A stretch of DNA of 64,000 nucleotides, taken from the NCBI GenBank assembly GCA_977862235.1, contig OZ374557.1, positions 806,001-870,000 on the forward strand. Direction: 5' to 3'. Positions within the stretch are counted from its first letter, which is position 1. Each line of letters starts with the position of its first letter. The position numbers were made by a program, and so were the translations under genes. Below the pieces are notes generated by a model. The model had not been told where the DNA came from, did no database searches, and worked only from the letters and a program-made list of their open reading frames with translations. Origin of the DNA: Dudresnaya verticillata. Its lineage: Eukaryota. Below are positions 1 through 64,000 of this stretch, one piece after another.

Positions 1-3000
1 GTAGAATAAACTGGCGTATTGTACGCGTAGGTGATGGCATCTGAGAATAGATCCCATTCACGCGGATGGTACGCAACGTAGTGCAGTAGCGCGGCGCGCA
101 TTGTGCGGTTGAACCACTCAAACTGCCCATTGCATTGGGGGTGATAGGTTGTAGTAAAGAGGTTTTTGATCCCCAACGTTCCACATAACGACTGAAACAA
201 CTTTGCGGCAAATCGTCCGCCATTGTCCGATAGTAGATACAACGGAGGTCCGTAGACGTAGACCCATTGCGTAATGAACGCTTCGGCGACTTTCGCAGCC
301 GTGATCTTCTTCATCGGAACTGTCCGAACGAGTTTGGAGACACGGTCTGTGATGACCAAAAGGAACCGATTACCTCGTTTTGTGCGAATTAGTTCGCCAT
401 AGATATCAATGGAGACAAACTCCAGCGGAGCTTTTTCTGGAAACAGCTTCATGTGCTTTGTATTACGGCGTAGCATAACTAGATTGCGTGCACAGGTTGT
501 GCAGTTTCGTACGGTGGCGTAACAGTCCACAGCCATGGAAGGCCAGTAGAATGATCTACGGAGTGAGTAATATATCTTGCGACCACCGGGATGTCCGGAT
601 AGTTTCGGGAAGTGTGCCAAGTGTAGCACACGTGCGCGAAGAGTAAATGGTATTACAATTTGAGGAAGTGCCTCTCGTGTGCGGATGAGGACTCCTGTCT
701 CGTCCAGCGCGAAAGGTAACCCCTCCCCCCGTTAAGACGAGAACGCAGGGAGGTGCAGAGAGCATCGGCTAATTGCGTTTGAAGAAGCTCTTCCGTCGTG
801 ATTGGGCGCAAGAGCTCAGTTTGGGTTGACGGCGGATTCGCCAGAAGGAGTTGGTCGGAGACTTCGTCGTCCAATTCGAGGAATTCCTCCTTATATAAAA
901 CGGCGCAGGTTGAAGGAACGTCCGCCTCAACGTGGAGACACGGAATTTCGCCGTCGATATCGACTTGGGTTTCGCCAAGCGTTTGAAGACGCGAAAGGGC
1001 GTCCGCTTGGGTGTTGATGCGTCCCTTCTTGTAGCGGACGTCAAAGTCGAATTCCGACATACGTAAGCGCCAGCGCATAAGGCGCCCGGAGGGATCATTA
1101 ATCTCCATTAGCCAACGAAGAGAGGAGTGATCGGTGTGTATGGTAAACGTTTCCATTTGTAGGTAGGACCGTAAAGTGGTATCAGCCCACACCAATGCCA
1201 AACACTCCTTCTCAGAAACCGAGTAGTTCTTTTCGGCGGCCTGGAGAGAACGGGACCAGTACCCGAGGAGTTTCCTCGTACCGTCGGTGTGCGTTTGGAA
1301 TAAGGCGCAACCGACCTGGTAGTTCGACGCGTCGGTATCGACAGAATAGGGCAAGCCAGGTTTTGGCAGAGATAGTACCCGTGGTTCCGTGACAGCTTTG
1401 ATCAGCGTCTGGAACGCGGCCTCTTGTTTGTCGTCGAGCGACTCAATATTGTCCGGGTGATCCTTTTTCAGGAGCTGGTTCAGTGGTCCTGCCACATGAG
1501 AGTAATTGGGGACAAACCTCCTATATACGTTGCACAATCCGAGGAAAGACCTCAATTCAGTTTGTGTACGTGGGTATTTTGCTTTGCGGAGTGCCGCAGT
1601 GACCGTTGGGTCGACCCGCAGTTCGCCGGGCGGATGATATGGCCCAGGTAGTTGACGGTGTTTGTGAATAAGTCACATTTCTTCAGTTTGAGGGTAACCC
1701 CGGCTTGGTCCGATGCAGTCAGGATCTGCTCTACGTGTTTAAAGTGGGATTCCACGTCCTTGGAGTAGATGATAAAATCGTCCAAGTAAACGAGGCATGT
1801 CTGCCACTTGAAACCTGAGAGCAGGATATCCAGGGTCCGCTGGAAGGTAACGGGTGCATTGGTAAGGCCAAATGGTATTCTCTTGTAGCGGAAGGATCCC
1901 GCATGGCATGTAAACGTGGTTTTGTCACGATCGCAACCGTTGGTGGGGATTTTCAAATACCCCGAGTTGCAATCGAGTGTAGTAAAGACGTTTGCTTCGC
2001 CGAGTAAATCGATACATTCATCGATGCGAGGTAACGGGTATGTATCCCGGACGGTCGCGGCATTTAAACGTCGGTAATCGACACAGAATCGTAAGGTACC
2101 GTCCTTTTTAGGCACCAAAACAACTGGAGACGCCCAGGGAGATTGTGCCGGTTCTATGACGCCAGCTCGTAGCATGCGGTCAACTTCCGCTTGCTCCACT
2201 TGGCGTTGCTTCGGACCCGCCCGATAGGGTGGGCACGAGAACGGCCTCGTACCCGGAATCATATCGTGTAATGTTCCGTAGTGGTGAGTTCACCTAGTGA
2301 ACTATCCCACATTGTAGAAAACCTACCAAGTCATTGCCAAACACGCTCGGCGTGATTCGCTATCAGGTGGGATAAATCCACGTCATCCACCGAAGGTGGA
2401 GGTTCGTTTTCAGCTTCAAGGGTCTTCGCGTGAGCGTCACCTTTGTTTGTCGTATTCGATAGTCTGTCCAGTCGTTGGGACTTTGTTGCGGTGTCGTCCG
2501 CTAAGTCAGCCAACCCAAGCACGTCCGCCAGCCGGATGGGACTGGGCACCACGGCGGTGGGGTGCGGGAGGGCGGTCGCGACGACCTGGTTCTTCGGAAG
2601 AACTTGGTCATGCGACATGACGTTCGCGACTAGAATGCTGAACGGCCGCTTTGGTTCAACATGTGCTATTCCATTCGTTGCGATGATTCCCTGCCGGTGA
2701 TACGGCTTGTCGTAGGGCTGAAGGCAAATCAGCCCCGCGCGTTCTGTGGTTACTGAAACACACTTTTGCGCTTGGGCTGGGATTACGGTTCGTCCCGCTA
2801 CGCGTATTTTCGTTGAGGTATGACCTCGTAGTGGCTCATACTCCTGATCGTCAGGTAGTGGTGGAGCCGTGGGCGGTCGCTTCAATGGTCGCCGTGTAAT
2901 CGGCACGCGAGTCCCATCGTCGAGTTCGACTTCACGGCTCCTCGGATAGATGGCTTCTACGAAACGGTCGCAGAAGTCACATCCGAGAATGACGGGGGCA

Positions 3001-3504
3001 GCGAGTCTCTCGCAGACAATAAAGTCAAGTTTGACAATGCGGTCGCCGAGTCGAACGACCAAGGCGATGACGCCGGATGTTTGCAACGGCCTATTTTTTG
3101 GCGTCGCTGATGGTGGGGATGTCCCCTTCTCGAATGCGGGATTCCGCTTGAGGTGGTAGTTCAGATTTTCTGATAAAGTTGGGACCGGCACCGGTATCTA
3201 GCACAGTAAGTTTACGCGATAGGTAGCTTGGGTGTAAACCCGTATCTGCGTATACTTTAAAGTTGCGCTTTGCCACTATCAGCAATTCGCCTCGTATTTG
3301 CGGGGGGCGGTACCGGTGCCAGGGCCTCCGTAACCCTGCCGTTGGAGGTGCGGCAGAGGTCCTGCTAGCCCTTGCAGGGTTCTGCAGTATGATCTTTGGA
3401 GTTATGTCCTCCTGCTTGTCGGATCGTGACCCTTGAACTTCGGTTGGAGATGGTTCCAGCTGAAGTTCCCCAGTCAAAGGGGGTGTGACCCCGACTAGTT
3501 TTCC
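1..3504 (-). pseudogene. pol: pol of element A (protease, RT, RNase H, start of integrase), frameshifted
   Basis: Protease VLDTGAGPN (3091-3477); [13 protein letters not shown] and YLDD (1552-2262); RNase H VDTDAS...EKECLA...TDH (653-1555); integrase-type sequence below 650; split across frames. Confidence 0.93.
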
Positions 3505-5896
3505 GAATTGCGGATGTCCGCTCGTCCGTCGCGTCCGTTAGAAGGGGACTGGCCAACGGGCGCGAACACCTGAGGGTGGCGTTCGCTGGTGTGGGGTACC
3601 ACGTTGGCTGGTTGCCCCTGGGGTCGACCTTGAGGACTGACCTCATCATATTGTGCCTGTGCTTTCGCCTTCATATAGGACGTAGCCGGCACGCGCTCGC
3701 GGTCAACCGCACTAAGTGATTCATAATTGAGGATAATCCTCAGGTAGTCCTTCCATGCCAAGAAGCATTCAGGCGAAATATGCCCGGGTTTGGTAGGAAA
3801 TGTGGTAGATGATTGTCTGCTTGGGACCGATTTTCTCTGGGTATTTCCCCTATCTTGCCAGCCCGGCCGTGCGCGTGTCATACCAGGTGAATGCTCCTGG
3901 TATGGAATGCGTGGGGCCGGGACCTGGCGAGAGCGCATGAGAAACGCATTATCTTCGCTTCCGTAGGATCCTACTTGCGAGTCGGTAGGTGAGTCGGACG
4001 ACAGCAGGGCCGCGTCGGGATACAAGAGATGCACCTCGGCATCCTGCTCGCCCACCTGCCTACGTGGAACTCCACTTCCGTCCCGAAATTCAATAGAAGA
4101 CTCGGCCATCATAGCGGAATTTCCGCGTCCTGGACGACGTCCTCCTGAGGTTGCGGTACGGCCAGCGAGTTGGTCTTGTCCAGCGCCTGTTGCGCGACTT
4201 CTTCCACGGTGAGCTTCACCTTCATCTTGTGCATAATTCACTAGTCGTTCAAACGACAATTCATGACGAGGAGTTTCCTCTCGATACCGGATGACAAGCG
4301 AGCGGATGCTCGGATCGAGGCCGTCGATGAAGTACGTAATCTCCCCCCATTCCTTGCGGACATTGCCACACCGGTTACACGCTTTCGAGACTTGCATCCC
4401 AAAGCGTGTTTCCGATTCGCCCGCGTTCTGTCGAAGGGCGCGGAGCTCGAGGATTGCCTCACATAGTGCGTTCGGTGTCGCATAGGTCCGCAGAAGATAC
4501 TGCAACGCTTCCGGCCATGAGGATACTCCTCCATTAGAACGGGAAGGAGCGGCTTTCACGGAGCGGAACTGCGTAGCGGCGTTTCCGCGTAGGAATTACG
4601 GCAAGGCGATAAACGCCTGCGCTTCCGACATGTCGAGAGTGTCGGCTTCGTCGACTAGCCGGGACAGAAACTCCAAAAATAGCACGGGGGCTTCCCCATT
4701 AAAGGAACAATCCTTCATGGTTAACTCCAGTCTTTTGATCTGGTCCTTGATCTTGCCGGTCTGTCGGCTTGTACGGGATTGTTCCGTGTTTTGCAATCGA
4801 TAATGGCGATATGATAGCAATTGGTCATACAAGGGGTTTGTCGGTTTCAGCTCCTTAAGGTGCTTATACCGCGGCCCCTTGTGTCGTCTGCCACTGTCGC
4901 GACGGGGTTTCCCCAAGTTTCTTCATCGGAGTGGTCTGAATCCGAATTGTCGGAGGCCGACCGGGAGGAAGTTCCGTAGCCGTGGCCGTGGTGACGGCGA
5001 TTGCGGGTATTCCGCGTTGAGGTACGATGACGGTTTTGGCGTCGTGCCTCACAGCGGTCTTGACGGTAGTCGTCATCATGAGGGTGGTCCGTACACCCGT
5101 AAGGGCAACTGTCCTTGGGGGAAGTGTCCCCATGTCGATCGCGACTGTCGAATTCGACTTGTCTTCTGTTTGCGCCTCGGCCATCGGGAGGCAGGGGCGG
5201 TTCGCGCTCATTGAGGTATATACCCTCTAGTCGCTCCAAACGGTCGGCAATCCTCGTTGTGCCGTCATCGAGCGGGAGTTCCGCGGGTAAGCGTGGGGGA
5301 ATCGGACGGGGCCCCCTTCCGGGAGGAGCCCCGTATGTCTCGAGGAGGCGGTTGACGTCTCCTCAAAGAGTGCGGACCTCGACGGCGAGGTCCGCATGGT
5401 GCTGTTGAGGATTCTCCAGCGCGAGGTCGACCCGCGCGCCGACCTCGTCGATGCGTTGGTTGACCAAAGCCAGGCTGTCCGTTATCTGACGCGACAGCCA
5501 GGCGGCAAAAGCCTGGTCTTCCATGAGGCACACCTCTTGAATCGCACTTCGGGGAATAGTAGTCCCGTGTATGAAGGCAACGCAAGGTGCTTCCTCTTGG
5601 AGTGTGGGTGGCTCCACCGGCGGCGGAAGTGATGCCGAAATTGGCGGTGGTGGATTGGGCAGCGGCGGCGGAGGTGCCGGCTGCCCGCCTTGGTCTTGGT
5701 CAGTCGGGAGAGTCCCGGCTGGGTCAGGAGGTACAATCTCCACCGAGGGGGGAATGCGAGGAACCCCCTCATTGGGTATTTCCGAAAAAGCGGCTTGGAC
5801 CACAGGACTTGGCTGCGCACGTGCACGCGTCACCATATTGGCAGCGGTCTGCGTTGGTACAGACCTTGCCGATGACGGCTGTCGACGGGTGGGCAT
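3495..5896 (-). pseudogene. gag: gag of element A, disrupted
   Basis: ORFs 5363-5896, 4847-5239, 4596-4916 and 3495-4559 are similar to gag of element D (LLSYRHYRLQ, YLLRTYATP, LSFERLV); degenerate zinc knuckle GHISPEC. Confidence 0.85.
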
Positions 5897-5981
5897 GGCA
5901 GATCACTGCAGCGTAAAGGTATGAACTAGAAGAACGGTAGTTCTGTAACGTAGGCAATGTAGCCAATCGGAATTTCCGAAC

Positions 5982-5999
5982 TTCTAGGTAAGGAGACCA
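5982..5999 (-). promoter_or_regulatory. Primer-binding site of element A
   Basis: TGGTCTCCTTACCTAGAA 2 nt inside the LTR end; near-identical to the PBS of C, D and E. Confidence 0.85.
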
Positions 6000-6001
6000 A
6001 A

Positions 6002-6778
6002 TGTGGTGCAATCCACTCGGTAGAATCGAGGATGCACCTCAGGTAGTTCGGGGGCCTGGCGGTAGCAGGTGAGGTAGTAGCAGTAGAGCACGGGAATAGC
6101 CCCGTAGTGCGACTGAAAAACACTACAAGACCGAGAAAGGGGGTTACCCTAGAAAGAAAGAGAAAACAAAGGAAAATAAGAGAAAAACAGGATTCTGTAC
6201 GATGAAGAAGGGTAGCGTACGTACTGAAGTCCAGCCTAGCGACGGAGTCGATAGGGTAGGAGAGTATGTCTCGCTGGGCCCAAGCTTGGCCGTTTACTGT
6301 ATGAGGGCGCACCTCAGGGCCCTAGTATACTATCTAGGAGGCGGGTGCGCCTTGGTGGTGGATTAAGGTAGTGGAAGGGGGGCGCGCCACTTGGCATTAC
6401 GTGGCGCGCGCAAGTCTATAATTATCTACTAAAATATCAACTGTCAGCCTATTGGTAGTGTGGCTTGATAGTGTGCGCCAAGGAGGCGCACGTACGCACG
6501 TGTACGCGTTGTCGTCTTGCGGGGCCATCCTTGCTGGCAGCGGGCGTCGGGCACTGTCAGGCCGGGCGCCTTACAGGGACACTTCCCCAGTGTCATTGCT
6601 GGTGCACTCGCGCGGTGCCAGAGCCTATTACGAAAATTGACTCTGAGCTCAAGCGTACGCGCAGCGGGTGATCCGCGGGTATCGGCCGTGATGGCTCGTC
6701 GTCCGCAGTCGCGTGAGTCGCGGGCGACGTCCATCATGAAGAATTCTTCAGTAGGGCGCGAAGGCGATTTGCGCCACA
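6002..6778 (-). repeat. 5' LTR of element A (777 bp)
   Basis: TG...CA ends with terminal inverted repeat TGTGG(T/C)GCAA; PBS on one side, interrupted piggyBac frame on the other. Confidence 0.85.
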
Positions 6779-7843
6779 ATTACCTCAGATGGTCGTATGA
6801 ACGTCCTTCGATGCTCATTTATGGCATTCACAAAACCTGTCACGTCACTCCACCGGTCATCATCGGCACTACATTGAGGTATTGTATCCGTGTAAACCAG
6901 GTACTTTCGGAGCATCTCGAAGCGGTTACGCGACACGATAGGAGAGAAGTTCGGGGAGGGAATGTACTTGGTTGCCTGCTTGCTGCTCCAGAAAGACCTC
7001 TTGTCACTGAACTCAAAACGTGACATGCGTATTACCAGACCAAAATACTTGAGGATTTCACCTCCGCTTGTTCGTTGCAGGCCACACTGCTCCAGCCTGA
7101 GCCTCGTATTGTGCACCATTTGTCGAAAAGTGCGACGCAGGGAATATTCAATTGAAATAGTCAAATGGTGCCACGTCACAAGGTCCGTGACCGAACGTTA
7201 TGAGTTCATCCAATGGACCAATAGCTTTCCATGGAATGGAGGAATAAGACCCGTTCAACAGCATGTCAACCTCCTTCAACACCCAAGACTGGACATGTGC
7301 TTCAGAAACCGGGCCCGGCTGGCCCAGTACAGTATGAACAGTCGGTGGCGCACATCATTTTCAGGGCTCATACTGGTGCTCACATTGGGAGACGTGACAT
7401 TCGTCTCAAGGGCTGAGATTGACGGGGATGAGACTTCAGCGCCTGGTATCATGAGAATGGGTTGACCTTCTAGGGTAAACGGGGTTTCGTTACTCTCCAG
7501 AGCCTCTCCCGCTTTGATACTGCAAAGACGGAGTGTAACATCCTTCGGTTCATCGAGCAGTTTCCATCTTGCTGTCACGGATCTGATGTGTCGGCTGTTC
7601 ACAATGGATGTTGACGTCGCAAGCACTGTTCCTTGATCCGTTTTGTCTTCCATGCGGCTCCATACATTCTGCGGCACTTCCCATCGGATTTCAACAGCTT
7701 CGCGCGGGTATGGACAAGGTTTCCTTGAACTGTGCGAGGATCCGGCGTGTTACCCTTTTTGGGCGACTTAGTGGGCAGATAGGTAGCTTCTCTTTCCTCG
7801 AGACTAGACGACGAGTTTTTTGACTTTCATTCGAGTCTGCCAT
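6779..7843 (-). pseudogene. piggyBac-like (PGBD/DDE_Tnp_1_7-type) transposase N-terminal half
   Basis: EILKYFGLVIRMSRFEF...RSFW...SRNRFEMLRKYL...DRWSDV...PSEVI; cut by LTR A just before the expected first catalytic Asp (VDE motif). Confidence 0.8.
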
Positions 7844-8863
7844 GGTTCGGTATTCAAAGGGGAAGGCGAGGCGGGAAACATAAGTTTTCAAAATAGTTCC
7901 TTTACCGTAATACGGCTATTCTTAAACTGGCCTCATCTGAGGCCACTTATCGAATAGACACTAGGGGCCCTTCAATAATTCCATTGAGCTCCGAGAACCT
8001 CGCTTCCGGCTCTAGCGCCGTCTGTCGACAGACGCGCCAACACCCTCACAGAGAGACCACAGGATATGTATAAGTTATAGCCCTGGGCCAAGAATCGCGA
8101 TATTGGACCGAATATCAAATCGGTCCACGAGGCGGAGCCGAGTGGACCAATTTGAGACGAGGTCCAATGAGCCTTCGAAGGGCGGGGCTATAACTGGCTT
8201 GTCGAACGGGCGAAAAATAGATGCGAGCCGGGAGAACGTCCGCATTCAACTTGACCGATCGGTCCTGGCTACAGTAGCTCGAGACAGAATAAATCTTGCA
8301 CAGTGCTCGTGATACAGTATTACAGGTTGCATTCAGTGCTGATGTATCGGTCCCCCGCTAATTATGGATCAAAACAGCAAAAAGTGTCGCCAGAACGTCC
8401 CAAATAGGCCAAGCACTCTGCGCTTTGGCTGAGACGATGCCCTCCGCATGCCGCGGTGGCTCACGAAGAGTGAAGCTAATACCGTAAACACCCCCCAAGA
8501 TATGGGTGCTCAACTGCACAGGTCGATAACCCGTGATCTGCCCCAATTCGGGCATTTCCTGGATCACGGCGCATGTAATTTCTTTTGTTTTTGATTAAAA
8601 TGGAGGTAGCCCAGGGCTTCTCTGGGATTTCGCTGCCTGCGAAGGAACCTGCGGAAGTCCCTGGTTTCCTTCAATACGCGGCGAATCTCGGCTCGTTCTC
8701 GATCCAAAGCCGCGCACTCTTCACGCTCTCGTTCTTTCTCCCTGTTTCGAGCGTCGGCTTCAGCGGTTTTTGCGGTGGCAATGCGTTCACGCTGTAGCAG
8801 TATGGCACCGGCCAGGAACAGCAAAGAACAAGAAGAGACAGCGGTCCGATATCACACGCTAAT

Positions 8864-9390
8864 TGGTGGTAGCTCGAAGGAGGTTTGGTAGAGGCTTGGA
8901 AAAAGGCGGGCCCTGATGACCCGAAAGGGGGGGTGCGGAAGCACGGTAAAGACTCGGCGCGACCGACTGAGGGAAAATATAGAGGTTGCGACCCGGTATT
9001 TCGTAGAGTACGTATCGTACGATGTCCGGGCCTGTACTGGGCGACCCCTGCAGGCGCGGAGCGTCCGAACGACCAAAAAAGTGAAGGCTTTCCGAACAAC
9101 TCCGCTGAGTGTTTATTCTGAGGGCGCCGGCTATTCCGGCGCCCATAAGTAGGGCTCGACAGCCGAAAACTCTATCAGCCCAAAAGGGGGTCTAAGTTAG
9201 TCTATGATTATAGTTACAAAGATTAGTACAGTCAGTACAATGTAAATAGGGGAATGCGTTCCAGTTAGAGGACTTGGTGGCGGATGCGCCGGTGTCCAGG
9301 CTAGGGTCTCGGCTGCATTGTCGATACCCTGAGCGCAGAGGTGCTCCTCGTTCGTGAGTAGGAGCGCAGCGGCGCGTCAGAAATCAGCCA
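8864..9390 (-). repeat. Possible LTR remnant
   Basis: Shares short motifs (GGAAGCACGG, GTAGAGTACGTA...GTCCGGGCC) with LTRs A, D and F; termini and TSD not resolved. Confidence 0.3.
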
Positions 9391-9599
9391 ATACGAGGTG
9401 TCCAATTGGCGTCATTCCAATGCCACGTGTACGCCACGTGTACAGCTGTAAGGCCACGTGTATACACGTGTATCCCACGTGTCATCTTCGTGTACAGCGA
9501 TGAAAGGACAGCTGTCCTGATTGAGGGACAGTCTGTCCCGCGAAAAGAAGTGCGCTCCTGTAAGCCCTTCTGCTGACAGCTTCCATACTGCCACACAGG

Positions 9600-11114
9600 C
9601 TCACGTTTTCGGCTCTCTGTAAGCGCAGCTCTGGCAACACGCTGTGCTTCCTCGAATTCCCTTGCCTTTTGTCGCTCCGTGAGAGCATTTATGACGTCTT
9701 GCCCTGTCAATAAGCAACCGTTCTTCGTGTTGATAGTACCAGTTTCCATTACAGGTCCATCTGATTTCAGCAGGTTGACGTTCTCTTTAAAATGCTTATA
9801 CAAGGCAAGAAAGCTCTCAAAAGCTTCCTCACGTGACTCGTACGCTGTGCAATTTGTGAGGTCTGCTTGTTTTATGACGGAAGCTGACACGCCACCGTCT
9901 TCAGGGCACCAGACGCCGCACGCCCGGAACCCGTTAACAATGTTTGTGTACGTCACGGCATTTTTTGTACGCATTGAGGTGCATTTCACAAATAGTGTAG
10001 ACGTCATTTCTTAGGGCTGGTGCAGGAGCCAGAATTCGGTTATTGACACCATTACGCATGTAGGTCTTGAATGGCGAGAACACACTGTAGTCTAACACCT
10101 GCGTTCGGTGACTGGTATGGACCGGGAGACCAACGAAAATTATCCGATTGTCACGAAGCACATATAAAGCACCCAGAGTCATATGAGCACCATACCCGTC
10201 CAAAGTCAGAACCAAGTAACGATGCTTCTCCCTGAGCAGCTTGGTCTCTTCCGCTAACGAAATTGCCCACTCCACAAACAATGAAGAGTCCATTACAGCA
10301 GGGTCGCGGTATCCAACCAAACCGTTGGCAGGTAAAAACGACAATGGCGTCTCCACGGTATCATCACCTCTTTTACGCCACTTAGAGCGCTTCCCTGGCA
10401 GAATAACGATAGACTTCCAAGCTGTCCCATCAGCAGCAACCACAGGCATTATAGGTACATGCTCAGCATTTGCAGACCAATTGAGCTCAATTGAATTCCT
10501 TCTCCCGCACGTTTCGGTTACTGCCTTGGGGCGGGCCCGTGATGCTGTGCGAGTAGATATACCGCTTTCATCCAGGTTGAATACCTGCTCCGGGCGCGTT
10601 ATTTTGTACTCCTTGTACACCTGACAGAGTCTGGCAAAGTGTTTCGCGAGATTGTCAGGCGACATTGTGATTGCGTGGTAGTTTCCAAAGAAGCTCGGCG
10701 CTTCAATGATAGGCTTGGGTGACGACGTAGAAAGTTGCGGATGAACTCGTCGCCAGGGCGCTGATCCCTGAACGGAATCACAGCTTGTCGGTCTTGAGGA
10801 TGGCGACGTACGTAGAGACGAACAGGGTCTTTCAGTCCCTCCCTCGACAGAGGTGTCCCGTTGCGGGAAAACTCGGCCGCTGCGTCCCTAATTAGCGCTT
10901 CTTCTCCCTCGTTGAGGACAGGTCTGCGGCCAGGGGGCTTCGACTTGATGTTTCCGCTTTTGAGTATGCGATGCAAGGTGGCGTATGCCACCCCATGTGT
11001 CCCCGCAGTTTTCCGGATAGGGAACTTGGCCAAGCGAACATCATTAATTGCGCGCTCGACCGCTGCAATGTTCCTTGCTGCTCGGTGAGGAGCATCGCGG
11101 TGTTTCGGCGGCAT
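9600..11114 (-). pseudogene. pogo/Tc5 (CENP-B-like HTH + DDE_1) transposase, frameshifted
   Basis: HTH IRKTAGTHGVAYATLHR and GRRPVL..EE; catalytic motifs VFNLDESG, LTLDGYGAH, TQVLDYSVFSPFK in ORFs 10599-11309, 9934-10665 and 9384-10007; likely start MPPK at 11114. Confidence 0.9.
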
Positions 11115-11180
11115 ACGGGAGGGTTGAAGGCTACCGTTTGGAAAGGAAAGTAGGCCACGCAAGTTGGGACGGTGCTGTGG

Positions 11181-11608
11181 TGTGGTACAATGAAGCACCA
11201 GCGGCTGTAAGAACGTACACGTGTTTTGCGCCTGTAATGCGCGGGTAATATTGCGCGTGGCATGCACCTGTAAGGCGCTGCACGTACTGGTGCGCTGTAA
11301 GGCCCGCATGCATTGCTGGCCACTCTGTACGGCATTGCTGGGAACAGCACGACGCTAATGAGATGGCTAGCCGTGATTGGCTGATCTACCATGGCCTTAA
11401 GCGCAGGAGCGCGCCCGAGTCATAAGCACCTTACGTGCGCAGGGCGGAGTACGACCACTCACTACCTCATTGTAATTATTAACGCTAACTTCAATAGCTT
11501 AGAATAGGAATAGCGGCGAAGGCGCTTTCGGCCTTCGCCGTATTTATTGCGCCCCTGACTAGCAGGGGTCTGCTGAATAGAACCCTACGGTGGGTTTCGG
11601 GTCTGTAC
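11181..11608 (+). repeat. Truncated 5' LTR of element B
   Basis: Matches 19468-19895 up to GGGTCTGTAC, then jumps into gag. Confidence 0.9.
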
Positions 11609-12306
11609 CCTTACCTGGTCGGGCACTGCTCATTCGCCAGTCGAGGCGGTCGGGAGCATCTGACTCCGAATCCTCAAAGAGTAGCGACTCTGAGGACGAC
11701 AACGAAGATGCCGTCGTCGCGGCTATAGATGAAGAAGCGCCACCATCAACGGCAACCCAATCAGACAGCTGGTCCTCCGGGCAGTACTCCTATGGCCAGC
11801 CATATTATGGCGAAGTGGATGCGGTCATCCAAAACTACAACCATAGGCTCCCAGCCTGGGCTCAGCCAACAAGGACGCAGCGTCCTGGATGGCAGACGGT
11901 CGAGGACCAACCAAATGACATCTGCTTTGAGTGTTGTGGCGTCGGCCATAAAACACCAAATTGCCCTCACCTGGCGCGTACGGACGAACAGTCTTTTGAG
12001 ACTCTAAAAAGCAGGCAGTTCCAAGAGCTCTCGCATGAGCAGAAGGCATGGTTGGCAACTGTGGGGCGACTGCCCTACTTCTCAAATGGACCAGCCTCGA
12101 CCGGCCAAGCGATTGGGCCACCGACAGGCACGCGTCAAAATATGGGGACGGGCGCCGGCGGAAATAGGCAAGTTCAATTTCATCCGGGTCTGAATCACCC
12201 CATCGACGCGCCAAGGCAAGCGCCGCGGTCACCAAGACCAGGGTCACGACCCTTTCCGCCACCACCACCGTTACCACGGTCGCCCGCGCTCAAGGCGAAA
12301 AACTAG
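11609..12306 (+). pseudogene. gag: gag C-terminal fragment of element B
   Basis: CCHC zinc knuckle CFECCGVGHKTPNC; ends ...AKN* at a slippery site. Confidence 0.85.
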
Positions 12307-15300
12307 AGAGGGGGGAGCCGGGTTCGGTTGACCCGATCACTCAGGTTACATCGGAAACCCCCGATCGATTCGCTGAACGCAGCTTCACTAGCACAAGCTT
12401 CGACAGCTTCTCCACGGATCGACCGGTTTCACATGAGAATGTCGCTTCTGTTCCGAAGAACATCTTAACCCGCCCCATGGGCTTACCCCGTGGGCGTACG
12501 TATGATGAGTATTGTAAGGACCCAGTCGGTTCCCTGTCACGCTACAACTATAAAGTTGCTGCATCCGTCGGGACTTCTGTGGACAAACTCACTCAAGTAC
12601 TATCCGTATTGGATACAGGGGCTGGCCCTAATCTGATCCGGGCGGAAGTTCTTTCTCCGGAAGAAAAGAAGCGCATCTCGACGAACAGGTCGATCATCAA
12701 CTTGACGTATACGTCAAGTCATAGACTAACTGCACTGGGAACCATCTCGCTGGCTGTACGCGTGGGCTCATACACGGTTCGACAACCTTTTGTTGTCGTC
12801 AAGGCACTTGCAGTGGACGCCATCCTGGGATGCACATTTATCGATACCCATGTCGAGGGTCTACGAGTTCGGAAACAGAACATCGTTCTCCGAGACGGGT
12901 CGATACACCCTATCCTAAGGCGCCGTTGCGGCATTCCCCGTGAAGGTCCACCCTCAGAACCAATGGATGTCCCTCCTTTAACTACCTCGCGACTAATACG
13001 CGTCGCCACACGCACTAACTTACCGCCGGGCAGTGAGACATGGGTCGCCGTGACCTGCTCGGCCCAAGGAAAGCACTTCCTAGAATCATTTCCACGGTTA
13101 TACGACCGTCAACACATGGTCGTGACAAACGGTATCGTCGATCTACAATCGAATCGGCTCTTCCACGTGAAGGTTGCGAACTTCTCGCCGCGCATGCAGC
13201 AGCTTCAGAAGAATCAAAGCCTCGGGAAGGCTGTACCGGCGCCCACCCGGACGCCGGTGTACGCTGTTTCCATCGAGGAATCTGATCCTGACCCCAATCC
13301 TGACACCTCCGTGTCCAGTCCTCAACCGGACACATTCCCCGATGGGGGGCGGGACTCGCTGCGGGACTCGTTGCTGATCTTGGTAGCGAAGGCGCAAAGC
13401 CCGAAATTAAAACAGCAACCTCTACACCGTCTCCCATGTCAGTCGATGACTCGGCACTGGAGCACCTGTCCGAACCGGACCGTCTTCGGCAACCTCTACA
13501 CCGTCTCCCATGTCAGTCGATGACTTGGCACTGGAGCACCTGTCCGAGCCGGACCATCTTCGAGTACGAAAAATGCTCCGACCGTTCGCCGGTATGTGGG
13601 ACGGCCAGCTGGGAACAATCAAGGTGACGAAGCACCGAATTGAACTACAAGAAGGTTCGAAACCTGTATTCTCGCAACCCTATCGGTCGGGCCCGAAAGC
13701 TAGACGAGTCGAACAAGACGAAGTAGACAAGATGCTAAAAGAAGGCGTCATCGAGCCTGCTTGCACGGAGTTCCGTAGTGCTGGTCAAGAAACCCGATGG
13801 GTCCCTACGTTTCTGCGTCGATTACCGCCAGCTCAACGCTATCACAGTGAAAGACACTTATCCTCTCCCGCGGATGGACGAGTGTCTGGACTCGCTGGGA
13901 AACATCCAATAATTTACAACCTTGGATTGTAATTCTGGGTATTGGCAAATTCCAGTCGAGGAAGATGACAAGCACAAAACGTCTTTCACTTGCCATGCCG
14001 GATGCTTCCAGTTTTGCAGAATGCCCTTCGGGCTCTGTAACGCTCCCGCGACCTTCCAACGTACGGTTGATATCCTACTCTCCGGATTCAGGTGGAAAAC
14101 CTGTTTAGTCTATTTGGAAGACATCATTATATTCTCGACGACGGTCGACGAACACCTCAAACACGTGAAGGACATTCTAGAAGTACTGCAAGAAGCAGGC
14201 GTTTCGCTGAAACTAAAGAAGTGCAACTTCTTCACGAAGAGCGTTGATTAACTAGGGCACGTGATCCGCCCAGGATTGCTAGAATTGGCAACCAAGAATA
14301 CCCAAGCCGTCGAAGGGTTTAAGGAGCCGAAGACTCAGACCCAGACCCAATTACGGTCATTTATTGGAATCTGTAATGTGCACAGGCGCTTCGTGCCTAA
14401 CTTCGCGCGCGTGGCGGCCCCGCTCAACGCACTCCTACAAAAGGATCAGGGCTTCGAGTTGACAACGTTCGACGAACGTCATCGAGAAGCGTTTGAACTT
14501 CTCAAGAAAGCGTTAGTCGCTCCACCGATACTGCGGCTCCCTCAAGAAGGTAAGGCTCTCTCCGTCGACACGGACGCCTGCGATTACCAAATCGTGAGCG
14601 CATTCATGCAAATGGAAGAAGATGGCACCCGAAATCCCATAGGGTTTTGGAGACGCGGCCTAACGAAGGCGGAGAAGAACTACTCGGTAGGCGAGAAAGA
14701 ATGCCTAGCAGTGGTCTCGGCAACGCAGATGCTTCGTCCATATTTGGAGCGGTCCCATTTCGACCTGTATACGGACCATCAAGCTTTAAAATGGATGATG
14801 AGCATGACCGATGCTTCGGGGCGACTGGCCCGTTGGAGGCTACGCCTGTTGGAATATGATTTCACGGTACAATACCGAAAAGGAAAGAAGAATCAGATCG
14901 CTAATGCCGTCTATCGGCTGCCAACCTACGGCTTTACCCAGTGGGAACCGGACCTCGAGATCGAGTTTTGTAATCGAAGACGATCGAAGGGACGCCTGCG
15001 ACGAACGGTCGCCAACGCGGAAACCGGGAACGGGTGCACCACCCGACCCTTAGAGGTTTGGGAAGTCGAACCTCGGGACGACGACCCTTCGGATGACGAA
15101 CAGCTAATAGCTCAGGTGGCCGACAAGGAATCACCACAGAAGGGTCTCTCCCTCATAACAGTGGAGGAGCTGCTCCGAGAGCAAAAATCAGACGACTTCG
15201 GCGTCTGGGTCCGGCGGAACCTCGAGAAGGGTAAGCCTGGTTGCTATCTCGAGGATAGGAGAGGACTCCTTGTGCGCAAGTCGTATGTAGACCATGTGCT

Positions 15301-16861
15301 ACAGGTACTCGTACCTAGATAGCTGAAAGAAAAGGTTCTACACCTAGCGTACTACCCGGAGTTGGCCGGCCACCCTGGTGGCACCAGGATGTATCACAAC
15401 CTTCGACGACAGGTATATTGGCCTGAGATGTCTCTGGACGTGTACGCGACAGTAAGGAATTGCGTCAAGTGCGCTCAAGAGCGCGTCCAACTTCGAAAAC
15501 ACACTTCCCGCATGAAGTTATTCCCGGCAACGTTGCCCTTGGAATTCATAGGGATCGACATCCTTGGGCCCCTGCCCCGTTCAGGCAAAGGAAACGAGTT
15601 CCTCCTAGTCATGACTGACAGATTCTCAAAGCTCACGCGGGCAATACCGTTGAAGACAGTGACGGCCTATACGGTGGCCAAGGTTTTCTGCGAGCATTGG
15701 GTTTTCATATATGGCCCACCCCGTTACGTCCTTTCGGACAATGGTTCGCAATTCGCGTCCAAGTTCTTCCTCGTGGTGTGCGACATCCTTCGAATTAGGA
15801 ATACGTTTACGTCAACCTATCATTCGCAGACGAACGGTCAGACAGAACGATTTAATCGTACCCTCCTAGCGGGTTTGCGACACTTCATCACCGAAGATCA
15901 GAAAGACTGGGACGAGTTTACCTCTGCGTTAACGTACGCGTATAACACTACTGTACATCGGGCTACAGGCCTGGCGCCCTTCGATCTGGTGTTATCTAAC
16001 CCCCCGACATCCATATTAATGGAACAAGCAGAGACAGTGGACTTCGACCACGTACCGTCGACTAACGTTAAGAAGCGGCTGACTCTACGCTTAGAGAAGC
16101 TGATGGATACGGCCTTGCCGCGGATGAAGTTAGCGCAACGGCGCTACGAAACGAATTTCAATAATCGGATTCGACCGGCTAACCAGAAAGTGAGACCTGG
16201 GTCTTGGGTTTTCCTAGAGAGGGAAACGAAGGTGAAGGACGCTTCAGGTGTGGCCCGCTAAGGGAACTTGTTCCCTAAGGCTCTCGGGCCGTATAAGGTT
16301 CTAGAACGTGGAACGCACGTTGTCGTTCTAAGCATCAAAGGAGATAGAGAGACGATATCTCTGGACCGGGTTACCTTGGCCCCCTCGCCGCATGAAGAAC
16401 CAAGCGCGCAGGGTCAAGACCCTTCAGTAGTGGACCTCACGCCACAAGGCGCAAATGCGGATAGCGGTCCTCACACTCCCGAGAGACAGGGAGTTACCAA
16501 TATTAGGGATGACACGTCCCCCGCGGTGCCACCTGGTGAGGAGACACCGATGCAGGGCCCACAGGAGACAATTGTAACACCTCCCAATTCGGATAATGAT
16601 CCTGGAAATATTGAGCCAAGTCGCACGGCGACGGCTCCCGATGAGCGCTCTCCCGTGCGGACGTTTTCCCGCTTGAAGAAAGCGCCGCCGCGCGAACGCG
16701 TGTATGATCGCATTGTGTCGTATGACGCCGATCGGCGCCTTTACCGAATTCGGTGGTTTCAGCTCCCAGCATCCGAAGACACCTGGGAGCCCAAGGAACA
16801 TCTTCCTCATAACTTGGTGGACAGGTACCACCGAGCCAAAGGGATCGTCCTCCCGCCATAA
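12297..16861 (+). pseudogene. pol: pol of element B (PR, RT, RNase H, integrase, chromodomain), with stops and frameshifts
   Basis: VLDTGAGPN; YLEDII (mutated YLDD); DTDAC; GHPG...CVKC; IDILGP...SDNGSQF...NGQTERFN; chromodomain YRIRWFQLPASEDTWEP. Confidence 0.95.
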
Positions 16862-17273
16862 GCGCCCCACGCGAAAGCAATAGCTCAATGGGACCCGTCG
16901 AAATCGTTCGAGCAACGCGACCTGGAGCCAAGTCGCCTAAAAGAGGCTGAAAGATACGATGACGTAGCCTAAGTTGGATTACGCGTGCCTGGTTAGGCAT
17001 GCGTCACTCGGGACACCGGCCCCTGTCTACGACAACAATCGCCGGTTGAGGCTAGATCTAGTCCTGCGGGCCTATACTCCAGCTTGCGGATAAGCACCTA
17101 TCGAGGCTCAGCCACTGGACAAGATAGACACTACGCTCTGCAGTAGCGATAACAAGAACGGCCAATGGGCCTATGTATAACAATAGGGAATGCGAATGAC
17201 CATTCCCCCTTTTTAATCTGTTAAGCTGACTAACAACCAAATGTATAGATGGAAATAGAAGAGTCAAGACTGT

Positions 17274-17411
17274 GGAAATGGATAGATGATTCAAGAATCA
17301 AGATTCTGGATAGATGGGCTGTATAGCCACATGGATAGATGCGGAAATGGATAGATGACTCAAGAATCAAGATTCTGGATAGATGAGCTGTACAGCTACC
17401 TGGATAGAGGC
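17274..17411 (+). repeat. About 69-bp tandem duplication in the 3' noncoding region of B
   Basis: GGAAATGGATAGATGA(T/C)TCAAGAATCAAGATTCTGGATAGATG... occurs twice. Confidence 0.8.
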
Positions 17412-18256
17412 GAACCATGAACGTTGCTCGAATGAGGAACATGAGGATTTAGATCCTGAGTGAGGGCCTACGCCCGGGGCGAGCCCCGCTATAAGTTGAC
17501 CAACTTCGTCGAAGTCCAACCTCGGTGACGCTGCTCGCGAGTATGACGCATGCGTGCACGCTTTCGCGCCCCCGACGGGGCATTACAGGCTGAAATAGGG
17601 CCAACCCTTTGAGCGTCCATTACGGCTACGACAGGAATGCCGAAGCAGGCGCGAAGAGCCTCTAAGATATAGTGTCCTCGTCGAGGGAAGCCTCCTTGGC
17701 AATAACCCCTGGAGCATCGGGCGAAACCAAGGCCGCGTAACCACGCTCAACAGCGCGACTAGCCTGCGAGGCGCTCGCTTCGCGCCAAAAAGCGCTACAG
17801 TACTGCCACTCGCTACTGTAGAGCTGAACAACTGCCGCTGATAGGTCACCACAGCCAGGGAGGCGGAATGGGGCTCCAATGGGGAGTCTCTAAATCAGCA
17901 TCTCACCGCTTCGGCTGCAGTGTTCTTCAAAGCCACTGTAGCATGCGGTAGCGCATTGCTGGTACCCTCTCACCCCACGAGTGGCGCCAGGGAGGCGGAC
18001 TGATCACCCAATAAGGGGTTGTCCCACGGCTCGTGGTGCCACACAGCCCGCAAGCTCAAAGCACCCACTGCCACTATTCTGGCGCTGAACCACAGCGATG
18101 CAAATCCGCTAAGTCCCAGAGTGGGAGTACTATCATGCCGCACAGGCGCGTACCGCCTACCAAAGGCCGTGAGTCTAAGCATACAAGACGGATTTATTTT
18201 GCGGACTAGCCGCTCACATGTGTAAGGCAATAAGCCTGGGGCTAGTGCGCGACGCG

Positions 18257-19132
18257 CTAGTCAGAAAGTAGGTCAATGACCTCGTTCTCCTCGAGCGGAG
18301 GATTGGGACCAGACGTCGCCCGAGTTGTCGTGCCACGACGCACTTCGCGCACTACTCTAGCCCCACGCCCACGACGAGGGCCGCGACCCCGACGTCCGCC
18401 GAAGCCTTCACTGGCTGAGCCATCGCGGCCAAAACCCTGTCCCTCGATGTCCATCGGCGCACCCTCTCGCTCCCCCTCGCCCTCCCTGGGCTCGATTTCA
18501 TCTCAGTCCTTGAGAAGGAGTTCGGTCTTCACGATGACTTCAGAAGTCGTCGGAGCAGACGTCGCCGGCTCAACTGCCGCCTCTGGGGGTACAACACGTC
18601 CCCCTTTCGCCTCGATAGGCTTGGTCGCGGAAGAACTGCCAAGCGGAGGAGCCGCCGATGCTGACGTAACGCCCCTTCGGCAATAACACCTCGACGCTGT
18701 GGGTAATCGAGACCAGGTGTGGTCAGGAGCGCGACGTACGCAGCCATCCTCGGCGGACTCGGCTGCTGAGCCTGATCCGGATCCCGGAGCGCCCCGAATC
18801 AAGATCCGCTACCCGGGGCTGCTGTAAGCCTGCATTACAGCGGTCCGGACCGACTGGACCACCAGTGGACCAGATGGGCCGAGTGGTCCATATAATTGGA
18901 CCGCGTGGGCCACATTGTGGACCGATTGCTCCATGCAAACCTCGGATTCGTTTTGACACCCGATGGGTATCACCCTACGTTTTGTTCCGGAGTTCTGAAC
19001 GAAAACAAAGAAAAAGTCAATAACGCCGTTGACTACCCCGGCCTTTACACAATTTAAGTGTACTTGAATCCTCGTTCGGATACCTGAGAGGGTCACACCT
19101 TCACCCTGAAGATTGGTTTGGCTGTTCGTCAC
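18257..19132 (-). pseudogene. Antisense extra ORF of element B, unknown function
   Basis: ORFs 18809-19132, 18503-18802 and 18257-18454 share one frame separated by single stops; just inside the PPT/3' LTR, opposite to pol. Confidence 0.5.
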
Positions 19133-19467
19133 AGGTCGTCGTACTTATTGCCACTTCGGCTTTGAAATCTACGTCCCGAGTGCGGGATATAGCCAGAAAA
19201 ACGGCGCGTTATGCCGAAACGGGCAAACCGAGAATTGGAAACGCGCCGACACGCGATAATTTCAACCAGCCGCTCGAGGCTTTCACGCGAAACCGATACT
19301 GAATGCCCGTCGAGACGAGAAGCCCGACGCCGCGACGGACGTTTTGGTGGCGGTAACAACCGCCCTCAGCGGGCCGTTGGGGACGTCCACAACGCGTCCG
19401 CACCGCCAGGGCCAATGGAAACAGCCTTGCTGGCTTCGTGGGTCTCCTAGCTTTACAAAGGGGGCCG

Positions 19468-20158
19468 TGTGGTACAATGAACCGCCAGCGGCTGTAAGCA
19501 CGTGCACGTGTTTTGCGCCTGTAATCCGTGGGTAATATTGCGCGTGGCATGCGCCTGTAAGGCGCTGCACGTACTGGTGCGCTGTAAGGCCCGCATACAT
19601 TGCTGGCCACTCTGTACGGCATTGCTTGGAACAGCACGACGCCAATGAGATGGCTAGCCGTGATTGGCTGATTTACCATGGTGTTACGCGCAGGAGCGCG
19701 TCCGAGTCATAAGCACCTTACGTGCGCAGGGCGGAGTACGACCGCTCACTACCTCATTGTAATTATTAACGCTAACTTCAATAGCTTAGAATAGGAATAG
19801 CGGCGAAGGCACTTTCGGTCTTCGCCATATTTATTGCGCCCCTGACTAGCAGGGGTCTGCTGAATAGAACCCTACGGTGGGTTTCGGGTCTGTACTCTTT
19901 CTTGGATCTACACGGGCTCACCGTACTCCCCCTTCCAGGTGCTTTACAAGCTTTAGCCTCCTACGGCTTTGTACTCTACGAGTGTTAGTGTGGCGCCGCC
20001 CCTTTTCCCTTTCTTTCAGGCACGCTAGCCTTTTTCCCCTTTTCCCTCAAGTCTCTACCAACTCCCCATTGAGCTACCCTCGTTAGGGTGTGTGCGCGCA
20101 CGGGACAGCTGTCCTTTCCGTTTAGCGGGCTACTGGCTCGTCACGCCATACTACTACA
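19468..20158 (+). repeat. 3' LTR of element B (691 bp)
   Basis: TGTGGTA...TACTACA, preceded by PPT and followed by TSD. Confidence 0.93.
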
Positions 20159-20723
20159 TGTGGGTGTCTGCGTGTGTCGCAGGGTGAAGCCTGCCCGTTT
20201 TTGAATGGAATTTGCCGCCCAAAATGCAATGGTGCGATCGAAATGGCTCGTGCGCTAATGGTTTCCGAGCTTTTCAAATGTTTGTGCGGTTCGGCTACCA
20301 TTTCTGGTCAATGTTGGCAAAAAATAACTACAATTCTGATCCAAATTACCGTGGTGATTCAGAAATAGACGGGATGACGATATCCCATATCAGCACTGCC
20401 CCGTAGTGCGATATCGGGTTTCGCCTTGCCCCACAGTGCGACAGGCGGCTATGAAGGCCCACCGATGGTCGAGACTCCATCAAAAACTGAAGCATCATTG
20501 TGTTCCCTGCGCAATTCATCCTGCTCAGTAACTCCCACGAGGTCTCGGTTATGATGGTTTGAACATATGCACGGCATCAAGCTGTACCCCATTCGACAGG
20601 AAATCTGGCCAACTGGCGCATTCCCCACTCCCTCCGGAGTGAGCGTCTTCATACAAGCGGTTCACTCCTCGCCCGTATCGCGTCACCATGCTCTTCAGTT
20701 TTCCATCATCAGTTTCTTGATGG

Positions 20724-21344
20724 CTAGTACGGGACGTCGCATGCAAGGTTGGTCACTCGCATTCTTCTTGTGGCAGCGATGATGCTATTACCTCGGTTTG
20801 CATCGTCATCAGCGAGCCCCACCCTACCCATCTCATAGCTCTGCTCTGCGTAAACACGTTCATCACCGAGAGGAGCACTTCCCGAAGATCTGACATCACC
20901 AGTATCCAAAGATGCTTTAGAAAGATTCAATCTTCTAGTACGGAGGCCACAATCGAGAAAGTTACTTTTGCTGACCGTATCCTCGACTACTACTATCATC
21001 AAATCACCTTGACGGAGCATACGCAAGACGTCGGCCACGGCATCATAGCGCTCTACTGCCAAAGGGTCTGTGGCAGTATGTCTGTCTTTCCCTTTATACT
21101 TCGATTCCCAAGCTACTTTCGAAGTACTCGTAGTCTTTCGTGTTGTTCCAAGGGTCTGTGTGAAGAGTCTACGGAGAGCAACTCTGTGCTGCGGTACGTG
21201 CAACGCCGCGGCTACCGTTGCTGCCAGTGTTCTTGGTCTCCTGTAATCTCCCCTACTGACTTTTAGCACTGCCGAGACTATAGAACAAGCCGGCAGTAGG
21301 GAACTGCTCTCACGATCCGCATCATCTTCTAAACACACCACCAC
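20724..21344 (-). pseudogene. Unidentified protein-like ORF remnant
   Basis: 206-codon frame with globular-looking composition; flanking frames have many stops; no family recognised. Confidence 0.25.
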
Positions 21345-22402
21345 ACTTTAGTCTTCCGACAAGCCTCACCCAGGAATACCACACCGTCCATGTCATCCTA
21401 GGACCCCGTTGAGCATATTTCTAAATATTGCAATAGCCCATCACTGTCAATCCCAGTTCCTGATCTTCGACGAAAATGCGTTTTCCGGGGACGGTCTGAT
21501 TCCCAACATGGTGCTACTGGAGTTGCTGGGTTAGTTCCCAGCAATGGCATTCAGAATGCTTTTGCATCCTCATGCAACTTGGCGAGCAGTTCTCAGTCAT
21601 CAGCGTGGCACGCGACTTCGCGAAATACCATTTAGCACCCGTAGCCTCTCGAATTGGGAGGAGCATGCGGCCGGCTGCAAAACCCATGCTCAGGGCTGGC
21701 AGGTGTCTCTTTGGGTTCCGGTTCTGTTTGGGTTCGGGTCACAGAGAATATTCGACCCGGCCATATCGCCAACTGTTGTCAATAGGTCATTGGTCATGGC
21801 AACAGAAATGGGTCTGGCTCGAGGTGAGGAGAAGAGAGCACCACTTGGCATGTTCTTCTTCGGTAGAGAGTAGATTTATTGGCGCGACATGACCAATGAG
21901 GGCTTGGGTTCCATACGTTAGTGCTTTAGCGCCATACGTTAAGTGTTTTAACGGCATATGGAGTACAGCCACTGGCTGAGCAGAGGTTCCACTGGCCACA
22001 CCCTGGGAGGGACAATGGACGTACGGAGCACTAAAGTAGCCCAGGTATCCTACTGTCAAGAACGTTGCGTTTTTGATCACTTTTTTCCAGTTCCCGACAT
22101 GCGGGGGTCGCAACGTGCGTGCAGCAATAGGCAGATTTGGCGTACAAATCTTTTCGTCTGCAATGCCAGAGGTTGTTCGACTGCGGCATTACTGCGGGTA
22201 TTGCGTGTGCTTGCCTTGCTTACCTTAACGACTTCACACGCAAAAACATTATTAGTATTAGAAGAACAATTTAAAGAATACTACGACACAGACAAAAAGA
22301 CTTCATATTGCAGCTAGCGTTTTCGAAACAACAGAACGCCGCGTCAATAGGTGATGCACATCAACAACCTGGGGTGGTAGGAATACGCCTAGTATATAAG
22401 CA

Positions 22403-23653
22403 TTAAGTTCGAGCACTCACCGAGCGCCGGAGTGTCCCTCGCATCAGTTTGAAAACACTGTGGAAGGCAACTTGAATCATCTCTGGGTACGACACATCAT
22501 ACATTGTGAGCGTAGTCCCATCGTCGTGTTCCGATTCCTTCCAGATATGAGTGAAAACAGCATTGACAACCTTCACGCGCCTAACACATTTCACGAACTG
22601 GCCGCAGTACTGCTCGTAGCTCAGCGATTCACCCCACAACCGGATCTTGTGGTTCGGGGTGCCACAAGGCAATGCACCCGGTGGACACAAAACACGAGCA
22701 ACAACTCCCTGTTCATGAATCAGGTCTTCGCGGGACACTCCAGCCGCAAGCAAATAACTCTCTTCAACACACACACTTCCATCATCATTCGGGCTGGGAG
22801 ACTCTTCAGTAGTAGGTGTGCTGACCGCAGGGCTAACCTCTGCACTTGGGCTCGTCTCTACTGCAGCAGTGGGAGAGAACTGCATTGTCGGTTCGGGGGC
22901 GTCCGATGGGCTCCCTGTATCAACAGGAGATGTGCTTTCGCTTGTTGGCATTACGGTGGGCTCGACAGTCGGAGACGAACTGGCTGGGATTGGAAGTGGT
23001 ATTTCGGACGCCTTCGGGGGGTCAGTCTCTGAGACTGGTGGGGACGGCATTTCAGAAGGTATTTCAGTCTCCATAGGTGAATCTGTAGGTACAGGGGTGA
23101 TGGGGATCGGGGACGGCGCGATAGTAGGAGTGACAGACGGTGAGAGGCCAGGTGTCAGCGAAGGTGAGGGTGATGGGAGCGGAGAACTGAGATCAAGGGC
23201 AGTAACAGATATTTCCCAGCGTTTTGAGCATGTACATGGGTCACTCGTGTCAGTCTTGCGACGAGGAGCGCAGGATGTAGGGTCGAAAAACTTCTGTCCG
23301 GAGGATACTGGCGTTGAGGAGTACACGAGTCGGGTCGTAAAGTTGAGCAGTTGCTGCCGATAGCGACAACCACCTCGAACACCCACGAAGAAGTCACGAC
23401 TTGGAAGAGCAGTGCAGCAGCAGCCCGAACGCTCCTGCAGGCCCGGCGAGTTGCACTCTTTGATGCATGCTTCGATAGCACGAGACTCAGAACCACAAGA
23501 AGATTCTTTTCGTTCTCCATAGAAGAAAAGAGCCTGTGTGGTAGCAAAGTAAGCTTGGTTATCTTCGGTCGCAGGAATTGTCCGAGGTGAGGCAGTGCTT
23601 GCATCTATCAGGAACCAGCACAACAAAGCAAGAAACTTGGAGTAGAACCACAT
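22403..23653 (-). CDS. Secreted protein: signal peptide, Cys-rich N-domain, Pro/Ser/Thr stalk, Cys-containing C-terminal domain
   Basis: Intact intronless 416-aa ORF; hydrophobic N-terminus MWFYSKFLALLCWFLIDASTA; PSPSPS tract; C-terminal CVEE...RVLC...CGTPNH...YC...C...VN pattern resembling a family I recall from red algae. Confidence 0.85.
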   Translation of the reverse strand: MWFYSKFLALLCWFLIDASTASPRTIPATEDNQAYFATTQALFFYGERKESSCGSESRAIEACIKECNSPGLQERSGCCCTALPSRDFFVGVRGGCRYRQQLLNFTTRLVYSSTPVSSGQKFFDPTSCAPRRKTDTSDPCTCSKRWEISVTALDLSSPLPSPSPSLTPGLSPSVTPTIAPSPIPITPVPTDSPMETEIPSEMPSPPVSETDPPKASEIPLPIPASSSPTVEPTVMPTSESTSPVDTGSPSDAPEPTMQFSPTAAVETSPSAEVSPAVSTPTTEESPSPNDDGSVCVEESYLLAAGVSREDLIHEQGVVARVLCPPGALPCGTPNHKIRLWGESLSYEQYCGQFVKCVRRVKVVNAVFTHIWKESEHDDGTTLTMYDVSYPEMIQVAFHSVFKLMRGTLRRSVSART

Positions 23654-24207
23654 GTTTGGGAGCAGAATCCGGTAATGGGCAAGTTAAGCAAGGCAGGATC
23701 ACTGTATGCCAGCTTTGGTAAGTAATGGAGGGAGGAAGAGGGAGAACGCTCAACGGGGAAGTGCAGGCGAGTGACGGAGCATTAGCAAGGAGGGTGGGTG
23801 TGGGAATGAAAACCACGCAGGGAGTGGAAAACAGATAGAAAATTAGTGTAATCAAGAATTGGCAGAAAATTGCGAAGGAGATTCGGCTACAGTTCACGTC
23901 AAGAGCAGGATCTGCAACTGTACTGTACTACTGTACAGTAGAGAGCTTACGGCCCGACATTTCTGCAAATGGATGACCAAATCAAATAAATAATTACAGC
24001 ACTTACAGATGTTTGCTCATGACTGCAAATGCCCGTGGCAAGATTTGCTGAAATGTGGCCGTTCGGTCATGACGCGTGCGCAAATCTTTCCCGCCATTTC
24101 GCCAAGTGCGTACCACAAAGTGTACCACAAACGAAGTCCACGCACTCACAAAGGGAACCGGGACTTGCACTGCAGCCTGCCACCTTGCCTCTTCCTCACC
24201 GATCAAC

Positions 24208-24913
24208 ATGGCTGTCGTCGCCATCGATGCGGACAAGCCCAAAGCCGACCCGCCCCCACCGCAACCGTCTACGCCTTCCCCCGACGACAGCACCGACGCC
24301 GTCGTCACTCATCCAAGCGAGGCTGTTCAGAAGAGCAAGAAGGGCAGGCGTCCAAAGTTCTCCGCCGACCAGGGCCTCGCCATCCTGCGAGAGGTCGCTG
24401 CCTGCAAAGCGCACATCGCATCGTACGGCAGCAGAAAGGTTCTCTTCCAGAAGGCAGCTGACGGTTGCAACAGAAACCATCACTTCAGCGCTGAGAAGGT
24501 GGACTACAAAGCCATGCAAGATCGCTACACAAGGCTGCAGAGGGACTTCGACAGTATGGATAGGAAGGAGAGTTTGATGTCTGGAATAGGTCGGGAGATA
24601 GGCGAGGCTGAGAAGTTACTCAGCATGATGAAAGAGGCGCGGGTTTGGACACGCGGGATGCGCAAGAGAACTTGAAAAGGAGGAGTCCAGGGTGCGAAAG
24701 GAAAAATGCTAAAGGCCAGCGCAGAGCTGGTCAGGATGGCGATGGGTAGGAACTCGACTAGCAGTAGCGAGTCTGAGCGAGAGGGGCAAGGCGCCGTAGT
24801 GCGAGGTGGGTCGGCGAGGAAGAAGAGGCGTGTCGTCAACCATGGTGAACGGCTGGACGGGGAGCTGGACAGGTTTTAGAAGTCTCTTCAGGGCGCGGAG
24901 ATGGAGCAGCTAG
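24208..24913 (+). pseudogene. Harbinger accessory Myb/SANT-like protein, 5' part
   Basis: RRPKFSADQGLAILREV...LFQKAA...VDYKAMQDRYTRL...SGIG; reads EMEQL up to the TSD of C. Confidence 0.8.
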
Positions 24914-25588
24914 CGTGGTGAAGTGAGCCGTGGCGCGCATGCGGCACGCCGACGGCGAGCCAACCGTAACGGGTGATGCGGCAATACGCCACGCTGATGA
25001 TCTGGCAACGTGTAACCGTGTCGGATGTTGTGCGCATTGCTGTACGCGGGTACGCATTTCTGTACAGCAGTGTAGCGCACCAGCCATACCGGAGCATTTG
25101 TAGTGTTTATTCTTTATTTTTAGTGAGTATCTGTACAGTATGTAGAGTAGTGCGCCAGCCAATAAGAACGCTGCGCATGTCCGTGTCGGAGATTGGGACC
25201 AGCAGGGCCGATTCCACCATAGGACCAGACCACTAGGGTCTGGCCCCCACGGACCGGACCGCTCGGTGCCACCCTGACTTGTATATCAGGGCGGCACCGC
25301 AGCGGCTCCTAAGGTAAACGGGTAAGCAACCTTAGCCCAATCCTTTACGGTTTTCCCCGCGCCGATCCCGTTGCGGTCTACCACCACCACCGTTACGGAG
25401 TCCGTCCCGGCACTTGTACCACCCCCTTGTCTGTTGCTTCCCAATATGCGTCTCGGTAAGCCGCTCGCTGTTCTCCCGTCTCGGTGCGAACTGCTCTACC
25501 ACCCCGTGGAGGTAGTGTTGCTCTCGTCCGTTAAGGAAAGTCATGCCAGCTGTCCGTCTCGGAGTTCGTGGGTTTTCACTACACCACA
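24914..25588 (+). repeat. 5' LTR of element C
   Basis: Direct repeat of 35603-36277, about 16 substitutions by eye. Confidence 0.95.
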
Positions 25589-25593
25589 TCTTT

Positions 25594-25611
25594 TGGTCTC
25601 CCGACCTAGAA
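25594..25611 (+). promoter_or_regulatory. Primer-binding site of element C
   Basis: TGGTCTCCCGACCTAGAA 5 nt after the LTR end. Confidence 0.88.
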
Positions 25612-25736
25612 TACCGTCACGGTTGGAAGAAACAGCCGTCGAAATCCGCTACGGTAGGAATTCGGCTGTGCCGACAACCCGTTACGGAATATTGGATAGA
25701 CAAGCAAGAACAACCGTTGTGTTCCGTTAAGGCATC

Positions 25737-28220
25737 ATGCAGAACGAAGAACACGCAGACCCTCCCGTTACGGAACCTAAAGCGGGTGACACTACCCCCG
25801 CTGCGCGCAGTCTGCGCAGTGAAGAAGGTGAAATCCGTTCCGGAGTGGAGAACCCAGAAGACATCCTTAAGGGTGCTGCTGGTAAAGCTCCCCGTTCCCG
25901 TGTCGGATCAGACGCCTTGAAGAAGGCAGCTCCGCAACCCAAGCCGGAATTCCATCGGGTCCACTGGGTCCTGTCGGAGGTCCTTCCTAGGGTGTTAGAG
26001 CATCTCCGATTGAAAGTACAACCTGGAATGGTAAAAGAGGTGGAGATATCCCTCTCGGAAACTGTTCCGTCTTTTGCTAATTCCTATCTGGAGCAGCACC
26101 TTCCTCGGATAGTGCAAGCTTTGATCCTACAGGAAAAGGTGGCCGCCGAGCTCGAGAGCCAGATTGCTCCCGGCATGGCAAGGCCTCCCACTACGGAAGC
26201 TTTTACTGAGCAACCACCGTTACGGAATGACTTCCCGGTCGAGGGAAGAACGCAGCAGCCGCAACAACCCCCGTTATGGGATTGCCGCCGGGCACAGTAC
26301 CCTCTGGGCCACTGCCACCGGCTCCCGTAACGGATTCTCAACATCAACACGCCCCTGCCGGACCAACACGCACTCAGCCACCGTTACGGTATTCCCCTGG
26401 ACACGTAGATGTGCCTACGCCAGGGCGCTATCAGCAAGAGCGCTATACCGTTCCGGTTCGATCAGGTGGAGGCAGCGACCATCTCAGCGATGCGTCCAGC
26501 TCACCCCATCCGAGTCGGAGGACCGGTCTAGGTCGGCATAAACGAGATGCCCGACACTCCCGCTCTGATCCTCCCCGTCGGTCACACATGGGCGACCACA
26601 CCCAGTGACGACGCTACCAATCCGGTATGGAATCCAATGAGAGCAGCTCTGAGGATAGCCAACACCGCTGCCGCAAGAGGAGAAACAGAAGATCGCGGAA
26701 ACGTGAAAAAAGGCATGACTCCTCTACCTCTACGGATTCAAACTCAGAGATTTCTTCCGTAACGGATAGAGAATAGGAACCGGGCCAGAAAACACGGTGC
26801 CAAATCCGGAAAGGTGAAGGTAATCCGTCCGCTACATGACAAGTTTGTCAAAGCGCTGGACTACCGCACCTACCGATTGGATAAGAGGAGTAAGACATAC
26901 GGCTCTAAGTTCTCACAGAACATGAGCCGTATACGGAAGAAACTCGACGTCCAAATGTCGTCCCATACATTCGATGGGACGGACCCTATTACCGTCTTGG
27001 GTTTTCTCGCCAAGTTTCGTGACGGTTGTAACATCAACGGCATCGCCGAAGGGGTTGCCGTCTGGTGCTTCCAGTTTTTCCTTAAAGGACAGGCCGAAGC
27101 CCTTCTACAGGCTAGGCTTGCTGGAGGTACCATGGCGGCACGTGGAGCAGGCCGAGATGCTCCGCACATATTCCGAGGTGGTGAACTTTTTATTGAGAAC
27201 CTACGCTACGGATGAAGTGATTGCTGAAGCCTATACGGATGTCAGCAACTTCAGGCAAACATCCGCCATGACGGAAGAGCGGTTCTCGAACCAGCTCTGG
27301 GCCAAGGCTCTCCGTTGCGGTACAGTATTTTCCGATCGGGCATTGAATTCACTGTTCGTTGAAGGACTCGTACCGGGTACTCGTCAACAGATGAGAAATT
27401 AGCTAGCAACGCATCCCCAGTTGGATTATCAGGCCATCACTCGCTATGCGACTGGCCTGGGTCAGTTCAGGTCAGTGCAGCGGGCAGCTCGACGCCAAAC
27501 CGTTCCGACTCACGTCTTTGATGGGCGCACTAAAGCACGCCCGTCTAAGGTGTTATCGCTGGATTCCGTATCGGATGTACACTATGAGGCGCAAGGGAAT
27601 CTTTCCGCTACGGATAATCAAGTGCTAGCCGTCGAGGGAGGCCACGGTGCCGCTACGGGAACGAGCACGGGGGTTACCTTTTCTACCCCGTACTCCTCGC
27701 CCCCGCAAAGCGTCCACCCTACTCCGCCCAGGATTCCACGCGCGCAAGGTCCCCCTATGGTGGATCTCGCCCGGCTCCTGGCCCCCAACAGCAGCCGAGT
27801 CACCGTTACGGAAATAATGCCCACGATGGGCGAGGACAGCAGCAACCAGCACCTCCGCTACGGGATGAGTCGGATCCTCGGGTTCGACGCCTTTACGGAA
27901 GTGGTAACTGTCGCATCTGCCTTTCGCCAGAGCACGTTGTTTGCCCATGGATACATGACGCCGATCGGGTTAGGCTTATGGAAGAGCGCGAGCGCAACTT
28001 CCAGAAGCACTACCCTGTAGGTCGCAGGTTCGTAGTAGGAACCAGTTCGAATCCGCAAGGGAATCGGGGCAGGCCGCATACGCCCCCTCCGCAACGGAAT
28101 GCCGCGATACTATCGGTGGAGGACCATGAAGGAGTGGAACTCGCAGAATTGCGCGAGCCCATGGAGGCGGATCCGACTGGTGCAACCTTGAATTCGGAAA
28201 ACTCAAGGGGGGATGCGTAA
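25737..28220 (+). pseudogene. gag: gag of element C, disrupted
   Basis: ALDYRTYRL, FDGTDPITVLGFL and FLLRTYAT motifs shared with gag of A and D; several frameshifts. Confidence 0.85.
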
Positions 28221-31200
28221 GGGCGCCGCCATCCCCGCCTCACGTCGTTCCACCTCTCGCGAGTGTGGACCCGGGGATCGGCGAGATACCGTTACGGAAC
28301 TCCCATTGGCTTATCAGACCAATGATACTATCTGCTTTATGTAACGTCAAAATTACAAGATGCAAATTACCGTGGGACGGACAGATAGCGTGATGCTTCC
28401 TTTAATCTCCGTCTTGGACTCTGGCGCTGGGCCCAATCTCATTAGTGCCAGGCGCCTTCCGCGCCAATGGCTCCCACTCATACGCCCAGCAGCCAGTCCT
28501 CCATTACGGGATGCGTCTAATCGCGCTATACGCCCTCTTGGTCAGATCCAACTTTTCGTCCGTATCGGAGAGCTCCGTGCTCGCGTCCATTTTCTAGTGG
28601 TCGCGAACTTGGCGACTCCCTGTATATTGGGAACTACCTTCATCGACCGCTACGTGAAGGCAATCCTCCCTCCGTTACGGAAAGCTGTTTTTCATCATTA
28701 CCCACCGGTAGCCCTTGTTGGTCAAGCCAAAATTCCGAAGACGGGAACCACTGCAACCCTACAGCCCTCACCTCTTTCTACCGCTACGGTTTCTCAGAAA
28801 ATTCGTTTAGCCAAATCTACCCTTATTCCCCCTATGACTCAAACCACCGTAACGGTTAATACCCCCACTGGTGGGTTATGCTTTCTACAAAATCATCCTA
28901 AGCCGGCTTTTAAGCACCTTACGTTAATGGCTAATGGTATTATGGATGTTGTACCTAACAAACCGTTTCGGATCTGGGTCTCTAATCTTTCTAACAAGCC
29001 GGTACGGTTGCCCAAATGTACTGTCGTGGGCCTCGCCACTGCTGTCCCTTCTGCTATTTTTACCGTTGACGGTATACCTCCATTTAAGGAGGGGAGGAAT
29101 TATTCAATCATTTAATTCTAACCTTACCTCCGAAAAGGCCAGCAGCATCTCCCCTCACGACAATGAAGTAAGCAAACCCGTAACGGAAACTAAAAATACT
29201 ACCGACTGGAAGGATCAAGTCCAGATCGGCACAGAAGAAGCATCGCTCCGTAATTGGATTTTAACCCTACTCGAGGAATATAAGTCGATGTGGAGTGGCG
29301 ATCTAGGCAACATTACAGCTGCCAAGCACCGCATCGAGTTAACTCCCGGAGCGAAGCCAGTATATCAAGCCCCATACCGTGCCGGACATAAGCAGCGAGA
29401 TCTCGAAAAGACAGAGATCGATCGTATGCTTTCCGCTAAGGTAATTGAACCAGCCTCATCGGAGTGGGCCAGCCCCGTGGTTTTCGTTCCAAAAAAGGAC
29501 GGCACCATGCGGTTCTGTGTTGACTATTGAAGGCTCAATTCCGTAACGGTTAGGGACTCATATCCCTTGCCCAGGATGGATGAGTGCATAGATTCCCTTG
29601 GGGAAGCTACTGTATTTACCACCCTGGATTGCAATAGCGGATATTGGCAAGTCGAGATTCCGGAAGAGGAAAGGGACAAAACTACCTTCACTAACCATTT
29701 TGGCTTATACCGTTTTCGGAGAATGCCATTCGGATTGAAAAATGCACCGGCAACCTTCCAACGGGCAGTGGATATAATCCTTTCTACGGTTAAATGGCAA
29801 TTTGCCCTCGTCTACCTAGACGATGTAATTGTCTACTCAAAAACCGTTACGGAACATTTCCACCACCTGAAGGAAGTCCTTACACTTTTACGATCAGCTG
29901 GGGTAACGTTGAAATTGTCAAAGTGTGACTTCTTCAACGCGTCTGTACAATACCTGGGGCATGTTATCCGTCCCGGAAAATTAGAAGTGGATAATCGGAA
30001 TATCCAATCCGTTAAGGTCGCGAAGCCGCCGACTAACCAAACGGAATTGCGATCCTTCTTGGGAATGTGCAACGTGTATCGTCGATTTGTACCCAACTTC
30101 GCTCGGATCTCAGCACCGCTAAATAAGAAAACCGGCAAGGGCTCACCGTTTGAGTTTGGAATATTATCCGATACGGAATATGAAGCCTTCGAGGAACTGA
30201 AGAGACGCCTTATCTCTCCACCTATATTGGCTCTACCCCGTCACGGATATAAATATACGTTGGACACTGACGCATGTTCCCATCAAGTCGGCTGTGTCCT
30301 TCTGCAGGAACCGAATGGCGATCACCTCCCTATTGGATACTGGAGCCGAAGCCTCACCGATGCGGAGAAAAATTATACGACAACCGAAAAGGAATGCTTA
30401 GCCGTGGTCTGGAGCATGTTAACACTCCGACCCTACCTTTACGGTGACAAGTTTATTCTCCGAACAGATTACGATGCCCTGCGGTGGATCCTGAACCTCG
30501 CAGACTCATCTGGCCGCCTAGCCAGGTGGAGGCTCCGCCTATCGGAATTTGAATTTGAGGTGCAATACCGTCCTGGAATTAAGCATCAACTCGCCGATAG
30601 GATGTCGCGACTCAGAACGGATGGCGGTGACGATAGACCTTTGGATGGAGAAGTACCTTGCTTGGTCGCCGAAAACGCCGTCGACGGATTCTATGAGCAT
30701 GGAGTTTATTTAACCAATTGGGCTACATCACAAGAAACCGCTACGGACAATAACGTAATATGCGCCGTGGGGCCCGCCAGTGGGAGTGCATCCGCCTCCC
30801 CTGACAAGCCCGACGCAATAACGTCACGGTTTACTGTAATCCAAGAATCCGACGTTAAGGATGAGACAATTACCAGGGAGGAGTTCCTTGAAGCGCAAGC
30901 CAGAGACCCTTTCTGCCGTCCCAAAGCCGATGCGGTAGGCTCCCCTGGATCACAGTTTGACTATGACCGTAACGGATTCTTGGCACGCAAGTCCCAATTG
31001 GATGGTGCTCTGCAGAAGGTGGTGCCAAGCGAACTCCGTGGACGGGTATTGTATTTATCCCACTACACCCTGATGTCGGGTCACCCAGGTGGAATCAAGA
31101 TGTATTATACACTCCTACAGGATTATTCTTGGCCTCATATGGCCAACGATGTATTTGAATCCGTTCGGACATGTCGCTCCTGCGTGAAGACAAAGGGAAC

Positions 31201-32517
31201 CCGCTTTCGGAATCAAAGATTTATGAAGCTTTTCCCCGCTAGCGGACCTTTGGAGTTTGTCGCTATCGACATTCTTGGGCCACTTCCGAAGACAAAACCG
31301 GGTTATGTCTACGTTCTGGTAATAACCGATCGGTTCTATAAGCTGACGCGTTGTATTCCGTTACGGACAACAACAGCCGTTGTGGTGGCTAACGCCTTTC
31401 TGGACGTTTGGGTGTATGCGTATGGCGCACCCCAATTTGTCCTAACCGATAACGGACCGCAGTTTACTGCTATGTTCTTTGACGCAGTGTGTTCCCTACT
31501 CGGAGTCAGGCATCTACTTACCGCTGCCTACCATCCGCAGACAAATGGGCAAGCTGAGCGGTTTAATAAGACAATCGCCCAACGTTTGCGCCATTATGTT
31601 GAGGATCATCACTCCGATTGGGATTTGTACCTGAAACCGTTGACATATGCGTACAACATGCAGGTACACCGTATTACGGAAACAACACCATTTGATTTGG
31701 TGCTGACACGCCACCCATCGGACATTGTTGTACGAGGGGCTCCTGTCGAACATCAAGAAACCGTTACGGAAGGGCGTATGACCTCGGTGCTACAAAAGCG
31801 GAGCACCATGCGCCGTTTACGGTATGCGCTCCAGACAGCGCGGACTAAGCAAACAGTGGCTCAGCAAAAGCCAAGGCACTGTTTGACCGTAAGGTGCCCT
31901 TTAGGCCTATAATCCGTAACGGAGATCAATTCTATGTCGACAGGCTGCCCCATAACTTGCGGCCGGCCGAACGCCGTGAGCGGGACCGATTGGAAGGCAA
32001 ACCGGATGATGTGGGCGAGGTGGCTCAAGAAATGAAGAAACTCCTCCCGAGAGCCACGGGGCCTTATGAAGTGGAATCCGCAACGGAACATACCGTTACA
32101 ATCCGCAAGGAAGGGGTATTGATCCCAGTAAGTATCGATCGCATCACGAAGGTTCCGATCGGAGTTGCGGTTCAGCTGGCACCCTTGACAATGCCGCCTG
32201 TCACGCCATCAACCGTTTACGGAGAAGTAGTGCCACATCCAGAAGGTACTACAGTACCGCCTACACCGTCAACGGGAATTACAACCTCCGTAGCGGAACC
32301 CCTACAATCCGATACGGAATATGTGATCGACAAGATTGTCGGTCACCGCGACGAACCTACTGGGATGACATACAAAGTCCGCTGGTATGGTGACACTTTT
32401 GAGCCCGCGGAGGAGCTGCCGCAGAATTTCATCTACCGGTATTGGAAGCAAAAGAAAAAGACATCCGCTAAGGGTAAGCCACGGCGACGGGCTAATCCAA
32501 AACGTCACTCACCGTAA
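28196..32517 (+). pseudogene. pol: pol of element C (PR, RT, RNase H, integrase, chromodomain)
   Basis: VLDSGAGPN; YLDD; DTDAC; GHPG...CRSC; TDNGPQF; NGQAERFN; chromodomain YVIDKIVGH...YKVRWYG. Confidence 0.95.
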
Positions 32518-32925
32518 CGGACAGTTGGAGTGCTGGGGTGTGAGTAGAACACACAATGTTTATCGCAAGCTAAGATCGAGGCATAATGGAAACCGTTAAG
32601 GAGATGGTCGAACTGTAACTCTAAGAGTTACGTCGACGCCGCTTCGGAGCAGGGGCAACTGTATCTTCCTCGTTGCTCCCCTGACCCGTTCGTAATCCGG
32701 GTTCCCCACTCGGATCCGATTGGAATACGCGCTGCGTATTATCTCCCAAGACGCGAATCGCACTATCCATGCGCCGGCGCTGACGACGGACCACTGCGCG
32801 GAGATGAATTACCTGTTCCATCGGCCCCTCCTCTAAGGTTAGGACTTCCTGAACGGATCCTGGCAATGGGAAGCGCTGCGTACGGCAATTGCCCCGTAGC
32901 ACCTGTAACCCACTTTCCGTAGCGG

Positions 32926-35469
32926 CTAAATGAGCCGTAACCGTAACGGGGGATCCTCATCTTCTTGAAACTCTACCTTCAGGGAGATCGACGGGTTATC
33001 CCTAACCCCGGCTTCGATTGAATGCTCCGTTGAGGAAACCACCAATACGGATGGTCCTGACTCGGGTGAAGGTACGTCCTTCCGCAGCGGTGGATTCGTG
33101 TCCTTCTCTGGCGAGGCGATATAGCTTTTCCGTAACGGTTCAGGACTTGACGCGGGGACCGAGGGCTTGTCTCCAGTTGCCCCAACACTTGGGCGCTTTG
33201 CAGCCACTTCCGATACGGTGATCGGTGCCTCACTCACCGCTGGTGTGGGAGTGGGCGCCGACAGCGGAGCACTTGACGGGGGCGGTTCAGCAGCTGCAGG
33301 CATTTGCGTCGCAGGAGACAGTGCCGCCGGCACAGTATCCGGCGCCACTTCCGAAACGGTCTGCTCCTTTGAGGCCCCCTTCTCGGACGGTGCCGCAGGC
33401 TTGGGCACCGCCATAGTCGGTGCAACCACAGCTATGGGCGTTGGGGCCTTATCCGATACGGGAGTAGTAGTCTCACAATCCACATCGCGCGACGTGGGTG
33501 TCGCAAACACCGGAAGGATTGGAGCGGGTGTCTTCTCGCTACCCGCTGACATTGATGCGATGGGCATGACCTCCTCCTGTTCTTCCAAGAAGGGGTCCGC
33601 TTCTTGCTGCCTCACCGTAACGGAATCGCGCGGGTCGATTGTAAGCAAACGCCCCGCTGCCTCCTGACAGCTCCCCCAATCTTCAGCCCCGTCCAAACCG
33701 TCACGGTACGCATCCCTTGGTGCTTGGCGAGGGGCATAGCCCCCATGGGCCTGCACCTCTAAGGCCAACCATTCCGGACGCGGATCTTCTCGATGAAGGA
33801 AATATGGCTCACCCACTCCGGGCCTAAGCGGGTGCACCGATAGGACACGGTCCTCGTCCCAACTATACCCCAAGAAGCTCGGAGTGCGTTGCCAGTCCTG
33901 CTCTCCATGTACGGATAAAAGACGCTCAACCCGATGGAGAGGGTACGCCGACCCCGTCACCAAATCGGCTACGCCGACTTGGCGAATTAGGGCGATCACC
34001 ATTACGGGAAGTTGAAAAATACGGCCACAGTCCCCTCCGGGCAGGTCATCCTCATCCTGTGGGAAGCATCGCCAGTCGGCTAACTTGGTGTTATACCGTA
34101 CTCCGTAATAGGCCACCTGGAGCCACGAGAAGAGCACCAGCATTGCCCATTCCGATCGGAAGATGCGTCACAGTACATCGAGCTGATCTTGATTCGGGGG
34201 ACGCTCTCCGTTCGGATGCTTGTGATTCCACTCGCGTTCGGTGAGTAAGTCCGCCGAGAAGTATGCCACGACGGAAGGCGTGGGGACAGACAACCAACGG
34301 GTCACCTCATAACGCTCCCACCATGACGGAGCTGTAAGGTACAATTCACGACGCACCCGATACGGAAGATGGAAGAACTCCTTAGTGTTCCACGTATACA
34401 GGATTGGCGAGCCAACTTGCATTCCGTCACGGGAACGAGTTCGCAAACGGTGTTCCGTCGCGGCATCGTCCTTCCACCCATCGGCATAGCGGAACCAATA
34501 TACCGACTGGTCATAGGGGCGGTCGAAGCAAATGAATTTCACTCCGAACGGCGCACCCCGGAGACGGAAACCTTTGGCCAACAGGTGACTCACCTTTGCG
34601 GTATATCCTACCTCATCATGGCAGCGATACCACAACAAATCCGAAACGGGAGAGGTCCGCGCTTGACAATAGCCATGCACCCATCGGCTTTGCCATACAA
34701 ATTCTCTCCGATTCGGAACAACGCCAATGCATTGATTCGCCTTGAAGAGCTGCGCCATGACGGCCTTGTACCTTCTTGCTTCCAAAACGGTTGGATATTT
34801 CTCAATGTAGTAGTCCACCGTCATCGAGGGCTTAATCTTTGCCCTCTCCGCATCGGTTCTAGCCGGGCGCCCCGCGCGATGATCAAAGTGGTGCCCCGGC
34901 CAATAACCACTCGGGGCAGGGCCCTCTCCGTCACGGATATGTACCACCGGCCACCAAGGCCCCGGTGCAGGTGGATTGGTTTGCGGGGGCCCACGCATCC
35001 GTCTCGATGTACTTGAGGAAGGATGTAGACTAGCCACCATCCTACGACTCGGCATCGATACCGGTGTCGATGGTGTCCGTAACGGAATGGCCGGTAGGTC
35101 CACCAAGTTGAGCTCCTCCCCACCACGTCGGACCTCCTCGTCGTCATCCTTGGTCGCATCTTCTCCGTGACGGTGTGTCGCTGCATTCCATAACGGGGTG
35201 CTCCTTGTGGCTGGGCCAGCAGCAAACCGATTCGGATCGTAGACAGACCAGCCGCGGCCCGCCGATAGTGCCTGTGACTGTTCCGCTGCGGTAACGCCCA
35301 CGCGACCCCTCGTAGTGCGTGGTGCCACAACCGCCGAGGGCGAGGCCTGCGCTTGAGTCGAAGCATCCGTAACGGTAGGCGCACCCGGCGCTCTCGTCGT
35401 CGAGCTCGCGCGGGTACGCCGTGTCGATTGAAAGGGGGAAGGGGAGCGCTTGCTCTTCTCCCCTGCCAT
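32926..35469 (-). pseudogene. Antisense extra ORF of element C (about 847 codons, one in-frame TGA at 34168-34170)
   Basis: ORFs 34168-35772 and 32926-34143 are in frame; likely start MAGEK at 35469; Trp/Tyr-rich core flanked by low-complexity arms; possible frameshifted tail 32621-32902 ending PAPKRRRRNS. Confidence 0.8.
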
Positions 35470-35602
35470 CTTGGAAGCGGGTGCACGAAGGAGGAGGAAA
35501 ATTTGAGGAAGATAACCGTATCGGTTGTGTGTGGGTGTGGAAGCAAAGGTAATCCGTGACGGTGGGCGCCAGAGGATGTGGCGCCATTTAAGGAGGGGGG
35601 TC

Positions 35603-36277
35603 TGTGGTGAAGTGGGCCATGGCGCGCATGCGGCACGCCGACGGCGAGCCAACCGTAACGGGTGATGTGGCAATACGCCACGCTGGTGATCTGGCAACGT
35701 GTAACCGTGTCGGATGTTGTGCGCATTGCTGTACGCGGGTACGCATTTCTGTACAGCAGTGTAGCGCACCAACCATACCGGAGCATTTATAGTGTTTATT
35801 CTTTATTTTTAGTGAGTATCTGTACAGTATGTAGAGTAGTGCGCCAGCCAATGAGAACGCTGCGCATGTCCGTGTCGGAGATTGGGACCAGCAGGGCCGA
35901 TTCCACCATAGGACCAGACCACTAGGGTCTGGCCCCCACGGACCGGACCGCTCGGTGCCACCCTGACTTGTATATCAGGACGGCACCGCAGCAGCTCCTA
36001 AGGTAAACGGGTAAGCAACCTTAGCCCAATCCTTTACGGTTTTCCCCGCGCCGATCCCGTTGCGGTCTACCACCACCACCGTTACGGAGTCCGTCCCGGC
36101 ACTTGTACCACCCCCTTGTCTGTTGCTTCCCAATATCCGTCTCGGTTAGCCGCTCGCTGTTCTCCCATCTCGGTGCGAACTGCTCTACCACCGCGTGGAG
36201 GTAGTGTTGCTCTCGTCCGTTAAGGAAAGTCAGGCCAGCTGTCCGTCTCGGAGTTCGTGGGTTTTCACTACACCGCA
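35603..36277 (+). repeat. 3' LTR of element C
   Basis: TGTGGTG...CACCGCA; after PPT, before TSD. Confidence 0.95.
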
Positions 36278-36282
36278 GCTAG

Positions 36283-36485
36283 AGGTGGAGCGATCACGAC
36301 TAGACTTGGAGCGGGAACGTCTGCGCATCGAGCAGGTGGAAAGGGAGAAAGAGCGCGAGGTTCGGAAGATTGAGATGCAGCAGGAGAGGGAGCACCGCGC
36401 GGAGGAGCGCAAGGCGAAGAACGAGCTCGAGCTGGAAACGTTCAAGCTCATGATGCAGACGTTCGCCGCCGTGGCCAAGAAGTAA
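36283..36485 (+). pseudogene. Harbinger accessory protein, 3' coiled-coil part
   Basis: Continues EMEQL|EVERSRLDLERERLRIEQ...FKLMMQTF across the insertion of C. Confidence 0.8.
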
Positions 36486-36605
36486 GCGTAGCGGGAGGAG
36501 CGATGACTTCGTCTGCAGCGACGAGCGCGGAGCAGGGGTCTGGGGGCGCAGCCCCCAGCGGGGGTTCGGGACGGAGCCCCCGATTGTTGGGGAGCGATTT
36601 TCGGT

Positions 36606-37703
36606 TTACTGGGGGGTGCGGAGAGCAATGTAGGCTGCTAACGATAGGGGTTCGCACCCAAAGTACTGGAATACCGTGTTACGATGTAAACAGATCCAAA
36701 GGTTGATCAGAACCATCGCAGCGATGTACAGCAGCACCGCAGGGGACTCCATAACCTTCATCTTTCTCTTGAAGTCCACAGCGGTCCTGTAGAGTTTTAT
36801 CTCTTCGTACAACCACTCCACGGTAACTCGGTTAGAGCTTGTGGCCGCATTTAGGGCGCTTTGTAAGGCGGAGAGCGCGCTTCCCTGGTATGGGACCTCG
36901 AGGAACGCGCGTGCGTTGTATCCGCTATCACCATATAAACAGTACTGGATGAAGTTAACCAGTAATGCCTCCTCCAGCATTTCGTCCGTTTTCGCTTCAC
37001 TGTACAAGTACCAGTCATGTCGTCTGCCTTGCACAGTCCCAAACGCATGTAGAACATAACCGTCCGGCGTCGTGATGGTCTGAAACTTGACGCAGTGAAT
37101 CCTCTTGTGTCCATTATAGGCGACGTTTTGCCTAGCGTTCCCGGTCGGTCGGGCTATGCCTAGGCGTGTCCCGTCGATAAAACCAACGCAGTTGGCCAAT
37201 GCCTCTGTCTTATCCTTGACGGCTTTTGCGTAGATAGCTTCTCTCTGTTCCATGAAGCAGGGTGGCACAGCGCTCTGAAGTAGATGGCCGTACTTTTGGC
37301 AGAACGCCCTTATCGTCTGCCAAAATATCTCTGACATATGCGACGACTGTTTCCCAAACATCTCTGCTACATCGCCCCATCTGCAGGGTGATGCAAGACG
37401 TCGTAGCAGCAAGCACGTGCTAAGTAACGGCGTCGTACCGTAGCCGTTTCGATCGGTTCGCAACGCCTGTAAACCGAGGTAGGGAACCAGACAGATGATG
37501 TCTGCTCTACAGAAGCCGAACTGCTCTAATGCTTGCTGCTCGGACATGCGTTCGAAGGACACGTGAAACGATATAGACGAGATGCGCAGCACTCGGAGGT
37601 TGCGTAGGCTCAAGGCCTTCCCTTCCTCTACGACTGATACGGCGGCACGGTAAAGGTCTCTGCGATAGCACATGCAGTACCTACGCCGGATCAGAGCGCT
37701 CAC
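36606..37703 (-). CDS. PIF/Harbinger (HARBI1-like, DDE_Tnp_4) transposase, start region probably damaged
   Basis: LLRRLASPCRW; CVGFIDGT; YNGHKRIHCVKFQ; GRRHD; YGDSGY; RVTVEW. Confidence 0.9.
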   Translation of the reverse strand: MSALIRRRYCMCYRRDLYRAAVSVVEEGKALSLRNLRVLRISSISFHVSFERMSEQQALEQFGFCRADIICLVPYLGLQALRTDRNGYGTTPLLSTCLLLRRLASPCRWGDVAEMFGKQSSHMSEIFWQTIRAFCQKYGHLLQSAVPPCFMEQREAIYAKAVKDKTEALANCVGFIDGTRLGIARPTGNARQNVAYNGHKRIHCVKFQTITTPDGYVLHAFGTVQGRRHDWYLYSEAKTDEMLEEALLVNFIQYCLYGDSGYNARAFLEVPYQGSALSALQSALNAATSSNRVTVEWLYEEIKLYRTAVDFKRKMKVMESPAVLLYIAAMVLINLWICLHRNTVFQYFGCEPLSLAAYIALRTPQ

Positions 37704-38682
37704 AACGACCTGCGCGGTTCGCAGGCGTCATATGTGCAGGTGCTTAGCGCAGTCCTTCTGCCGGTGAATCGCCATGACTGCGCGAAGGGGAAGAGGCTGC
37801 GTCTTTCCCGCGTGTACCTGTAAGGTCGGTATCAGCCCTGAGTGTAATACTCCCGCCACAGTCCAGATTCAACATACCGTAAGCCTGAACGGCTCGGCAA
37901 TGCCAATGCCGTAACGGAAATTTGGTCAGATAAATATCTTCGCAATTTTTGCCATGACCTTTGCAGTTACCCGTTCTACCGTAAGCTCTCTAGTATGAAT
38001 GAACATTGGAAAAGGCTGAGGTGCGTGGCGCGCAGCGCGCGTGTTGATCTGGACCCATCGGTGTCGCTGAGTGGCGCTGTAAGATACCTTACAGTGCTCC
38101 CGCCGCAGACAACCACCACGCTGTCCGCGCCCGACCCGCCTGCCCGACTGCAACTGGCTGGGCTACTTCAAGGCCTCGAAGACCCCTCTCCTCTCGACAC
38201 GATGGAAGTAGAAGAGTAAGCAGCATTGACGAGAACGTCCGTTGCGTCAGCCGCGCCAGTCTCCCATGGCCCTCTTCCCTCGCCTCCGCAAACCTTGCCT
38301 CCCCCTCTGACCCACTACTCTCGCTCGCGCCACACTTCGCCCCGCTCGCGTCCCTTCCTCCGCGTTCCGCGACCATGTGTGCCGCGCCCGTAGAGCAGTG
38401 ATTGTACACCACTCTCACGCAGCGCGCAGTTCGACCGCTTGGTGACGACATTCCGGATTCCATACCGTCTTCACGCGCTAATCGCGTCGCTTAAGCCTTC
38501 GTGCACTTCGACACGATTGTAAACCACGCCGTCAAAAAATGACTGCGAGCACACGCAGTAATACAAATTATTCTACTGCAGACAAGAAGACCGCATTAAA
38601 AGAGTTCCTGACGAAGGCTGCCAACGCATACAACTATTTGAGTGTAAGGATGTGCTTTCTCGGTCTCTTACGGAGTCCTGGA

Positions 38683-39459
38683 CGTGATATAAAGAAGTCT
38701 ACGGTGTGGTATAGACGCTATGCACAAACCAACTCCGTGGTCTACGTGAAAATAATCGAGAAATACGAATTTCGAAGTGACTCTGTGATCGCGCACGTCA
38801 CGATGGCCAACGTATTACAGTGCGCATACTGTGCACGCGCCACGATGGTAATTCGCATTACAGTGCGCATGCGATACGAAATCGCTGACAACTTCGTAGT
38901 TTTCCAGTTGTTTCCTGCGCGTAACGGCTCCGAGGCCCCCGAGGCACAAGCACCTCCGTATACAGCACTGGGGCACTTCGTAGCCGCCACCATACGTGAG
39001 ACGATCGTTCGTTGCCACCGAGGCCGTTACGAATAATTCGAGTACGAACCGTCTCCCGCGTTGACGTGTATTCGTGCTCAGGTAGTAGTACTTAGCCAGT
39101 CGTCTGCCACAACTTCCGAGGGTCTCCGGTAAGCGACTAGCGCCCGGATCTCGGAGTCTTTGGTAAACACCTGTTTCTTCGAGTTCGGTGTCTTCGTATT
39201 CGTGACCGCGGATAGGGTCGAGCCTCGCTTTCGATAGCCCCGCGCACCCGGAGTGATCCCCGGTGATCGATCGCTCGAGTTCTCCCTTCTGCGCCCGAAT
39301 ACGTTGACATCGTGGTCCTTTGTGTTGGTCGCTCCGCTCTACCACGCTACCACCCCTTTTTCCGTTCTACGTTAGGCTACGAGGCCACAAGTTAGTCTCC
39401 GAGGCCGCTCCTTACAGTTCGAGACTCCCCCGCGTCATCGTGGACTTCGTTATATCACA
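38683..39459 (+). repeat. 5' LTR of a truncated Gypsy element E (777 bp)
   Basis: 17-bp imperfect terminal inverted repeat (C/T)GTGATATAA(A/C)GAAGTC; PBS follows. Confidence 0.8.
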
Positions 39460-39460
39460 C

Positions 39461-39478
39461 TGGTCTCCCGAACTAGAA
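39461..39478 (+). promoter_or_regulatory. Primer-binding site of element E
   Basis: TGGTCTCCCGAACTAGAA 1 nt after the LTR end. Confidence 0.85.
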
Positions 39479-39994
39479 CGAGGTTCCGAAGTTTCACATT
39501 TATTCGTAATTCGTTTCTATCCGAGGCACAATGTTTCACGCTCCGAGTCGCCCCGATCCGGTATCGGTTCGACGCCCGGGTCGAGCGGTCCCCAGTGCCA
39601 GAACGATGATACGGGTCCCGCGAGCGATAACGGACTTTCGATTACGGGTCCTCCGGGGGACATCGGTGGTTGAAGTGAAGCTCGGAACACTGCGGGGTTG
39701 ATACGGGGGTTGTCGGAGGCATCGGTTGCCTGATGCGATGAAGGGCGCGGGAACTGATTCGGATACGCGTTTTTCGGTAACGTAGATTGGGCACCCGGGC
39801 CTTGCACGGGTTGAACTAGCGGCGAATTGCGGGGGTCAGGACGGGCATCGGGATGATCTTCGCGACTTTGAGTCTTTTCCTTCGGTAACGCGGCGGACAC
39901 GATGTCACGAATAGCGTTCAACTGTTCCTCCGAGGATACGTGCGAGCTGCGAACGGGAAGCGATTGACTCGCCTTGCCCACGGGGGCACTTCTG

Positions 39995-40343
39995 TAAGCC
40001 CTTCACTGTATTACAATGTTCTACAAAGCGTTCTCCATGCTATCGTTTGGTCTTCTCATCAGGGCAGGAGGATTAATACAGGTACGGCATATTGCCTGGG
40101 GTATTCGTCCACTGAAAAGCGAAAGGGAACAAGATAGTGCTGAATTTGGTTACCATCATTGGTGGCAGAAACTGTGGTCGCGTCCTCACCGCCATGATGG
40201 GCTCCTTGTCTGACCACACGACGGATAGCTTTCAATGGGTGGTCCAGAAAATTTCGGAGTGCTATGGTGTAGTACTGGCAATGGTCTCCATGTACCAGAG
40301 AACGTCTTTTATGCTTGCCGGTCTAACGGTCTTGAGCTATTAT
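39995..40343 (+). pseudogene. Degenerate MULE/FAR1-type transposase, part 1
   Basis: LVTIIG..N.GRVL....L.D.TTDSFQWV resembles the MULE core; continues after element D. Confidence 0.55.
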
Positions 40344-41175
40344 TGTAGTGCAAACGTCCTTGACGGAACACCGCCGAGCAGTTCGGGGCGCGGTGGGTAG
40401 CGACGCCCGTGGCGGTGAGTAGCCTCGTCTTGGGCGACTTGTGGTAGAGCAATTGACTCGCCTTGGGCGGACTGTAAACGCCCGAGGCGGAAAGGAAGGA
40501 CAAAAGAGAACAAAAAGGGAACACGTCAAAGACGGGTAGAGACGTGGAAGCACGGGAGGGAGACGCTTAGCCGTAGGCAGCGGTAGGGTACGCGCGTGCT
40601 GAACGGGGAAGTCTGGACCAAGGCCGGCTTTCCGGGAGTTTACCTCAACGTCTGAGACGGATCAACTAAGTATAGAACTACCTAGCGGCGGCGACGAGTG
40701 TGTAGGCGCCGCGCGGGAACTCGGGACACGTGTTGTCCCGAGGCGCGTCTGACAGATCCGTCCGTCATGCAGCCGCGCTCCTGACAGATCACGCTTAGCT
40801 TCCCTGCTCGAGTCCTTACACCTACATGTGGATGTACTTCCTTATAGCCGCATGCGCCCCATGGCGCGTGCGGTCTCGATCCGCACCAATCCCGATCCAG
40901 TCCGGATTCGGGCCAGCCATGCGGATGCGCCAGGCTTACAGCGAACGTTCCCGCCACTGCGCCATGCGCGTACGCGTGGCGCCGTACAGTGCCCGGGGTT
41001 CAGGCGTGCGGTCTGCACGCCAAGCGAGCCGTTCTGGCCCGAGTGGCTAGCGGCATGCGTCGGTGACGTGTTTGCGCCGCGGGCGGGTTGAGCGCGCCGT
41101 TGGCGGTCGTCCGTCGGTAGACGCTGCATATCAACCCGCTTGAAAGCGAAAAAGGGGGACCCCCCTGGCACTACA
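40344..41175 (-). repeat. 3' LTR of element D (832 bp)
   Basis: TGTAGTGC...GCACTACA; direct repeat of 52555-53469 lacking about 83 bp. Confidence 0.95.
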
Positions 41176-41608
41176 CGACCCCCTCCGAAAACGCGAACAC
41201 GTCAACCTGTTTCACCCTGCCTGCCTTACTGCGTCTGCGCCTCTTCCAGCGCCGATCGTGTCTGTCACCCGCGCCTTCGCGTCTGCATTTGCCCGCCCTT
41301 GGCGTTGGTTGAGCCCCGTCAAAGACGCACGTTCAGTTCCCCCCGCCTTTAGCGTAGGAACAATTCCCGTCGAATACGTGTCGTTGACTAACTTCGCCAG
41401 TGGCGTGCGTGAACCCCCGTGTTTGACGTCGTATCTGTGCACGCGTACGTGCACATACCGTCTAGGGCGTTTCTTTGAGTTCCGCCTTCGGCGTTGTTTG
41501 GTCCACCGTCGTTGACGTGTGTTTGTTGGCTTCCGTCTTTGGCGTAAATTCGACTTCGGAGTCAAAACCGTCGTTGACGTATCGTGTGAACTTCACCAGT
41601 GGCGTGCG

Positions 41609-43929
41609 ATGACTGAACGTCTCAGACGTCATGGCCCAGTTCAACGGCCTTCAAGTGGAGGGCGGCGCCGGTGTATCCGTCACCATTCGACCTTTTCGGG
41701 AGGACGCCCCGCAACGATGCGCGATTATTCTCGCGGGCCCCCTGGTTCGACCAGGAGGCCCTGCGGCACGAGGACCTCATCACCCATTACGCTGTGAGCG
41801 GATTTTTGCCAGGGGAGTTGCCCCTAGCCGTCGTGTGGACGAACGAGTGGCGCCATCGGTGCGCCATTCCGAGAGGCTGGCTGCGTATTGGAGCCGGTCA
41901 GATGCGTGCAGATTCGTATGCGTGTTTCGTCGTTGACGTGTATCGGCGGTTTACTCGCTATCCGGGGTCGGTATTGACCCCCACCGTCTTTGAATTTAAC
42001 GCAGGGCAGTACCGCGCCAATGGTTAGGTTGGGTATGGGGACAGTCTTGGGACGTTGTCACTAAGCCATGTGACTGTTTCGGCTGAGCCGCGGGTGCTTC
42101 AGGAGGCTAACCTCCTTGGTGTACGCTTGAAAGCGGATTTCCGATACTTGCATAGGACGGGCACCTTCTATTGGGAGCGCTGCGTCCGTTGGGAGTGCGA
42201 AACGCGCCGCCGAAAAGGCGTTTTTGTGCCGTATCAAGATACGCAAGTCGATCGCATTGAGCGGGAAAAGTTGCCGCATTGCTTCATTCACGTCCCGCCG
42301 TTGTGCCGAGACTTTGAGGTCAGCGAGGGCTTTGCGGCTGAATTGCCTCCGTGTGTCACGTATATTTGGCTCCGAGTTGCGGACGGATCCGTACTCTCGA
42401 TGTTAGATCGTGTTTTTCACCGAGTGGGTCATTAACGTAAGTTACGCATGGATGTGGGAGGTGTATGACACCTTCCGGCTCTATTATGTGCCGCCACGCG
42501 TGGTCAGCCTCCTTGGCGGGCTTGACTTGGCTGAAGGGCTGGGCGGTGTCAAGAATTGCCAAGAGTTCTGGGATCTACGCCATGTGGCGGATAACGTCAA
42601 CTGGGACGACCCGGTTGCTGTGCCGCCGGGGAACAGGCGCCGTAAGGCAAACCGTCCGCGTTACGCGATGAGTAGAAACCGTTCCGCCTGTGGCGATTGG
42701 GTGTGGTACAACCCGTGGACCAAACGTCTTACAATGGAGAACATCGCTGAGAGTCATTGTCGTACGGACCGCTGCACGCCAGCGAATCACCCACGTGGGT
42801 TGCGCAAGAATTGCGACTTTGCGGGGGATTTACCACCCCACTTGAGCGCCTTGATGGCGGAGGAGGATGCGTTCCACTCTAACAGCGGACCGGTTAACCC
42901 GTCTGGGACGGACGTCATTACGCCTATGGCGGCTGAGCTTACTGCGGGGGCGACAGCTCCCACGGCGACTTCGCCAGCGGCGGTAGGATCGTCGGCTGTT
43001 GTGCCTGTCGGCTTGCCGTCGGTTGCGCCATTGGATCTCTCGGCGCCCATCAATGAGGGTGATGGTGATGCCATCATGGTTGCGCCCGTGGCGAGTTCTG
43101 CGTCCGCAGTTACCCCTCAAGGCGGCTCGTCTAACGTCGCTGACGGTGCGAATTGCCCTCCTGCAGTGCCCGAATGGACTGAGGAGCAGCGCCGCACGGT
43201 GCTCGTATTTTTGCGAGCCACCGGTGTCGTCACTAACGGGTCGGGCGGGTCATCCACGACGCCCCTCGGGCACCCGCTGCTGGCTGCTCTGCAGCCCCGC
43301 GTTGCTGTAGTTCAGGCGTCGACCGTCGTTGCGACTGTGCCGTCTAACGACGAAGGTACAGCGTCTAATGACGGAGTGGCGAAAAGCCTTTGTCGCCTCA
43401 GGCGGGTTGTGCGGGTTCGTCCGCCATTGCGTCCACTGACGTTGTTAACAAAAGTCCGCCAAAGGCGAGTGCGGTGGCAGCACCTACGGCGGTTCCGCAG
43501 GCTCCAGTGGCCTCTTCGTCAGTGACGGATGTTGATCGTTCAACGCCTTTGGCGGTTAATGCGGTCCCATCACCGGAGGTGCCGGGGCCGTCGGCTTCGC
43601 CCAAGGCGGTTGAGTATGCTCCGCCGCCAGAGGCGAGTGAGCTTCCTGGTGTAGCGCCTAAGGCGGATAATGACTCTAACGCTGCGCCTATGGCGGTTGA
43701 CGAACAGTTGTCGCCTAAGGCGGGTTGTGAGTCAGGCGCGTCGCCAGCGGCGGATGTCGCGACTTCGACAGCAGTGGCTGTGGCGGGTCCCTTGCGGTCC
43801 GTCCCTGCCCCTGCTGCGAGCGCACCGTCGGTGACGGAAGACGACCTCTACTAAGAGGCGTTAAGAGAATCCGCCAATGGTGTCGGGGATGATGCCCCAT
43901 CTGAGCCGTCTGCGACGAAAAAGCCGTAG
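41609..43929 (+). pseudogene. Antisense extra ORF of element D, with stops and frameshifts
   Basis: ORFs 41671-42027 and 42055-42435 (same frame), 42410-43525 and 43390-43854; Trp/Tyr-rich core followed by an Ala/Pro/Ser tail; motif similarity to the antisense ORF of C. Confidence 0.75.
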
Positions 43930-45138
43930 CGTTGTTGGATCGTTAAGAATGGTTCGTGGGCGCGAGAGTGCGTGTGGTGTCGCTCCGCTTGTCCCGCAGC
44001 GGGGCGGTGAGCGAGGGATTCATACGTCATAGACGGTTAGTGCCGCGTATTACGACGTAGGTCGTAGTGGGAGGCCATACGGGCACGGGGGTTACCCTCG
44101 CTTGTGAAGCCCGAATAAACTTGACCGTTGTGAAACGTAGTTGCTTATGTGTCCGCTTGATGTAGAGCGCTGCTATAGCGAATAGTATGTAGCCGACGGG
44201 TCGCGTTCGTATAGACGTTGTTTTTGTCTGTTCGCTGTAGTAGCGTTTGCGTAAAAGCTTGGGGCGGCGCCGCCTTGGTGGCGTTCTTCTCCTTCCTTGA
44301 TGCCGCTACAGTAGCATAAGCCTTTTCGGGAGGGCCAATTTTCTCATGCCGATTTAGTCGTTTTGTTCAAATCGCGATTCCGCTTGTTAAGCGAATGTGT
44401 AGTTGGGGAGCCGTTTGTCGGTTGGCTTTTCGTCCTTGACGTAGGGCATGTTACGTTAGCGTCGGGAACGGCTGGGTTGGCGATGCGCCGCGCGTTGGAC
44501 GCATTTCCTACGACTCCTGGGTGCGGCTGCCGCGCCCAGCGGCGGAGTCATTTTTGCGATTAGCGCGTCGTGCATGAAACGTAGCCCAACTCCGTCTTCG
44601 ACGCCTGTTTCTTCTCTCGTGTTTGTGGGCGACCCCTTTTTCGGCTTGAGACACGTCGTTGACGTTTGCGGGCGTCACCCTCGAGGCGGTTGCGTGCGCC
44701 GCCCGTAAGGGTGGCGAGTTTCGGACTTGGCCGTGGGTGGCGCGCCTGGGCGAGGACGTGGGAGACGGTCTGTCGCGTCTGTGCTTGGTTTGCCTCGTGG
44801 GCGCTCGTAGTGCTGGGGTACACACTTGTCGGGTTCTCGTTTGTTGGGCGCCGCCTGGCTGGCGGTGCCTTCGCGTTATTGTTTTCACAATAAAAGTTTC
44901 CATTTCGTTCGTTGCCCGATTTCGTGTGGTGCGTGCGCCCTCCACGCCTTCTGACTACTGTCAGCCGTTCTGTCCTTACGGACCCCCCCGAAGAGGGTTA
45001 CCTATTCGCGTGTCGCCAACCCAATCGTCATTGATCCGGTTGATTACAGCCCCAGTCGTCCGTAACGAGTGTACGTCGGCGTCAACCCGTATGAGGGTGT
45101 GGCGTGTGTTTCGCTTCCAGCGTCCACCCTGACTAGGG

Positions 45139-48100
45139 TTATCCGCGTTGCGCGTCGTCGATGTTTGGAGGCAGACGCGTGTGCTTCTGACGGTGATACC
45201 GCACGACGTGCGATCGCGGTAGACTGGACACCGGTTCCCAGGTATTTGCTGAAGCGGGGTATCCAAACCACTTGACGCGGTAGAGGATCTCACCGTCTTC
45301 CGCGTGTGCGTGCGATTCAACCCGTTCGATAACGTACTCCGTCTCGCTTGCAGCGGTCGACGTGGGCTCCTGCCGTTCGAACGCCTTGTGCGGTTCACTT
45401 TGTTGCGTGATGGGCGTCTGCACCGCTTCTGCAAACCGTACTCGACGAGTCGATCGCCTAAGGCGCTGGTTCGGTGCCCCGGGCGCTGGCGCAGCGGGTT
45501 GTAGTTCTTCGCTTTTGCGTACGGGTTCCTCGCTTCTAGCGGCGTCCTTCGCGGTAGTGTGGTCTTCCTCATCGGCAGTCGATGCGTTTGAAGCGAGACC
45601 TACCTTGGTAGCCGGCGAAGCCGAGGTTGCGTGTCCCATTCGCGTACGGATATCGGGACCCTCCTCCTCGTCGGAGACGGACTGCGAGACACCGTCGTCG
45701 GGGTTGGCGGCGAAGGGTGAGAGCTCTGCTAACCCGCGACTTCGCGGCGTTGCATTCATTCGCTCCTGTGAGTCGTACGTGCTTCGCGGTGTCCCCGTGC
45801 CTCCTGCCGGGTCCGCCTGTGGCGTGTCTGGGGTGTCTGCTCCTTCGTCGGTTGACGTGGGGGCATTGGGCTCTGGTACGTGAGGTGGTCCCGGTGGCTG
45901 CACGGTTGCGGGGGCGGTGTGCCCTGGTGGGGTTGGCGCCCATACCACGCGGTCCCGGGATAAACGTTCGCGTTCTCCGCGTCCCTTGTCGACGGTGACT
46001 GTCTCGTCGTTGACGTGAGTTACTCGATACGGTCCATCCGCTACAGGGGCCAGCTTGTGCTTGCGCTCTGAGCGATCGGTGCTCCCGCCGCGGGCGAAGT
46101 ATTCCTTCCGTACGAATGCAAAGTCGCCCACAGAGATGTTCTCCTTCGATTTCCTCAGAGGAGTATCGACGTTCCGTTTGTAACGCGCCTGCGTCTTCGC
46201 GAGCGACTCTTTAGCGGTTCCCATCAATGCGGACAGCCAGGTTCGCCATTTGGTGTAGTACTGTCCGGCAGTGGGTACGCTTTCAAGCGACGGCTCCGCT
46301 TCTAGCGACAACGGCCGCGGGGGCTTAGAGAGCACCAGCTCGAATGGAGGGAGGTTGGTAGACGAGTGCAGTTGCGTATTGTACGCGAACATCAGGGCAT
46401 CGGTGAACAAATCCCAGTCCCTGGGGTGGTCTGCCACGTAGTGACGCAGGGAGGCGAGGATGGTTCGATTGAATCGTTCTATTTGGCCGTTACAATGCGG
46501 ATGGTACGTAGTGGTGAAGAGATTCTCCACCCCTAAGATGCGGCAGACGTCCGGGAACAACTTGGCTACAAATTGCGGCCCATTGTCGGACAGCAGCTTC
46601 TTCGGTGGGCCATACACAAACACCCAGTGTCGAACAAACGCCTTAGCGATTTCCAATGCCGTAATCTTACGTAAGGGAACCGTCCGGACCAGCTTCGAGA
46701 AGCGGTCCACGATGACGAGTAGGAACGTATTCCCCCGCTTAGTGCGTATGAGCTCCCCGAGAATATCGATGGACACAAACTCGAGAGGCTCGGTTGCCGG
46801 AACAGTTTCATCTCCTTCACGTTCTTTCGCATCAGTACCCGGTTCTTCGCGCAGGTAACGCAGTTGCGGACGGTCGGGTAACAATCCACCGGCATAGACG
46901 GCCAATAATACTCGCGTCGAAGCGTATGCTACAGCTTCCGCCCTCCGGGATGTCCTGCTAATTTGGCGTGATGCCGGAGATGGAGCAATCGAACGCGTAA
47001 CGCGGATGGTACCACGACTTGGGGTCGGGCCTCTACGGTCCGAACCAATAGTCCCTGTTCATCCGTTGCAAACGGTAGGGTGTCTCCGTCATCTAGACGT
47101 TTCCGGATCTCGGAGCAGTACTGGTCATTGCCCTGAGCATGCACCAACTCCTCTTGCGTCAATTGACGGAGGAGCACTTCACCCGCCGGTGGCGCGCTGG
47201 TAACCAACATCTGGTCAAACTCTTCGAACTCTCGTTCGGCTAAATCGACTTCGCCCTTGGCGTTTGACATACCGCTTCCCGCGTGAGCGTAGCCGTTCTC
47301 TGACGAGTGATACTCGTCCGTGACGCAACTTCCGTAGTAACACGGGATATCATCGTCAATTGGTTCGACGGTTTCGCCGTTCGTCTGTAGACGTGAGAGG
47401 GCATCTGCCTGAGTATTCAGGTATCCCTTTTTATACTTCACGACGAAGTCGAATTCAGAGAGGCGAGGGCGGCATCTCATTAACCGTCCTGAGGGGTCGC
47501 TGATTTCCATGAGCCACCTCAACGACGAATGGTCCGTATGGACTACGAAGGACTCCATCTGAAGGTACGGTCTCAACGTCGTGATCGACCAGACTACTGC
47601 TAGGCATTCCTTTTCGGATACCGAGTAGTTGCGCTCCGGAGCGGTTAACGAGCGTGACCAGAAGCCAAGCGGCTTCCGTTCGCCGTCAGGCTGCGTTTGA
47701 AATAGTGCGCAGCCAACTTGGTACTCACTCGCGTCACAATCGACGGAGTACGGTAGTCCTTGCTGTGGCAACGCCAGGATGGGCGGGTGAGTCACCGCTT
47801 CGACGAGCGTGCTGAATGCCCGAGCTTGCTCCTCGGTGAACGGTTGTAACCGGAAGTCTTGCTCTTTCCTCAACAATTTGTTGAGGGGAGCGGCGACATG
47901 CGCGTATCACGATACAAACCGTCTATAGACGTTGCACAATCCGAGAAAGCTCCGTAATTCCTTCTGGTCCCGCGGATGTTTGGCTTCACGTAACGCGGCT
48001 GTGGCCGTACGGTCTACTTCCAATCGTCCCGGACGTATCACATGGCTGAGATAGTCGACGATCGGGGTGAAGAAGTCGCACTTGGTTAACTTCAATGTCA

Positions 48101-49883
48101 CCCCGGCCCGATGCAAAGTCGAAAGGATCTCGTCAACATGACGGAAGTGACTGTCGATATCGTTCGAGAAGATGATCACATCGTCAAGGTAGACGAGGCA
48201 TGAGCGCCACTTGTAACCAGCAAGCAGGATATCGAGGGTCCGTTGAAACGTGGCCGGTGCGTTAGTAAGTCCGAAGGGCATACGCTTGTAGCGGAACAAT
48301 CCGGCATGGCACGTGAGCCGTCTTGTCGCGATTTCGCGGATTGATGGGCACCTGCCAGTAACCACTATTGCAGTCTAGGGTGGTGAATACGTTCGTTTCC
48401 CTTAGGCTGTCAATATATTCGTCGATTCGCGGGAGAGGGTACGTATCTCGTACCGTTACCGCGTTCAAGCGACGGTAGTCAACGCAGAAGCGGAGTGTAC
48501 CGTCCTTCTTGGGAGCAAAGACGACCGGCGACGCCCATGGCGATTGTGCGGGTTCGATAACCCCCTGACGCAACATGCGATCCACCTCCGCTTGAGCGAG
48601 TTGCCTTTGCTTTGGGCCAGCCCGGTAAGGCGGGGATGAAATCGGCCTGGAGCCGGGGAGCAAGTCAATATAGTGCTCCGTGGTTGCGATTTCTCCTAAG
48701 GAACCGTCCCACATCGACGAGTACCTGCGCAGCATCTCCTTCAGCTGTCCTTGATGTTCGGCTGAGAGATGACTCAGGTTCAACTCGTCCATTGACGGAG
48801 GTTTCGCTACAGTTGCTTCGATCGACTTAGCGAATGTATCCGGCTGCGCCGTTACTCCATCATTCGTTTGAAAACGGAATTCTTGATTCGCTTCTTCCTC
48901 CGCTGCCTGCTCCTCGGTGATACCTAGGACATCGGCCAGACATATGAGACTGGGGAACACTGCTGTGGGATGTGGCAACGCGGTAGCGACGACTTGTCCT
49001 TTGACGAGCGCTTGCGGACGCGCGGAAAAGTTTGCGACGAGAATCCGGAACACTCTCCGCGGCTCTACTTGAGCGACCCGTTAATAACGGCTAAAGCTTG
49101 CCGATCATATAACGTTCCAAACGGTTGGATGGTAATACCCCCTGCTCGCTCGGTCGTTACCGAGATCCACTTCTGCGCTTGTGGCGGGATGATTGTTCGT
49201 TCCGCAACGCGTATCTTGGGCGACGTTCGCCCTTTGGCCGTGCCGTACTCTTGTTCCGTTGGCAACGGGGGGTAAGACGGGGGCAGGCGCAGCGGGCGGC
49301 GCGTTATAGGGACACGGGTCCCATCGTCCAACTCAATCTCGCGACTCCGCGGATAAATCGCTTCGACAAAGCGGTCGCAAAAGTTGCAACCGAGTATAAC
49401 CGGCGCAGCGAGCCGTTCACAGACGATCAACTCCAACTTGACAACCCTTCGTCCGAGACGTACGACTAAGTCGATAGTTCCCCGGGTCTGAATCGCCTTG
49501 TTGTTAGCTTCTGATATGACGGGGAGACTCTTGGATACGATCCGTGATCGCGCTTCTAGCGGAATATCGTCAATACGAATTAAATCCGGATCAGGCCCCG
49601 TGTCGAGGACAGCGAGTTTACGTGCCAAGGTACCTAAAGTTACGCCTAGATCGGCGTATACCTTGTAGTTACTTTTGGCCATTACGAACAACTGTCCCCG
49701 GGCTTGTGAGCGCTGGTACCGACGCCAGGGGCGCTTCAAGGACGTCTGTGACGAGTCTACCCGCCTATCGGCGTATTTTTTAACTAAGTTCGGGTCCTCC
49801 TTCCGTGTCAGCACCCGAGGCGGAAGCCTCTCTGCTTGGTGCGACACCCCAGTGTCAGGAGTTGGTACCCTCATTAGTTTTTC
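45139..49883 (-). pseudogene. pol: pol of element D (PR, RT, RNase H, integrase, chromodomain), frameshifted
   Basis: [44 protein letters not shown]; chromodomain YVIERVESH...YRVKWFGYPASANTWEP. Confidence 0.95.
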
Positions 49884-52426
49884 GCCTGCGGCGGTTGTAG
49901 CGGCGCTGTGTAGCGATTGATCACCGTCGGATGACGTTCTGCTGCATGCGGCATAGGTCCGCCCCGTGGTGACGGTGGTCGTGCTGCACGGCGTGCTGCT
50001 TCGCGCGCAGCGCGTTCTTTGTACCGAGTGTACGCATCAGCGGGGACCCCCGCCTTCTCGACGTCTGTTCAGCCTTCGTAGTTGGCGATCGCTTTCATAT
50101 ACTCGCTCATGCGGAGGAAGCAGTCCGGTGCGATGTGGCCACGGGCATAACACTGGTGACAGATCAACTGTCTGCGAGCGTCTTGACGGAATGGACCCCT
50201 GTCTTGCCATTCTGGCCTCGCCCGATGGACATGGGGGGCATACTCCGAGTACGGAACGTGTGGCGCGGGTACAACGGAACGCCCCAAGGCGAGTGTGGGA
50301 TCCATTGCCCCTGTGTCCTCGTCTTCGACGTAGCTGTCCGTTGGTAACGCTGAAGTTGGCACTGACGCTTGTTCGTCGGCCAAATAGAGATCGCCATCGG
50401 CGTGTGTTTCCATATCGTCCACGTGACGGGTGACATCACGGAACTCAACGGAAGACTCCGCTATCATAGCGCGTGCGGCAGGCTTAGTGCCCCTCGTCTG
50501 TCGACGTAGAACCGTTCGGTTTCCGCCAATGGCGGGGCGCAATGCGCGAGCGGCTTGGGCCGGGGCCATTATATCTCGTCTTACTGACGTCGAGCCGGCC
50601 CTGCCGTGTCTTGCGCGTTGCGCGTCACCTTCGTCCTGCGCGAAGTGGACTAAACGTTCAAAAGATAACTCCGCCCTCGGCGTTTCTTCGCGGAAGCGGG
50701 CCACCAAGGACCTGATCGTCGGGTCTAACCCATCGATGTACAGTGTCATCTTCTCCCCTTCAGGATAAACGTTATCGCAACGAATACACGCGCCGGCGAG
50801 TCTCATGCCGTAAGTCGTTTCGTCTTCGCCTTTCTTCTGACTAGTCGACCGCAGGGCGAGGACAGCGTCTCGAATCGCCGAAGGCGTGGCGTACGTGCGG
50901 AGGAGGTAGTGCACCGCCTCCAGGTACGATGATACGCCGCCGCGGTGGCGTGAGGACGATTTGACGGAGCGGAATTGCGTGGCTGCCGTACCTCGTAAGA
51001 AGTACGGCAGCGCGACGAACGCTTGTGCTTCGCTCATCTCTAGCGTGTCCGCTTCGTCCGCGAACCGCGTTAAAAAAATGAGGACCATGACGGGGTCGCT
51101 GCCGTTGCAGGCGGCGTCCTTCATTGTTAACTCGAGTCGCTTGATATGGTCTTTGACCTTTCCGGTTTCGCGTCCAGATCGTTTATGACCCACGTCTTGA
51201 AGACGGTATGTGCGGTACGATAGCAACTGATCGAAGACCGGATTGGAGGGGCTCAGCTCCTTCAGTCCCTTGTATCGCTTTCCGCGGAGCCGCATGGCAC
51301 TGCTGTGAGCCATGCGGTCGTCGTCGTCAGACGAGGAGCCTGTTGACCCGTCGTCACTAGACGTGTCCGAAGAGGATGGGGATGAGTCCCCCCGTCGCTG
51401 ACGGTTCTTGTTCCGTCCATGACGCGACTTGCGGCGATTCTTGCCTCGTCTCTTACGATCCTTGCGTCGGCGACGGTCTTCCTCGGAACTACCGTCATCA
51501 GACGGCGGCCCTTGGCGCCATTTGGCGGTTTCCAGTCGCTCCAAGCGGGTTGCTAATCGCTGAAAGCGTTCACGTGAACCCAGTTCTGACTGAGAGTGGA
51601 CCGTCAATGCCGCTGGCTGCGGGGCATCTACTCCGTGGTTGGGGTTCGTCATCAGACGGTCGAGGTCGGAGCGGAGTCTTTGAAGGGCACCGTTCCGATC
51701 TTCTTCCAACGTCTGCAGACGGCTGAAAATACTTCTGACATTGTCGTCGAGCATCTCCGTGAATCGAACGAGTAAGTTACCGTCTTCGGCGACGCATATT
51801 TCCCGGATCCGCTCGCGAGGTATCGTGAGATTACTCACGCGGGTGGATGCTGGGGACGCCACTGGCGGTGTGCGCGCGGGGGTCGACGCCTGCGGCGGAA
51901 CTCCCGTGCTGCGCGGTTGCGCTAACGGCCTGGCCAGTGAACATCCGGCACTGCCGTGGGGTGAGGGGCAGCAGCCCCTTAGGATTGGTGATTCGTCTAT
52001 GACGTCGCGCCCGGCAGGACGTTCTTGGTCGTCGTCGACGGGTAAGGTTGGTTGGTGGACCGGAACTTCCGGTTGGTCCTCGACGATGTCGGCTTGGGCT
52101 CCGTCCTCGACGGGTCGCTGTTCGGCTTGGACCGTGTCAGCGGAATCCACGTGCGAGTGGTAGGTTCGGAGGGCCGATTCGTTGGGAACGGTGATACGGA
52201 TGACGACGGGTATCGGCGGGGGAGGTACTTCTTCCCTGTTGAGCGATATACGGGAGTGATCGTGGCCAGGACCGGTCGGAAAGGCCGATGCGATCTCGGG
52301 GCTCACGAGGCGCCCAGACCTTGTTGTCATCCGCTGTAGCGACCGCTCCGACGCGGGGACACTCCCCGGCGTCGATGACGGTCGTCTTGAACTGGGGCCT
52401 CGCGACGGCAGCGGTCGTGAGGCCAT
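49874..52426 (-). pseudogene. gag: gag of element D (785-aa ORF plus disrupted tail)
   Basis: CCHC knuckle CHQCYARGHIAPDC; similar to gag of A; ends ...AKN* at a slippery site. Confidence 0.9.
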
Positions 52427-52534
52427 AATGCAGTCGTAGAGTTGCTTGAACGTCGTGGACGATTAGCGACGGACGTCTAGAGACGGAAGGTCGGACGTCG
52501 CACGACGGAGCAACTTCGTTGAAACGTAGCACAC

Positions 52535-52552
52535 TTCTAGGTCGGGAGACCA
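52535..52552 (-). promoter_or_regulatory. Primer-binding site of element D
   Basis: TGGTCTCCCGACCTAGAA, identical to the PBS of C. Confidence 0.9.
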
Positions 52553-52554
52553 GT

Positions 52555-53469
52555 TGTAGCGCAAACGTCCTTGACGGAACACCGCCGAGCAGTTGGGGGC
52601 TCGGTGGGTAGCGACGCCCGTGGCGGTGAGTAGCCTCACCTTGGGCGACTTGTGGTAGAGCAATTGACTCGCCTTGGGCGGACTGTAAACGCCCGAGGCG
52701 GAAAGGAAGAACAAAAGAGAACAAAAAGGGAACACGTCAAAGACGGGTAGAGACGTGGAAGCACGGGAGGGAGACGCTTAGCCGTAGGCAGCGGTAGGGT
52801 ACGCGCGTGCTGAACGGGGAAGTCTGGACCAAGGCCGGCTTGCCGGGAGTTTACCTCAACGTCTGAGACGGATCAACTAAGTATAGAACTACCTAGCGGC
52901 GGCGACGCGTGTGTAGGCGCCGCGCGGGAACTCGGGACACGTGTTGTCCCGAGGCGCGTCTGACAGATCCGTCCGTCATGCAGCCGCGCTCCTGACAGAT
53001 CACGCGTAGCTTCCCTGCTCGAGTCCTTACACCTACATGTGGATGTACTTCCTTACAGCCGCATGCGCCCCATGGCGCGTGCGATCTCGATCCGCACCAA
53101 TCTCGATCCAGTCCGGATTCGGGCGAGCCATGCGGATGCGCCAGGCGTACAGGCGCGTGCCTTACACCTCCTAATCCCGATGTCGGATCCCGATGTGGGA
53201 TCTCGATTGGATCCGGATTCGGGCCACGCTTACAGCGAACGTTCCCGCCACTGCGCCATGCGCGTACGCGTGGCGCCGTACAGTGCCCCGGGTTCAGGCG
53301 TGCGGTCTGCACGCCAAGCGAGCCGTTCTGGCCCGAGTGGTCAGCGGCATGCGCCGGTGACGTGTTTGCGCCGCGGGCGGGTTGAGCGCGCCGTTGGCGG
53401 TCGTCCGTCGGTAGACGCAGGATATCAACCCGCTTGAAAGCGAAAAAGGGGGACCCCCCTGGTACTACA
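52555..53469 (-). repeat. 5' LTR of element D (915 bp)
   Basis: TGTAG...CTACA; adjacent to PBS and TSD. Confidence 0.95.
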
Positions 53470-53474
53470 ATTAT

Positions 53475-53560
53475 TACATCAAATTGAGCGAGTGGCATTT
53501 GAATCAGAACCAAAGACGGAACATCATGGTGTAATAGGCCATAGTATGTGCAGCGTATCC
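53475..53560 (+). pseudogene. Degenerate MULE transposase, part 2
   Basis: YIKLSEWHLNQN matches the MULE LCxWHxxxN motif; joins part 1 across the ATTAT TSD. Confidence 0.55.
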
Positions 53561-53816
53561 GAAGGCCAACAATGTACCACAGCATGCCCGCAGATATATT
53601 TTTGCTGAGGAAGTCGTAGACTGTTCACAGGTTCTAGGAGAGGAGCACGGTCTCGAAATCTATGTACTTTATAGCATATTGTATGCCAAACCCCAAGTGT
53701 TTAAAATACTTCTACTACACTGAGTCCCCGACCCTGACTGACCGCTACGACAGGCGCGCTTGTGAACCATGCTTTTATCCAACTTCGAATACAAGGAAGT
53801 GGTATTAGGGAAAAGT

Positions 53817-54451
53817 TGTAATGGATATTCTACGTTCGGCTATGCGTCGTGTCACCGTTAAGAAGAAGGAAAGAAGATCTTCCGAGAGGGTTAAAAACCG
53901 TTCACGCGCTTACGCCACGAGATTCTCGACCGCTTGCGGAATAAACAGTACCAGAGCGGTAATATTTTGTCTGGGACAAACCGTCTGTGACGGATTGTAC
54001 GTCCGGGTGTTCAGGGCCCGGAGGGTAGCGTCTTCTTACGACGGTAGTGGTAGAGCGGTAGGCAACGCCACAGGGCGGACTGTAAACGCCCCGGGCGGAA
54101 AGTGGGTAAAGGAAAAGGAAAAGGAAAAGAACAGGCGCGAAAAACAAAGCAAACACGTTAAGGAGACGGTAGGAAACGTGGAAGCACGGAAGTACTGACA
54201 CATAAGCTTCAGGCTGCGGTAGGTTGTACGCGCAAGCGGAGAAGGGCATTCAAGTCCGGGGCCGGCTTAGCCGAGTTTATTGTGACGTCTTCAGACGGAC
54301 TAGCTAAGGACTAATACTACTATGCGCGTGGCGGTGGAAGTACCTGGGCGGGCGGGAAGTTGCGACACGTGTCGTTACGTCGTGTGTCTGAGAGGTAAGA
54401 TCGCGATGCAGCCGTGTGCTGATAGATCCGTGCACAATCGTTACTGATACA
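53817..54451 (-). repeat. LTR F (related to LTR D), first segment; resumes at 63026-63182 and 63932-64000
   Basis: Shares GGGCGGACTGTAAACGCCC, ACGTGGAAGCACGG and GCCGGCTT...GAGTTTA...GACGGA with LTR D; GCGCC(G/T)TACAGTGC similarity resumes after 63026. Confidence 0.7.
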
Positions 54452-54885
54452 CAAGTCGCACCGCCTTCGGCGGGGGCGGCGCTGCGCGCCGCTAGACCCC
54501 GCGCCTTCGGCGCGGGACGGCACTGAGGGTATGATAATCCCCGCGCCGAAGGCAGGCGTGGGATGTAACGCCGGTCGCGCGCACACAAAAGTAAAGGACC
54601 AAATTAAGAAATCAGCCGCACAGCAAAGGTGTCGGCTGTAACGAGCACCATCCCGCCAATCAATGGTGAGCTTTGCTGCTGCTGCTGCTGCTGCTGCTGC
54701 TGATTTTTTTCATTGGCGCTGCTGCCGTGTATTTTCGATATAATTTCGGACGCGTAGAAACTATTGTAGCGCGAAGTGGCAGCATTGGCGCATCGATGTA
54801 GACTTTTGTTTAATTTTCAACCCTACCCTGCCTAATACTACCCTTTGGGCGGTCATACCCCTACAAATTCTTACTATAACGTAAA
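54452..54885 (-). mobile_element. Non-autonomous Helitron unit 3
   Basis: 5' TTTACGTTATAGTAAG; GCT microsatellite; 3' GC hairpins followed by CTTG|T. Confidence 0.65.
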
Positions 54886-55537
54886 CAAGGGCAACGACAC
54901 GGCGCTGCGCGCCGCTATGCGCCGTGCAGCCGCGCCGAAGGCCCGACTGACTCCGGTATCCTCTGTGGCAGTGGCAGGATGGGATACTGTGGGATACCGG
55001 GGTAGGTTGGGGTCGCTTAATAACGACAGGTGTCTTACAATTTCTTTGTAATGATATTTGTTTCCAAGCCGTGAGACAGGTGCGGTTTTAATCACATAAA
55101 TTAGGAATGGAGGCGCACGGCGGGACTGTAAGATCGTATCGCTGTAGCGCGGCAGCGGCTCTGTAAATTTACCGTCAGAAAATCCAAGCCTACCAATGAG
55201 AGAGCGTTGATTTGGTACCGTGGCGAAATGCAGCCAATCGGGTGGCGCGGTTTGGCGGTCAGCCAATGGGGTTGCCGCTTTGCTGCTGCTGATGCTGCTG
55301 CTGATGCTGGTGCTGCTGATGCTGCTGATGCTGCTGCTGCTACTGCTGCTGCTGCTGCTGCTGAATTTTTCTATTGGGCGTAAAAGGGTGAACTAGAAAT
55401 ATTTCTAGGCGTGCGTAGAAATAGGATTGGCGGCAAGGGATGGTAATGGCGGGCGGATGTTTATTTCTACAAATGTTTTACGTGTACGAAGCCCTCGAGG
55501 GGCCTCGTACACTGACTAATCATTACTATGGGGAGAA
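54886..55537 (-). mobile_element. Non-autonomous Helitron unit 2
   Basis: First about 460 bp (55075-55537) closely match 62561-63025; ends with a hairpin and CTTG. Confidence 0.8.
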
Positions 55538-55819
55538 CAAGGGAAGACATCGCGGCGCGGCGCGCCGCGATGTGCCGTCTCTGACGTTCTGGTGCTGGAT
55601 TGTACTGCTGAGTTAAAGGTAGGATTGTGTGTCGGAAGCAGAAGTGAAAAGTCTTGAGAGATATTTTCAAGACGATTTAATGCGGAAAAGAGACTTGAGG
55701 GCCTTTAAGAGGCTGCTAGAAAAATCAAGGCCTGTAAGAGGCCGCTAGAAAAACTTCAAGGCCTTTAAGAGGCCGATGAAAAAAAGGACAAAGAGTAAAA
55801 GCAGCAATACCACTTAATG

Positions 55820-58800
55820 TCAGTGACGTTGTTCCACAAACGTGACTGCTTCAGGCAGAAATGGATTTCCAACCACTACTGGCATGTTGTGGAAGGGGTG
55901 GTCGGTGCTGGATGGGTGGTCTTCTTCGTTGTGCAGGAGAAGGATGTCATTCGATTTCTTAACGCGAGACAGGGCGACATAGAGCTGATCCGGAGAGAAG
56001 AAGTTGGAGCGCAAGTCCACGATCATCTTGCGCAACGTTTGGCCTTGTGCCTTGTGCACTGTAGCACTAAATGCTAGACGAAGCGGAAACTGCCTGCGGG
56101 TAACTCGAACGCCGTGGAAGTCAAACTGGAAGTCGATACGGTGTAGCGCGTACGTTTCCACTTCCTCCCTATCCCCGCTTTCGTTCAGCTTGGCCACATA
56201 AACCATTCTTCTACTGTAGCGCTTGACGACGAACATTGCACCGTTAATAATGTGCGGGTGTAGAACATTCCGTATTACCATAACCGGGACACCCAACTTC
56301 AGTTTCAATTCGTGCGGAGGTACCCCAGTCGGTATGTAGCGGTAGGTCATCTCTGGAACGATGGTGTTCCCGACTGGGTTTCCATCTCTGTTACGGCCGC
56401 GGATTGGAACGATACTTGTGGCGGAACGCAGAGAGAACGAAATGCCCGGGAAGCGTTCCAAGCACTCTGTGTTATGCTCGTCGACCAGAGCATTTGTCGG
56501 GCACACAATCATACGGTTAAGTTCGACGTGTGCAGGGTTGTGTGTTACTGCCCACTTCCATAGAAGTTCGTACGAAGCTTGTATGTTCCCCGTCGAAGAC
56601 AGTGGAAGCTTGCTTGTTGTAGGAAACCTTCCAGTAGCGATTGACATGAGCAGCCGGCTGAATCTCTGATCTTCTGCCTGACGAACTTGTTGAGTAATGC
56701 GCAGCACCTTCACAGCCTGCCAGAAGGAGGATTCCCAAGGTATTTCGTCTAGTAAGGACACGTTGACGTATTCTTTGTTCCCATGCTCGTCTTCTTGAAG
56801 CCTCCGCGACGGAACAACTGGCAACAGCTGAAGGTCGTCGCCTGCAAATACGATGCTTAACCCACCGAAGAGCGGCTTGTCTGGACGTGACCCCGAGCTA
56901 TTCGAGGCATTGCTACTGCCTCCGTTTCCACGATGAGCTTCCGGTCGCACTCGAAAGTCTTGGAGGATGGCATCCACGTGCTCAAATAGCACTCTTTGCA
57001 TCATAGAGGCCTCGTCTACGATAAGAAGTGACATTTTCCGAATCATCGCTGCCCTCTGAGATCGTGGACCGTATTTAGAAAGCTTGGCGTGTCGTTCAGA
57101 ACTGTCCTTGTCGTCAACGCCCAGTCCAAGGAGACTGTACAGTGTGCGACCACCACGGTATAGAGACGCTGCAATTCCTGTAGTAGCGGTGATTTCCACA
57201 TACATTCCCCTGCACTCCGCCATATCCCGAAGCAAAGACAGAAGGTATGTCTTCCCTGTCCCTGCATGGTCTTGTAGGAAGAACACCTTTCCATCCGTAG
57301 CCAGTGGGTCTTCTCGGCGACAGTCCAACATGACAGACATGATCTTATCGAACACGCGCTTCTGCTGTGAGTTCAACGTCCTGTACTTGTCTTCTACCGC
57401 TTCTCGTGAGCTTGCCGACGACGACGTTTGCTGTATCTCACTCTGTACCCTCTCGACTTCCGTTGACCTATGCTGTGAGGTAACAAAGGAGCGGAAGGCT
57501 CGATGCTGTCGCAGGAGGTTCCCTCCATGGCGATCTGATATCTCAATCAGTCTGTGCATCAACTCTGCCTTCTTCTGCGACGTAGATCCGAGGTGAATGT
57601 CTTACATCAAGTACTCTGAGTGTCTGTGGAGCATGCGTTCTGGATTTCCTCCTTGCTGGTACAGAGTCACGATCATGAAGCGCAGACTTGAAGGTGTCGA
57701 ATGCATACTTACTGCCTCGTCAAAGGATCTGTCGTACTCGTTTCCATCCGCATACAGTCCCATTGCCACTGCAACATCGCGGAAGGAGCCGTAGTTACGC
57801 CCTTCAAAGCCTTTGGCTTGCGCAAAGGATGAGATCGGCCTGTGAACCAGGATTGTCCGAAGCGCGAACAGCTCGACGTTTGCTGGGGAAACGAAGCGGA
57901 TGCGTGCCACCGAGTCTTCATCCGAGCCCCTTTTGACGACATAGTTTCGAGGCGAGCCGTCGTCTCTTGGAATATCCTGACTCCTCGACTGCATACTCCT
58001 CGGAAGCGTCTTGTACAGCTTGAAGCCTTCCATGTAGTCGAGAAATGTTTTCGACCTGTACTGTGACGGACGCTTGAAGTAGCGCAGCAGCGGTGAGTCG
58101 CCTAGCTGTCCCGGTCCCCGCGGAAGGTTGGGGTTCCTCATGACAATGTGGCGCTCTCCCTCCAAGTGCACTGGGTAGGCTGTCACCGGTGGATTCAGCT
58201 TGACATGCCTGAACTCGAGTAACGACCAAGCTGCCTCAACGCAGCCACTCACTCTCGCACGCATTTGTAGGCGGATGTCGTTGCGAATGTTGTCCCTTGC
58301 TGGGTTCCGGGTGCCCTGCCTCTCTGGCTCCGTTTAAATCTCCACGTCTTGAAGTTTCGGTGGCTTGAATGTGTACTTCATCAGGTACGCGACTGCCCCT
58401 CCTCCCCGGGTCCGTTCCACGTTGATGTGGCAACGATACCTCCTTGTCAACTTGGCATTGTACGGGACTACTTTCAGATCTTCCTCTTTCCTTCTGCGGT
58501 ACACCACGCGATTGCAGGTCTCATCCATGTAGGTTGTCGGCGTCACTGCAGTCTGGTCGTATCCAAAACGACACCTTCCATTACGAGTACGCCCTCTACA
58601 GTACGGAGAGTGCCGGTGTCTGTTGCAACGCATCACCAGTTCCCGGAGCTCTTGATCCTCGGACGCCGAAGGCAACTCCGCACTGATAATCCCGTCAATC
58701 TCGTCCAAATCTTCCAGCAGGCCGCCCTCTAGGAACACTAGTATGTGGTTGTGTGGCGTGTTACGTTCCTGAAACTCCAACTTGGAAGCGATTCCGATAC

Positions 58801-61252
58801 AACGGCGTCCAAAGTATTCCTCAGAGTTGGACTCAATCTCCCTCATTACATCGTTGGAAAACTGGTTGTAGACTCTTGCCGTGATATCGGGGTGATCAAA
58901 CACACGTGGGCGACGGTCATGAGGCTGGAACGTACTTCGATGATCTATGTCCAAGCCCAGTCTGCCCATCTCCTCACGCCACGGATTCATTGTCACAGTC
59001 ACGAGCAGAGAAGGGACATGCCTTCTAGCGACCATAGCTTGTACGTCCAGGAGCTTCCCTTTCCAATATGACGCTGAGTTCACGTGGTTATCCGGAAGGA
59101 ACAGTCTCCCAATACGATACGTGTCGTCGTCATCCATTACAGTTTCCTGTAGCTCCGTCTCCTCTACGATCCTTGCCTTGATGTCTGCTCCCGTTCCAAG
59201 AACTTGAGTCGCTGGTCCTCGATGTTTGTAGCAGTTCGAAGTAGCCAGACCTGGAATAGTGTACCGCTCTCCTGTAGAATATTGTCCGTGTACAGGCGGC
59301 GCTTGACGTTTGCCGCCCAAGTGAGCTTCTGGAGCTTCTTCTTATTCGATTCTTTCGTACTCGACGGCTCAGTGTTATCTGACTTTGCTTGAATGAACCG
59401 TGCCAAGTCAAACGGCTCATTTTCATCTCCGCACGGATACAGTAACGGGAACGCGCCCACCTCCGCTATCTTCGAGCCCACGTTAAGTGTACGATACTTC
59501 ACAACATGTGTTCCACGTTCGTGATCCGGTTCAATGTCAGCATTGCCAACCAACTGCACGACTGGCTGATCGGATCGGTATAGACCAGAAGGTTCAACAG
59601 TGTAACTTAGGAGGTGCGTCGGAACTCCTGCCTGGTCTTGTGGCAGCGGTCCAACTCCTGTCACAGCTTGTACCTCACCAACCTGCCTTCCACGATAGTT
59701 TTCCACAACGACACCGTCGTTTGCAACTTGGTCATTCACTTCTATAGTATCGACAGCCGATGCTTGGCCTTGAGCTGAACTTCCCGCGCCTCGTGCACGA
59801 TCAGTTCCCGAAACCAGTGTTCGGTACCTTTCACACGTAATGCGTGGGGGAGGCAGTAGTTTGTCGTACAGTACAGGAACCATGGCGCGTACATTGCTGT
59901 TGCGAACTGCATCTCGCAACAGCCTTGACCTCTGGTCTCCCTCTCTCAAACTCGGGGCGTCATTGGACCACAGAAACGTGTAGCGCGCATTACGTCTCGG
60001 TACAGCGATCGCTGCGTTGCCGAACAGCTTCATGAACGACGGTCCACCGGACGGCATGAACTTAAGATCAATAAATGACAAACACGTCGCAAACAGTGTG
60101 TTCAGCTGCACTGACATCGTACGGAACGCCCGCATCTTGTACATTTCCTTCAGCTGACTCGACAAATGCCTCCTTCGAAGCGTCACACCCCATCTTGAAG
60201 TACTCCTCTTCCCACAGCACACTCCGTCGCTTTCTTTTCCGACGAGCATACTGCCACAGTACTTGCAAGTGTTGATGTACAGTACCCATCCCTTCAGCGG
60301 ACAACGTCGTGAATTGTGTGTCGGATTTCCGAACTTCGAACACCTTCTCCTTGTATCCCTTGGATAGTCAAATTCCGACGGAACTACGTCTTGCTCCTTT
60401 GCTTCTTCAGCTCGGCTATCGAAAGCGTAGTAGACTTTAATTAGCCCACGTTCCACCTTCCCAACCTCTGACATCATCGTCCTGTCAGTGCTCCCAGGAA
60501 CGGACTGTGCTATGTTCGGCTCAACGCTTTCAACGGCCGGCCCGACGGGTACGTGCTCCCCTTGTTCCGCAACACTTCCTTGGTCCGGCTCCGGAATCGT
60601 CCTTCTCCTAGGTCTCCCGGCCCCTCGGCGTGCCCCCCTGCATTCGACCGTGCTCCCCTGCATTCGACCGTGCTCCCCTGCATTCGACCGTGCCCCTCCT
60701 GCATTCGACCGTGCTCCTCCTGCGTTCGATCGTGCTCCCCTGCATTGGGCCGTGCTCCTCCCGCATTGGTTCGAACACCGCCTGAATTCTCACGTCGGCC
60801 TCCTGCGTTCTGTCGCGGTCCTCCTGTGTTCTCCCGTGGACCTCCTGTATTCAACCGCGACCCCCCGCATTTTCACGCGGCCCACCTGCGTTCTGACGTG
60901 GGCCTCCTGTGTTCGGACATGATCCTCCTGCGTTATCACGCGGTCCTCCTGCGTTTTCACGCGGACCTCCTGTATTCGGGCGCGACCCCCCGGCGTGCTG
61001 ACGTGACCCTCCGGCATTCGGGCGCGGGCCTCCTGCGTTCTCACGTGAGCCACCAGCATTTGGACGTGGACTTCCAGTACTTGGACGGGCACCACCGGAG
61101 TTGGCACGGGCGCCACCAGCGTTGGCACGGGCGCCACCAGAGTTGGCACGAGCTCCGCCAGAGTTGGCACGGGCGCCGCCAGAGTTGGCACGAGCCCCTC
61201 CTGAGTTAGGACGCGGACCCCCAGAGTTGGGTCTGGGGCCTCCGCGAACCAT
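55820..61252 (-). pseudogene. Helitron RepHel (HUH Rep + PIF1-family helicase), frameshifted
   Basis: CKYC...CC Zn motif; Rep motifs VTVTMN, EFQERNTPHNH, YLMKYTFK; helicase AGTGKT, IVDEASM, GDDLQLLPV, QFPLRLAFSATVHKAQGQT, QLYVALSRV. Confidence 0.93.
60630..61245 (-). repeat. About 21-bp coding minisatellite at the RepHel N-terminus
   Basis: Units such as GAGTTGGCACGGGCGCCACCA and TGCTCCCCTGCATTCGACCG on the + strand; encode GG(A/P)RxN(A/S) heptads. Confidence 0.85.
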
Positions 61253-62766
61253 CTTAACCACCGATTCCTCTTGGAGTCTTCTCTGCTTCCCTCTTCAAAC
61301 CCCCATAACTTGTGTCCCCCCTTGGTTTAAGTACGACGCGCTGCGCAGACTACAATGCTGCCTCTGCGAGCTCCGCACTGATTTCCACTTAAGCACGGCG
61401 CGCCGCACCGTTGATTTTGGGCACACCGGACTGTCTTCTGTCTTAAACCTTCTGCCTTCTCTCTTCTGCCTTCTCCTTTGGCGCAGGCCAATACGTACGT
61501 CAAGTACACAAAGTGTAACCTTTGTGCACCCAGAACCGTCCTGTGCCCCCCAGGGCAACGTGTGGATACCCTGACGTTGGTGGTTCCACCGCAAGATACC
61601 CAAGGGCTCCTTGCCTTACTCCCCCCTAGGGCCCGGCAGCGGGGGAGAGATATGCTTCTTTAACCGACAACACCGGAGTGGTGTTGCCGTTACACGTCTG
61701 CCCTCCAAAGAGATGCACTTAGACAGGGCTGCCGAAGCACTGTCCAAAGCAAACGGGTCGCCCTTTCGCCTCGCGGAACCAATAGGCTCAACGCAAAGGG
61801 TACTCAGAGTTGCCGAATTGCCGCCCCCCGAGTCACAATCTGTGGGGCTTGCACTAGCAGACGATTGGTCGCGATGGTTACCAGGGGTCCGTCACCAAAG
61901 CGAAACTGAAACCGCAAAAATGGTTAGCGCTAGTACGCAACCGACGACGATTTTTCAGAGCCCGATCCAGGACGCGGACAGCAATGCGATTTTTTCCTAA
62001 GTCTTTTTTGACTTATGATTTATTTTTGCGCGTGCGGGCAGAGTCTAATTAGCCAACTATCGATTTTGATTTTGAATTTGTATTTTGTTTTTGTTTTTGT
62101 TTTTTCTTTTCCTACCGTAAATGCCCTATGCACTAAATAAAAAACAATTTGTCGCGCGTCGCTGGATCTGGATTCGGGTCGCTGCGTCGCCGGTTTGCGT
62201 GTTCGCGCTCGCACCGCTCTGAACTGCGCCCACCACGGATAACCGGTTGAACCCTCCCGCCCCCCTAGGGCGCGCCGCTACCACTCGGGGCAGCAACGAC
62301 GGGAATCAAGCAGGATCTGTACCCGTTGCGAAGGGGTCTACTCTCGCCACAACTCAGCTTAGATGCCCCGGGCTTCCACCCGTGCTTGCGCACTCCCGTA
62401 GAGGGAGGGGGGAGGAGTCGTGCGGGAGCGTTCCCCGCCGCCGCTCATATGGCCCTGTAGTTTGCGATTTACCGGGCCTCAGCGAGATCACGGCGAGCTC
62501 ACTTCGGATGAGCACTACAGTACCAATTTAATTATGTGAAGTAGCTTTCTAGGCCCCTAGGACAGGTGCGGTTTTAATCACATAATTTAAGAATGGAGGC
62601 GCACGGCGGGACTGTAAGATCGTATCACTGTAGCGCGGCGGCGCGTCTGTCAATTTACTGTCAGAAAATCGGAGCGCACCACTGCGCGCGCGTTGATTTG
62701 GTACCACGGCAAAATGAAGCCAATCGGGTGGCGCGGCTTGGCGGTCAGCCAATGGGGTTGCAGCTT

Positions 62767-62856
62767 TGCTACTGCTACTGCTGCTGCTGCTGATGCTGAT
62801 GCTGCTGATGCTGCTGATGCTGCTGATGCTGCTGCTGCTGCTGCTGCTGCTGCTGA
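62767..62856. repeat. (GCT/GAT)n microsatellite in the Helitron 5' region; copies at 55281-55362 and 54675-54702
   Basis: Directly visible trinucleotide runs in all three Helitron units. Confidence 0.9.
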
Positions 62857-63182
62857 ATGTTTCTATCGTAAAAGGGAGAACTAGTAATATTTTTAGGCGT
62901 GCGTAGAAATAGGATTGGCGGCAAAGGATGGTAATGACGGGCGGATGTTAAATTCTACAAATATTTTACGTGTACGAAGCCCTCGAGGGGCGTCGTACAC
63001 TGACTAATCATTACTATGGGGAGAATACGTGCGTACCCGTTGCTTACATCCACACGTGAACGCAGCTTGCGCCTTACAGTGCGGTCCACGTTCAGACCGT
63101 ACACGTGTGTGATCCTATTGTGCCCGATATGCGCATGCCCTCGTGTACCACGTGTATGCGTACAGCCGCTTATGCCACGTTA

Positions 63183-63928
63183 GAGCATCTCTACCGGCAC
63201 GGTAAATTATATTTCTAACGCGCATTTTTCACCATATGTTCCGCGCTCATTGGGTGAATCTAATAGTCTGAAGATAGGTATTTAGGTGTGTATACAACGA
63301 CTGTGTAAACTCTACCGGTTGAATTTATTTCTAACCGTATCCGGGCCACAGTGCTCCTTCCTCGTCCTGCCCTAGCAACTTCGACACAATGCATCACCGC
63401 CTGTTCCCGTACTTGCTGTCGGGGACCGCCGGCGGCTGTGGTCCCTTCTCGATGAAGCGGCAGTGCATGGCTTCGGAGAAGCGCTTGGCCTTCTGGTCCG
63501 CACCCACGACTCGATCCTCGGACCCAGCGATCCATGCGCAGGCGAGGACCTCGTTCTCATCCTGATGTCCCAGCTCTTCCCGCGGCCCATGTTGGCGGTG
63601 TGTGTGTGTGAGTGGTAGAGGTGGGCTAGCGGGGACGAAATGTGACATGTAGCATGGGTTGTGGCGGAAGATGGATGGTACTGTGTACAGCACCTCTCTC
63701 TGTCTTCGCGCGCTTTGCGCAACCAATAATGGAGCAGAGAATGGCACTGTGTATCAATAGAATACCTCACGCGCGTGCGCTATTGGGGTGATCAATAGAC
63801 ATTTTCGGCTGGGTATTCTATTGAAAATTTACGCGATTAGAATAGATTCGCCGCGGTAGAGATGGGAAATTCTATCTATACTAAAAAATTGTATATATTT
63901 ACTGAATAGCGAACCGGTAGAGATGCTC
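63183..63928 (-). mobile_element. Non-autonomous PIF/Harbinger (Tourist-like) element with a fragment of the accessory gene
   Basis: 15-bp TIR GAGCATCTCTACCGG / CCGGTAGAGATGCTC; TSD TTA on both sides; internal MGRGKSW...ENEVLACAWIAGSEDRVVGADQK (ATG at 63590). Confidence 0.9.
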
Positions 63929-64000
63929 TTACCCACACTCAGCGTTTCACCGTACCTGAGCCTCGGCCGAATTGTCCACGGTTTGTACGCCAATGGCGTT

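Follow-up and report, generated by a model that had tools for sequence, protein, structure and literature searches.

The window, the whole stretch of 64,000 nucleotides of Dudresnaya verticillata DNA analysed here, contains the Gypsy elements A to D. Element A occupies positions 1–6400 on the minus strand, its 3′ end lying beyond the window, and element B occupies 11180–19905 on the plus strand, with LTRs that are 95% alike. Element C (24914–36277, plus strand) is flanked by the target-site duplication (TSD) GCTAG, and its 675-bp LTRs (24914–25588 and 35603–36277) are about 97.6% alike. The primer-binding site of C lies at 25594–25611 on the plus strand, and the identical 18 nt are found in D at 52535–52552 on the minus strand. 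The gag and pol (PR-RT-RH-IN-chromo) of C extend over 25731–32517 on the plus strand; gag contains stops and frameshifts, and pol has a few breaks. Element D (40344–53469, minus strand) has the TSD ATTAT and LTRs at 40344–41175 and 52555–53469 that are about 97.7% alike; its pol (45139 to about 50068) and gag (50069–52462) are also on the minus strand. The features of Ty3/Gypsy elements are present, namely TG...CA LTR ends, a 5-bp TSD, gag followed by PR-RT-RH-IN, and a C-terminal chromodomain. The 5′ LTR of C begins with CG, an exception to the TG ends. The integrases of C and D are assigned as chromodomain integrases; the Chromo domain was detected at E 5e-9 in D and at E 6e-4 in C, the latter being below the curated cut-off.

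The antisense ORF of C is located at 32926–35469 on the minus strand (847 codons, with one internal stop at codon 434), and its conserved core (about 33829–34917) lies between low-complexity arms rich in P/S/A/T. The antisense ORF of D (41631–43930, plus strand) contains several frameshifts and stops, and its core pieces at 41838–41927, 41965–42399 and 42404–42547 are colinear in three frames. Direct tblastx between the two ORFs matched only low-complexity parts. A family profile made without C or D, however, matches C at E 5.6e-99 and D at E 2e-8. This result confirms the homology proposed in the preliminary description, and the two genes belong to a single family of 107 cluster representatives. 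The ORF is located between pol and the 3′ LTR at 25 of the 37 loci where 3 kb or more follow the integrase, and 8 of the 12 loci with no antisense match are from families in which another copy has one. Among relatives, dN/dS is 0.12–0.59 in 9 of 10 pairs, and the antisense-protein tree agrees with the RT tree, which leaves out L065. These comparisons show the antisense ORF to be a real gene, conserved and co-inherited. Naturally intact antisense proteins include those of the families L014 and L002 and the protein PXF39757.1, and named members of the clade are present in Gracilariopsis chorda. In B, no match to the family was found across the 2.6-kb 3′ region.

The antisense family has no Pfam match, and TRP28 (PF04195) gave 0 matches among 109 family members. 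At E 0.001, Foldseek of the antisense core returned 0 rows from both the pdb and the viral set. According to the VIA fold comparison, the best Z was 3.7 (r.m.s.d. 4.3, 58 aligned) for the core and 3.2 (r.m.s.d. 7.6, 70 aligned) for its C-terminal half alone, and neither is a fold match. The predicted fold thus appears unmatched, and a missing match is no proof of a new fold. A PARP-like lead (Atlas, 0.85) was rejected: the model is mostly helical, no ADP-ribosyltransferase was present among the PDB matches, and a second Atlas structure search gave no usable match for this lead. Searches of PDB sequences, PHROGs and Rfam gave nothing useful, and no relatives were present among viral contigs and phages. 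A word-index homolog search with the C core returned nothing and, with alignment, the query alone. In the Pfam and structure searches, neither a Pfam family shared with VANC nor a fold match came up.

The palindrome CCGTWACGG occurs at 27 exact sites in C (24964–36087, both LTRs counted). When one LTR was removed, 25 sites were found versus 0.2 expected (order-2 Markov); with at most one mismatch, the 10.7 kb of C contain 70 sites versus 1, 4 and 3 in A, B and D. Synonymous-codon shuffles gave 0.3 in pol (8 observed), 0.1 in the antisense ORF (5 observed) and 0.3 in gag (3 observed), where two of the three gag stretches are possibly out of the true frame in places. The motif behaves as a graded, palindromic weight matrix whose halves are independent of each other and whose flanks are rich in A/T, one-sided variants being enriched and compensatory ones not; it looks like the binding site of a dimer. 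The sites shun conserved pol columns (5 of 39 versus 217 of 674 residues) and show no 10.5-bp phasing. Only C among the elements has a fixed motif centre, and no RNA folding excess was detected in C (+0.28 kcal per 50 nt).

In D, symmetric CG-YY-N3-RR-CG sites are present from 40355 to 53399, comprising 40 of the CGCC, 36 of the CGTC, 11 of the CGCT and 7 of the CGTT type. CGCCN3GGCG occurs 40 times in D and three times in C (24947, 35332 and 35636), both LTRs counted; the preliminary description had listed only the copy near 35332, and its statement that D has no exact C motif agrees with our count of 0. With one LTR removed, 35 copies of CGCCN3GGCG were found versus 0.8 expected (order-2 Markov), and the codon shuffles gave 0.7 in pol (8 observed), 0.6 in gag (6 observed) and 1.9 in the antisense ORF (11 observed). 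In each C and D gene tested, 0 of 300 shuffles reached the observed count, and a Helitron control under codon shuffles showed no motif excess. Thus each element does carry its own palindrome dozens of times, spread over LTR, gag, pol and the antisense ORF, as had been proposed, and the enrichment persists against dinucleotide and codon-preserving shuffles. The earlier inventory was correct for the C and D palindromes, and missed CGTCN3GACG (the second D motif, 36 sites), the covariation in D, the motif of A and the stems of B. A 4-nt spacer is tolerated in D, with 19 CGTC-N4-GACG sites and a CGTC-N4 count of 18 versus 1.1 expected.

The two halves of the D sites covary. Among 97 CG-YY/RR-CG sites, 85 are symmetric versus 31 expected under independence, and the half-site classes form a 35/3/1/32 table (Fisher p 1e-15). 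These results indicate that base pairing is what is kept, beyond sequence alone. Pairing immediately beyond the stem is depleted (10 of 85 versus 23.5, p 0.0006), extra inner pairs are not gained (16 of 85 versus 20 expected), and the loops are free of constraint. The classes are intermingled along the element (31 runs versus 34.5), and a mosaic origin of the two classes of D is unsupported.

Element A has the symmetric motif G-NN-G-N4/5-C-NN-C, including 11 GAGGN5CCTC (662–6303) versus 0.16 expected. The symmetric fraction is 17 of 21 in A and 42 of 70 in the related family L013; judged by covariation, exact pairing is required in D, A and L013. B shows a generic excess of 4–6 bp stems spanning 12–15 nt and, like most related families, no single motif. 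The ratio of 4-bp stems with 3–7 nt loops is 2.06x in A, 2.35x in B, 1.76x in D and 1.16x in C; the controls gave 2.28x for phage MS2 RNA and 0.86x for the Helitron. Dozens to more than 100 marks are found per element, in LTRs and coding DNA, and their span is fixed per lineage (9 nt in C, 11–12 in D, 12–14 in A and 12–15 in B). The marks differ between lineages, as had been suggested.

After removal of L053 and L049 (2 of 19 families, under 2 kb), the stem excess reaches z of at least 5 in 8 of 17 related metagenome families of at least 2 kb. Two elements that share a contig (L040) have stem ratios of 0.80 and 2.22; the enrichment thus depends on the element and not on the host. L050, L071 and L034 have the antisense ORF with no palindrome or stem excess and no strong non-palindromic motif; they form one clade and count as one independent case. 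The co-occurrence of motif and antisense ORF that the preliminary description had set as a check accordingly failed in part: in these three families the ORF comes with no excess, and in B a strong excess comes with no detectable ORF.

The divergence of fourfold sites was compared inside and outside stems in 7 of the 17 families. G/C sites diverge less inside stems in all five families with some excess (p 0.0005–0.024) and in neither of the two lacking it. A/T sites were significant in only two of the five, and the direction is reversed in L073. No excess of compensatory double changes was found in related families. A template-switch origin is unsupported, as neither multi-base same-arm changes nor compensatory doubles are in excess. 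For C and D, close relatives did not turn up; the case for selection on their own sites therefore draws on other families, among which the copies are non-independent. The strand tests (G.T-versus-A.C, folding energy and loop composition) gave no asymmetry in the elements, nor in the MS2 control, and the three tests were thus dropped as discriminators of RNA and DNA. No preference for GNRA, UUCG or GNA loops was detected in the pooled families.

We presume, with a probability of roughly 40%, that the palindromes are dispersed, self-pairing lineage marks, likely selected as RNA stem-loops, which an element protein reads for self-selective packaging. An element-encoded protein would read the stem-loops in genomic RNA and package the RNA of its own family before others. 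Many weak, interchangeable sites would sum, copies gaining sites would propagate better, and sites would build up where the encoded proteins tolerate them. The lineages would range from shape only (B, L046 and L013) through fixed stem-base letters (A, D and L014) to the full sequence (C). The excess in B, where no antisense gene was detected, and the gene in three families that show no excess favour a reader common to all elements. Gag is slightly ahead as the candidate reader, the antisense protein is close behind, and a mark read by no protein seems improbable.

Several observations stand against the packaging mark. The three mark-free families also possess Gag. The variants of C, its stem ratio and its lack of folding excess are unlike a hairpin. 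In D the loops are free, and no loop motif is shared.

A further reading would be a self-recognition system of this red-algal Gypsy clade, in which an antisense protein of new fold reads symmetric element-wide marks and its specificity evolved from shape to stem-base letters to full sequence, for family-private packaging, activation or unsilencing. We regard this reading as tentative, and rather doubtful.

The antisense protein may instead be a VANC-like dimeric binder of duplex DNA that covers its own element by way of these sites, lifting silencing or switching on transcription, which we consider unlikely for the elements as a whole. For C alone it is the best fit, given a graded palindromic motif in which the halves vary independently and the flanks are A/T-rich. 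Conservation of the antisense gene, its low-complexity arms and a tree like that of RT also speak for such a binder, as does the arginine-rich product (10.5%). The basal families L082 and L083, with no antisense match, have stems at 1.04x and 1.47x in coding DNA, and the flank and loop composition is strand-symmetric; both agree with a DNA binder. The dimer of the preliminary description accordingly suits the halves of C, whereas the half-site table of D rejects independent half-sites; the symmetry of D would demand fold-back (cruciform-like) or symmetry-sensing DNA readout. Also against it are the lack of a single motif behind the generic excess of B, L046 and L013, the mismatch between ORF and excess in L050, L071, L034 and B, the core net charge near zero (median +1), the lack of CpG depletion in the elements (observed/expected 1.06–1.29), and sites that are neither non-coding nor tandem as VANC motifs are.

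Alternatively, no reader would be needed if the excess reflects general local RNA or cDNA structure, in which paired bases mutate less or folding aids stability or avoids RNA silencing, and the sequence flavours are by-products of the RT of each lineage. The generic excess of B, L013 and L046 equals that of MS2 in size, and mutation shielding would likewise lower change in stems. Such structure cannot account, however, for a single motif being enriched 40- to 100-fold in C and in D, for the fixed spans or for the depleted outer pair, and neighbouring elements on one contig differ. The multi-base same-arm changes and compensatory doubles that template switching predicts are not in excess, and we judge this explanation improbable. 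Least probable is a linkage in which every palindrome base-pairs with its counterpart on a second genomic RNA, so that same-family RNAs zip and are co-packaged: it demands symmetry, has no strand bias, suits the 4+1+4 geometry of C, which is too tight for a hairpin, and has a demonstrated precedent in the palindrome-driven dimerization of Ty1, but in D inner pairs are not added and longer stems are avoided, C has no compensatory variants, and the Ty1 sites, in the available part of that account, are few and in the 5′UTR (PMC6844567).

These results touch on the means by which retrotransposon families that share a genome distinguish their own copies from competitors and parasites, and on the role of the antisense extra ORFs that are widespread in Gypsy elements. 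A lineage mark is readable from sequence and graded across the clade, and it lies beside a conserved gene whose fold has no match and some of whose members are naturally intact. Should the antisense protein be the reader, it would represent a new fold that binds nucleic acid and whose specificity can evolve; should Gag be the reader, a genome-wide packaging code in a retroelement would be implied. In agreement with the preliminary description, no published account of such a system was found in the literature searched.

According to the available part of Hosaka et al. (2017; PMC5735166), the VANC motifs, quoted as YAGTATTAY and AGTTGTCC, lie in non-coding tandem repeats, and binding was demonstrated. 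VANDAL/VANC and the present elements share a TE-encoded accessory protein, short family-specific motifs amassed in the cognate element and fast divergence between families; VANDALs are DNA transposons (PMC5735166), whereas here LTR retrotransposons carry palindromic, putative binding sites that are dispersed through coding DNA and non-tandem. The analogy drawn earlier therefore holds for the accessory gene and the family-specific motif, and not for the coding, non-tandem sites. As with VANC, the motif is found in its own family and not in others, here only for C, D and A; unlike VANC, the D sites are symmetric by covariation, and the motif is not always present where the protein is (L050, L071 and L034). 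Ty1 PAL1/PAL2 are self-complementary dimerization sequences in the RNA of an LTR retrotransposon with a role in particle RNA; in the portion available they are two 5′UTR sites, as against 70 to more than 100 along the whole element here (PMC6844567). Retand (TRP28), Grande and RIRE2 resemble our elements in a long ORF antisense to pol, located in the interval between pol and the 3′ LTR and present in most families; the function of such plant ORFs is described as unknown, with nucleic-acid binding suspected, and the available text mentions no element-wide motif (PMC11963269). Unlike Retand, the present elements have no TRP28, a chromodomain is present, and there are no tandem arrays.

RNA viruses such as MS2 and STNV have multiple dispersed packaging signals, short stem-loops through the coding sequence, and the signals of ssRNA viruses are read through the loop. 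D, A, B and relatives, though not C, resemble MS2 in many short coding-sequence stem-loops under constraint, whereas here the loops are free and the stem-base letters are fixed. No dispersed packaging signals in retrotransposons were found in the literature searched. The DNA uptake sequences of Neisseria and Haemophilus are likewise a short self-mark amassed in protein-tolerant coding DNA via biased propagation. Those sequences are non-palindromic and serve transformation in bacterial chromosomes, whereas the marks described here are palindromes carried by mobile elements.

The palindrome CCGTWACGG occurs 27 times in the Gypsy element C (24914–36277) and is absent from the Gypsy element D (40344–53469). 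CGCCN3GGCG occurs 40 times in D and three times in C. With one LTR removed, 25 copies of the former are found in C (0.2 expected) and 35 copies of the latter in D (0.8 expected). Within the gag, pol and antisense ORF of the cognate element, the observed numbers of either motif were reached by none of 300 synonymous-codon shuffles, and the Helitron, used as a control, showed no excess in this test. The palindrome enrichment claimed in the preliminary description is thus real; its statement that D lacks the C motif is correct, and its count of one D motif in C is amended to three. The pol of C carries the motif in all three frames and the strongly conserved pol columns are avoided (5/39 motif residues versus 217/674 other residues). 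No tandem arrangement of CCGTWACGG was found in C.

The marks of C and D differ in kind. D contains a second motif, CGTCN3GACG (32 copies with one LTR removed), and two less abundant classes, CGCT and CGTT; all classes are interspersed over the length of D. The two halves of the sites match each other (35, 3, 1 and 32; Fisher p = 1e-15), and symmetry is seen in 85 of 97 sites, against an expectation of 31. Spacers of 4 nt are tolerated as well, and pairing just outside the stem is rarer than expected (10/85 versus 23.5). These results indicate that pairing of defined length is what D keeps. In C, by contrast, the sites follow a graded weight matrix (W-CCGTWACGG-W); 70 sites deviate by at most one mismatch, and A, B and D have 1 to 4 such sites each. 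Among sites with CC and GG held constant, the third position often changes on one side (19, 17, 11 and 10; background near 4), whereas two-sided compensatory changes are not common (5 and 5), as expected from a symmetric dimer with independent halves. No RNA folding excess was found in C. The motif of element A (1 to about 6400), G-NN-G-N4/5-C-NN-C, covaries as in D (17/21 symmetric), and element B (11180–19905) shows 4-bp stems at 2.35 times expectation, with no single motif. Outside the Gypsy elements, the window is close to expectation (z up to 2.5); the stretch at 6.4–11.2 kb, at 1.41 times, possibly takes in the end of A.

The DNA of the window is eukaryotic and rich in transposons, with a G+C content of 55%, and all four Gypsy elements have RT/RH/IN or chromodomain matches. 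An 18-nt primer-binding site is identical in C (25594–25611) and D (52535–52552), and that of B differs. C is seemingly inserted in the second ORF of a PIF/Harbinger element (24073–24913 and 36278–37727), whose DDE_Tnp_4 transposase (Pfam) lies at 36606–37727; as the second ORF has no Pfam match, this insertion is read from the sequence. A pogo/Tc1-like DDE_1 transposase remnant (9384–11354) directly adjoins B, and a Helitron-like Rep/PIF1 helicase remnant (55600–60800) is bounded by 90%-identical repeats (55075–55537 and 62561–63025). A decayed D-like LTR piece (54019–54520; 66–68% identity to the LTR of D) has D-type symmetric sites and is adjoined by two CGCC-TTC-GGCG hairpins (54462 and 54502). 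The start of a 426-codon ORF (22403–23683) resembles a signal peptide; the ends of this ORF are rich in Cys and its middle in P, S and T. It has no Pfam match and probably encodes a host secreted protein.

The antisense gene is real. The ORF of C (35469–32926) has one internal stop, and that of D, starting at 41631, is broken several times; a profile built without either matches both, in agreement with the homology proposed earlier. The C core matched 107 cluster representatives. No shared Pfam domain was found in 109 family members. Of 20 clusters examined for named homologs, one had any, namely hypothetical proteins of Gracilariopsis chorda, which suggest a red-algal host. The AlphaFold2 model of the core is mostly helical and of high confidence (pLDDT 85, pTM 0.86; pLDDT 90 in the C-terminal half). 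Integrase matches led to at least 571 metagenome loci, of which the 80 best were used. Among the 37 of these with at least 3 kb downstream, 25 carry the gene antisense to pol, and for eight of the other 12 another copy of the same family has a match. Several are long open frames (630–780 codons), and dN/dS is 0.12–0.59 in nine of ten pairs and 0.89 in one. The antisense tree (FastTree, partial sequences) matches the RT tree in its main groups, so that no natural swap separates the antisense protein from Gag or RT. In B, a 2.6-kb segment separates pol from the 3' LTR (16862–19466); it matches neither the antisense family nor other loci, and is possibly a decayed or unrelated extra gene.

Of the 19 families formed by the 80 loci, 17 are of sufficient length for stem counts. 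With loops of 3–7 nt, eight show an excess at z of at least 5 (L013, 19; L014 and L046, 12; L031, 9; L009, 7; L058 and L002, 6; L021, 5), four are weak (z 3–4) and five have none. None matches the sharpness of the C or D motif; CCC-N3/4-GGG is common to L014 and L031, and L013 prefers GGN-N4-NCC. Two neighbouring elements on contig L040, both with the antisense gene, have stem ratios of 0.80 and 2.22, which rules out a host-wide cause; the excess depends on the element. In coding DNA, the ratio is 1.04 for L082 and 1.47 for L083, basal relatives without the gene; for three distant Gypsy loci it is 0.99–1.21.

L082 has an intact 1704-codon pol frame with no antisense match. Its 3' non-coding region alone (6297–7944) holds nine CGCC-TNC-GGCG hairpins (5–7 bp stems), which may belong to an inserted element; the minus-strand loops are all GNA, an extra-stable DNA triloop. 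L082, L083 and L090, Gypsy elements of this clade, lie on contigs inside bacterial MAGs, probably by eukaryotic contamination. The distant retroelement loci L091 and L093 are enriched in palindromes of their own (CTCGCGAG, 6 versus 0.1; TCG-N-CGA, 20 versus 5.4), to which tandem repeats may contribute.

The sites are constrained in relatives. Fourfold G/C sites differ less between copies inside stems than do other fourfold sites in all five tested families with some excess (p 0.0005–0.024, values that are optimistic because copies are related and frames, some outside gag-pol, were chosen automatically). The divergence in stems versus elsewhere is, for instance, 0.067 versus 0.139 in L014 and 0.124 versus 0.264 in L031. 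Fourfold A/T sites agree significantly in two of the five and go in the opposite direction in L073; in the two tested families without excess, stem and non-stem sites do not differ. Single changes between copies disrupt about 30% of stems, and neither compensatory nor clustered changes are in excess; thus, the sites turn over and are interchangeable. As no close relative was identified for either C or D, selection on their own sites is deduced from these other families.

We favour, at a probability of roughly 40%, the view that the marks are dispersed self-pairing signals on the genomic RNA, which a protein of the element would read for self-selective packaging. This reading explains the marks of D, A, B and the relatives, and requires C to be an end point at which sequence would be read in place of pairing. 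The RNA phase, the packaging and the identity of the reader are what we infer. No strand preference was seen in G·T versus A·C mismatches, folding energy by strand or loop A:T, and the phage MS2 RNA control was equally null. The proposal of the preliminary description, in which the antisense protein binds cognate DNA sites like VANC of Arabidopsis VANDAL transposons, is a live possibility, though rather unlikely. C is its best fit, but the other elements need an unusual symmetry-sensing readout. The pairing of protein and motif is also imperfect: L050, L071 and L034, of one clade, have the gene with neither stem excess nor, when looked for, a strong non-palindromic motif, and B and L009 have excess with no detected gene, which may have been lost from these decayed or interrupted elements. 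Passive structure or mutational shielding is improbable, and RNA–RNA dimer linkage has a slim chance.

As far as searched, the pattern is undescribed: full-text literature, covering few subscription papers and including the available parts of PMC11963269, PMC5735166, PMC9861306 and PMC6844567, gave no description of the antisense family or of element-wide palindromic marks in LTR retrotransposons, and the terms retrotransposon, LTR and palindromes are absent from the available part of bioRxiv 10.64898/2026.08.24.746577. These ORFs may already be annotated in the repeat libraries that accompany red-algal genome papers. Compared with MS2, the generic stem excess is of the same size. Perfect 6-bp stems reach 14 times expectation in L014 and 8 times in L031 (4.3 in MS2), and the folding excess of L014 amounts to -4.3 kcal per 50 nt; both families are unusually structured retroelement sequences.

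Follow-up and report, generated by a model that had tools for sequence, protein, structure and literature searches.

VANC anti-silencing proteins and the motifs that they target are known from the Arabidopsis transposons VANDAL21 and VANDAL6 (PMC5735166). The motifs are short (8-9 bp), abundant in a single transposon family and seldom found outside it; the target is set by motif density rather than by a single site, related families have different motifs, and the accessory protein is encoded beside the transposition genes (PMC5735166). The VANDAL families are DNA transposons, and their motifs are non-coding, lie in one orientation and have spread by tandem-repeat formation (PMC5735166). We analysed a window of 64,000 nucleotides from the red alga Dudresnaya verticillata, in which one retrotransposon, element C, resembles this system in the former respects, including an accessory gene beside those for transposition. 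However, it is an LTR retrotransposon, and its palindrome has been scattered by point substitutions over both the LTRs and the coding sequence.

The plant Ty3/gypsy elements Retand, Grande and RIRE2 have additional antisense ORFs that lie between pol and the 3' LTR; the protein of Grande is described as nuclear, and DNA binding is predicted for the TRP28 domain (PMC11963269). Some of these elements also bear family-specific repeats in the same region, and an element-wide palindrome is not described in the sections of that paper concerned with them (PMC11963269). Element C likewise possesses a conserved ORF antisense to pol in the interval between pol and 3' LTR (32929-35469, minus strand), but it is a chromovirus, and no Pfam domain, TRP28 (PF04195) included, was found in the pieces of this accessory ORF (E<=1) or in 22 of its homologues (E<=0.001).

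Concerning the form of the sites, fungal Zn2Cys6 binuclear-cluster dimers such as Gal4, Leu3 and Pdr3 recognise two CGG triplets with fixed spacing and orientation; the triplets are invariant and the spacer tolerant, and the everted CCG-Nx-CGG is a known class. To our knowledge this family is essentially fungal. Element C shows such a pair of triplets (everted CCG-N3-CGG), but the likeness is in site geometry only; its 21 ORF translations gave no Pfam zinc-cluster match. Other short signals, self-complementary or stem-loop, lineage-specific and written into codon choice, are the HIV-1 DIS loop, the Ty1 PAL and the signals of packaging-signal-mediated assembly. Retroviruses and RNA viruses have between one and a few tens of such dimerisation and packaging signals, which are specific to one strand and covary structurally; the covarying hairpins of a neighbouring element of the window, element D, resemble them, whereas the motif of element C, with its 85 sites, has neither strand specificity nor covariation. 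The Su(Hw) array of Drosophila gypsy consists of 12 clustered sites in the leader, while bacterial uptake sequences and REP elements are genome-wide and not element-specific; with element C they share a short protein-binding motif (putative in C) repeated many-fold in any reading frame.

With a length of 11.4 kb, element C (24914-36277) is a complete LTR retrotransposon of the Ty3/gypsy chromovirus type. It is flanked by the 5-bp target-site duplication GCTAG, read off the sequence at 24909-24913 and 36278-36282, and has two plus-strand LTRs of 675 bp with 16 differences between them, the 5' LTR (24914-25588) with ends CG...CA and the 3' LTR (35603-36277) with ends TG...CA. The leader and degenerate gag region (25589-28329, plus strand) contains several open frames and a weak Retrotrans_gag match (26926-27402, E 0.0037, under the Pfam cut-off). 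The pol region (28330-32454, plus strand; protease, RT, RNase H, integrase and a putative chromodomain), defined by Pfam domains and by tblastn with P0001, is split over three frame pieces (28330-29092, 29093-31869 and 31870-32454) with a single in-frame stop at 29528-29530. The order RT - RNase H - integrase is that of Ty3/gypsy: one 793-aa frame contains, according to Pfam, RVT_1 (9-146), RT_RNaseH (241-340), Integrase_H2C2 (498-555) and rve (573-669). Chromo was found under the Pfam cut-off of 25.1 (E 6.2e-4, 20.1 bits), and PF00385 is present in most close homologues. The polypurine tract AAGGAGGGGGG (35590-35600, plus strand), 2 nt 5' of the 3' LTR, is assigned by position only. The family is known here from one copy, with RT-level similarity to three other elements and no second DNA copy in the window; relatives of the pol among viral contigs were not found, and a tRNA scan of the window gave no tRNA.

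The sequence-only reading had described element C as studded with the palindrome CCGTWACGG. Our counts confirm all 27 exact copies at the positions that it listed: 24964, 25390, 25679, 25765, 26217, 26325, 26381, 26757, 27803, 28289, 28672, 28847, 29178, 29541, 29844, 30967, 31358, 31761, 31914, 32512, 32941, 33130, 33615, 35077, 35367, 35653 and 36079. Outside the element there is, as it also claimed, a single copy (37909), so that the window total is 28, against a mean of 0.65 (sd 0.86, maximum 3) in 100 dinucleotide-preserving shuffles. Two pairs are LTR duplicates (24964/35653 and 25390/36079), leaving 25 independent copies. The many one-mismatch variants that had been reported are also there, 48 in element C versus 13 in the other 52.6 kb, with CCGCTACGG, CCGATACGG and CCGTCACGG, the three named, occurring 6, 5 and 5 times. 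While the enrichment of the exact 9-mer stands, the unit under constraint is W-CCG-N3-CGG-W, of which TWA is merely the preferred centre.

This broader motif forms a field of 85 sites, 27 of them exact CCGTWACGG, from 24964 to 36251. As in the VANDAL families, density is high in one family, with 7.5 CCG-N3-CGG per kb in element C versus 0.44/kb (23 sites) outside and no exact CCGTWACGG in 80 related loci; the whole window contains 108 sites against 30.6 +/- 5.3 in shuffles. The field is bounded by the LTR ends, with no site over the 1.5 kb upstream of the 5' LTR or over the 1.2 kb that follow directly on the 3' LTR. Density peaks in the LTRs, 13.3/kb in the 5' LTR (9 sites, 2 exact) and 11.9/kb in the 3' LTR (8 sites, 2 exact), compared with 5.6-7.9/kb internally, where 20 sites (7.3/kb, 8 exact) fall in the leader and gag region, 23 (9 exact) in pol and 25 in the pol-3' LTR interval (32455-35602). 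The non-coding, same-orientation tandem motifs of VANDAL have no counterpart here: the sites are palindromic, 23 of the 85 lie in pol, and they are dispersed, with a mean spacing of 134 nt (CV 0.86) and no periodicity or helical phasing among them (best periodogram power 4.9).

Enrichment is confined to the everted form with a spacing of 3, with 85 sites against 2-16 for the other spacings within 0-12; the increase is 17-fold at spacing 3 and about 2-fold at 2 and 4, and at spacing 3 the inverted and direct arrangements occur 5 and 10 times. Dyad symmetry reaches the flanks, position -1 being T 43, A 28 and G 4 times and position +9 being A 47, T 25 and C 5 times, and the independent exact copies never have G at -1 or C at +9. 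Neither strand is preferred, the T-centred form being found 11 times on the plus and 14 times on the minus strand. Concerning the 48 one-mismatch variants, 34 are altered in the central three positions (p 1.3e-8), one at position 8 and none at positions 1, 2 or 9.

The sequence-only reading had further proposed that selection acts on the nucleic acid and not on the protein, and this is supported by codon shuffles and by comparison at aligned codons. In pol, where the motif is read as PLR, [STP]VT[VE] or RNG, 2000 synonymous-codon shuffles gave a mean of 0.31 exact copies (maximum 3) against 9 observed, and a mean of 2.3 CCG-N3-CGG (maximum 9) against 23. The exact 9-mer fills 9 of the 10 places in pol where the protein permits it. 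Three other chromoviruses of the window never carry the motif at the aligned codons, even with the same amino acids (YRAG, IRPG, PLR). An alignment with 20 homologous pol proteins shows that the sites came by substitution, without 3-codon insertions, and a mobile palindrome of 9 bp inserted at the sites was therefore rejected. Shuffles, alignment and the codons of the three chromoviruses together place the constraint at the level of nucleic acid and make it specific to the family. A site every ~134 bp, from LTR end to LTR end, costs codon choice and some amino acids. Homologues of pol in Chondrus are rich in peptides able to encode the motif (5.7-6.2 per 1000 aa, median 1.0); since these lie at positions conserved across the clade (RYG, PLRT), the excess is no evidence for the motif in the elements of Chondrus.

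The reading that we favour, tentatively, is that the palindromes of element C are putative double-stranded DNA binding sites for a sequence-specific protein acting as a symmetric dimer. It is favoured by dyad symmetry, fixed spacing, invariant outer bases and a tolerant centre, and also by the absence of compensatory changes and of strand bias and by the marginal energy of the hairpin. The density peak in the LTRs and the family-specific constraint on the nucleic acid speak for it as well. The outer bases are the most constrained, as half-sites with a spacer would be, and this is the opposite of the tolerance expected from a 9-bp duplex between copies. Each half of the dimer would read one CCG/CGG triplet across the fixed spacer of 3 bp; the array would have been built and kept by selection during the replication history of the family itself, and every DNA copy of the family might be coated or marked by the same protein. 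The predicted outcome is that chromatin or transcription of the element is controlled in a family-specific way, as by activation or by shielding it from silencing. The candidate binder is either a factor of the host or the protein that the element itself encodes in antisense, relatives of which have a predicted coiled coil at the C-terminus; in favour of the latter are its conservation and the diverged homologue in element D, the other motif-studded element. The half-sites of Myb (AACGG), SBP (GTAC) and bZIP proteins were considered and rejected, being a misfit with a variable centre and invariant CCG/CGG. Against dimer sites it should be noted that, among the related metagenome loci that carry the accessory gene and measure at least 6 kb, no gapped palindrome is enriched anywhere near the level of element C, the top scores being at most 7.1 versus ~27 by the same formula, worked by hand.

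A further point against dimer sites is that they do not account for a need of sites throughout the coding region.

The antisense accessory gene belongs to a conserved, unannotated family. Its ORF has 847 codons from the first ATG and is interrupted by a TGA (34168-34170), across which its homologues align; we found 76 of these at E<=1e-3. In 26 of the 80 related metagenome loci the gene is present, and in 25 of the 26 it is on the strand opposite to pol. The conserved domain (~33802-34899, minus strand) has no exact CCGTWACGG inside. No Pfam or NCBIfam family corresponds to the ORF, and a word-based homologue search with it gave no match. In an intact relative a long C-terminal helix is predicted, matched only by coiled coils. 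Foldseek of the protein models against the PDB gave best E values of 4.3 and 0.49, and BFVD a best E of 0.15; the wide VIA-align comparison reached Z 2.8 with the N-terminal model and, with the full model, retrieved coiled-coil rows only (Z up to 5.7). A PDB sequence profile gave only weak matches, mostly to coiled-coil proteins, over profile positions 373-614. The best ESM Atlas score, 0.87, is below the level at which it would carry weight, and the PARP-like rows are leads only. As its core has no solved or viral fold match and no family annotation, nothing marks the protein as DNA-binding.

Element C is indeed studded with its palindrome, as claimed, but it is not alone, because element D (40343-53469, approximate LTR limits, minus strand), a second chromovirus in the same window, carries a different one, CGYC-N3-GRCG, at 81 sites (6.2/kb; general form CG-ab-loop-b'a'-CG). 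Here the stem shows Watson-Crick covariation (CC/GG 40, TC/GA 36, mixed 5; Fisher 2e-17), and the loop may have 3, 4 or 5 nt; on these two grounds the motif looks like a hairpin, unlike a site for a rigid dimer. A homologue of the accessory gene, diverged and probably decayed, lies antisense to the pol of element D (42028-43525, plus strand); it was detected at 42028-42432 by hmmsearch (E 9e-4, profile positions 154-229), at 42407-43525 by hhalign (probability 74%, E 2.9e-5, profile positions 302-406) and by weak, colinear tblastn matches.

By parsimony, the covariation and variable loop length in D suggest that the motif of element C may also act single-stranded. According to this explanation, which we consider on the whole unlikely, it would work in genomic RNA or cDNA as a tiny stem-loop with CCG as stem and a loop of 3 nt, or as a self-complementary "sticker", recognised in either case by a protein of the element, with family-specific genome packaging, dimerisation or compaction as possible roles, and the CG-clamped hairpins of D would be the same device in another family. 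Those hairpins fold at -3.1 to -5.1 kcal/mol and are imposed on the pol of D beyond codon usage (23 versus 4.0 +/- 1.9 in 1000 shuffles), while C and D are alike in density (7.5 and 6.2/kb), in their 3-nt centre and in having GC stems with CpG, and they share the family of the antisense gene. In C itself, however, the hairpin has a marginal folding energy (-0.2 to -2.0 kcal/mol), tolerance of loop length is weak, and the single mismatches CCA-N3-CGG (21) and CCG-N3-AGG (18) are enriched but the compensatory double changes (A-T 6, T-A 5, C-G 4) are not; flank complementarity is not above chance either (29 observed, 33.2 expected). Folding is better than in shuffles for each of the four chromovirus regions (mean z -1.0 to -1.65 versus ~-0.3 in region E and in a gap), but local folding z in C is unrelated to motif count (Spearman 0.19, p 0.16), the generic hairpin excess of A, B and D is absent from it, and its exact sites have the same predicted RNA accessibility as 9-mers of matched GC content (p 0.78 sense, 0.50 antisense). 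Fold prediction joins 33 of 82 C sites to another site, and 78% of motif bases are paired versus 62% overall; this site-site pairing is a consequence of GC-rich palindromes and not independent evidence. Near-equal numbers of A- and U-centred copies on the sense strand (14:11) would make perfect 9-bp duplexes possible, but the same figures mean that strand asymmetry is absent, and the centre, on which a duplex between copies depends, is the most variable part of the motif. At gathering threshold Rfam found no family in 24000-54000.

It is improbable, in our estimate, that the motif is a functionless by-product of a mutational process accumulating over replication cycles, such as fold-back template switching by RT that perfects quasi-palindromes, or biased repair. 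In elements A+, B and D short perfect inverted repeats, of widely differing sequence, are 2 to 4 times as frequent as in dinucleotide shuffles (z 5 to 14), so that some process or pressure favouring palindromes does act on these retroelements; a template switch alters several bases at constant length, as at the indel-free sites of C, and the sense-strand G-to-A excess in its decayed sites (34 versus 13, p 0.003) is a bias of retroelement type. Yet the perfecting of palindromes cannot account for one fixed sequence with a preferred TWA centre and W flanks, and it leaves unexplained why generic hairpins are not in excess in C, why the permitted places in pol are nearly saturated (9/10) and why three related elements of the window have no motif at the same codons.

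Still less probable is that the sites are targets not of a regulatory binding protein but of a sequence-specific DNA-modifying or cutting enzyme, such as a methyltransferase or an endonuclease that recognises a palindrome with two CpGs. Sites of this form, palindromic, odd in length and degenerate at the centre, are typical of homodimeric type II enzymes, each site has two CpGs (at most 170 of the element's 895 CpGs, an upper bound with overlaps ignored), and two of the three LTR differences falling in sites resemble CpG transitions. However, no such enzyme domain was found in the ORFs of element C, methylation-driven decay has left no sign (CpG observed/expected 1.06, without depletion, versus 1.05-1.20 around), and one would expect cleavage sites to be avoided by a mobile element rather than gathered. 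That the excess is artefactual, arising from base composition, from codon usage or from hidden repeats, is refuted by the window counts and both types of shuffle: only the two LTR duplicates are repeats, the flanks of the copies are unrelated, no long internal repeats exist beyond the LTRs, and the excess, which surpasses dinucleotide and synonymous-codon shuffles, is absent from the other 52.6 kb.

A literature search by keywords (retrotransposons, palindromic motifs, red algae) retrieved no description of such a feature, and for the three spellings of the 9-mer the matches listed were unrelated to transposons. A wider proposal, which we hold to be doubtful, is that red-algal chromoviruses carry "barcodes", a palindrome of each family's own (CCG-N3-CGG in C, CG-clamped hairpins in D) placed about once per 130-160 nt over the whole element, coding sequence included, and read by an element-encoded antisense nuclear protein of unseen fold. 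If this is true, recognition, activation, protection or packaging by a family would be limited to its own copies, in a genome with many related elements.

Where several transposon families live in one genome, each has to distinguish its copies from those of the others and to cope with silencing by the host, and the only well-studied family-specific DNA code is that of VANC and VANDAL, in non-coding tandem repeats of DNA transposons. Element C appears instead to rewrite its own genes, with the palindrome at nearly every place that the protein allows, and the nearby element D appears to do likewise with another palindrome. Even without a reader, the nucleic-acid-level constraint on pol is unusually strong, and annotators modelling codon usage or selection in such elements should account for it. 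If a reader protein exists, these families would offer a compact and testable example, from a lineage that has been little studied, of how protein-DNA (or protein-RNA) recognition co-evolves, and new sequence-specific binders could be drawn from them.

The palindrome CCGTWACGG is enriched far above chance in element C, an 11.4-kb Ty3/gypsy chromovirus (24914-36277), and this enrichment is real. All 27 copies that the sequence-only reading had placed in 24964-36087 were recovered, together with the one at 37909, so that the window holds 28, against 0.65 ± 0.86 expected (maximum 3) from 100 dinucleotide-preserving shuffles. These copies are not pieces of a longer repeat, because the sequence around them shows no relatedness from copy to copy and the LTR pair is the sole long internal repeat of the element; once two LTR-duplicate pairs are discounted, 25 independent exact copies are left. 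One-mismatch variants number 48 in element C and 13 in the other 52.6 kb. We counted pairs of CGG triplets at all spacings and orientations, and found that only the everted arrangement with a spacing of three, CCG-N3-CGG, is enriched, with 85 sites in element C (7.5 per kb) against 23 in the rest of the window (0.44 per kb), while every other spacing and orientation lies within about twofold of background. Over the whole window there are 108 such sites, compared with 30.6 ± 5.3 in shuffles. Their centre favours T-W-A (TAA 15, TTA 12, CTA 6; TGT, TCA and ATA 5 each) and the flanking positions favour W. The field of sites is bounded by the LTRs, with none in 23000-24499 or in 36500-37499, and the intervals are irregular (mean 134 nt, CV 0.86), no helical or nucleosomal period having been found among the sites of the element. 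The decay seen in stem variants of the motif (24914-36277) is uneven, with 34 sense-strand G-to-A changes against 13 C-to-T (p 0.003).

The carrier is a complete LTR retrotransposon, with 675-bp LTRs at 24914-25588 and 35603-36277 (16 differences between them). It is flanked by GCTAG, a target duplication of 5 bp, and has a run of purines immediately 5' of the 3' LTR. The pol domains follow the Ty3/gypsy order, namely RT, RNase H and the zinc-binding and core domains of integrase, with a weak chromodomain match; since pol lies in three frame pieces and has one in-frame stop, the copy is no longer intact. Among named sources, two red algae supply the nearest pol proteins, Chondrus crispus at 60% identity and Agarophyton chilense at 55%, and the top match overall reaches 66%; this makes a florideophyte red alga the probable host. 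Shortly downstream, the minus-strand ORF 36606-37727 encodes a DDE_Tnp_4 transposase domain (E 7.8e-19), and the lone exact palindrome outside element C, at 37909, sits 180 nt past it.

It had been proposed from the sequence that selection acts at the level of the nucleic acid, and this claim is supported both by codon shuffles and by the motif-free aligned codons of relatives. In pol (4122 nt), 2000 synonymous-codon shuffles gave 0.31 exact copies (maximum 3) and 2.33 ± 1.47 CCG-N3-CGG sites (maximum 9), against 9 and 23 observed. The exact 9-mer is present at nine of the ten places where the present protein sequence allows it synonymously, and CCG-N3-CGG at 23 of 33. An alignment with 20 homologous pol proteins contained no three-codon insertions at motif sites; conserved residues accommodate the motif through codon choice (VRIG, YRAG, IRPG, IPLR), and at variable positions the residues depart from those of relatives toward motif-creating ones (TVTV, PVTE, TVTE, DRNG, IRNG). 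Of the three further chromoviruses in the window, whose pol genes lie at 6-3140 (minus), 12534-16840 (plus) and 45934-49685 (minus), none has a motif site at aligned positions, identical peptides included, and no exact copy was found in 80 related metagenome loci whose pol is 40-63% identical.

As the likeliest mechanism we tentatively propose that the arrayed motifs would be bound in duplex DNA by a putative dimeric protein, with a symmetric dimer recognising each of them. Several properties point to such recognition: the spacing is strict, the flanks have dyad symmetry, orientation is unbiased (11:14), the outer bases are nearly invariant (one-mismatch variants, 48 in all, affect one of the three central positions in 34 cases, position 8 once and positions 1, 2 or 9 never), and there is no compensation, uncompensated single changes being enriched and compensatory pairs not. 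Complementarity of the flanks does not exceed chance (29 observed, 33.2 expected). The sites of fungal Zn2Cys6 dimers have a geometry that resembles the motif; Pfam gave no zinc-cluster hit in 21 ORF translations of element C, and the likeness is one of site geometry. The nearest described system is VANC/VANDAL, in which a family-specific 9-base motif present at high density is bound by a transposon-encoded protein; the VANDAL motif is non-coding, oriented and tandem, unlike that of element C (PMC5735166). No paper among those listed in literature searches by 9-mer and by keyword describes a palindrome-saturated retrotransposon.

The main rival, which we consider rather unlikely, is that the motif is a structural or recognition signal in single strands. 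As an RNA hairpin it would gain merely -0.2 to -2.0 kcal/mol, its bases show no preference for the unpaired state, and site-rich windows of element C fold no better, with site-free windows averaging z -2.0. Predicted folds do match up 33 of 82 sites with a second one, but this is expected of any GC-rich palindrome. The main evidence against the duplex reading comes from element D, a second chromovirus (~40343-53469, minus), whose own motif acts like a single-strand stem-loop, because the two motifs could be versions of one device.

A gapped-palindrome scan of every element found CGCC-N3-GGCG 40 times and CGTC-N3-GACG 36 times in element D, and CGYC-N3-GRCG in general 81 times (6.2 per kb) against 15 elsewhere in the window (0.29 per kb), or 96 over the whole window compared with 8.7 ± 2.9 in shuffles. 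Watson-Crick covariation links the third stem position to the base opposite it (CC/GG 40, TC/GA 36, mixed 5; Fisher 2e-17), and the fourth position behaves likewise (CT/AG 11, TT/AA 7, CG/CG 6, GC/GC 5). Paired CG-ab-loop-b'a'-CG arrangements have loops of 3, 4 and 5 nt in 117, 54 and 28 cases, against a background of 33, 23 and 19 in 39.5 kb, the folding energy of the hairpins is -3.1 to -5.1 kcal/mol, and pol of element D has 23 sites where 1000 codon shuffles gave 4.0 ± 1.9 (maximum 12). On account of this covariation, loop range, fold energy and pol enrichment, the D motif behaves as a single-strand stem-loop, unlike the C motif. At 43517-43752 eight D hairpins lie 27-54 nt apart, six of the seven gaps being 27-30 nt, and this run looks like a tandem array within the pol-3'LTR region. 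Returning to element C, a mutational by-product ranks third and is improbable, recognition by an enzyme that modifies or cuts DNA ranks below it as very improbable, and the idea that the excess is an artefact deserves almost no credence.

Structure is also apparent on a wider scale. In regions A+ (1-11179), B (11180-19800) and D, perfect inverted repeats, short and of many different sequences, are in 2- to 4-fold excess (z 5-14); those of A+ and B have 4-5 bp stems and 3-5 nt loops and occur also within pol, region B having 41 hairpins with a 5-bp stem and 4-nt loop against 9.0 expected. There is no such excess in element C beyond its own motif, nor in region E and the gaps. Folded in 200-nt windows, all four chromovirus regions are more stable than their dinucleotide shuffles, with mean z of -1.65, -1.64, -1.00, -1.26 and -1.37, compared with -0.33 in region E (55075-63025) and -0.28 in the gap 19801-24913; for A, 3300-11180, B and most of C the two strands were each folded and gave equal z. 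Such a structure signal is of genome scale and does not depend on the C motif. Six CACGTGTA / TACACGTG palindromic boxes are clustered within 50 nt at 9424-9472. Direct repeats at 55075-55537 and 62561-63025, 7.49 kb apart, 88-94% identical and with CAG/CTG-rich tandem arrays inside, may be the LTRs of an additional element, E.

Between pol and the 3' LTR, element C carries an accessory ORF at 32929-35469 on the minus strand, opposite pol (847 codons, one TGA break). An exhaustive HMMER search with a 233-residue query found 76 homologues at E<=1e-3 (best 3e-20), among them four clustered hypothetical proteins of Gracilariopsis chorda, under five accessions. Because homologues align across the break, it is a defect peculiar to the present copy. 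This antisense gene family, conserved among red-algal chromoviruses, has no match in Pfam or NCBIfam; its members have in common a ~400-residue domain in which certain R, D, E and Y residues hardly vary. The N-terminal model is confident (pLDDT 81), and the model of an intact homologue (P0134) reaches pLDDT 74-98 in blocks over residues 81-380 and predicts a long helix at the C-terminus. No solved fold in PDB or viral fold in BFVD matches the core, and the C-terminal helix is matched by coiled-coil proteins only.

Among the 80 related loci the family profile recognises the gene in 26 (L005, L033 and L059 included), opposite the pol strand in 25 of the 26; in the window, A (partial), B and E give it no match. 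Since no comparably enriched palindrome was found in the gene-carrying loci of at least 6 kb, the gene is only weakly tied to the motif. A different sequence, CCCCGAGG, occurs scattered on both strands at ~1-1.5 per kb in the related loci L005, L007, L011, L031, L062 and others (in L005, 12 against 1.6 expected), the gene-carrying loci of at least 6 kb having ~1 per kb, with sites retained at homologous positions across loci; its median density is 0.94 per kb with the accessory gene and 0.38 per kb without. Codon usage may contribute to the CCCCGAGG pattern. The profile also detects a diverged accessory remnant in element D, at 42028-43525 (+), and from these matches the accessory gene is therefore a feature of the clade, present in both of the studded elements.

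What the first reader, a model, noticed from the sequence alone, without database searches (positions are those of the whole stretch)
32621..35469. Antisense ORF of C encodes an unrecognised Trp/Tyr-rich domain homologous to that of D
Colinear matches by eye (C vs D): LYLTAPSWWERYEVTRWLSVPTPSVVAY vs FIHVPPLCRDFEVSEGFAAELPPCVTY; RIFRSEWAMLVLFSWLQVAY vs RVFFTEWVINVSYAWMWEVY; RIFQLPVMVIALIRQVGVADL vs RLYYVPPRVVSLLGGLDLAEG; QDW vs VNW. Both continue into an Ala/Pro/Ser-rich tail with a basic end (PAPKRRRR in C, NLS-like). No signal peptide or TM segment is evident, so it does not look like env. Antisense extra ORFs are known from plant Tat-lineage elements (Grande, Retand, RIRE2), but I do not recognise this domain.
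Basis: partly seen in the sequence, partly recalled or inferred. Interest (0 to 1): 0.75.

Follow-up and report, generated by a model that had tools for sequence, protein, structure and literature searches.

The report
Antisense accessory gene in red-algal retrotransposons
Two chromodomain LTR retrotransposons in this window carry, antisense between pol and the 3' LTR, broken copies of a gene from an unannotated protein family seen so far in red algae; its predicted helical core matches no solved structure, and the protein likely acts in the nucleus as an accessory factor of the element.

Summary
It lies between the chromodomain end of pol and the 3' LTR.

Direct C-D comparison is not above chance (tblastn E 0.35; 93 of 200 shuffles reach the real score). 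An exhaustive HMMER search found 106 relatives, best E 2e-31, aligned across the TGA. A profile built from those relatives alone hits element D's antisense region at E 1.6e-9 (2e-11 when read through with X). The claimed homology therefore holds.

The two named relatives are Gracilariopsis chorda hypothetical proteins and a Gracilaria changii transcript. No Pfam family matches. AlphaFold gives a confident helical core (pTM 0.79) with no PDB or BFVD match (best Z 3.1). Seven of 28 long members end in a KRxR motif, as C does (KRRRR).

Verdict: a new orphan family filling the known "antisense extra ORF" slot, here in red-algal chromoviruses. Its function is inferred only.

In passing: element C alone is saturated with the palindrome W-CCG-N3-CGG-W (85 copies, 6 expected).

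The parts
24914..25588 (+). Element C 5' LTR (TG..CA after boundary refinement), preceded by target-site duplication GCTAG at 24909-24913
   Evidence: Self-blastn gives 24915-25585 vs 35604-36274 at 97.9%. The ends and TSD were read. There are 16 differences in 675 bp.
25589..32517 (+). Element C PBS, gag, protease, RT, RNase H, integrase and chromodomain, broken into several frames
   Evidence: ORFs. Pfam finds RVT_1, RT_RNaseH, Integrase_H2C2, rve and Chromo. PBS TGGTCTCCCGACCTAGAA is shared with D. gag is similar to D's gag.
34171..35469 (-). Antisense gene of C, first part: ATG at 35469, disordered Ser/Thr/Arg/Pro-rich N-terminus, first 245 or so residues of the conserved core
   Evidence: This piece scores E 2.4e-88 against the hits-only profile.
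34168..34170 (-). Single in-frame TGA inside the conserved core
   Evidence: Relatives align across it in one stretch, query 26-393 with the stop at position 270.
33799..34902 (-). Conserved helical core domain (P0001 residues 26-393), Trp/Tyr-rich
   Evidence: 373.9 bits as one domain against the hits-only profile. AlphaFold2 gives pLDDT 78.6 and pTM 0.79, ordered over residues 24-388. Composition.
32929..34167 (-). Antisense gene of C, second part: end of the core, then an acidic Ala/Pro/Ser/Thr-rich, probably disordered tail
   Evidence: This piece scores E 9.9e-50. Composition.
32929..32956 (-). Zone where the two frames overlap; the frame must shift here to reach the terminal piece
   Evidence: ORFs 32926..34167 and 32621..32956 overlap. 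That a shift is the right reading is inferred from the family's C-terminal motif.
32621..32956 (-). Likely true C-terminus: helix-prone basic stretch ending APAPKRRRRNS, then the stop at 32623-32621, 103 bp from the end of pol (tail to tail)
   Evidence: A KRxR-type end occurs in 7 of 28 long family members, against 0.08% of other 12-residue windows in the same proteins. The motif was defined after seeing the data.
35603..36277 (+). Element C 3' LTR, preceded by the polypurine tract AAGGAGGGGGG. The antisense ATG lies 134 bp inside it. TSD GCTAG at 36278-36282.
41617..42432 (+). Element D antisense gene remnant, first frame, with one internal stop at 42025-42027.
   Evidence: Piece 42028-42432 scores E 4.6e-8 and 1.6e-9 against hits-only profiles at profile positions 124-219. 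Alignment shown.
42407..43522 (+). Element D antisense gene remnant, second frame after a frameshift. It holds blocks 2-4 (to about 42727), lacks about 20 profile positions, and continues into an Ala/Pro/Ser-rich tail.
   Evidence: Read-through with X scores 40.8 bits, against 31.8 for the first frame alone. Alone it scores E 1.7, not significant.
40344..41175 (-). Element D 3' LTR in D's own orientation. D spans 40344-53469 with TSD ATTAT, and its pol with chromodomain ends at about 45142.
24914..36277 (.). 85 copies of the palindrome CCG-N3-CGG (59 with W on both sides; 27 are CCGTWACGG), spread over the LTRs, gag, pol and the antisense gene of element C only

Best explanation
The minus-strand frame 35469-32621 is a retrotransposon-borne accessory gene that would be transcribed antisense from a promoter at or near the 3' LTR, and its protein is predicted to enter the nucleus and likely serves the element there.

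Shown directly:
- The gene lies inside LTR element C, between the chromodomain end of pol and the 3' LTR, on the opposite strand.
- It belongs to a conserved protein family of at least 106 cluster representatives. The two named clusters are red-algal.
- A degenerate copy sits in the same slot of a second, distantly related chromovirus, D.
- The C copy is disabled by one stop and, probably, one frameshift. That is about what neutral decay since insertion predicts.

Predicted architecture: a disordered basic N-terminus, a helical Trp/Tyr/Arg-rich core of about 365 residues with no detectable structural relative, a long acidic Ala/Pro/Ser tail, and a short helical basic end with a KRxR motif.

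Inferred only:
- The antisense promoter.
- Nuclear import through the KRxR end.
- A role in the element's own cycle, such as transcriptional control, nuclear steps of the pre-integration complex, or blunting host silencing. This is by analogy with nuclear antisense proteins of plant Grande elements and HTLV.
- The gene being dispensable in cis, since D and B persist without a working copy.
For: Real coding gene.
- The longest open frame is 477 codons, against a maximum of 299 in 500 shuffles.
- phmmer against 1.84 billion representatives gives 106 hits at E<=1e-3, 30 at <=1e-10, and a best of 2.1e-31. Single alignments span the TGA.
- C scores 373.9 bits against a profile that excludes it.

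Part of the element.
- C has LTRs, a TSD, a PBS and a PPT around the gene.
- No terminal repeats flank the gene that would mark a nested insertion.
- D has the same slot and orientation, E 1.6e-9 to 2e-11. D's pol is only 43-51% identical to C's, and its gag about 30%.

Decay fits neutrality.
- LTR divergence is 2.1-2.4%, and 4.2% of substitutions would create a stop. About one stop is therefore expected in 847 codons, and one is seen.
- pol is broken at several places too.

Family behaves like transposon cargo.
- Several clusters hold 3-4 near-identical full-length copies on different contigs, for example four 549-aa copies differing at 4-9 of 549 residues.
- P0017, a relative, and P0129, a chromodomain pol 62% identical to C's, are each recorded on 2 contigs with a longest contig of 9545 bp.

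Organism and transcription.
- One relative is a Trinity transcript ORF of Gracilaria changii.
- The host is red-algal. Relatives are named from Gracilariopsis chorda and Gracilaria changii. The nearest named pols are Chondrus crispus at 56-60% and Agarophyton chilense at 55%.

Nuclear cue.
- 7 of 28 long members end in a KRxR-type motif, against 0.08% of background windows. C ends in KRRRR.

Fold.
- pTM is 0.79, and 258 of 461 residues have pLDDT >= 90.
Against: - No expression data exist for this locus. No sequencing run could be listed, so antisense transcription and its start are unshown.
The 9545-bp coincidence is weak on its own: about 0.5 exact length matches are expected by chance among the lists compared.
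- Both window copies are broken. Element B, with the same pol class and a 2.6-kb pol-to-LTR gap, shows no trace of the gene.
- D's copy is far more degenerate than its LTR age explains: 40.8 bits against 373.9 for C, with similar LTR identity. The gene is therefore not needed in cis.
- The nuclear signal is a short motif chosen after seeing the data, and 21 of 28 long members lack it.
- Nothing links the fold to any activity.
- Only 2 of 20 clusters looked up carry an organism name.
Confidence: 0.6

Rival explanations
1. The protein is a sequence-specific, probably dimeric, DNA-binding factor. Its target would be the W-CCG-N3-CGG-W palindrome that saturates element C, so the element would carry both the binder and about a hundred binding sites along its own DNA.
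For: - CCG-N3-CGG occurs 85 times in C's 11.4 kb against 6.2 expected, and 23 times in the other 52.6 kb.
- Wherever the protein sequence permits the motif by synonymous choice, it is realised. In C this is 12 of 20 P-x-R sites (1.6 expected) and 26 of 37 frame-2 sites (3.0 expected).
- In D, B and A the same sites are at expectation: 1/20 and 2/30, 1/11 and 0/14, 0/8 and 1/9.
- The motif covers the LTRs, gag, pol and the antisense gene alike.
- The hairpin it could form is weak, about -2 kcal/mol. That favours recognition in duplex DNA.
- Within this window, only the element whose antisense gene was intact at insertion has the motif.
- The core's most conserved residues include many Arg and aromatic residues.
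Against: - The link rests on one element; it is a correlation of n=1.
- No DNA-binding domain was found by Pfam.
- No helix-turn-helix or winged-helix match was found by fold search. The best Z was 3.1 for the core and 3.3 for the C-terminal lobe.
- Gag's zinc knuckle, the integrase-chromodomain or a host factor (27 sites hold the Myb core TAACGG) could equally be the reader of the motif.
- A mutational drive could also make the motif without any binder.
Confidence: 0.1
2. The family is a host gene of red algae that LTR elements captured by transduction or a nested insertion. On this reading, the copies in C and D are passengers with no role in the element.
For: - Capture of host genes by LTR elements is known (review PMC7264820, passages read).
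- The G. chorda members are annotated as ordinary hypothetical proteins.
- The context of the relatives is unknown.
Against: - The gene sits in the same slot and orientation in two elements whose gag and pol have diverged to 30-50% identity. The gene itself has diverged at least as far. That fits long co-descent rather than two captures.
- Captured genes are typically in one or a few copies. Here several clusters hold multiple near-identical copies on separate contigs.
- No terminal repeats or duplications flank the gene inside C.
Confidence: 0.1
3. The antisense RNA is what matters: it would pair with the sense genomic RNA and feed silencing or copy-number control. On this reading, the open frame is incidental.
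For: Antisense transcripts with regulatory roles are described for several retroelements, and the review raises this option for antisense extra ORFs.
Against: - An incidental frame would not keep a 365-residue domain recognisable at E 2e-31 between proteins only 34% identical.
- It would not give a confident fold.
- It would not keep a recurrent C-terminal motif.
- An RNA role may still exist alongside the protein.
Confidence: 0.08
4. The frame is a chance open frame in GC-rich DNA, and the C-D blocks are a coincidence.
For: The direct C-D comparison is not above chance. GC is 57% in this stretch.
Against: - There are 106 database relatives.
- The profile hit to D is independent of C.
- The shuffle test on frame length rejects chance.
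Confidence: 0.01

Closest known systems
Antisense additional ORFs between pol and the 3' LTR of plant Tat-lineage Ty3/gypsy elements: Retand ORF4 with the TRP28 / Transposase_28 domain, maize Grande gene23, rice RIRE2 (PMC7264820 and PMC11963269; passages read by term search)
   Same: - Same slot between pol and the 3' LTR, same antisense orientation, and a pol-to-LTR region several kb long.
- The protein has no known function.
- The Grande product is nuclear, and here there is an NLS-like end.
- The gene is kept across diverged elements.
   Different: - The protein family differs: PF04195 is not matched in C or in 113 members.
- The host elements here carry a chromodomain, whereas Retand is described as non-chromovirus and its TRP28 as confined to flowering plants.
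- The hosts are red algae.
- The core is predicted to fold into a helical domain with no solved relative.
Antisense proteins of complex retroviruses, such as HTLV-1 HBZ and HTLV-2 APH-2, as cited in PMC11963269
   Same: They are encoded on the minus strand near the 3' LTR and expressed from an antisense promoter in or near that LTR. They are nuclear regulators of the element's own expression. That is the working model adopted here.
   Different: - No sequence or fold similarity was found.
- HBZ is a small bZIP protein (recalled, not tested here), whereas this protein has about 950 residues with a 365-residue core.
- The promoter, localisation and function are untested here.
Chromoviruses (chromodomain-bearing Ty3/gypsy elements) of red algae, such as the Chondrus crispus pol proteins P0135, P0215, P0220 and P0242
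   Same: C's RT-RNase H-integrase is 56-60% identical to them and has the same Pfam architecture, including the C-terminal chromodomain.
   Different: Chromoviruses are usually described as gag-pol only. My three literature searches listed no paper describing an antisense gene in red-algal elements. Only the listings of titles and abstract starts were seen.
Highly iterated palindrome HIP1 of cyanobacteria and other genome-wide iterated motifs such as uptake sequences and Chi (recalled from memory; relevant to the side observation only)
   Same: Each is a short palindrome, far over-represented, sitting in coding DNA in all frames through synonymous choices.
   Different: The motif here is confined to a single 11.4-kb mobile element in a eukaryote, not a whole genome. 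The motif is different, and no cause is known.

Membership tests
Antisense additional ORF between pol and 3' LTR (aORF-3R class of LTR retrotransposons, as defined in PMC7264820) | Lies inside a complete LTR element, between the end of pol and the 3' LTR | tested here: met
   C has LTRs 24914-25588 and 35603-36277, TSD GCTAG, a PBS and a PPT. pol ends at 32517 and the gene spans 32621-35469.
Antisense additional ORF between pol and 3' LTR (aORF-3R class of LTR retrotransposons, as defined in PMC7264820) | Encoded on the strand opposite to gag-pol | tested here: met
   gag-pol is on the plus strand with RT, RNase H, integrase and chromodomain. The gene is on the minus strand.
Antisense additional ORF between pol and 3' LTR (aORF-3R class of LTR retrotransposons, as defined in PMC7264820) | Recurs in different copies or families rather than in a single transduced copy | tested here: met
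   A second element, D, has a degenerate copy in the same slot and orientation. There are 106 cluster representatives elsewhere, several with 3-4 near-identical copies.
Antisense additional ORF between pol and 3' LTR (aORF-3R class of LTR retrotransposons, as defined in PMC7264820) | Relatives in other genomes occupy the same position in their elements | not testable with these tools
Locus scans of metagenome and viral contigs found none. The only pointer is that P0017 and P0129 each show 2 contigs with a longest of 9545 bp.
Retand / Tat-lineage TRP28 antisense proteins | Transposase_28 domain (PF04195) | tested here: not met
   No PF04195 match at E<=0.1 for C's pieces, at E<=0.01 in 78 members, or at E<=0.001 in 35 more.
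Retand / Tat-lineage TRP28 antisense proteins | Host element is a non-chromovirus Ty3/gypsy of flowering plants | tested here: not met
   Both C and D end pol with a chromodomain (Pfam Chromo). The named relatives are red-algal.
Chromovirus (host element of the gene) | RT, RNase H and integrase of Ty3/gypsy type, with a C-terminal chromodomain | tested here: met
   RVT_1 1.3e-28, RT_RNaseH 8.7e-33, rve 6.2e-12. Chromo scores 6.2e-4 in C, below the gathering score, and 5e-9 in D. The closest pols carry PF00385.
env-like extra ORF of LTR elements | Sense orientation after pol, with a signal peptide or membrane anchor | tested here: not met
   The gene is antisense. The highest 19-residue hydropathy is 1.72, in LPVMVIALIRQVGVADLVT, which is part of the folded core at pLDDT above 90. 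No dedicated signal-peptide predictor was available.
Myb/SANT, winged-helix or other known DNA-binding folds | Recognisable domain by profile or by fold | tested here: inconclusive
   No Pfam match. Whole core: Foldseek best E 0.62, VIA best Z 3.1. The C-terminal beta-alpha3-beta2 lobe folded alone: Foldseek best E 1.9, VIA best Z 3.3 with 44 residues aligned.
Classical monopartite nuclear localisation signal | K-K/R-X-K/R cluster in an exposed region | tested here: met
   The sequence pattern alone is met. C's terminal piece ends KRRRR, and 7 of 28 long members end in KRxR-type motifs. Import itself is not testable here.

The most novel reading that the evidence does not exclude
Element C would be a retrotransposon that writes an address label into its own DNA. 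Nearly every site where the coding sequence allows it carries the palindrome W-CCG-N3-CGG-W: 85 perfect copies, plus about 30 that look like CpG-decayed ones. The orphan antisense protein would be the dimeric reader of that label. It would bind along the whole cDNA or provirus to steer nuclear import, integration or protection from silencing. That would make it a self-recognition system of a kind not described for any retroelement.
Probability: 0.1. Interest if true: 0.9.

Novelty: new variant of a known kind. Interest (0 to 1): 0.62.

Why it matters
Antisense extra genes of LTR retrotransposons have been described mainly in flowering-plant Tat/Retand elements, and none has a known function.

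This case shows the same gene slot filled by an unrelated, well-conserved protein in chromodomain elements of red algae. The arrangement has therefore arisen, or been kept, far outside land plants.

The family is unannotated, has at least 106 cluster representatives, and folds with high confidence into a helical domain that no search could place. That makes it a clean target for structure and function work. It is also a useful marker for annotating red-algal genomes, where such genes are filed as host hypothetical proteins.

The palindrome that saturates element C through synonymous sites, and that is absent from four neighbouring transposons, is hard to explain by ordinary codon or base bias. 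If it proves to be a binding or marking site, it would open a new question about how retroelements recognise their own DNA.

Tried and rejected
Searches and tools that gave nothing:
- Word-indexed protein searches: the 433-aa first ORF found nothing, and alignment A1 found only P0066.
- No whole genome is held for this window.
- Earlier-findings look-ups by place, sequence and words were all empty.
- Sequencing runs: none was listed, and no RNA holder was listed.
The smaller A2 matched 8 stretches in metagenome contigs and 1 in viral contigs, none confirmed.
- ESM Atlas gave no usable hit for P0002 or P0005. The Atlas's own model of P0005 is poor, pLDDT 0.31.

Fold and sequence comparisons:
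- Foldseek on PDB and BFVD gave 0 matches at E<=0.001.
- VIA-align against 48,161 chains gave a best Z of 3.1 (rmsd 5.2, 119 aligned).
- I suspected a winged helix in the C-terminal lobe, which has a beta-alpha-alpha-alpha-beta-beta order. Folded alone (pLDDT 79.6), it matched nothing: Foldseek best E 1.9, VIA best Z 3.3.
- The PDB sequence profile search found none at E<=1.

Tails and copies:
- The tails of family members are too diverged for any shared C-terminal module to be shown. Only sub-family pairs match, and none matches C.
- Core versus tail differences among near-identical copies were 2.9% and 4.4%. This is dominated by gene-model differences and is not a selection test.

Complex prediction:
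- The same test with the intact relative P0002 was never run because the queue was full. No verdict.

Other elements and the palindrome:
- Element B's pol-to-LTR region gave no profile hit and no long frame.
- Iterated motifs in B and D turned out to be a local tandem-like array (17279-17401) and a modest 5-8 copy word. Neither compares with C's palindrome.
- A stable-hairpin explanation of the palindrome is unlikely: mean MFE is about -2 kcal/mol.

Literature:
- Four searches listed no paper on an antisense gene in red-algal elements or on the palindrome. Only the listings were seen.
Full report
ANATOMY OF THE WINDOW

The window has 50-60% GC and is a pile of transposons. Self-comparison gives four pairs of direct repeats.
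- Element B spans 11180-19899.
- Element C has LTRs at 24915-25585 and 35604-36274, 97.9% identical.
- Element D spans 40343-53469 and has its pol on the minus strand.
- A fourth repeat pair at 55075-63025 encloses a Helitron-type Rep/helicase (Helitron_like_N, PIF1).
- A fifth gypsy-type element, A, runs off the left edge.

Reading the LTR ends refines C to 24914-25588 and 35603-36277. C has TG..CA ends, a 5-bp target duplication GCTAG, a PBS TGGTCTCCCGACCTAGAA and a polypurine tract AAGGAGGGGGG. D has the target duplication ATTAT and the same PBS. C's plus strand encodes gag, RT, RNase H, integrase and a C-terminal chromodomain, broken into several frames. C's RT-integrase is 47-61% identical to A, 46.7% to B and 43-51% to D. 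D's gag is about 30% identical to C's and 52% to A's.

THE OBSERVATION

The minus strand between the end of pol (32517) and the 3' LTR (35603) holds one long frame.
- It starts at ATG 35469, 134 bp inside the LTR.
- It has a single TGA at 34170-34168.
- It then stays open to 32926, giving 847 residues when read through.
- A further piece in another frame (32956-32624) ends APAPKRRRRNS. Its stop lies 103 bp from the stop of pol, so the two genes meet tail to tail.
- The longest open frame in the region is 477 codons. In 500 shuffles the mean was 163 and the maximum 299.

IS C HOMOLOGOUS TO D?

Directly, no test shows it.
- tblastx finds only the Ala/Pro/Ser tails at E 2e-5, with 26% identity.
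- A Smith-Waterman alignment of my own that allows frameshifts scores 46. Shuffled C scores 45.5 +/- 4.9, and 93 of 200 shuffles reach 46.

So the by-eye blocks are not more than chance as a pair.

The picture changed with an exhaustive phmmer search. The query was residues 165-625 with X at the stop, run against 1.84 billion cluster representatives. It returned 106 proteins at E<=1e-3, 30 at <=1e-10 and a best of 2.1e-31. Many aligned in one stretch across the TGA, for example query 26-393.

I built a profile from these hits only, with neither C nor D in it, and ran it over all 2302 six-frame pieces of the window.
- C's two pieces score E 2e-88 and 1e-49.
With a refined profile it scores 1.6e-9.
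- The next piece outside C and D scores E 0.47.

Reading D through its internal stop and its frameshift, with X at each break, raises the score from 31.8 to 40.8 bits (E 2e-11). It also extends the alignment through block 2. Blocks 3 and 4 fall at the expected profile positions but add little. D also lacks about 20 profile positions.

The homology claim is therefore right, but it needed the family to show it. D's LTRs are as similar as C's (97.7% against 97.9%), yet its copy scores 40.8 bits against C's 373.9. D's gene must already have been degenerate or very diverged when D inserted. B has a 2.6-kb pol-to-LTR gap but no trace of the gene.

WHAT THE FAMILY IS

Of the 20 representatives I looked up, 2 clusters carry names.
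- One is a set of four Gracilariopsis chorda hypothetical proteins, PXF39757.1 and relatives.
- The other is a Trinity transcript ORF from Gracilaria changii.
- The other 18 are unnamed ENA or Logan contigs of 2-24 kb.

C's pol finds Chondrus crispus (56-60%) and Agarophyton chilense (55%) as its nearest named relatives, with unnamed hits up to 66%. The host is therefore a florideophyte red alga whose own copies are not in the collection.

Several clusters hold three or four near-identical full-length copies on separate contigs, as transposon cargo would. One relative, P0017, and one chromodomain pol, P0129 (62% identical to C's), are each on record from 2 contigs with a longest of 9545 bp. 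That suggests they share contigs. By length alone, about half an exact match is expected by chance among the lists compared, so this is only a pointer.

None of 78 members reaches a Pfam family. Four coiled-coil families are each hit by one member at E 0.001-0.009. None of 35 further members does either; one has a sub-threshold TSC22 hit. C's own pieces have none at E<=0.1 apart from a sub-threshold DUF1737 hit at E 0.076. In particular, the Transposase_28 domain of plant Retand antisense proteins is absent.

ARCHITECTURE AND FOLD

The C protein has four regions.
- Residues 1-188 are a basic N-terminus, 46% Ala/Pro/Ser/Thr.
- Residues 189-557 are the core, rich in aromatic residues (W 4.3%, Y 6.0%, F 4.6%).
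- Next comes an acidic tail, 45% Ala/Pro/Ser/Thr.
- Last is the frame-shifted basic end.

The most conserved columns of the core are mostly Arg, Asp, Glu, His, Tyr, Trp, Pro and Gly.

AlphaFold2 with a 78-sequence alignment gives mean pLDDT 78.6 and pTM 0.79. 258 of 461 residues have pLDDT 90 or more. The protein is ordered from 24 to 388, mostly helical, and ends in a beta-alpha-alpha-alpha-beta-beta lobe.

Nothing solved resembles it.
- Foldseek on PDB: best E 0.62, TM 0.11.
- BFVD: best E 0.94.
- VIA-align against 48,161 chains: best Z 3.1, well below that tool's usual noise level.
- The PDB sequence profile found nothing.
- The last lobe looked like a winged helix, so I folded it alone (pLDDT 79.6). 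It matched nothing either: Foldseek best E 1.9, VIA best Z 3.3.

As far as these tools see, the fold is unplaced. That does not prove it is new.

THE C-TERMINUS

Of the 28 hits with 450 or more residues, 7 end in [KR]KRxR or KR[PQKR]R within their last 12 residues. The same pattern occurs in 0.08% of other 12-residue windows of those proteins. I defined the pattern after seeing the ends, so the formal P value is inflated.

C's third piece ends KRRRR. The rest of the tails is too diverged to align.

STATE OF THE COPIES

LTR divergence is 2.1-2.4%, and 4.2% of possible substitutions make a stop. About one stop is therefore expected in 847 codons since insertion, and one is present. pol is broken several times too. 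Nothing suggests that the host kept the C copy for its own use.

HOW IT MOST LIKELY WORKS

Shown: a conserved protein-coding gene that belongs to the element, antisense, next to the 3' LTR, in two diverged chromoviruses.

Inferred:
- It has its own antisense promoter at or in the 3' LTR, as shown for maize Grande gene23 and HTLV (passages of PMC7264820 and PMC11963269).
- The KRxR end takes the protein to the nucleus.
- There it serves the element in transcription control, nuclear steps of integration or defence against silencing.
- It can act in trans, which would explain why D and B survive without a working copy.

I put 0.6 on this package. About 0.9 of that confidence is for the "element-borne conserved gene" part, and much less for the nuclear accessory role.

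Rivals are a host gene captured as a passenger (0.1), an RNA-only role (0.08) and chance (0.01). The bolder idea follows.

A SIDE OBSERVATION THAT MAY BEAR ON FUNCTION

A repeat scan of the gene region kept returning CCGTAACGG-like words.
- CCGWWWCGG occurs 42 times in the window against 3.1 expected, and 40 of the 42 lie in element C.
- The general form CCG-N3-CGG occurs 85 times in C's 11.4 kb (6.2 expected from dinucleotide shuffles). It occurs 23 times in the other 52.6 kb.
- A, B, D and the Helitron are at expectation.
- 59 of the 85 have A or T on both sides, and 27 are CCGTWACGG.
- The copies lie in the LTRs (8-9 each), gag-protease (28), RT-integrase (16) and the antisense gene region (22). 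They sit in all three frames and on both strands, without insertions relative to homologues.

A synonymous-site test is telling.
- In C, 12 of 20 Pro-x-Arg sites are written CCG NNN CGG, against 1.6 expected from C's own codon use.
- In C, 26 of 37 sites that allow the motif in the second frame carry it, against 3.0 expected.
- In D, B and A the same counts are 1/20 and 2/30, 1/11 and 0/14, and 0/8 and 1/9.

Residues touched by the motif are only slightly less conserved in pol (0.55 against 0.63) and not at all in the antisense core.

The commonest one-base variants are those expected from CpG decay, CCA...CGG and CCG...TGG, 31 in all. Two of the three motif differences between the LTRs are G/A changes at CpG. 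The element probably had more copies at insertion and has been losing them as methylated CpGs do.

As a hairpin the motif is weak, about -2 kcal/mol. That favours recognition in duplex DNA by a dimeric protein, or some directed mutational drive.

I give that 0.1. It rests on a single element and could not be tested, because no DNA of relatives was within reach.

COMPARISON WITH WHAT IS KNOWN

The slot, orientation and mystery match the "aORF-3R" class of plant Tat/Retand, Grande and RIRE2 elements. The protein family, the chromovirus host elements and the red-algal hosts do not. Retand's TRP28 is described as confined to flowering plants and its elements as non-chromovirus.

My searches listed no paper on such a gene in red-algal elements or on the palindrome. 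I saw only the listings of those searches, and passages of the two papers named. I file the gene as a new variant of a known kind.

LIMITS
- No genome is held for the window.
- No sequencing run was listed.
- The complex predictor was not available.
- No dN/dS could be computed.

Noticed in passing
window 24914-36277 (element C): Element C is saturated with the palindrome W-CCG-N3-CGG-W. It has 85 copies against 6.2 expected, in the LTRs, gag, pol and the antisense gene, in all frames and on both strands. The motif is realised at 12 of 20 and 26 of 37 synonymous-permissive sites. Elements A, B, D and the Helitron are at expectation.
   Followed up: partly
window 24914-36277: The commonest one-base variants of the palindrome are CpG-transition products: CCA...CGG 21 and CCG...TGG 10. 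Most of the 16 differences between the two LTRs are transitions. This suggests that the inserted element is CpG-methylated and decaying.
   Followed up: partly
window 50072-52462 (-): Element D's gag is a 797-aa open frame. It has an N-terminal extension of about 380 residues that looks disordered and low in complexity, and a CCHC knuckle at the end. It has no Pfam match. It is 52% identical to A's gag over residues 388-796 and about 30% to C's.
   Followed up: partly
window 55075-63025: Direct repeats at 55075-55537 and 62561-63025 (88-94% identical) enclose minus-strand frames with Helitron_like_N and PIF1 helicase domains and a CAG-rich stretch. This is a Helitron-type element, not an LTR element.
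   Followed up: partly
window 36606-37727 (-): An intact-looking 373-aa frame with a DDE_Tnp_4 (PIF/Harbinger-type) transposase domain lies about 330 bp beyond C's 3' LTR.
   Followed up: no
window 9937-10887 (-): A frame with a DDE_1 (pogo/Tc1-like) endonuclease domain lies just left of element B.
   Followed up: no
window 16862-19466, array at 17279-17401: Element B has a 2.6-kb pol-to-LTR region with no long frame and no hit to the family profile. It holds a local tandem-like array carrying TCTATCCA six times. This recalls the tandem arrays reported in the same region of plant Retand elements.
   Followed up: partly
window 25594-25611 and 52536-52553: Elements C and D share the same primer-binding site, TGGTCTCCCGACCTAGAA, and a similar polypurine tract. 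Yet their pol is only 43-51% identical.
   Followed up: no
window 41511-46020 (- strand words): The word ACGTCAACGACG recurs five times on D's sense strand, mostly in its pol-to-LTR region. This is a much weaker iterated word than C's palindrome.
   Followed up: no

Follow-up and report, generated by a model that had tools for sequence, protein, structure and literature searches.

A dense palindromic motif with covarying arms in a Ty3/Gypsy chromovirus-type retrotransposon of Dudresnaya verticillata

Introduction

Short palindromes that are repeated within an LTR retrotransposon and can form hairpins are known from the maize Sireviruses (Ty1/Copia), whose LTR palindromes have the consensus CACCGGACtGTCCGGTG, with arms more conserved than the centre and a sequence that differs among families (PMC4728375). 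The authors of that study suggest a cis-regulatory role and a trigger for small RNAs, and they describe an average of 7.3 palindromes per LTR, which occupy four loci of its upstream half as well as a region near the env-like gene (PMC4728375). Element D, the Gypsy chromovirus described here, is alike in its repeated short palindrome, but in the Sirevirus palindromes 8-bp arms flank a single central base (PMC4728375), whereas those of D have 4-bp arms, a spacer of 3-4 nt and 130 copies overall. Unlike the Sirevirus palindromes, they are distributed from end to end of the element, also within gag and pol, where they fall in all codon phases.

A second likeness is to the VANC anti-silencing proteins, which target family-specific motifs in the Mutator-like VANDAL transposons of Arabidopsis (PMC5735166; PMC10398659). 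There, too, a short family-specific motif is dense in an element that encodes an accessory protein, and motif density gives specificity, a model for the co-evolution of reader and tag (PMC5735166). The VANDAL motif YAGTATTAY is bound as duplex DNA, in one orientation and mainly in non-coding tandem repeats (PMC5735166), whereas the motif of D is a palindrome with covarying arms that also occurs in coding sequence. VANDAL elements are DNA transposons, D is an LTR retrotransposon, and the likeness of its antisense protein to VANC is an analogy of arrangement.

DNA uptake sequences of Neisseria and Haemophilus and packaging signals of single-stranded RNA viruses are short words or stem-loops scattered over whole genomes, coding sequence included. 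What they share with element D is the many dispersed copies, which in those systems mark "self" nucleic acid for a dedicated machinery; they are bacterial or viral, and the likeness is one of motif distribution only. Viral packaging signals conserve the loop and vary the stem, the opposite of what is seen in D. Here, we describe the motif of element D in a 64-kb stretch of Dudresnaya verticillata DNA (the window).

Results

Anatomy of element D

Element D (Table 1) has the termini TGTAG...CTACA and is flanked by a 5-bp target-site duplication, ATTAT, at 40339-40343 and 53470-53474. Its reverse transcriptase (RT), RNase H, integrase (IN) and chromo domains all lie on the minus strand; pol and the antisense gene are broken. 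The GC content is 0.59 and the observed/expected ratio of CpG is 1.29. About 83 bp of the 5' LTR are absent from the 3' LTR. The gag-like ORF, for which no Pfam family scored above the cut-off, contains a very basic stretch and ends in a single CCHC zinc knuckle, CHQCYARGHIAPDC.

Table 1 Features of element D and the related LTR (positions in the window; a dot means that no strand is assigned)
Feature	Position	Strand	Basis and remarks
Element D, Ty3/Gypsy chromovirus-type LTR retrotransposon	40344..53469	-	LTR pair, borders, minus-strand domains
3' LTR (element orientation)	40344..41175	-	LTR pair; 12 motif sites
Putative polypurine tract, sense strand GGAGGGGG	41179..41186	-	adjoins 3' LTR; position and composition only
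Remnant of conserved antisense gene	41617..43522	+	downstream of pol; tblastx/tblastn to intact ORFs of relatives
Densest array, 15 CGYC-N3/4-GRCG sites	43341..43752	.	between antisense gene end and pol end
pol, five overlapping frame pieces	45139..50036	-	domain matches
pol, integrase and chromodomain piece	45139-47058	-	
pol, RNase H piece	46929-47906	-	
pol, RT pieces	47907-48374 and 48262-49080	-	
pol, piece without family match	49065-50036	-	
gag-like ORF, 797 aa	50069..52462	-	translation; 27 motif sites
Putative primer-binding site, sense strand TGGTCTCCCGACC	52540..52552	-	2 nt off 5' LTR; position and TGG start
5' LTR (element orientation)	52555..53469	-	LTR pair; 12 motif sites
LTR-like sequence F	53950..54430	.	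about 66% identical to the LTR of D

The antisense gene survives in three pieces (41617-42024, 42028-42432 and 42407-43522) with one in-frame stop and one frame change. tblastx and tblastn match it to antisense ORFs that are intact in L003, L005 and L006; it covers positions 138-639 of a profile of about 657 and has the conserved C-terminal motif (..EEQRRTVLVFLRATG..) at 43208. The family is matched by 105 library representatives at E<=0.001 and has no Pfam or PDB match. L005 and L006, which have the same gene, contain many hairpins without a shared stem, and element B has no detectable antisense gene and yet its own hairpin type; thus, antisense gene and uniform motif do not track each other.

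Counts and definition of the motif

The original prediction had put about 40 copies of CGCC-N3-GGCG in element D, against about one by chance. Indeed, 40 copies were counted within 40404-53399, where about one is expected, and the five claimed for the 5' LTR were found at 52615-53389. The whole window holds 48, compared with a mean of 2.46 and a maximum of 8 in 100 dinucleotide-preserving shuffles, and the other eight lie outside 40301-53500. Within 40301-53500, CGCC-Nk-GGCG occurred 1, 1, 1, 40, 7, 5, 3, 0 and 7 times for k=0 to 8, a sharp peak at k=3 (40 vs 0-7 at any other k). The reversed arrangement, GGCG-Nk-CGCC, gave at most six copies at any spacer; from the product of the half-site frequencies about 1.3 per spacer would be expected, and the mean at control spacers was 1.0.

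A spacer length fixed at three, as had been supposed, did not hold up: k=4 is used too, and CGCC-N3-GGCG belongs, as one class, to the broader motif CG-YY-N3/4-RR-CG. In element D, 130 perfect copies of this broader motif lie between 40355 and 53417, 94 with a 3-nt and 36 with a 4-nt spacer, whereas 200 shuffles gave a mean of 5.2 and at most 12. Besides the 40 CGCC-N3-GGCG sites, the classes are CGTC-N3-GACG (36), CGTC-N4-GACG (19), CGCT-N3-AGCG (11) and CGTT-N3-AACG (7). Density is 9.9 per kb in D versus 0.33 per kb in the other 50.9 kb of the window (17 copies), and none of 39 related metagenome loci exceeds 1.6 per kb. Real and dense, the motif is restricted to the family of element D, sampled here as one copy and one related LTR (F).

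Distribution of the sites

Sites are found in the LTRs, gag, pol and non-coding DNA of D, at 13-15 per kb in the LTRs, 9.8-11.3 per kb in gag, the protease region and the DNA after pol, and 6.0-7.3 per kb in RT/RNase H/IN. The 44 CGYC-N3/4-GRCG sites within the gag and pol ORFs fall into codon phases 7/10/12 (k=3) and 5/6/4 (k=4); the usage of Pro-Ala or other codons does not account for them. The motif is overlaid on coding sequence in all three phases and is sparser where the protein is most constrained. No two sites start less than 17 nt apart (about 19 such distances expected), and distances of 17-30 nt were seen 39 times versus 14.5 expected. This spacing, with at least 17 nt kept and 17-30 nt preferred, resembles a footprint.

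The dense cluster noted earlier at 43394-43752 is real; it is beyond the conserved C-terminal motif of the antisense gene and is thus probably non-coding. The final six sites of the densest array are spaced 27-30 nt apart, which gives the stretch 43598-43752 a rough periodicity; at the cluster, no repeat is reported by Tandem Repeats Finder, in line with the earlier view that this is not a tandem repeat.

Arms, stem and flank

The inner pairs covary. There are 76 sites with matched half-sites (40 CGCC..GGCG and 36 CGTC..GACG) versus five mixed ones (one CGCC..GACG and four CGTC..GGCG; Fisher p=2e-17). Both inner pairs are Watson-Crick in 117 of 260 CG-N7-CG frames, as compared with 17 of 150 at control spacing, and in 0-15% of frames with outer dinucleotides other than CG. 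A fifth Watson-Crick pair is present in 10 of 79 sites versus 26.7% expected (p=0.003). One-mismatch classes are at background (U 18 vs 13, V 28 vs 24, X 72 vs 89), and these counts revealed no excess of G.U/G.T pairs at the arms in D. The arms follow strict Watson-Crick pairing and the stem is held at four pairs. The flank is asymmetric: on the plus strand of the window, RRCG is followed by G/T, not-C, T, N, not-C, in coding and non-coding parts of D alike. The hairpin has a predicted stability of about -2.5 kcal/mol (RNA) or -2.2 kcal/mol (DNA), with predicted in-context pairing probabilities of 0.33 and 0.46, the same on both strands.

Related sequences

LTR F keeps motif sites at the homologous positions 53982, 54066, 54087 and 54286; in all four the arms are retained and the loop has changed in sequence or length, with homologous positions that have a spacer of 3 in D and 4 in F. 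The site at 40355 in the 3' LTR, 11 nt from the LTR terminus, is conserved in F as well. Two copies had originally been ascribed to LTR F, of which that at 54087 does belong to this D-related LTR and that at 63988 is outside any D- or F-like sequence. Judged from this comparison, arms kept while loops drift, together with the fall in density from LTR to pol, would point to selection.

Short perfect inverted repeats are in excess in each of the Gypsy elements A, B, C and D, every element with a stem type of its own; no such excess was found in the Helitron-like region and the inter-element DNA of the window. The four elements also fold more stably than shuffles (mean z -0.7 to -1.7, MFE difference 6-13%; Helitron-like region z -0.1 to -0.2, inter-element DNA -0.1 to -0.55). 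In pol, A is 66% identical to D, and the two have no motif position in common. Element C has a palindrome, CCGTWACGG, that is constrained even in its centre. Of the related loci, L007 contains 68 perfect hairpins (5-11 bp) within 2.7 kb and L005 contains 110 within 10.7 kb, neither with a shared stem sequence, and some hairpins in L004, L005 and L006 have persisted even though both of their sides changed.

Discussion

Covariation, mixed spacers of 3 and 4 nt, a fixed 4-bp stem and a one-sided flank agree better with a hairpin formed by nucleic acid than with the originally proposed duplex-DNA site for a dimeric protein. Matched half-sites, the use of both spacers and the one-sided flank argue for intramolecular base pairing, and a protein that reads the hairpin, rather than two independent duplex half-sites, is likely. 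A homodimer would read its half-sites independently, so that about half of the sites should be mixed, and the spacer would not be expected to differ between homologous sites of D and F. The sites are also equally frequent in gag and in non-coding DNA, whereas VANC motifs are non-coding and in one orientation (PMC5735166), and no DNA-binding domain or fold could be recognised in the antisense protein, in itself weak evidence. Nevertheless, a duplex site, possibly for an antisense-gene product that acts like VANC, has points in its favour, and we consider it unlikely rather than negligible. The motif is family-specific, dense and beside an element-encoded accessory gene, much as the 9-mer bound by VANC21 reaches high density in VANDAL21 alone (PMC5735166); the palindrome of element C, constrained even centrally, suits duplex reading, wobble pairs are not tolerated, and perfect palindromy could stem from the birth of sites by fold-back copying and not from reading.

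Local structure without a specific reader, in which selection would favour RNA that is compact or hard to reach, for instance by small-RNA silencing or decay, has an analogue in the genome-scale ordered RNA structure of persistent RNA viruses. The folding of all four Gypsy elements, barely seen in Helitron-like and inter-element DNA, the hairpin-rich L007 and L005 without a shared stem and the hairpins that survive in L004, L005 and L006 would agree with it. However, the hairpins of element D are weak, have one uniform stem sequence and avoid a stem longer than 4 bp, the opposite of what selection for stability would leave, and G.U pairs, cheap in RNA, are not used; for D we regard this explanation as improbable. 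Still somewhat less probable is a mutational by-product without function, in which reverse transcriptase folds the nascent strand back and copies a few bases. Template switching can make perfect hairpins in one step (PMC5453318, PMC10710096), which would go with perfect arms, one-mismatch variants no commoner than at control spacings, loops at the steric minimum of 3-4 nt, an excess only in elements that replicate through reverse transcription and the turnover of sites between A and D. But a copying error has no reason to produce the same CG-YY/RR-CG sequence 130 times or to end each stem after precisely four pairs and leave a fifth pair rarer than expected, and it explains neither the one-sided flank, nor the distance of at least 17 nt, nor arms that are retained between the LTRs of D and F while loops drift. 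That the pattern arises artefactually from base composition, from CpG richness, from the usage of amino acids or codons or from a degenerate tandem repeat deserves practically no credence. D is indeed GC- and CpG-rich and one array is partly periodic, but dinucleotide-preserving shuffles of the element give only 0.8 copies of CGCC-N3-GGCG and few of the whole motif, far fewer than are present, the same half-sites at other spacings occur about once, and the sites use all codon phases over 13 kb without a called tandem repeat. Shuffles, spacer controls, codon phases and Tandem Repeats Finder refute it.

Tentatively, we favour the reading that the mini-hairpin is a multivalent, family-specific self-recognition tag on the single-stranded replication intermediates of D, read by an element-encoded protein. 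Several observations count against it: the predicted hairpins are weak, functional RNA stems would typically show an excess of G.U/G.T pairs, which is missing here, and gene and uniform motif do not match among L005, L006 and B. It is also unusual for a 4-bp RNA stem to be read sequence-specifically when its loop is free. In such a tag the arms would pair in genomic RNA or minus-strand cDNA and not in duplex DNA, and a sequence-specific reader, for which the Gag zinc-knuckle protein or the antisense gene product are candidates, would take the base of the stem and one flank. In a genome crowded with competing Gypsy families, many weak sites may jointly label "own" nucleic acid for packaging, protection or activation. 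Favoured handling of motif-rich copies would then spread the motif through the element, in the way proposed for uptake bias and the DNA uptake sequences of bacteria.

Results

Element D and its short palindromes

Element D is a Ty3/Gypsy chromovirus that is inserted in minus orientation and has decayed. This assignment is based on its long terminal repeats (LTRs; see the table), on the ends TGTAG...CTACA, on a 5-bp target-site duplication (ATTAT) at both sides, on a gag-like open reading frame (ORF) of the minus strand that terminates in one CCHC knuckle, and on a broken pol with interrupted and several shifted frames, whose domains follow on the minus strand in the order RVT_1, RT_RNaseH, rve and Chromo (reverse transcriptase, RNase H, integrase and chromodomain). 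A putative primer-binding site, a 13-mer starting with TGG, is separated from the 5' LTR by 2 nt, and a putative polypurine tract, GGAGGGGG, adjoins the 3' LTR. Among named relatives, its proteins are most similar to those of the red algae Chondrus crispus and Agarophyton chilense (50-60% identity), which makes a florideophyte red alga the probable host. Inspection of the right LTR revealed about 83 bp that are absent from the left one (53153-53235), in part a 13-bp tandem repeat (53174-53222).

Positions of elements, repeats and genes in the window and in related metagenome loci, with 4-bp perfect inverted repeats at the spacer k given, observed versus dinucleotide shuffles
Feature	Position	Strand	Inverted repeats	Remarks
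Element A	1-8000	-	79 vs 34 (k=5)	Gypsy, cut by window start; GAGG-N5-CCTC (n=11), often GAGGA-N3-TCCTC
Element B	11180-19905	+	~95 vs 35 (k=4-6)	Gypsy; excess of 5-bp hairpins AG-NNN-loop(3-5)-NNN-CT
Element C	24915-36280	+	91 vs 47 (k=1)	Gypsy chromovirus; CCGTWACGG, ~34 copies
Large antisense ORFs, element C	32926-35802	-		
Element D	40344-53469	-	181 vs 60 (k=3)	Ty3/Gypsy chromovirus
LTRs of element D	40344-41175 and 52555-53469			Direct orientation, 95-98% identical (self-comparison)
Antisense gene, element D	41617-42024, 42028-42432, 42407-43522	+		Three pieces; one in-frame stop, one frame change
F, LTR-like sequence	~53950-54430			~66% identical to LTR of element D
Helitron-type region	55075-63025	-		Helitron_like_N Rep (58334-59341), PIF1 helicase (55820-57601)
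Direct repeats bracketing Helitron-type region	55075-55537 and 62561-63025			463 bp, 90% identical
Antisense gene, L003	2533-4779	-		Intact, 748 aa
Antisense gene, L005	7368-9716	-		Intact, 782 aa
Antisense gene, L006	4779-7016	-		Intact

According to the original prediction, element D is studded with about 40 copies of the spaced palindrome CGCC-N3-GGCG. Indeed, this sequence is present 48 times in the window, compared to 2.46 on average, and never more than 8, in 100 dinucleotide-preserving shuffles, and 40 of the 48 copies are found within 40404-53399, where they had been predicted. The remaining 50.8 kb of the window have eight copies; those at 24947 and 35636 are one site in both LTRs of element C, with identical flanks, and are background occurrences. 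When CGCC-Nk-GGCG was counted in 40301-53500 for k=0-8, the proposed check, the numbers were 1, 1, 1, 40, 7, 5, 3, 0 and 7, with the sharp peak at k=3 that had been anticipated. The same spacer test of the swapped order, GGCG-Nk-CGCC, gave no peak at any spacer.

An unbiased scan of element D with all 4-nt arms and spacers of 0-8 added three palindromes, CGTC-N3-GACG, CGTC-N4-GACG and CGCT-N3-AGCG, and the full table is described by CG-YY-N3/4-RR-CG, here called the D motif. Among the sites with N3, the inner dinucleotide is CC in 40, TC in 36, CT in 11 and TT in 7; among those with N4, it is TC in 19, CC in 7, CT in 6 and TT in 4. Each is accompanied by its exact complement. Altogether, there are 130 perfect sites in element D, compared to 5.2 (largest 12) in 200 shuffles and 17 in the rest of the window; this is 9.9 per kb versus 0.33 elsewhere. 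The notion that the spacer is fixed at 3 nt had to be given up, since 94 sites have 3 and 36 have 4 nt.

The D motif is not restricted to the LTRs (13-15 sites per kb); 106 of the 130 sites are outside of them, with ~11 per kb in the gag and protease region, 9.8 across the 4 kb that follow pol and 6.0-7.3 in the regions for reverse transcriptase, RNase H and integrase. Density is lowest in the parts that code for the most constrained protein. Every codon phase is represented among the 44 CGYC-type sites within the gag and pol ORFs (N3, 7/10/12; N4, 5/6/4), which rules out codon or amino-acid usage, including the Pro-Ala codons regarded beforehand as a possible refutation, as the source of the motif. 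Start-to-start distances below 17 nt do not occur (~19 expected under uniform placement), and distances of 17-30 nt are found 39 times (14.5 expected); the motif and its flank sum to 17 nt. A tandem repeat or minisatellite, already doubted in the original prediction, was rejected: Tandem Repeats Finder calls three small arrays elsewhere in element D and none in 43341-43752. The densest cluster is present in the low-complexity tail of the antisense ORF as described, but it is situated beyond the conserved end of the gene, because the conserved C-terminal motif sits at 43208.

The D motif has the sequence pattern of a four-pair hairpin

The arms of the D motif are matched: CGCC..GGCG is found 40 times and CGTC..GACG 36 times, versus 1 and 4 for the mixed combinations (Fisher p=2e-17). 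The same answer was obtained from CG-N7-CG frames, a test that makes no selection on pairing. Both inner pairs are Watson-Crick in 117 of 260 frames, compared to 17 of 150 at changed spacing, and complementary in 0-15% for the 15 other outer dinucleotides. Variants with one mismatch are at background (G.T 18 vs 13, A.C 28 vs 24, other 72 vs 89 at control spacings). Sites are either complete or absent, and they make no use of wobble pairs; the tolerance of G.U on the transcribed strand that would be expected of a functional RNA stem was not seen, as single G.T or A.C variants do not exceed background. Furthermore, only 10 of 79 sites have a Watson-Crick fifth pair, 26.7% being expected from the composition of the flanks (p=0.003). 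The stem is held at four pairs.

On the + strand of the window, the 3' flank following RRCG reads G/T, not-C (6/79), T-rich (33/79), any, not-C (7/79). The biases at +2, +3 and +5 have no mirror image 5' of the motif, where solely a depletion of G at -1 and an excess of T at -2 are seen. This asymmetry is present separately in gag-pol and in the non-coding parts, the dense array being excluded. As an isolated hairpin the motif is weak, with predicted stabilities of -2.5 kcal/mol (RNA parameters) and -2.2 kcal/mol (DNA parameters); within +/-40 nt of surrounding sequence the predicted mean stem probability is 0.33 (RNA) and 0.46 (DNA), equal on both strands. Two possible indicators of the strand were uninformative in element D: wobble pairs are in excess on neither strand, and folding z-scores and stem probabilities favour neither strand consistently.

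Neighbouring and related elements

In F, sites are located at places homologous to those in the LTRs of element D, with changed loops: CGTC-ctt-GACG in element D corresponds to CGTC-tgt-GACG in F, CGCC-ttg-GGCG to CGCC-acag-GGCG, CGCC-cga-GGCG to CGCC-ccg-GGCG and CGTC-tga-GACG to CGTC-ttca-GACG. For a further copy at 63988, assigned to this related LTR in the original prediction, membership in a related LTR was ruled out. Elements A and D (66% nucleotide identity in pol) share no position of the D motif, and positions are conserved only between the closer pair, the LTRs of D and F. Among 39 related metagenome loci none had the D-type motif at comparable density; the maximum was 1.6 per kb.

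All four Gypsy elements of the window exceed dinucleotide shuffles in 4-bp perfect inverted repeats at short spacers (see the table). No such excess is present in the stretches between the elements or in the Helitron-type region, which served as internal control. In element B, 25 of 120 frames have all three inner pairs complementary, with varied sequences. The 9-mer of element C is distributed over the whole element including both LTRs, has A/T flanks and always contains TAACGG on one strand, which presumably resembles a Myb-type site. Elements A to D fold below the energies of shuffles (z -0.7 to -1.7) with no consistent strand preference; this lowering is not seen in the Helitron-type region and is weak in the DNA between the elements.

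Several of the related loci are rich in perfect hairpins of diverse sequence; with stems of 5-11 bp, 68 are present in L007 (2672 nt) and 110 in L005 (10742 nt). Some hairpins are retained across L004, L005 and L006 through changes at both sides. In L005, the stem is followed by C in 53 of 101 hairpins. Among hairpins with a single mismatch on the sense strand of L007, A.C is enriched (23 vs 6.0) and G.T is not (4 vs 4.7); this may reflect wobble tolerance on the antisense strand or G-to-A decay, both of which fit.

An antisense gene downstream of pol

Comparison of the 4 kb downstream of pol in element D with related loci revealed the remnant of a gene that is opposite to pol in L003, L005 and L006, with an intact length of ~750-780 aa. 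The protein has a core of ~400 aa and a short conserved C-terminal motif (..R.FLR..G..), and between L003 and L005 the protein has 29% identity across 610 residues (E=5e-61). A word-indexed search retrieved 8 relatives, and 105 library representatives were found at E<=0.001. Pfam gave a single match below threshold (E 0.96). AlphaFold models the core with confidence (pLDDT 83.8, pTM 0.85); with the protein, Foldseek retrieved nothing from the PDB at E<=0.001, VIA-align found no fold match among 48,161 chains (highest Z, 2.4), and the ESM Atlas contained no usable match. These blank Pfam, PDB and Atlas searches imply neither a new fold nor a lack of relatives. By profile comparison, the large antisense ORFs of element C are weakly and collinearly similar to the family (E 2.4e-4, probability 43%; E 0.009, probability 4%). 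In element B no antisense gene was detected.

Discussion

The D motif is a dense, family-specific, strictly pairing and length-defined mini-hairpin that is spread over the whole of element D, and it is linked to retroelements, not to host DNA or a DNA transposon. It bears signs of selection: the arms are kept while the loops drift, density follows constraint and the sites obey a spacing rule.

What, then, reads the motif? In the original prediction it was taken for the site of a dimeric protein; as a site on duplex DNA, it might be read by a VANC-like protein. In such a site the half-sites should combine freely, but 76 matched pairs of CGCC and CGTC arms stand against 5 mixed ones; moreover, a fixed spacer and flanks of two-fold symmetry would be expected, whereas spacers of both 3 and 4 nt are used and the 3' biases are one-sided. 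We therefore consider this explanation unlikely. A generic RNA structure would account for pairing as such, but the stems of element D are uniform, weak and limited in length, and this explanation is slightly less probable still. Fold-back copying by reverse transcriptase, i.e. short template switching, may have supplied raw material for the motif, and may operate at L005 and L007, because the stems there are diverse and 5-11 bp long. As a by-product of this process, however, arms of arbitrary sequence and length would be expected, whereas element D has one stem type with an under-represented fifth pair, and the use of one sequence 130 times is left unexplained; we regard it as quite improbable as the source of the D motif. 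An artefact of composition or codon usage is refuted, and we give it practically no chance.

We infer that the hairpin is read by an element-encoded protein as a self tag. A sequence-specific protein of the element, for which the Gag knuckle and the antisense protein are candidates, would recognise the hairpin form of the D motif in single-stranded RNA or cDNA, and the motif would act as a multivalent tag for self-recognition. Strict Watson-Crick pairing and the predominance of 3-nt loops tend to favour DNA, and the asymmetry of the flank tends to favour a single strand; neither is decisive. It is possible, although we consider it doubtful, that red-algal chromoviruses in general carry such family-specific hairpin "barcodes", by which each family would recognise its own RNA or cDNA in a nucleus shared with many competitors. 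Each family would then have its own stem base, CG/CG, AG/CT, GAGG/CCTC or CCG(T)/(A)CGG. A molecular drive based on recognition, like that of bacterial DNA uptake sequences, would have carried the barcode into all parts of the element, even those that code for protein. The barcode would co-evolve with its element-encoded reader. This would be the zinc knuckle of Gag or else the antisense protein, the latter having given no match in Pfam or among solved folds.

To our knowledge, only a few transposons have accumulated short motifs of their own, namely the LTR palindromes of Sireviruses and the VANC targets. We rate the D motif as a member of this known kind of transposon-borne, family-specific recognition motifs. 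Among the top-ranked titles and abstracts of the open-access literature, none described hairpin motifs dispersed through coding regions of LTR retrotransposons or present in those of red algae. The nearest cases described there are the LTR palindromes of maize Sireviruses (PMC4728375) and the target motifs of VANC in VANDAL transposons (PMC5735166), both in non-coding parts only and without covariation of arms through coding sequence. Palindromes of the Sirevirus type would be expected only in the cis-regulatory section of a Copia Sirevirus LTR, whereas element D is a Gypsy element with most of its sites outside the LTRs. The likeness to VANC targets lies in a dense, family-specific motif in an element with an accessory gene.

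In element D, a covarying hairpin with a 4-bp stem recurs about once per 100 nt across an entire retrotransposon, its own genes included, and neighbouring families within the same 64 kb use other hairpins. The analysis also draws attention to an uncharacterised family of antisense genes in these Gypsy elements. If a protein of the element reads the hairpins, they would constitute a self/non-self code among competing retrotransposons, and element D would offer a tractable system for self-recognition of retroelements, with a defined ligand of 11-12 nt and two candidate proteins.
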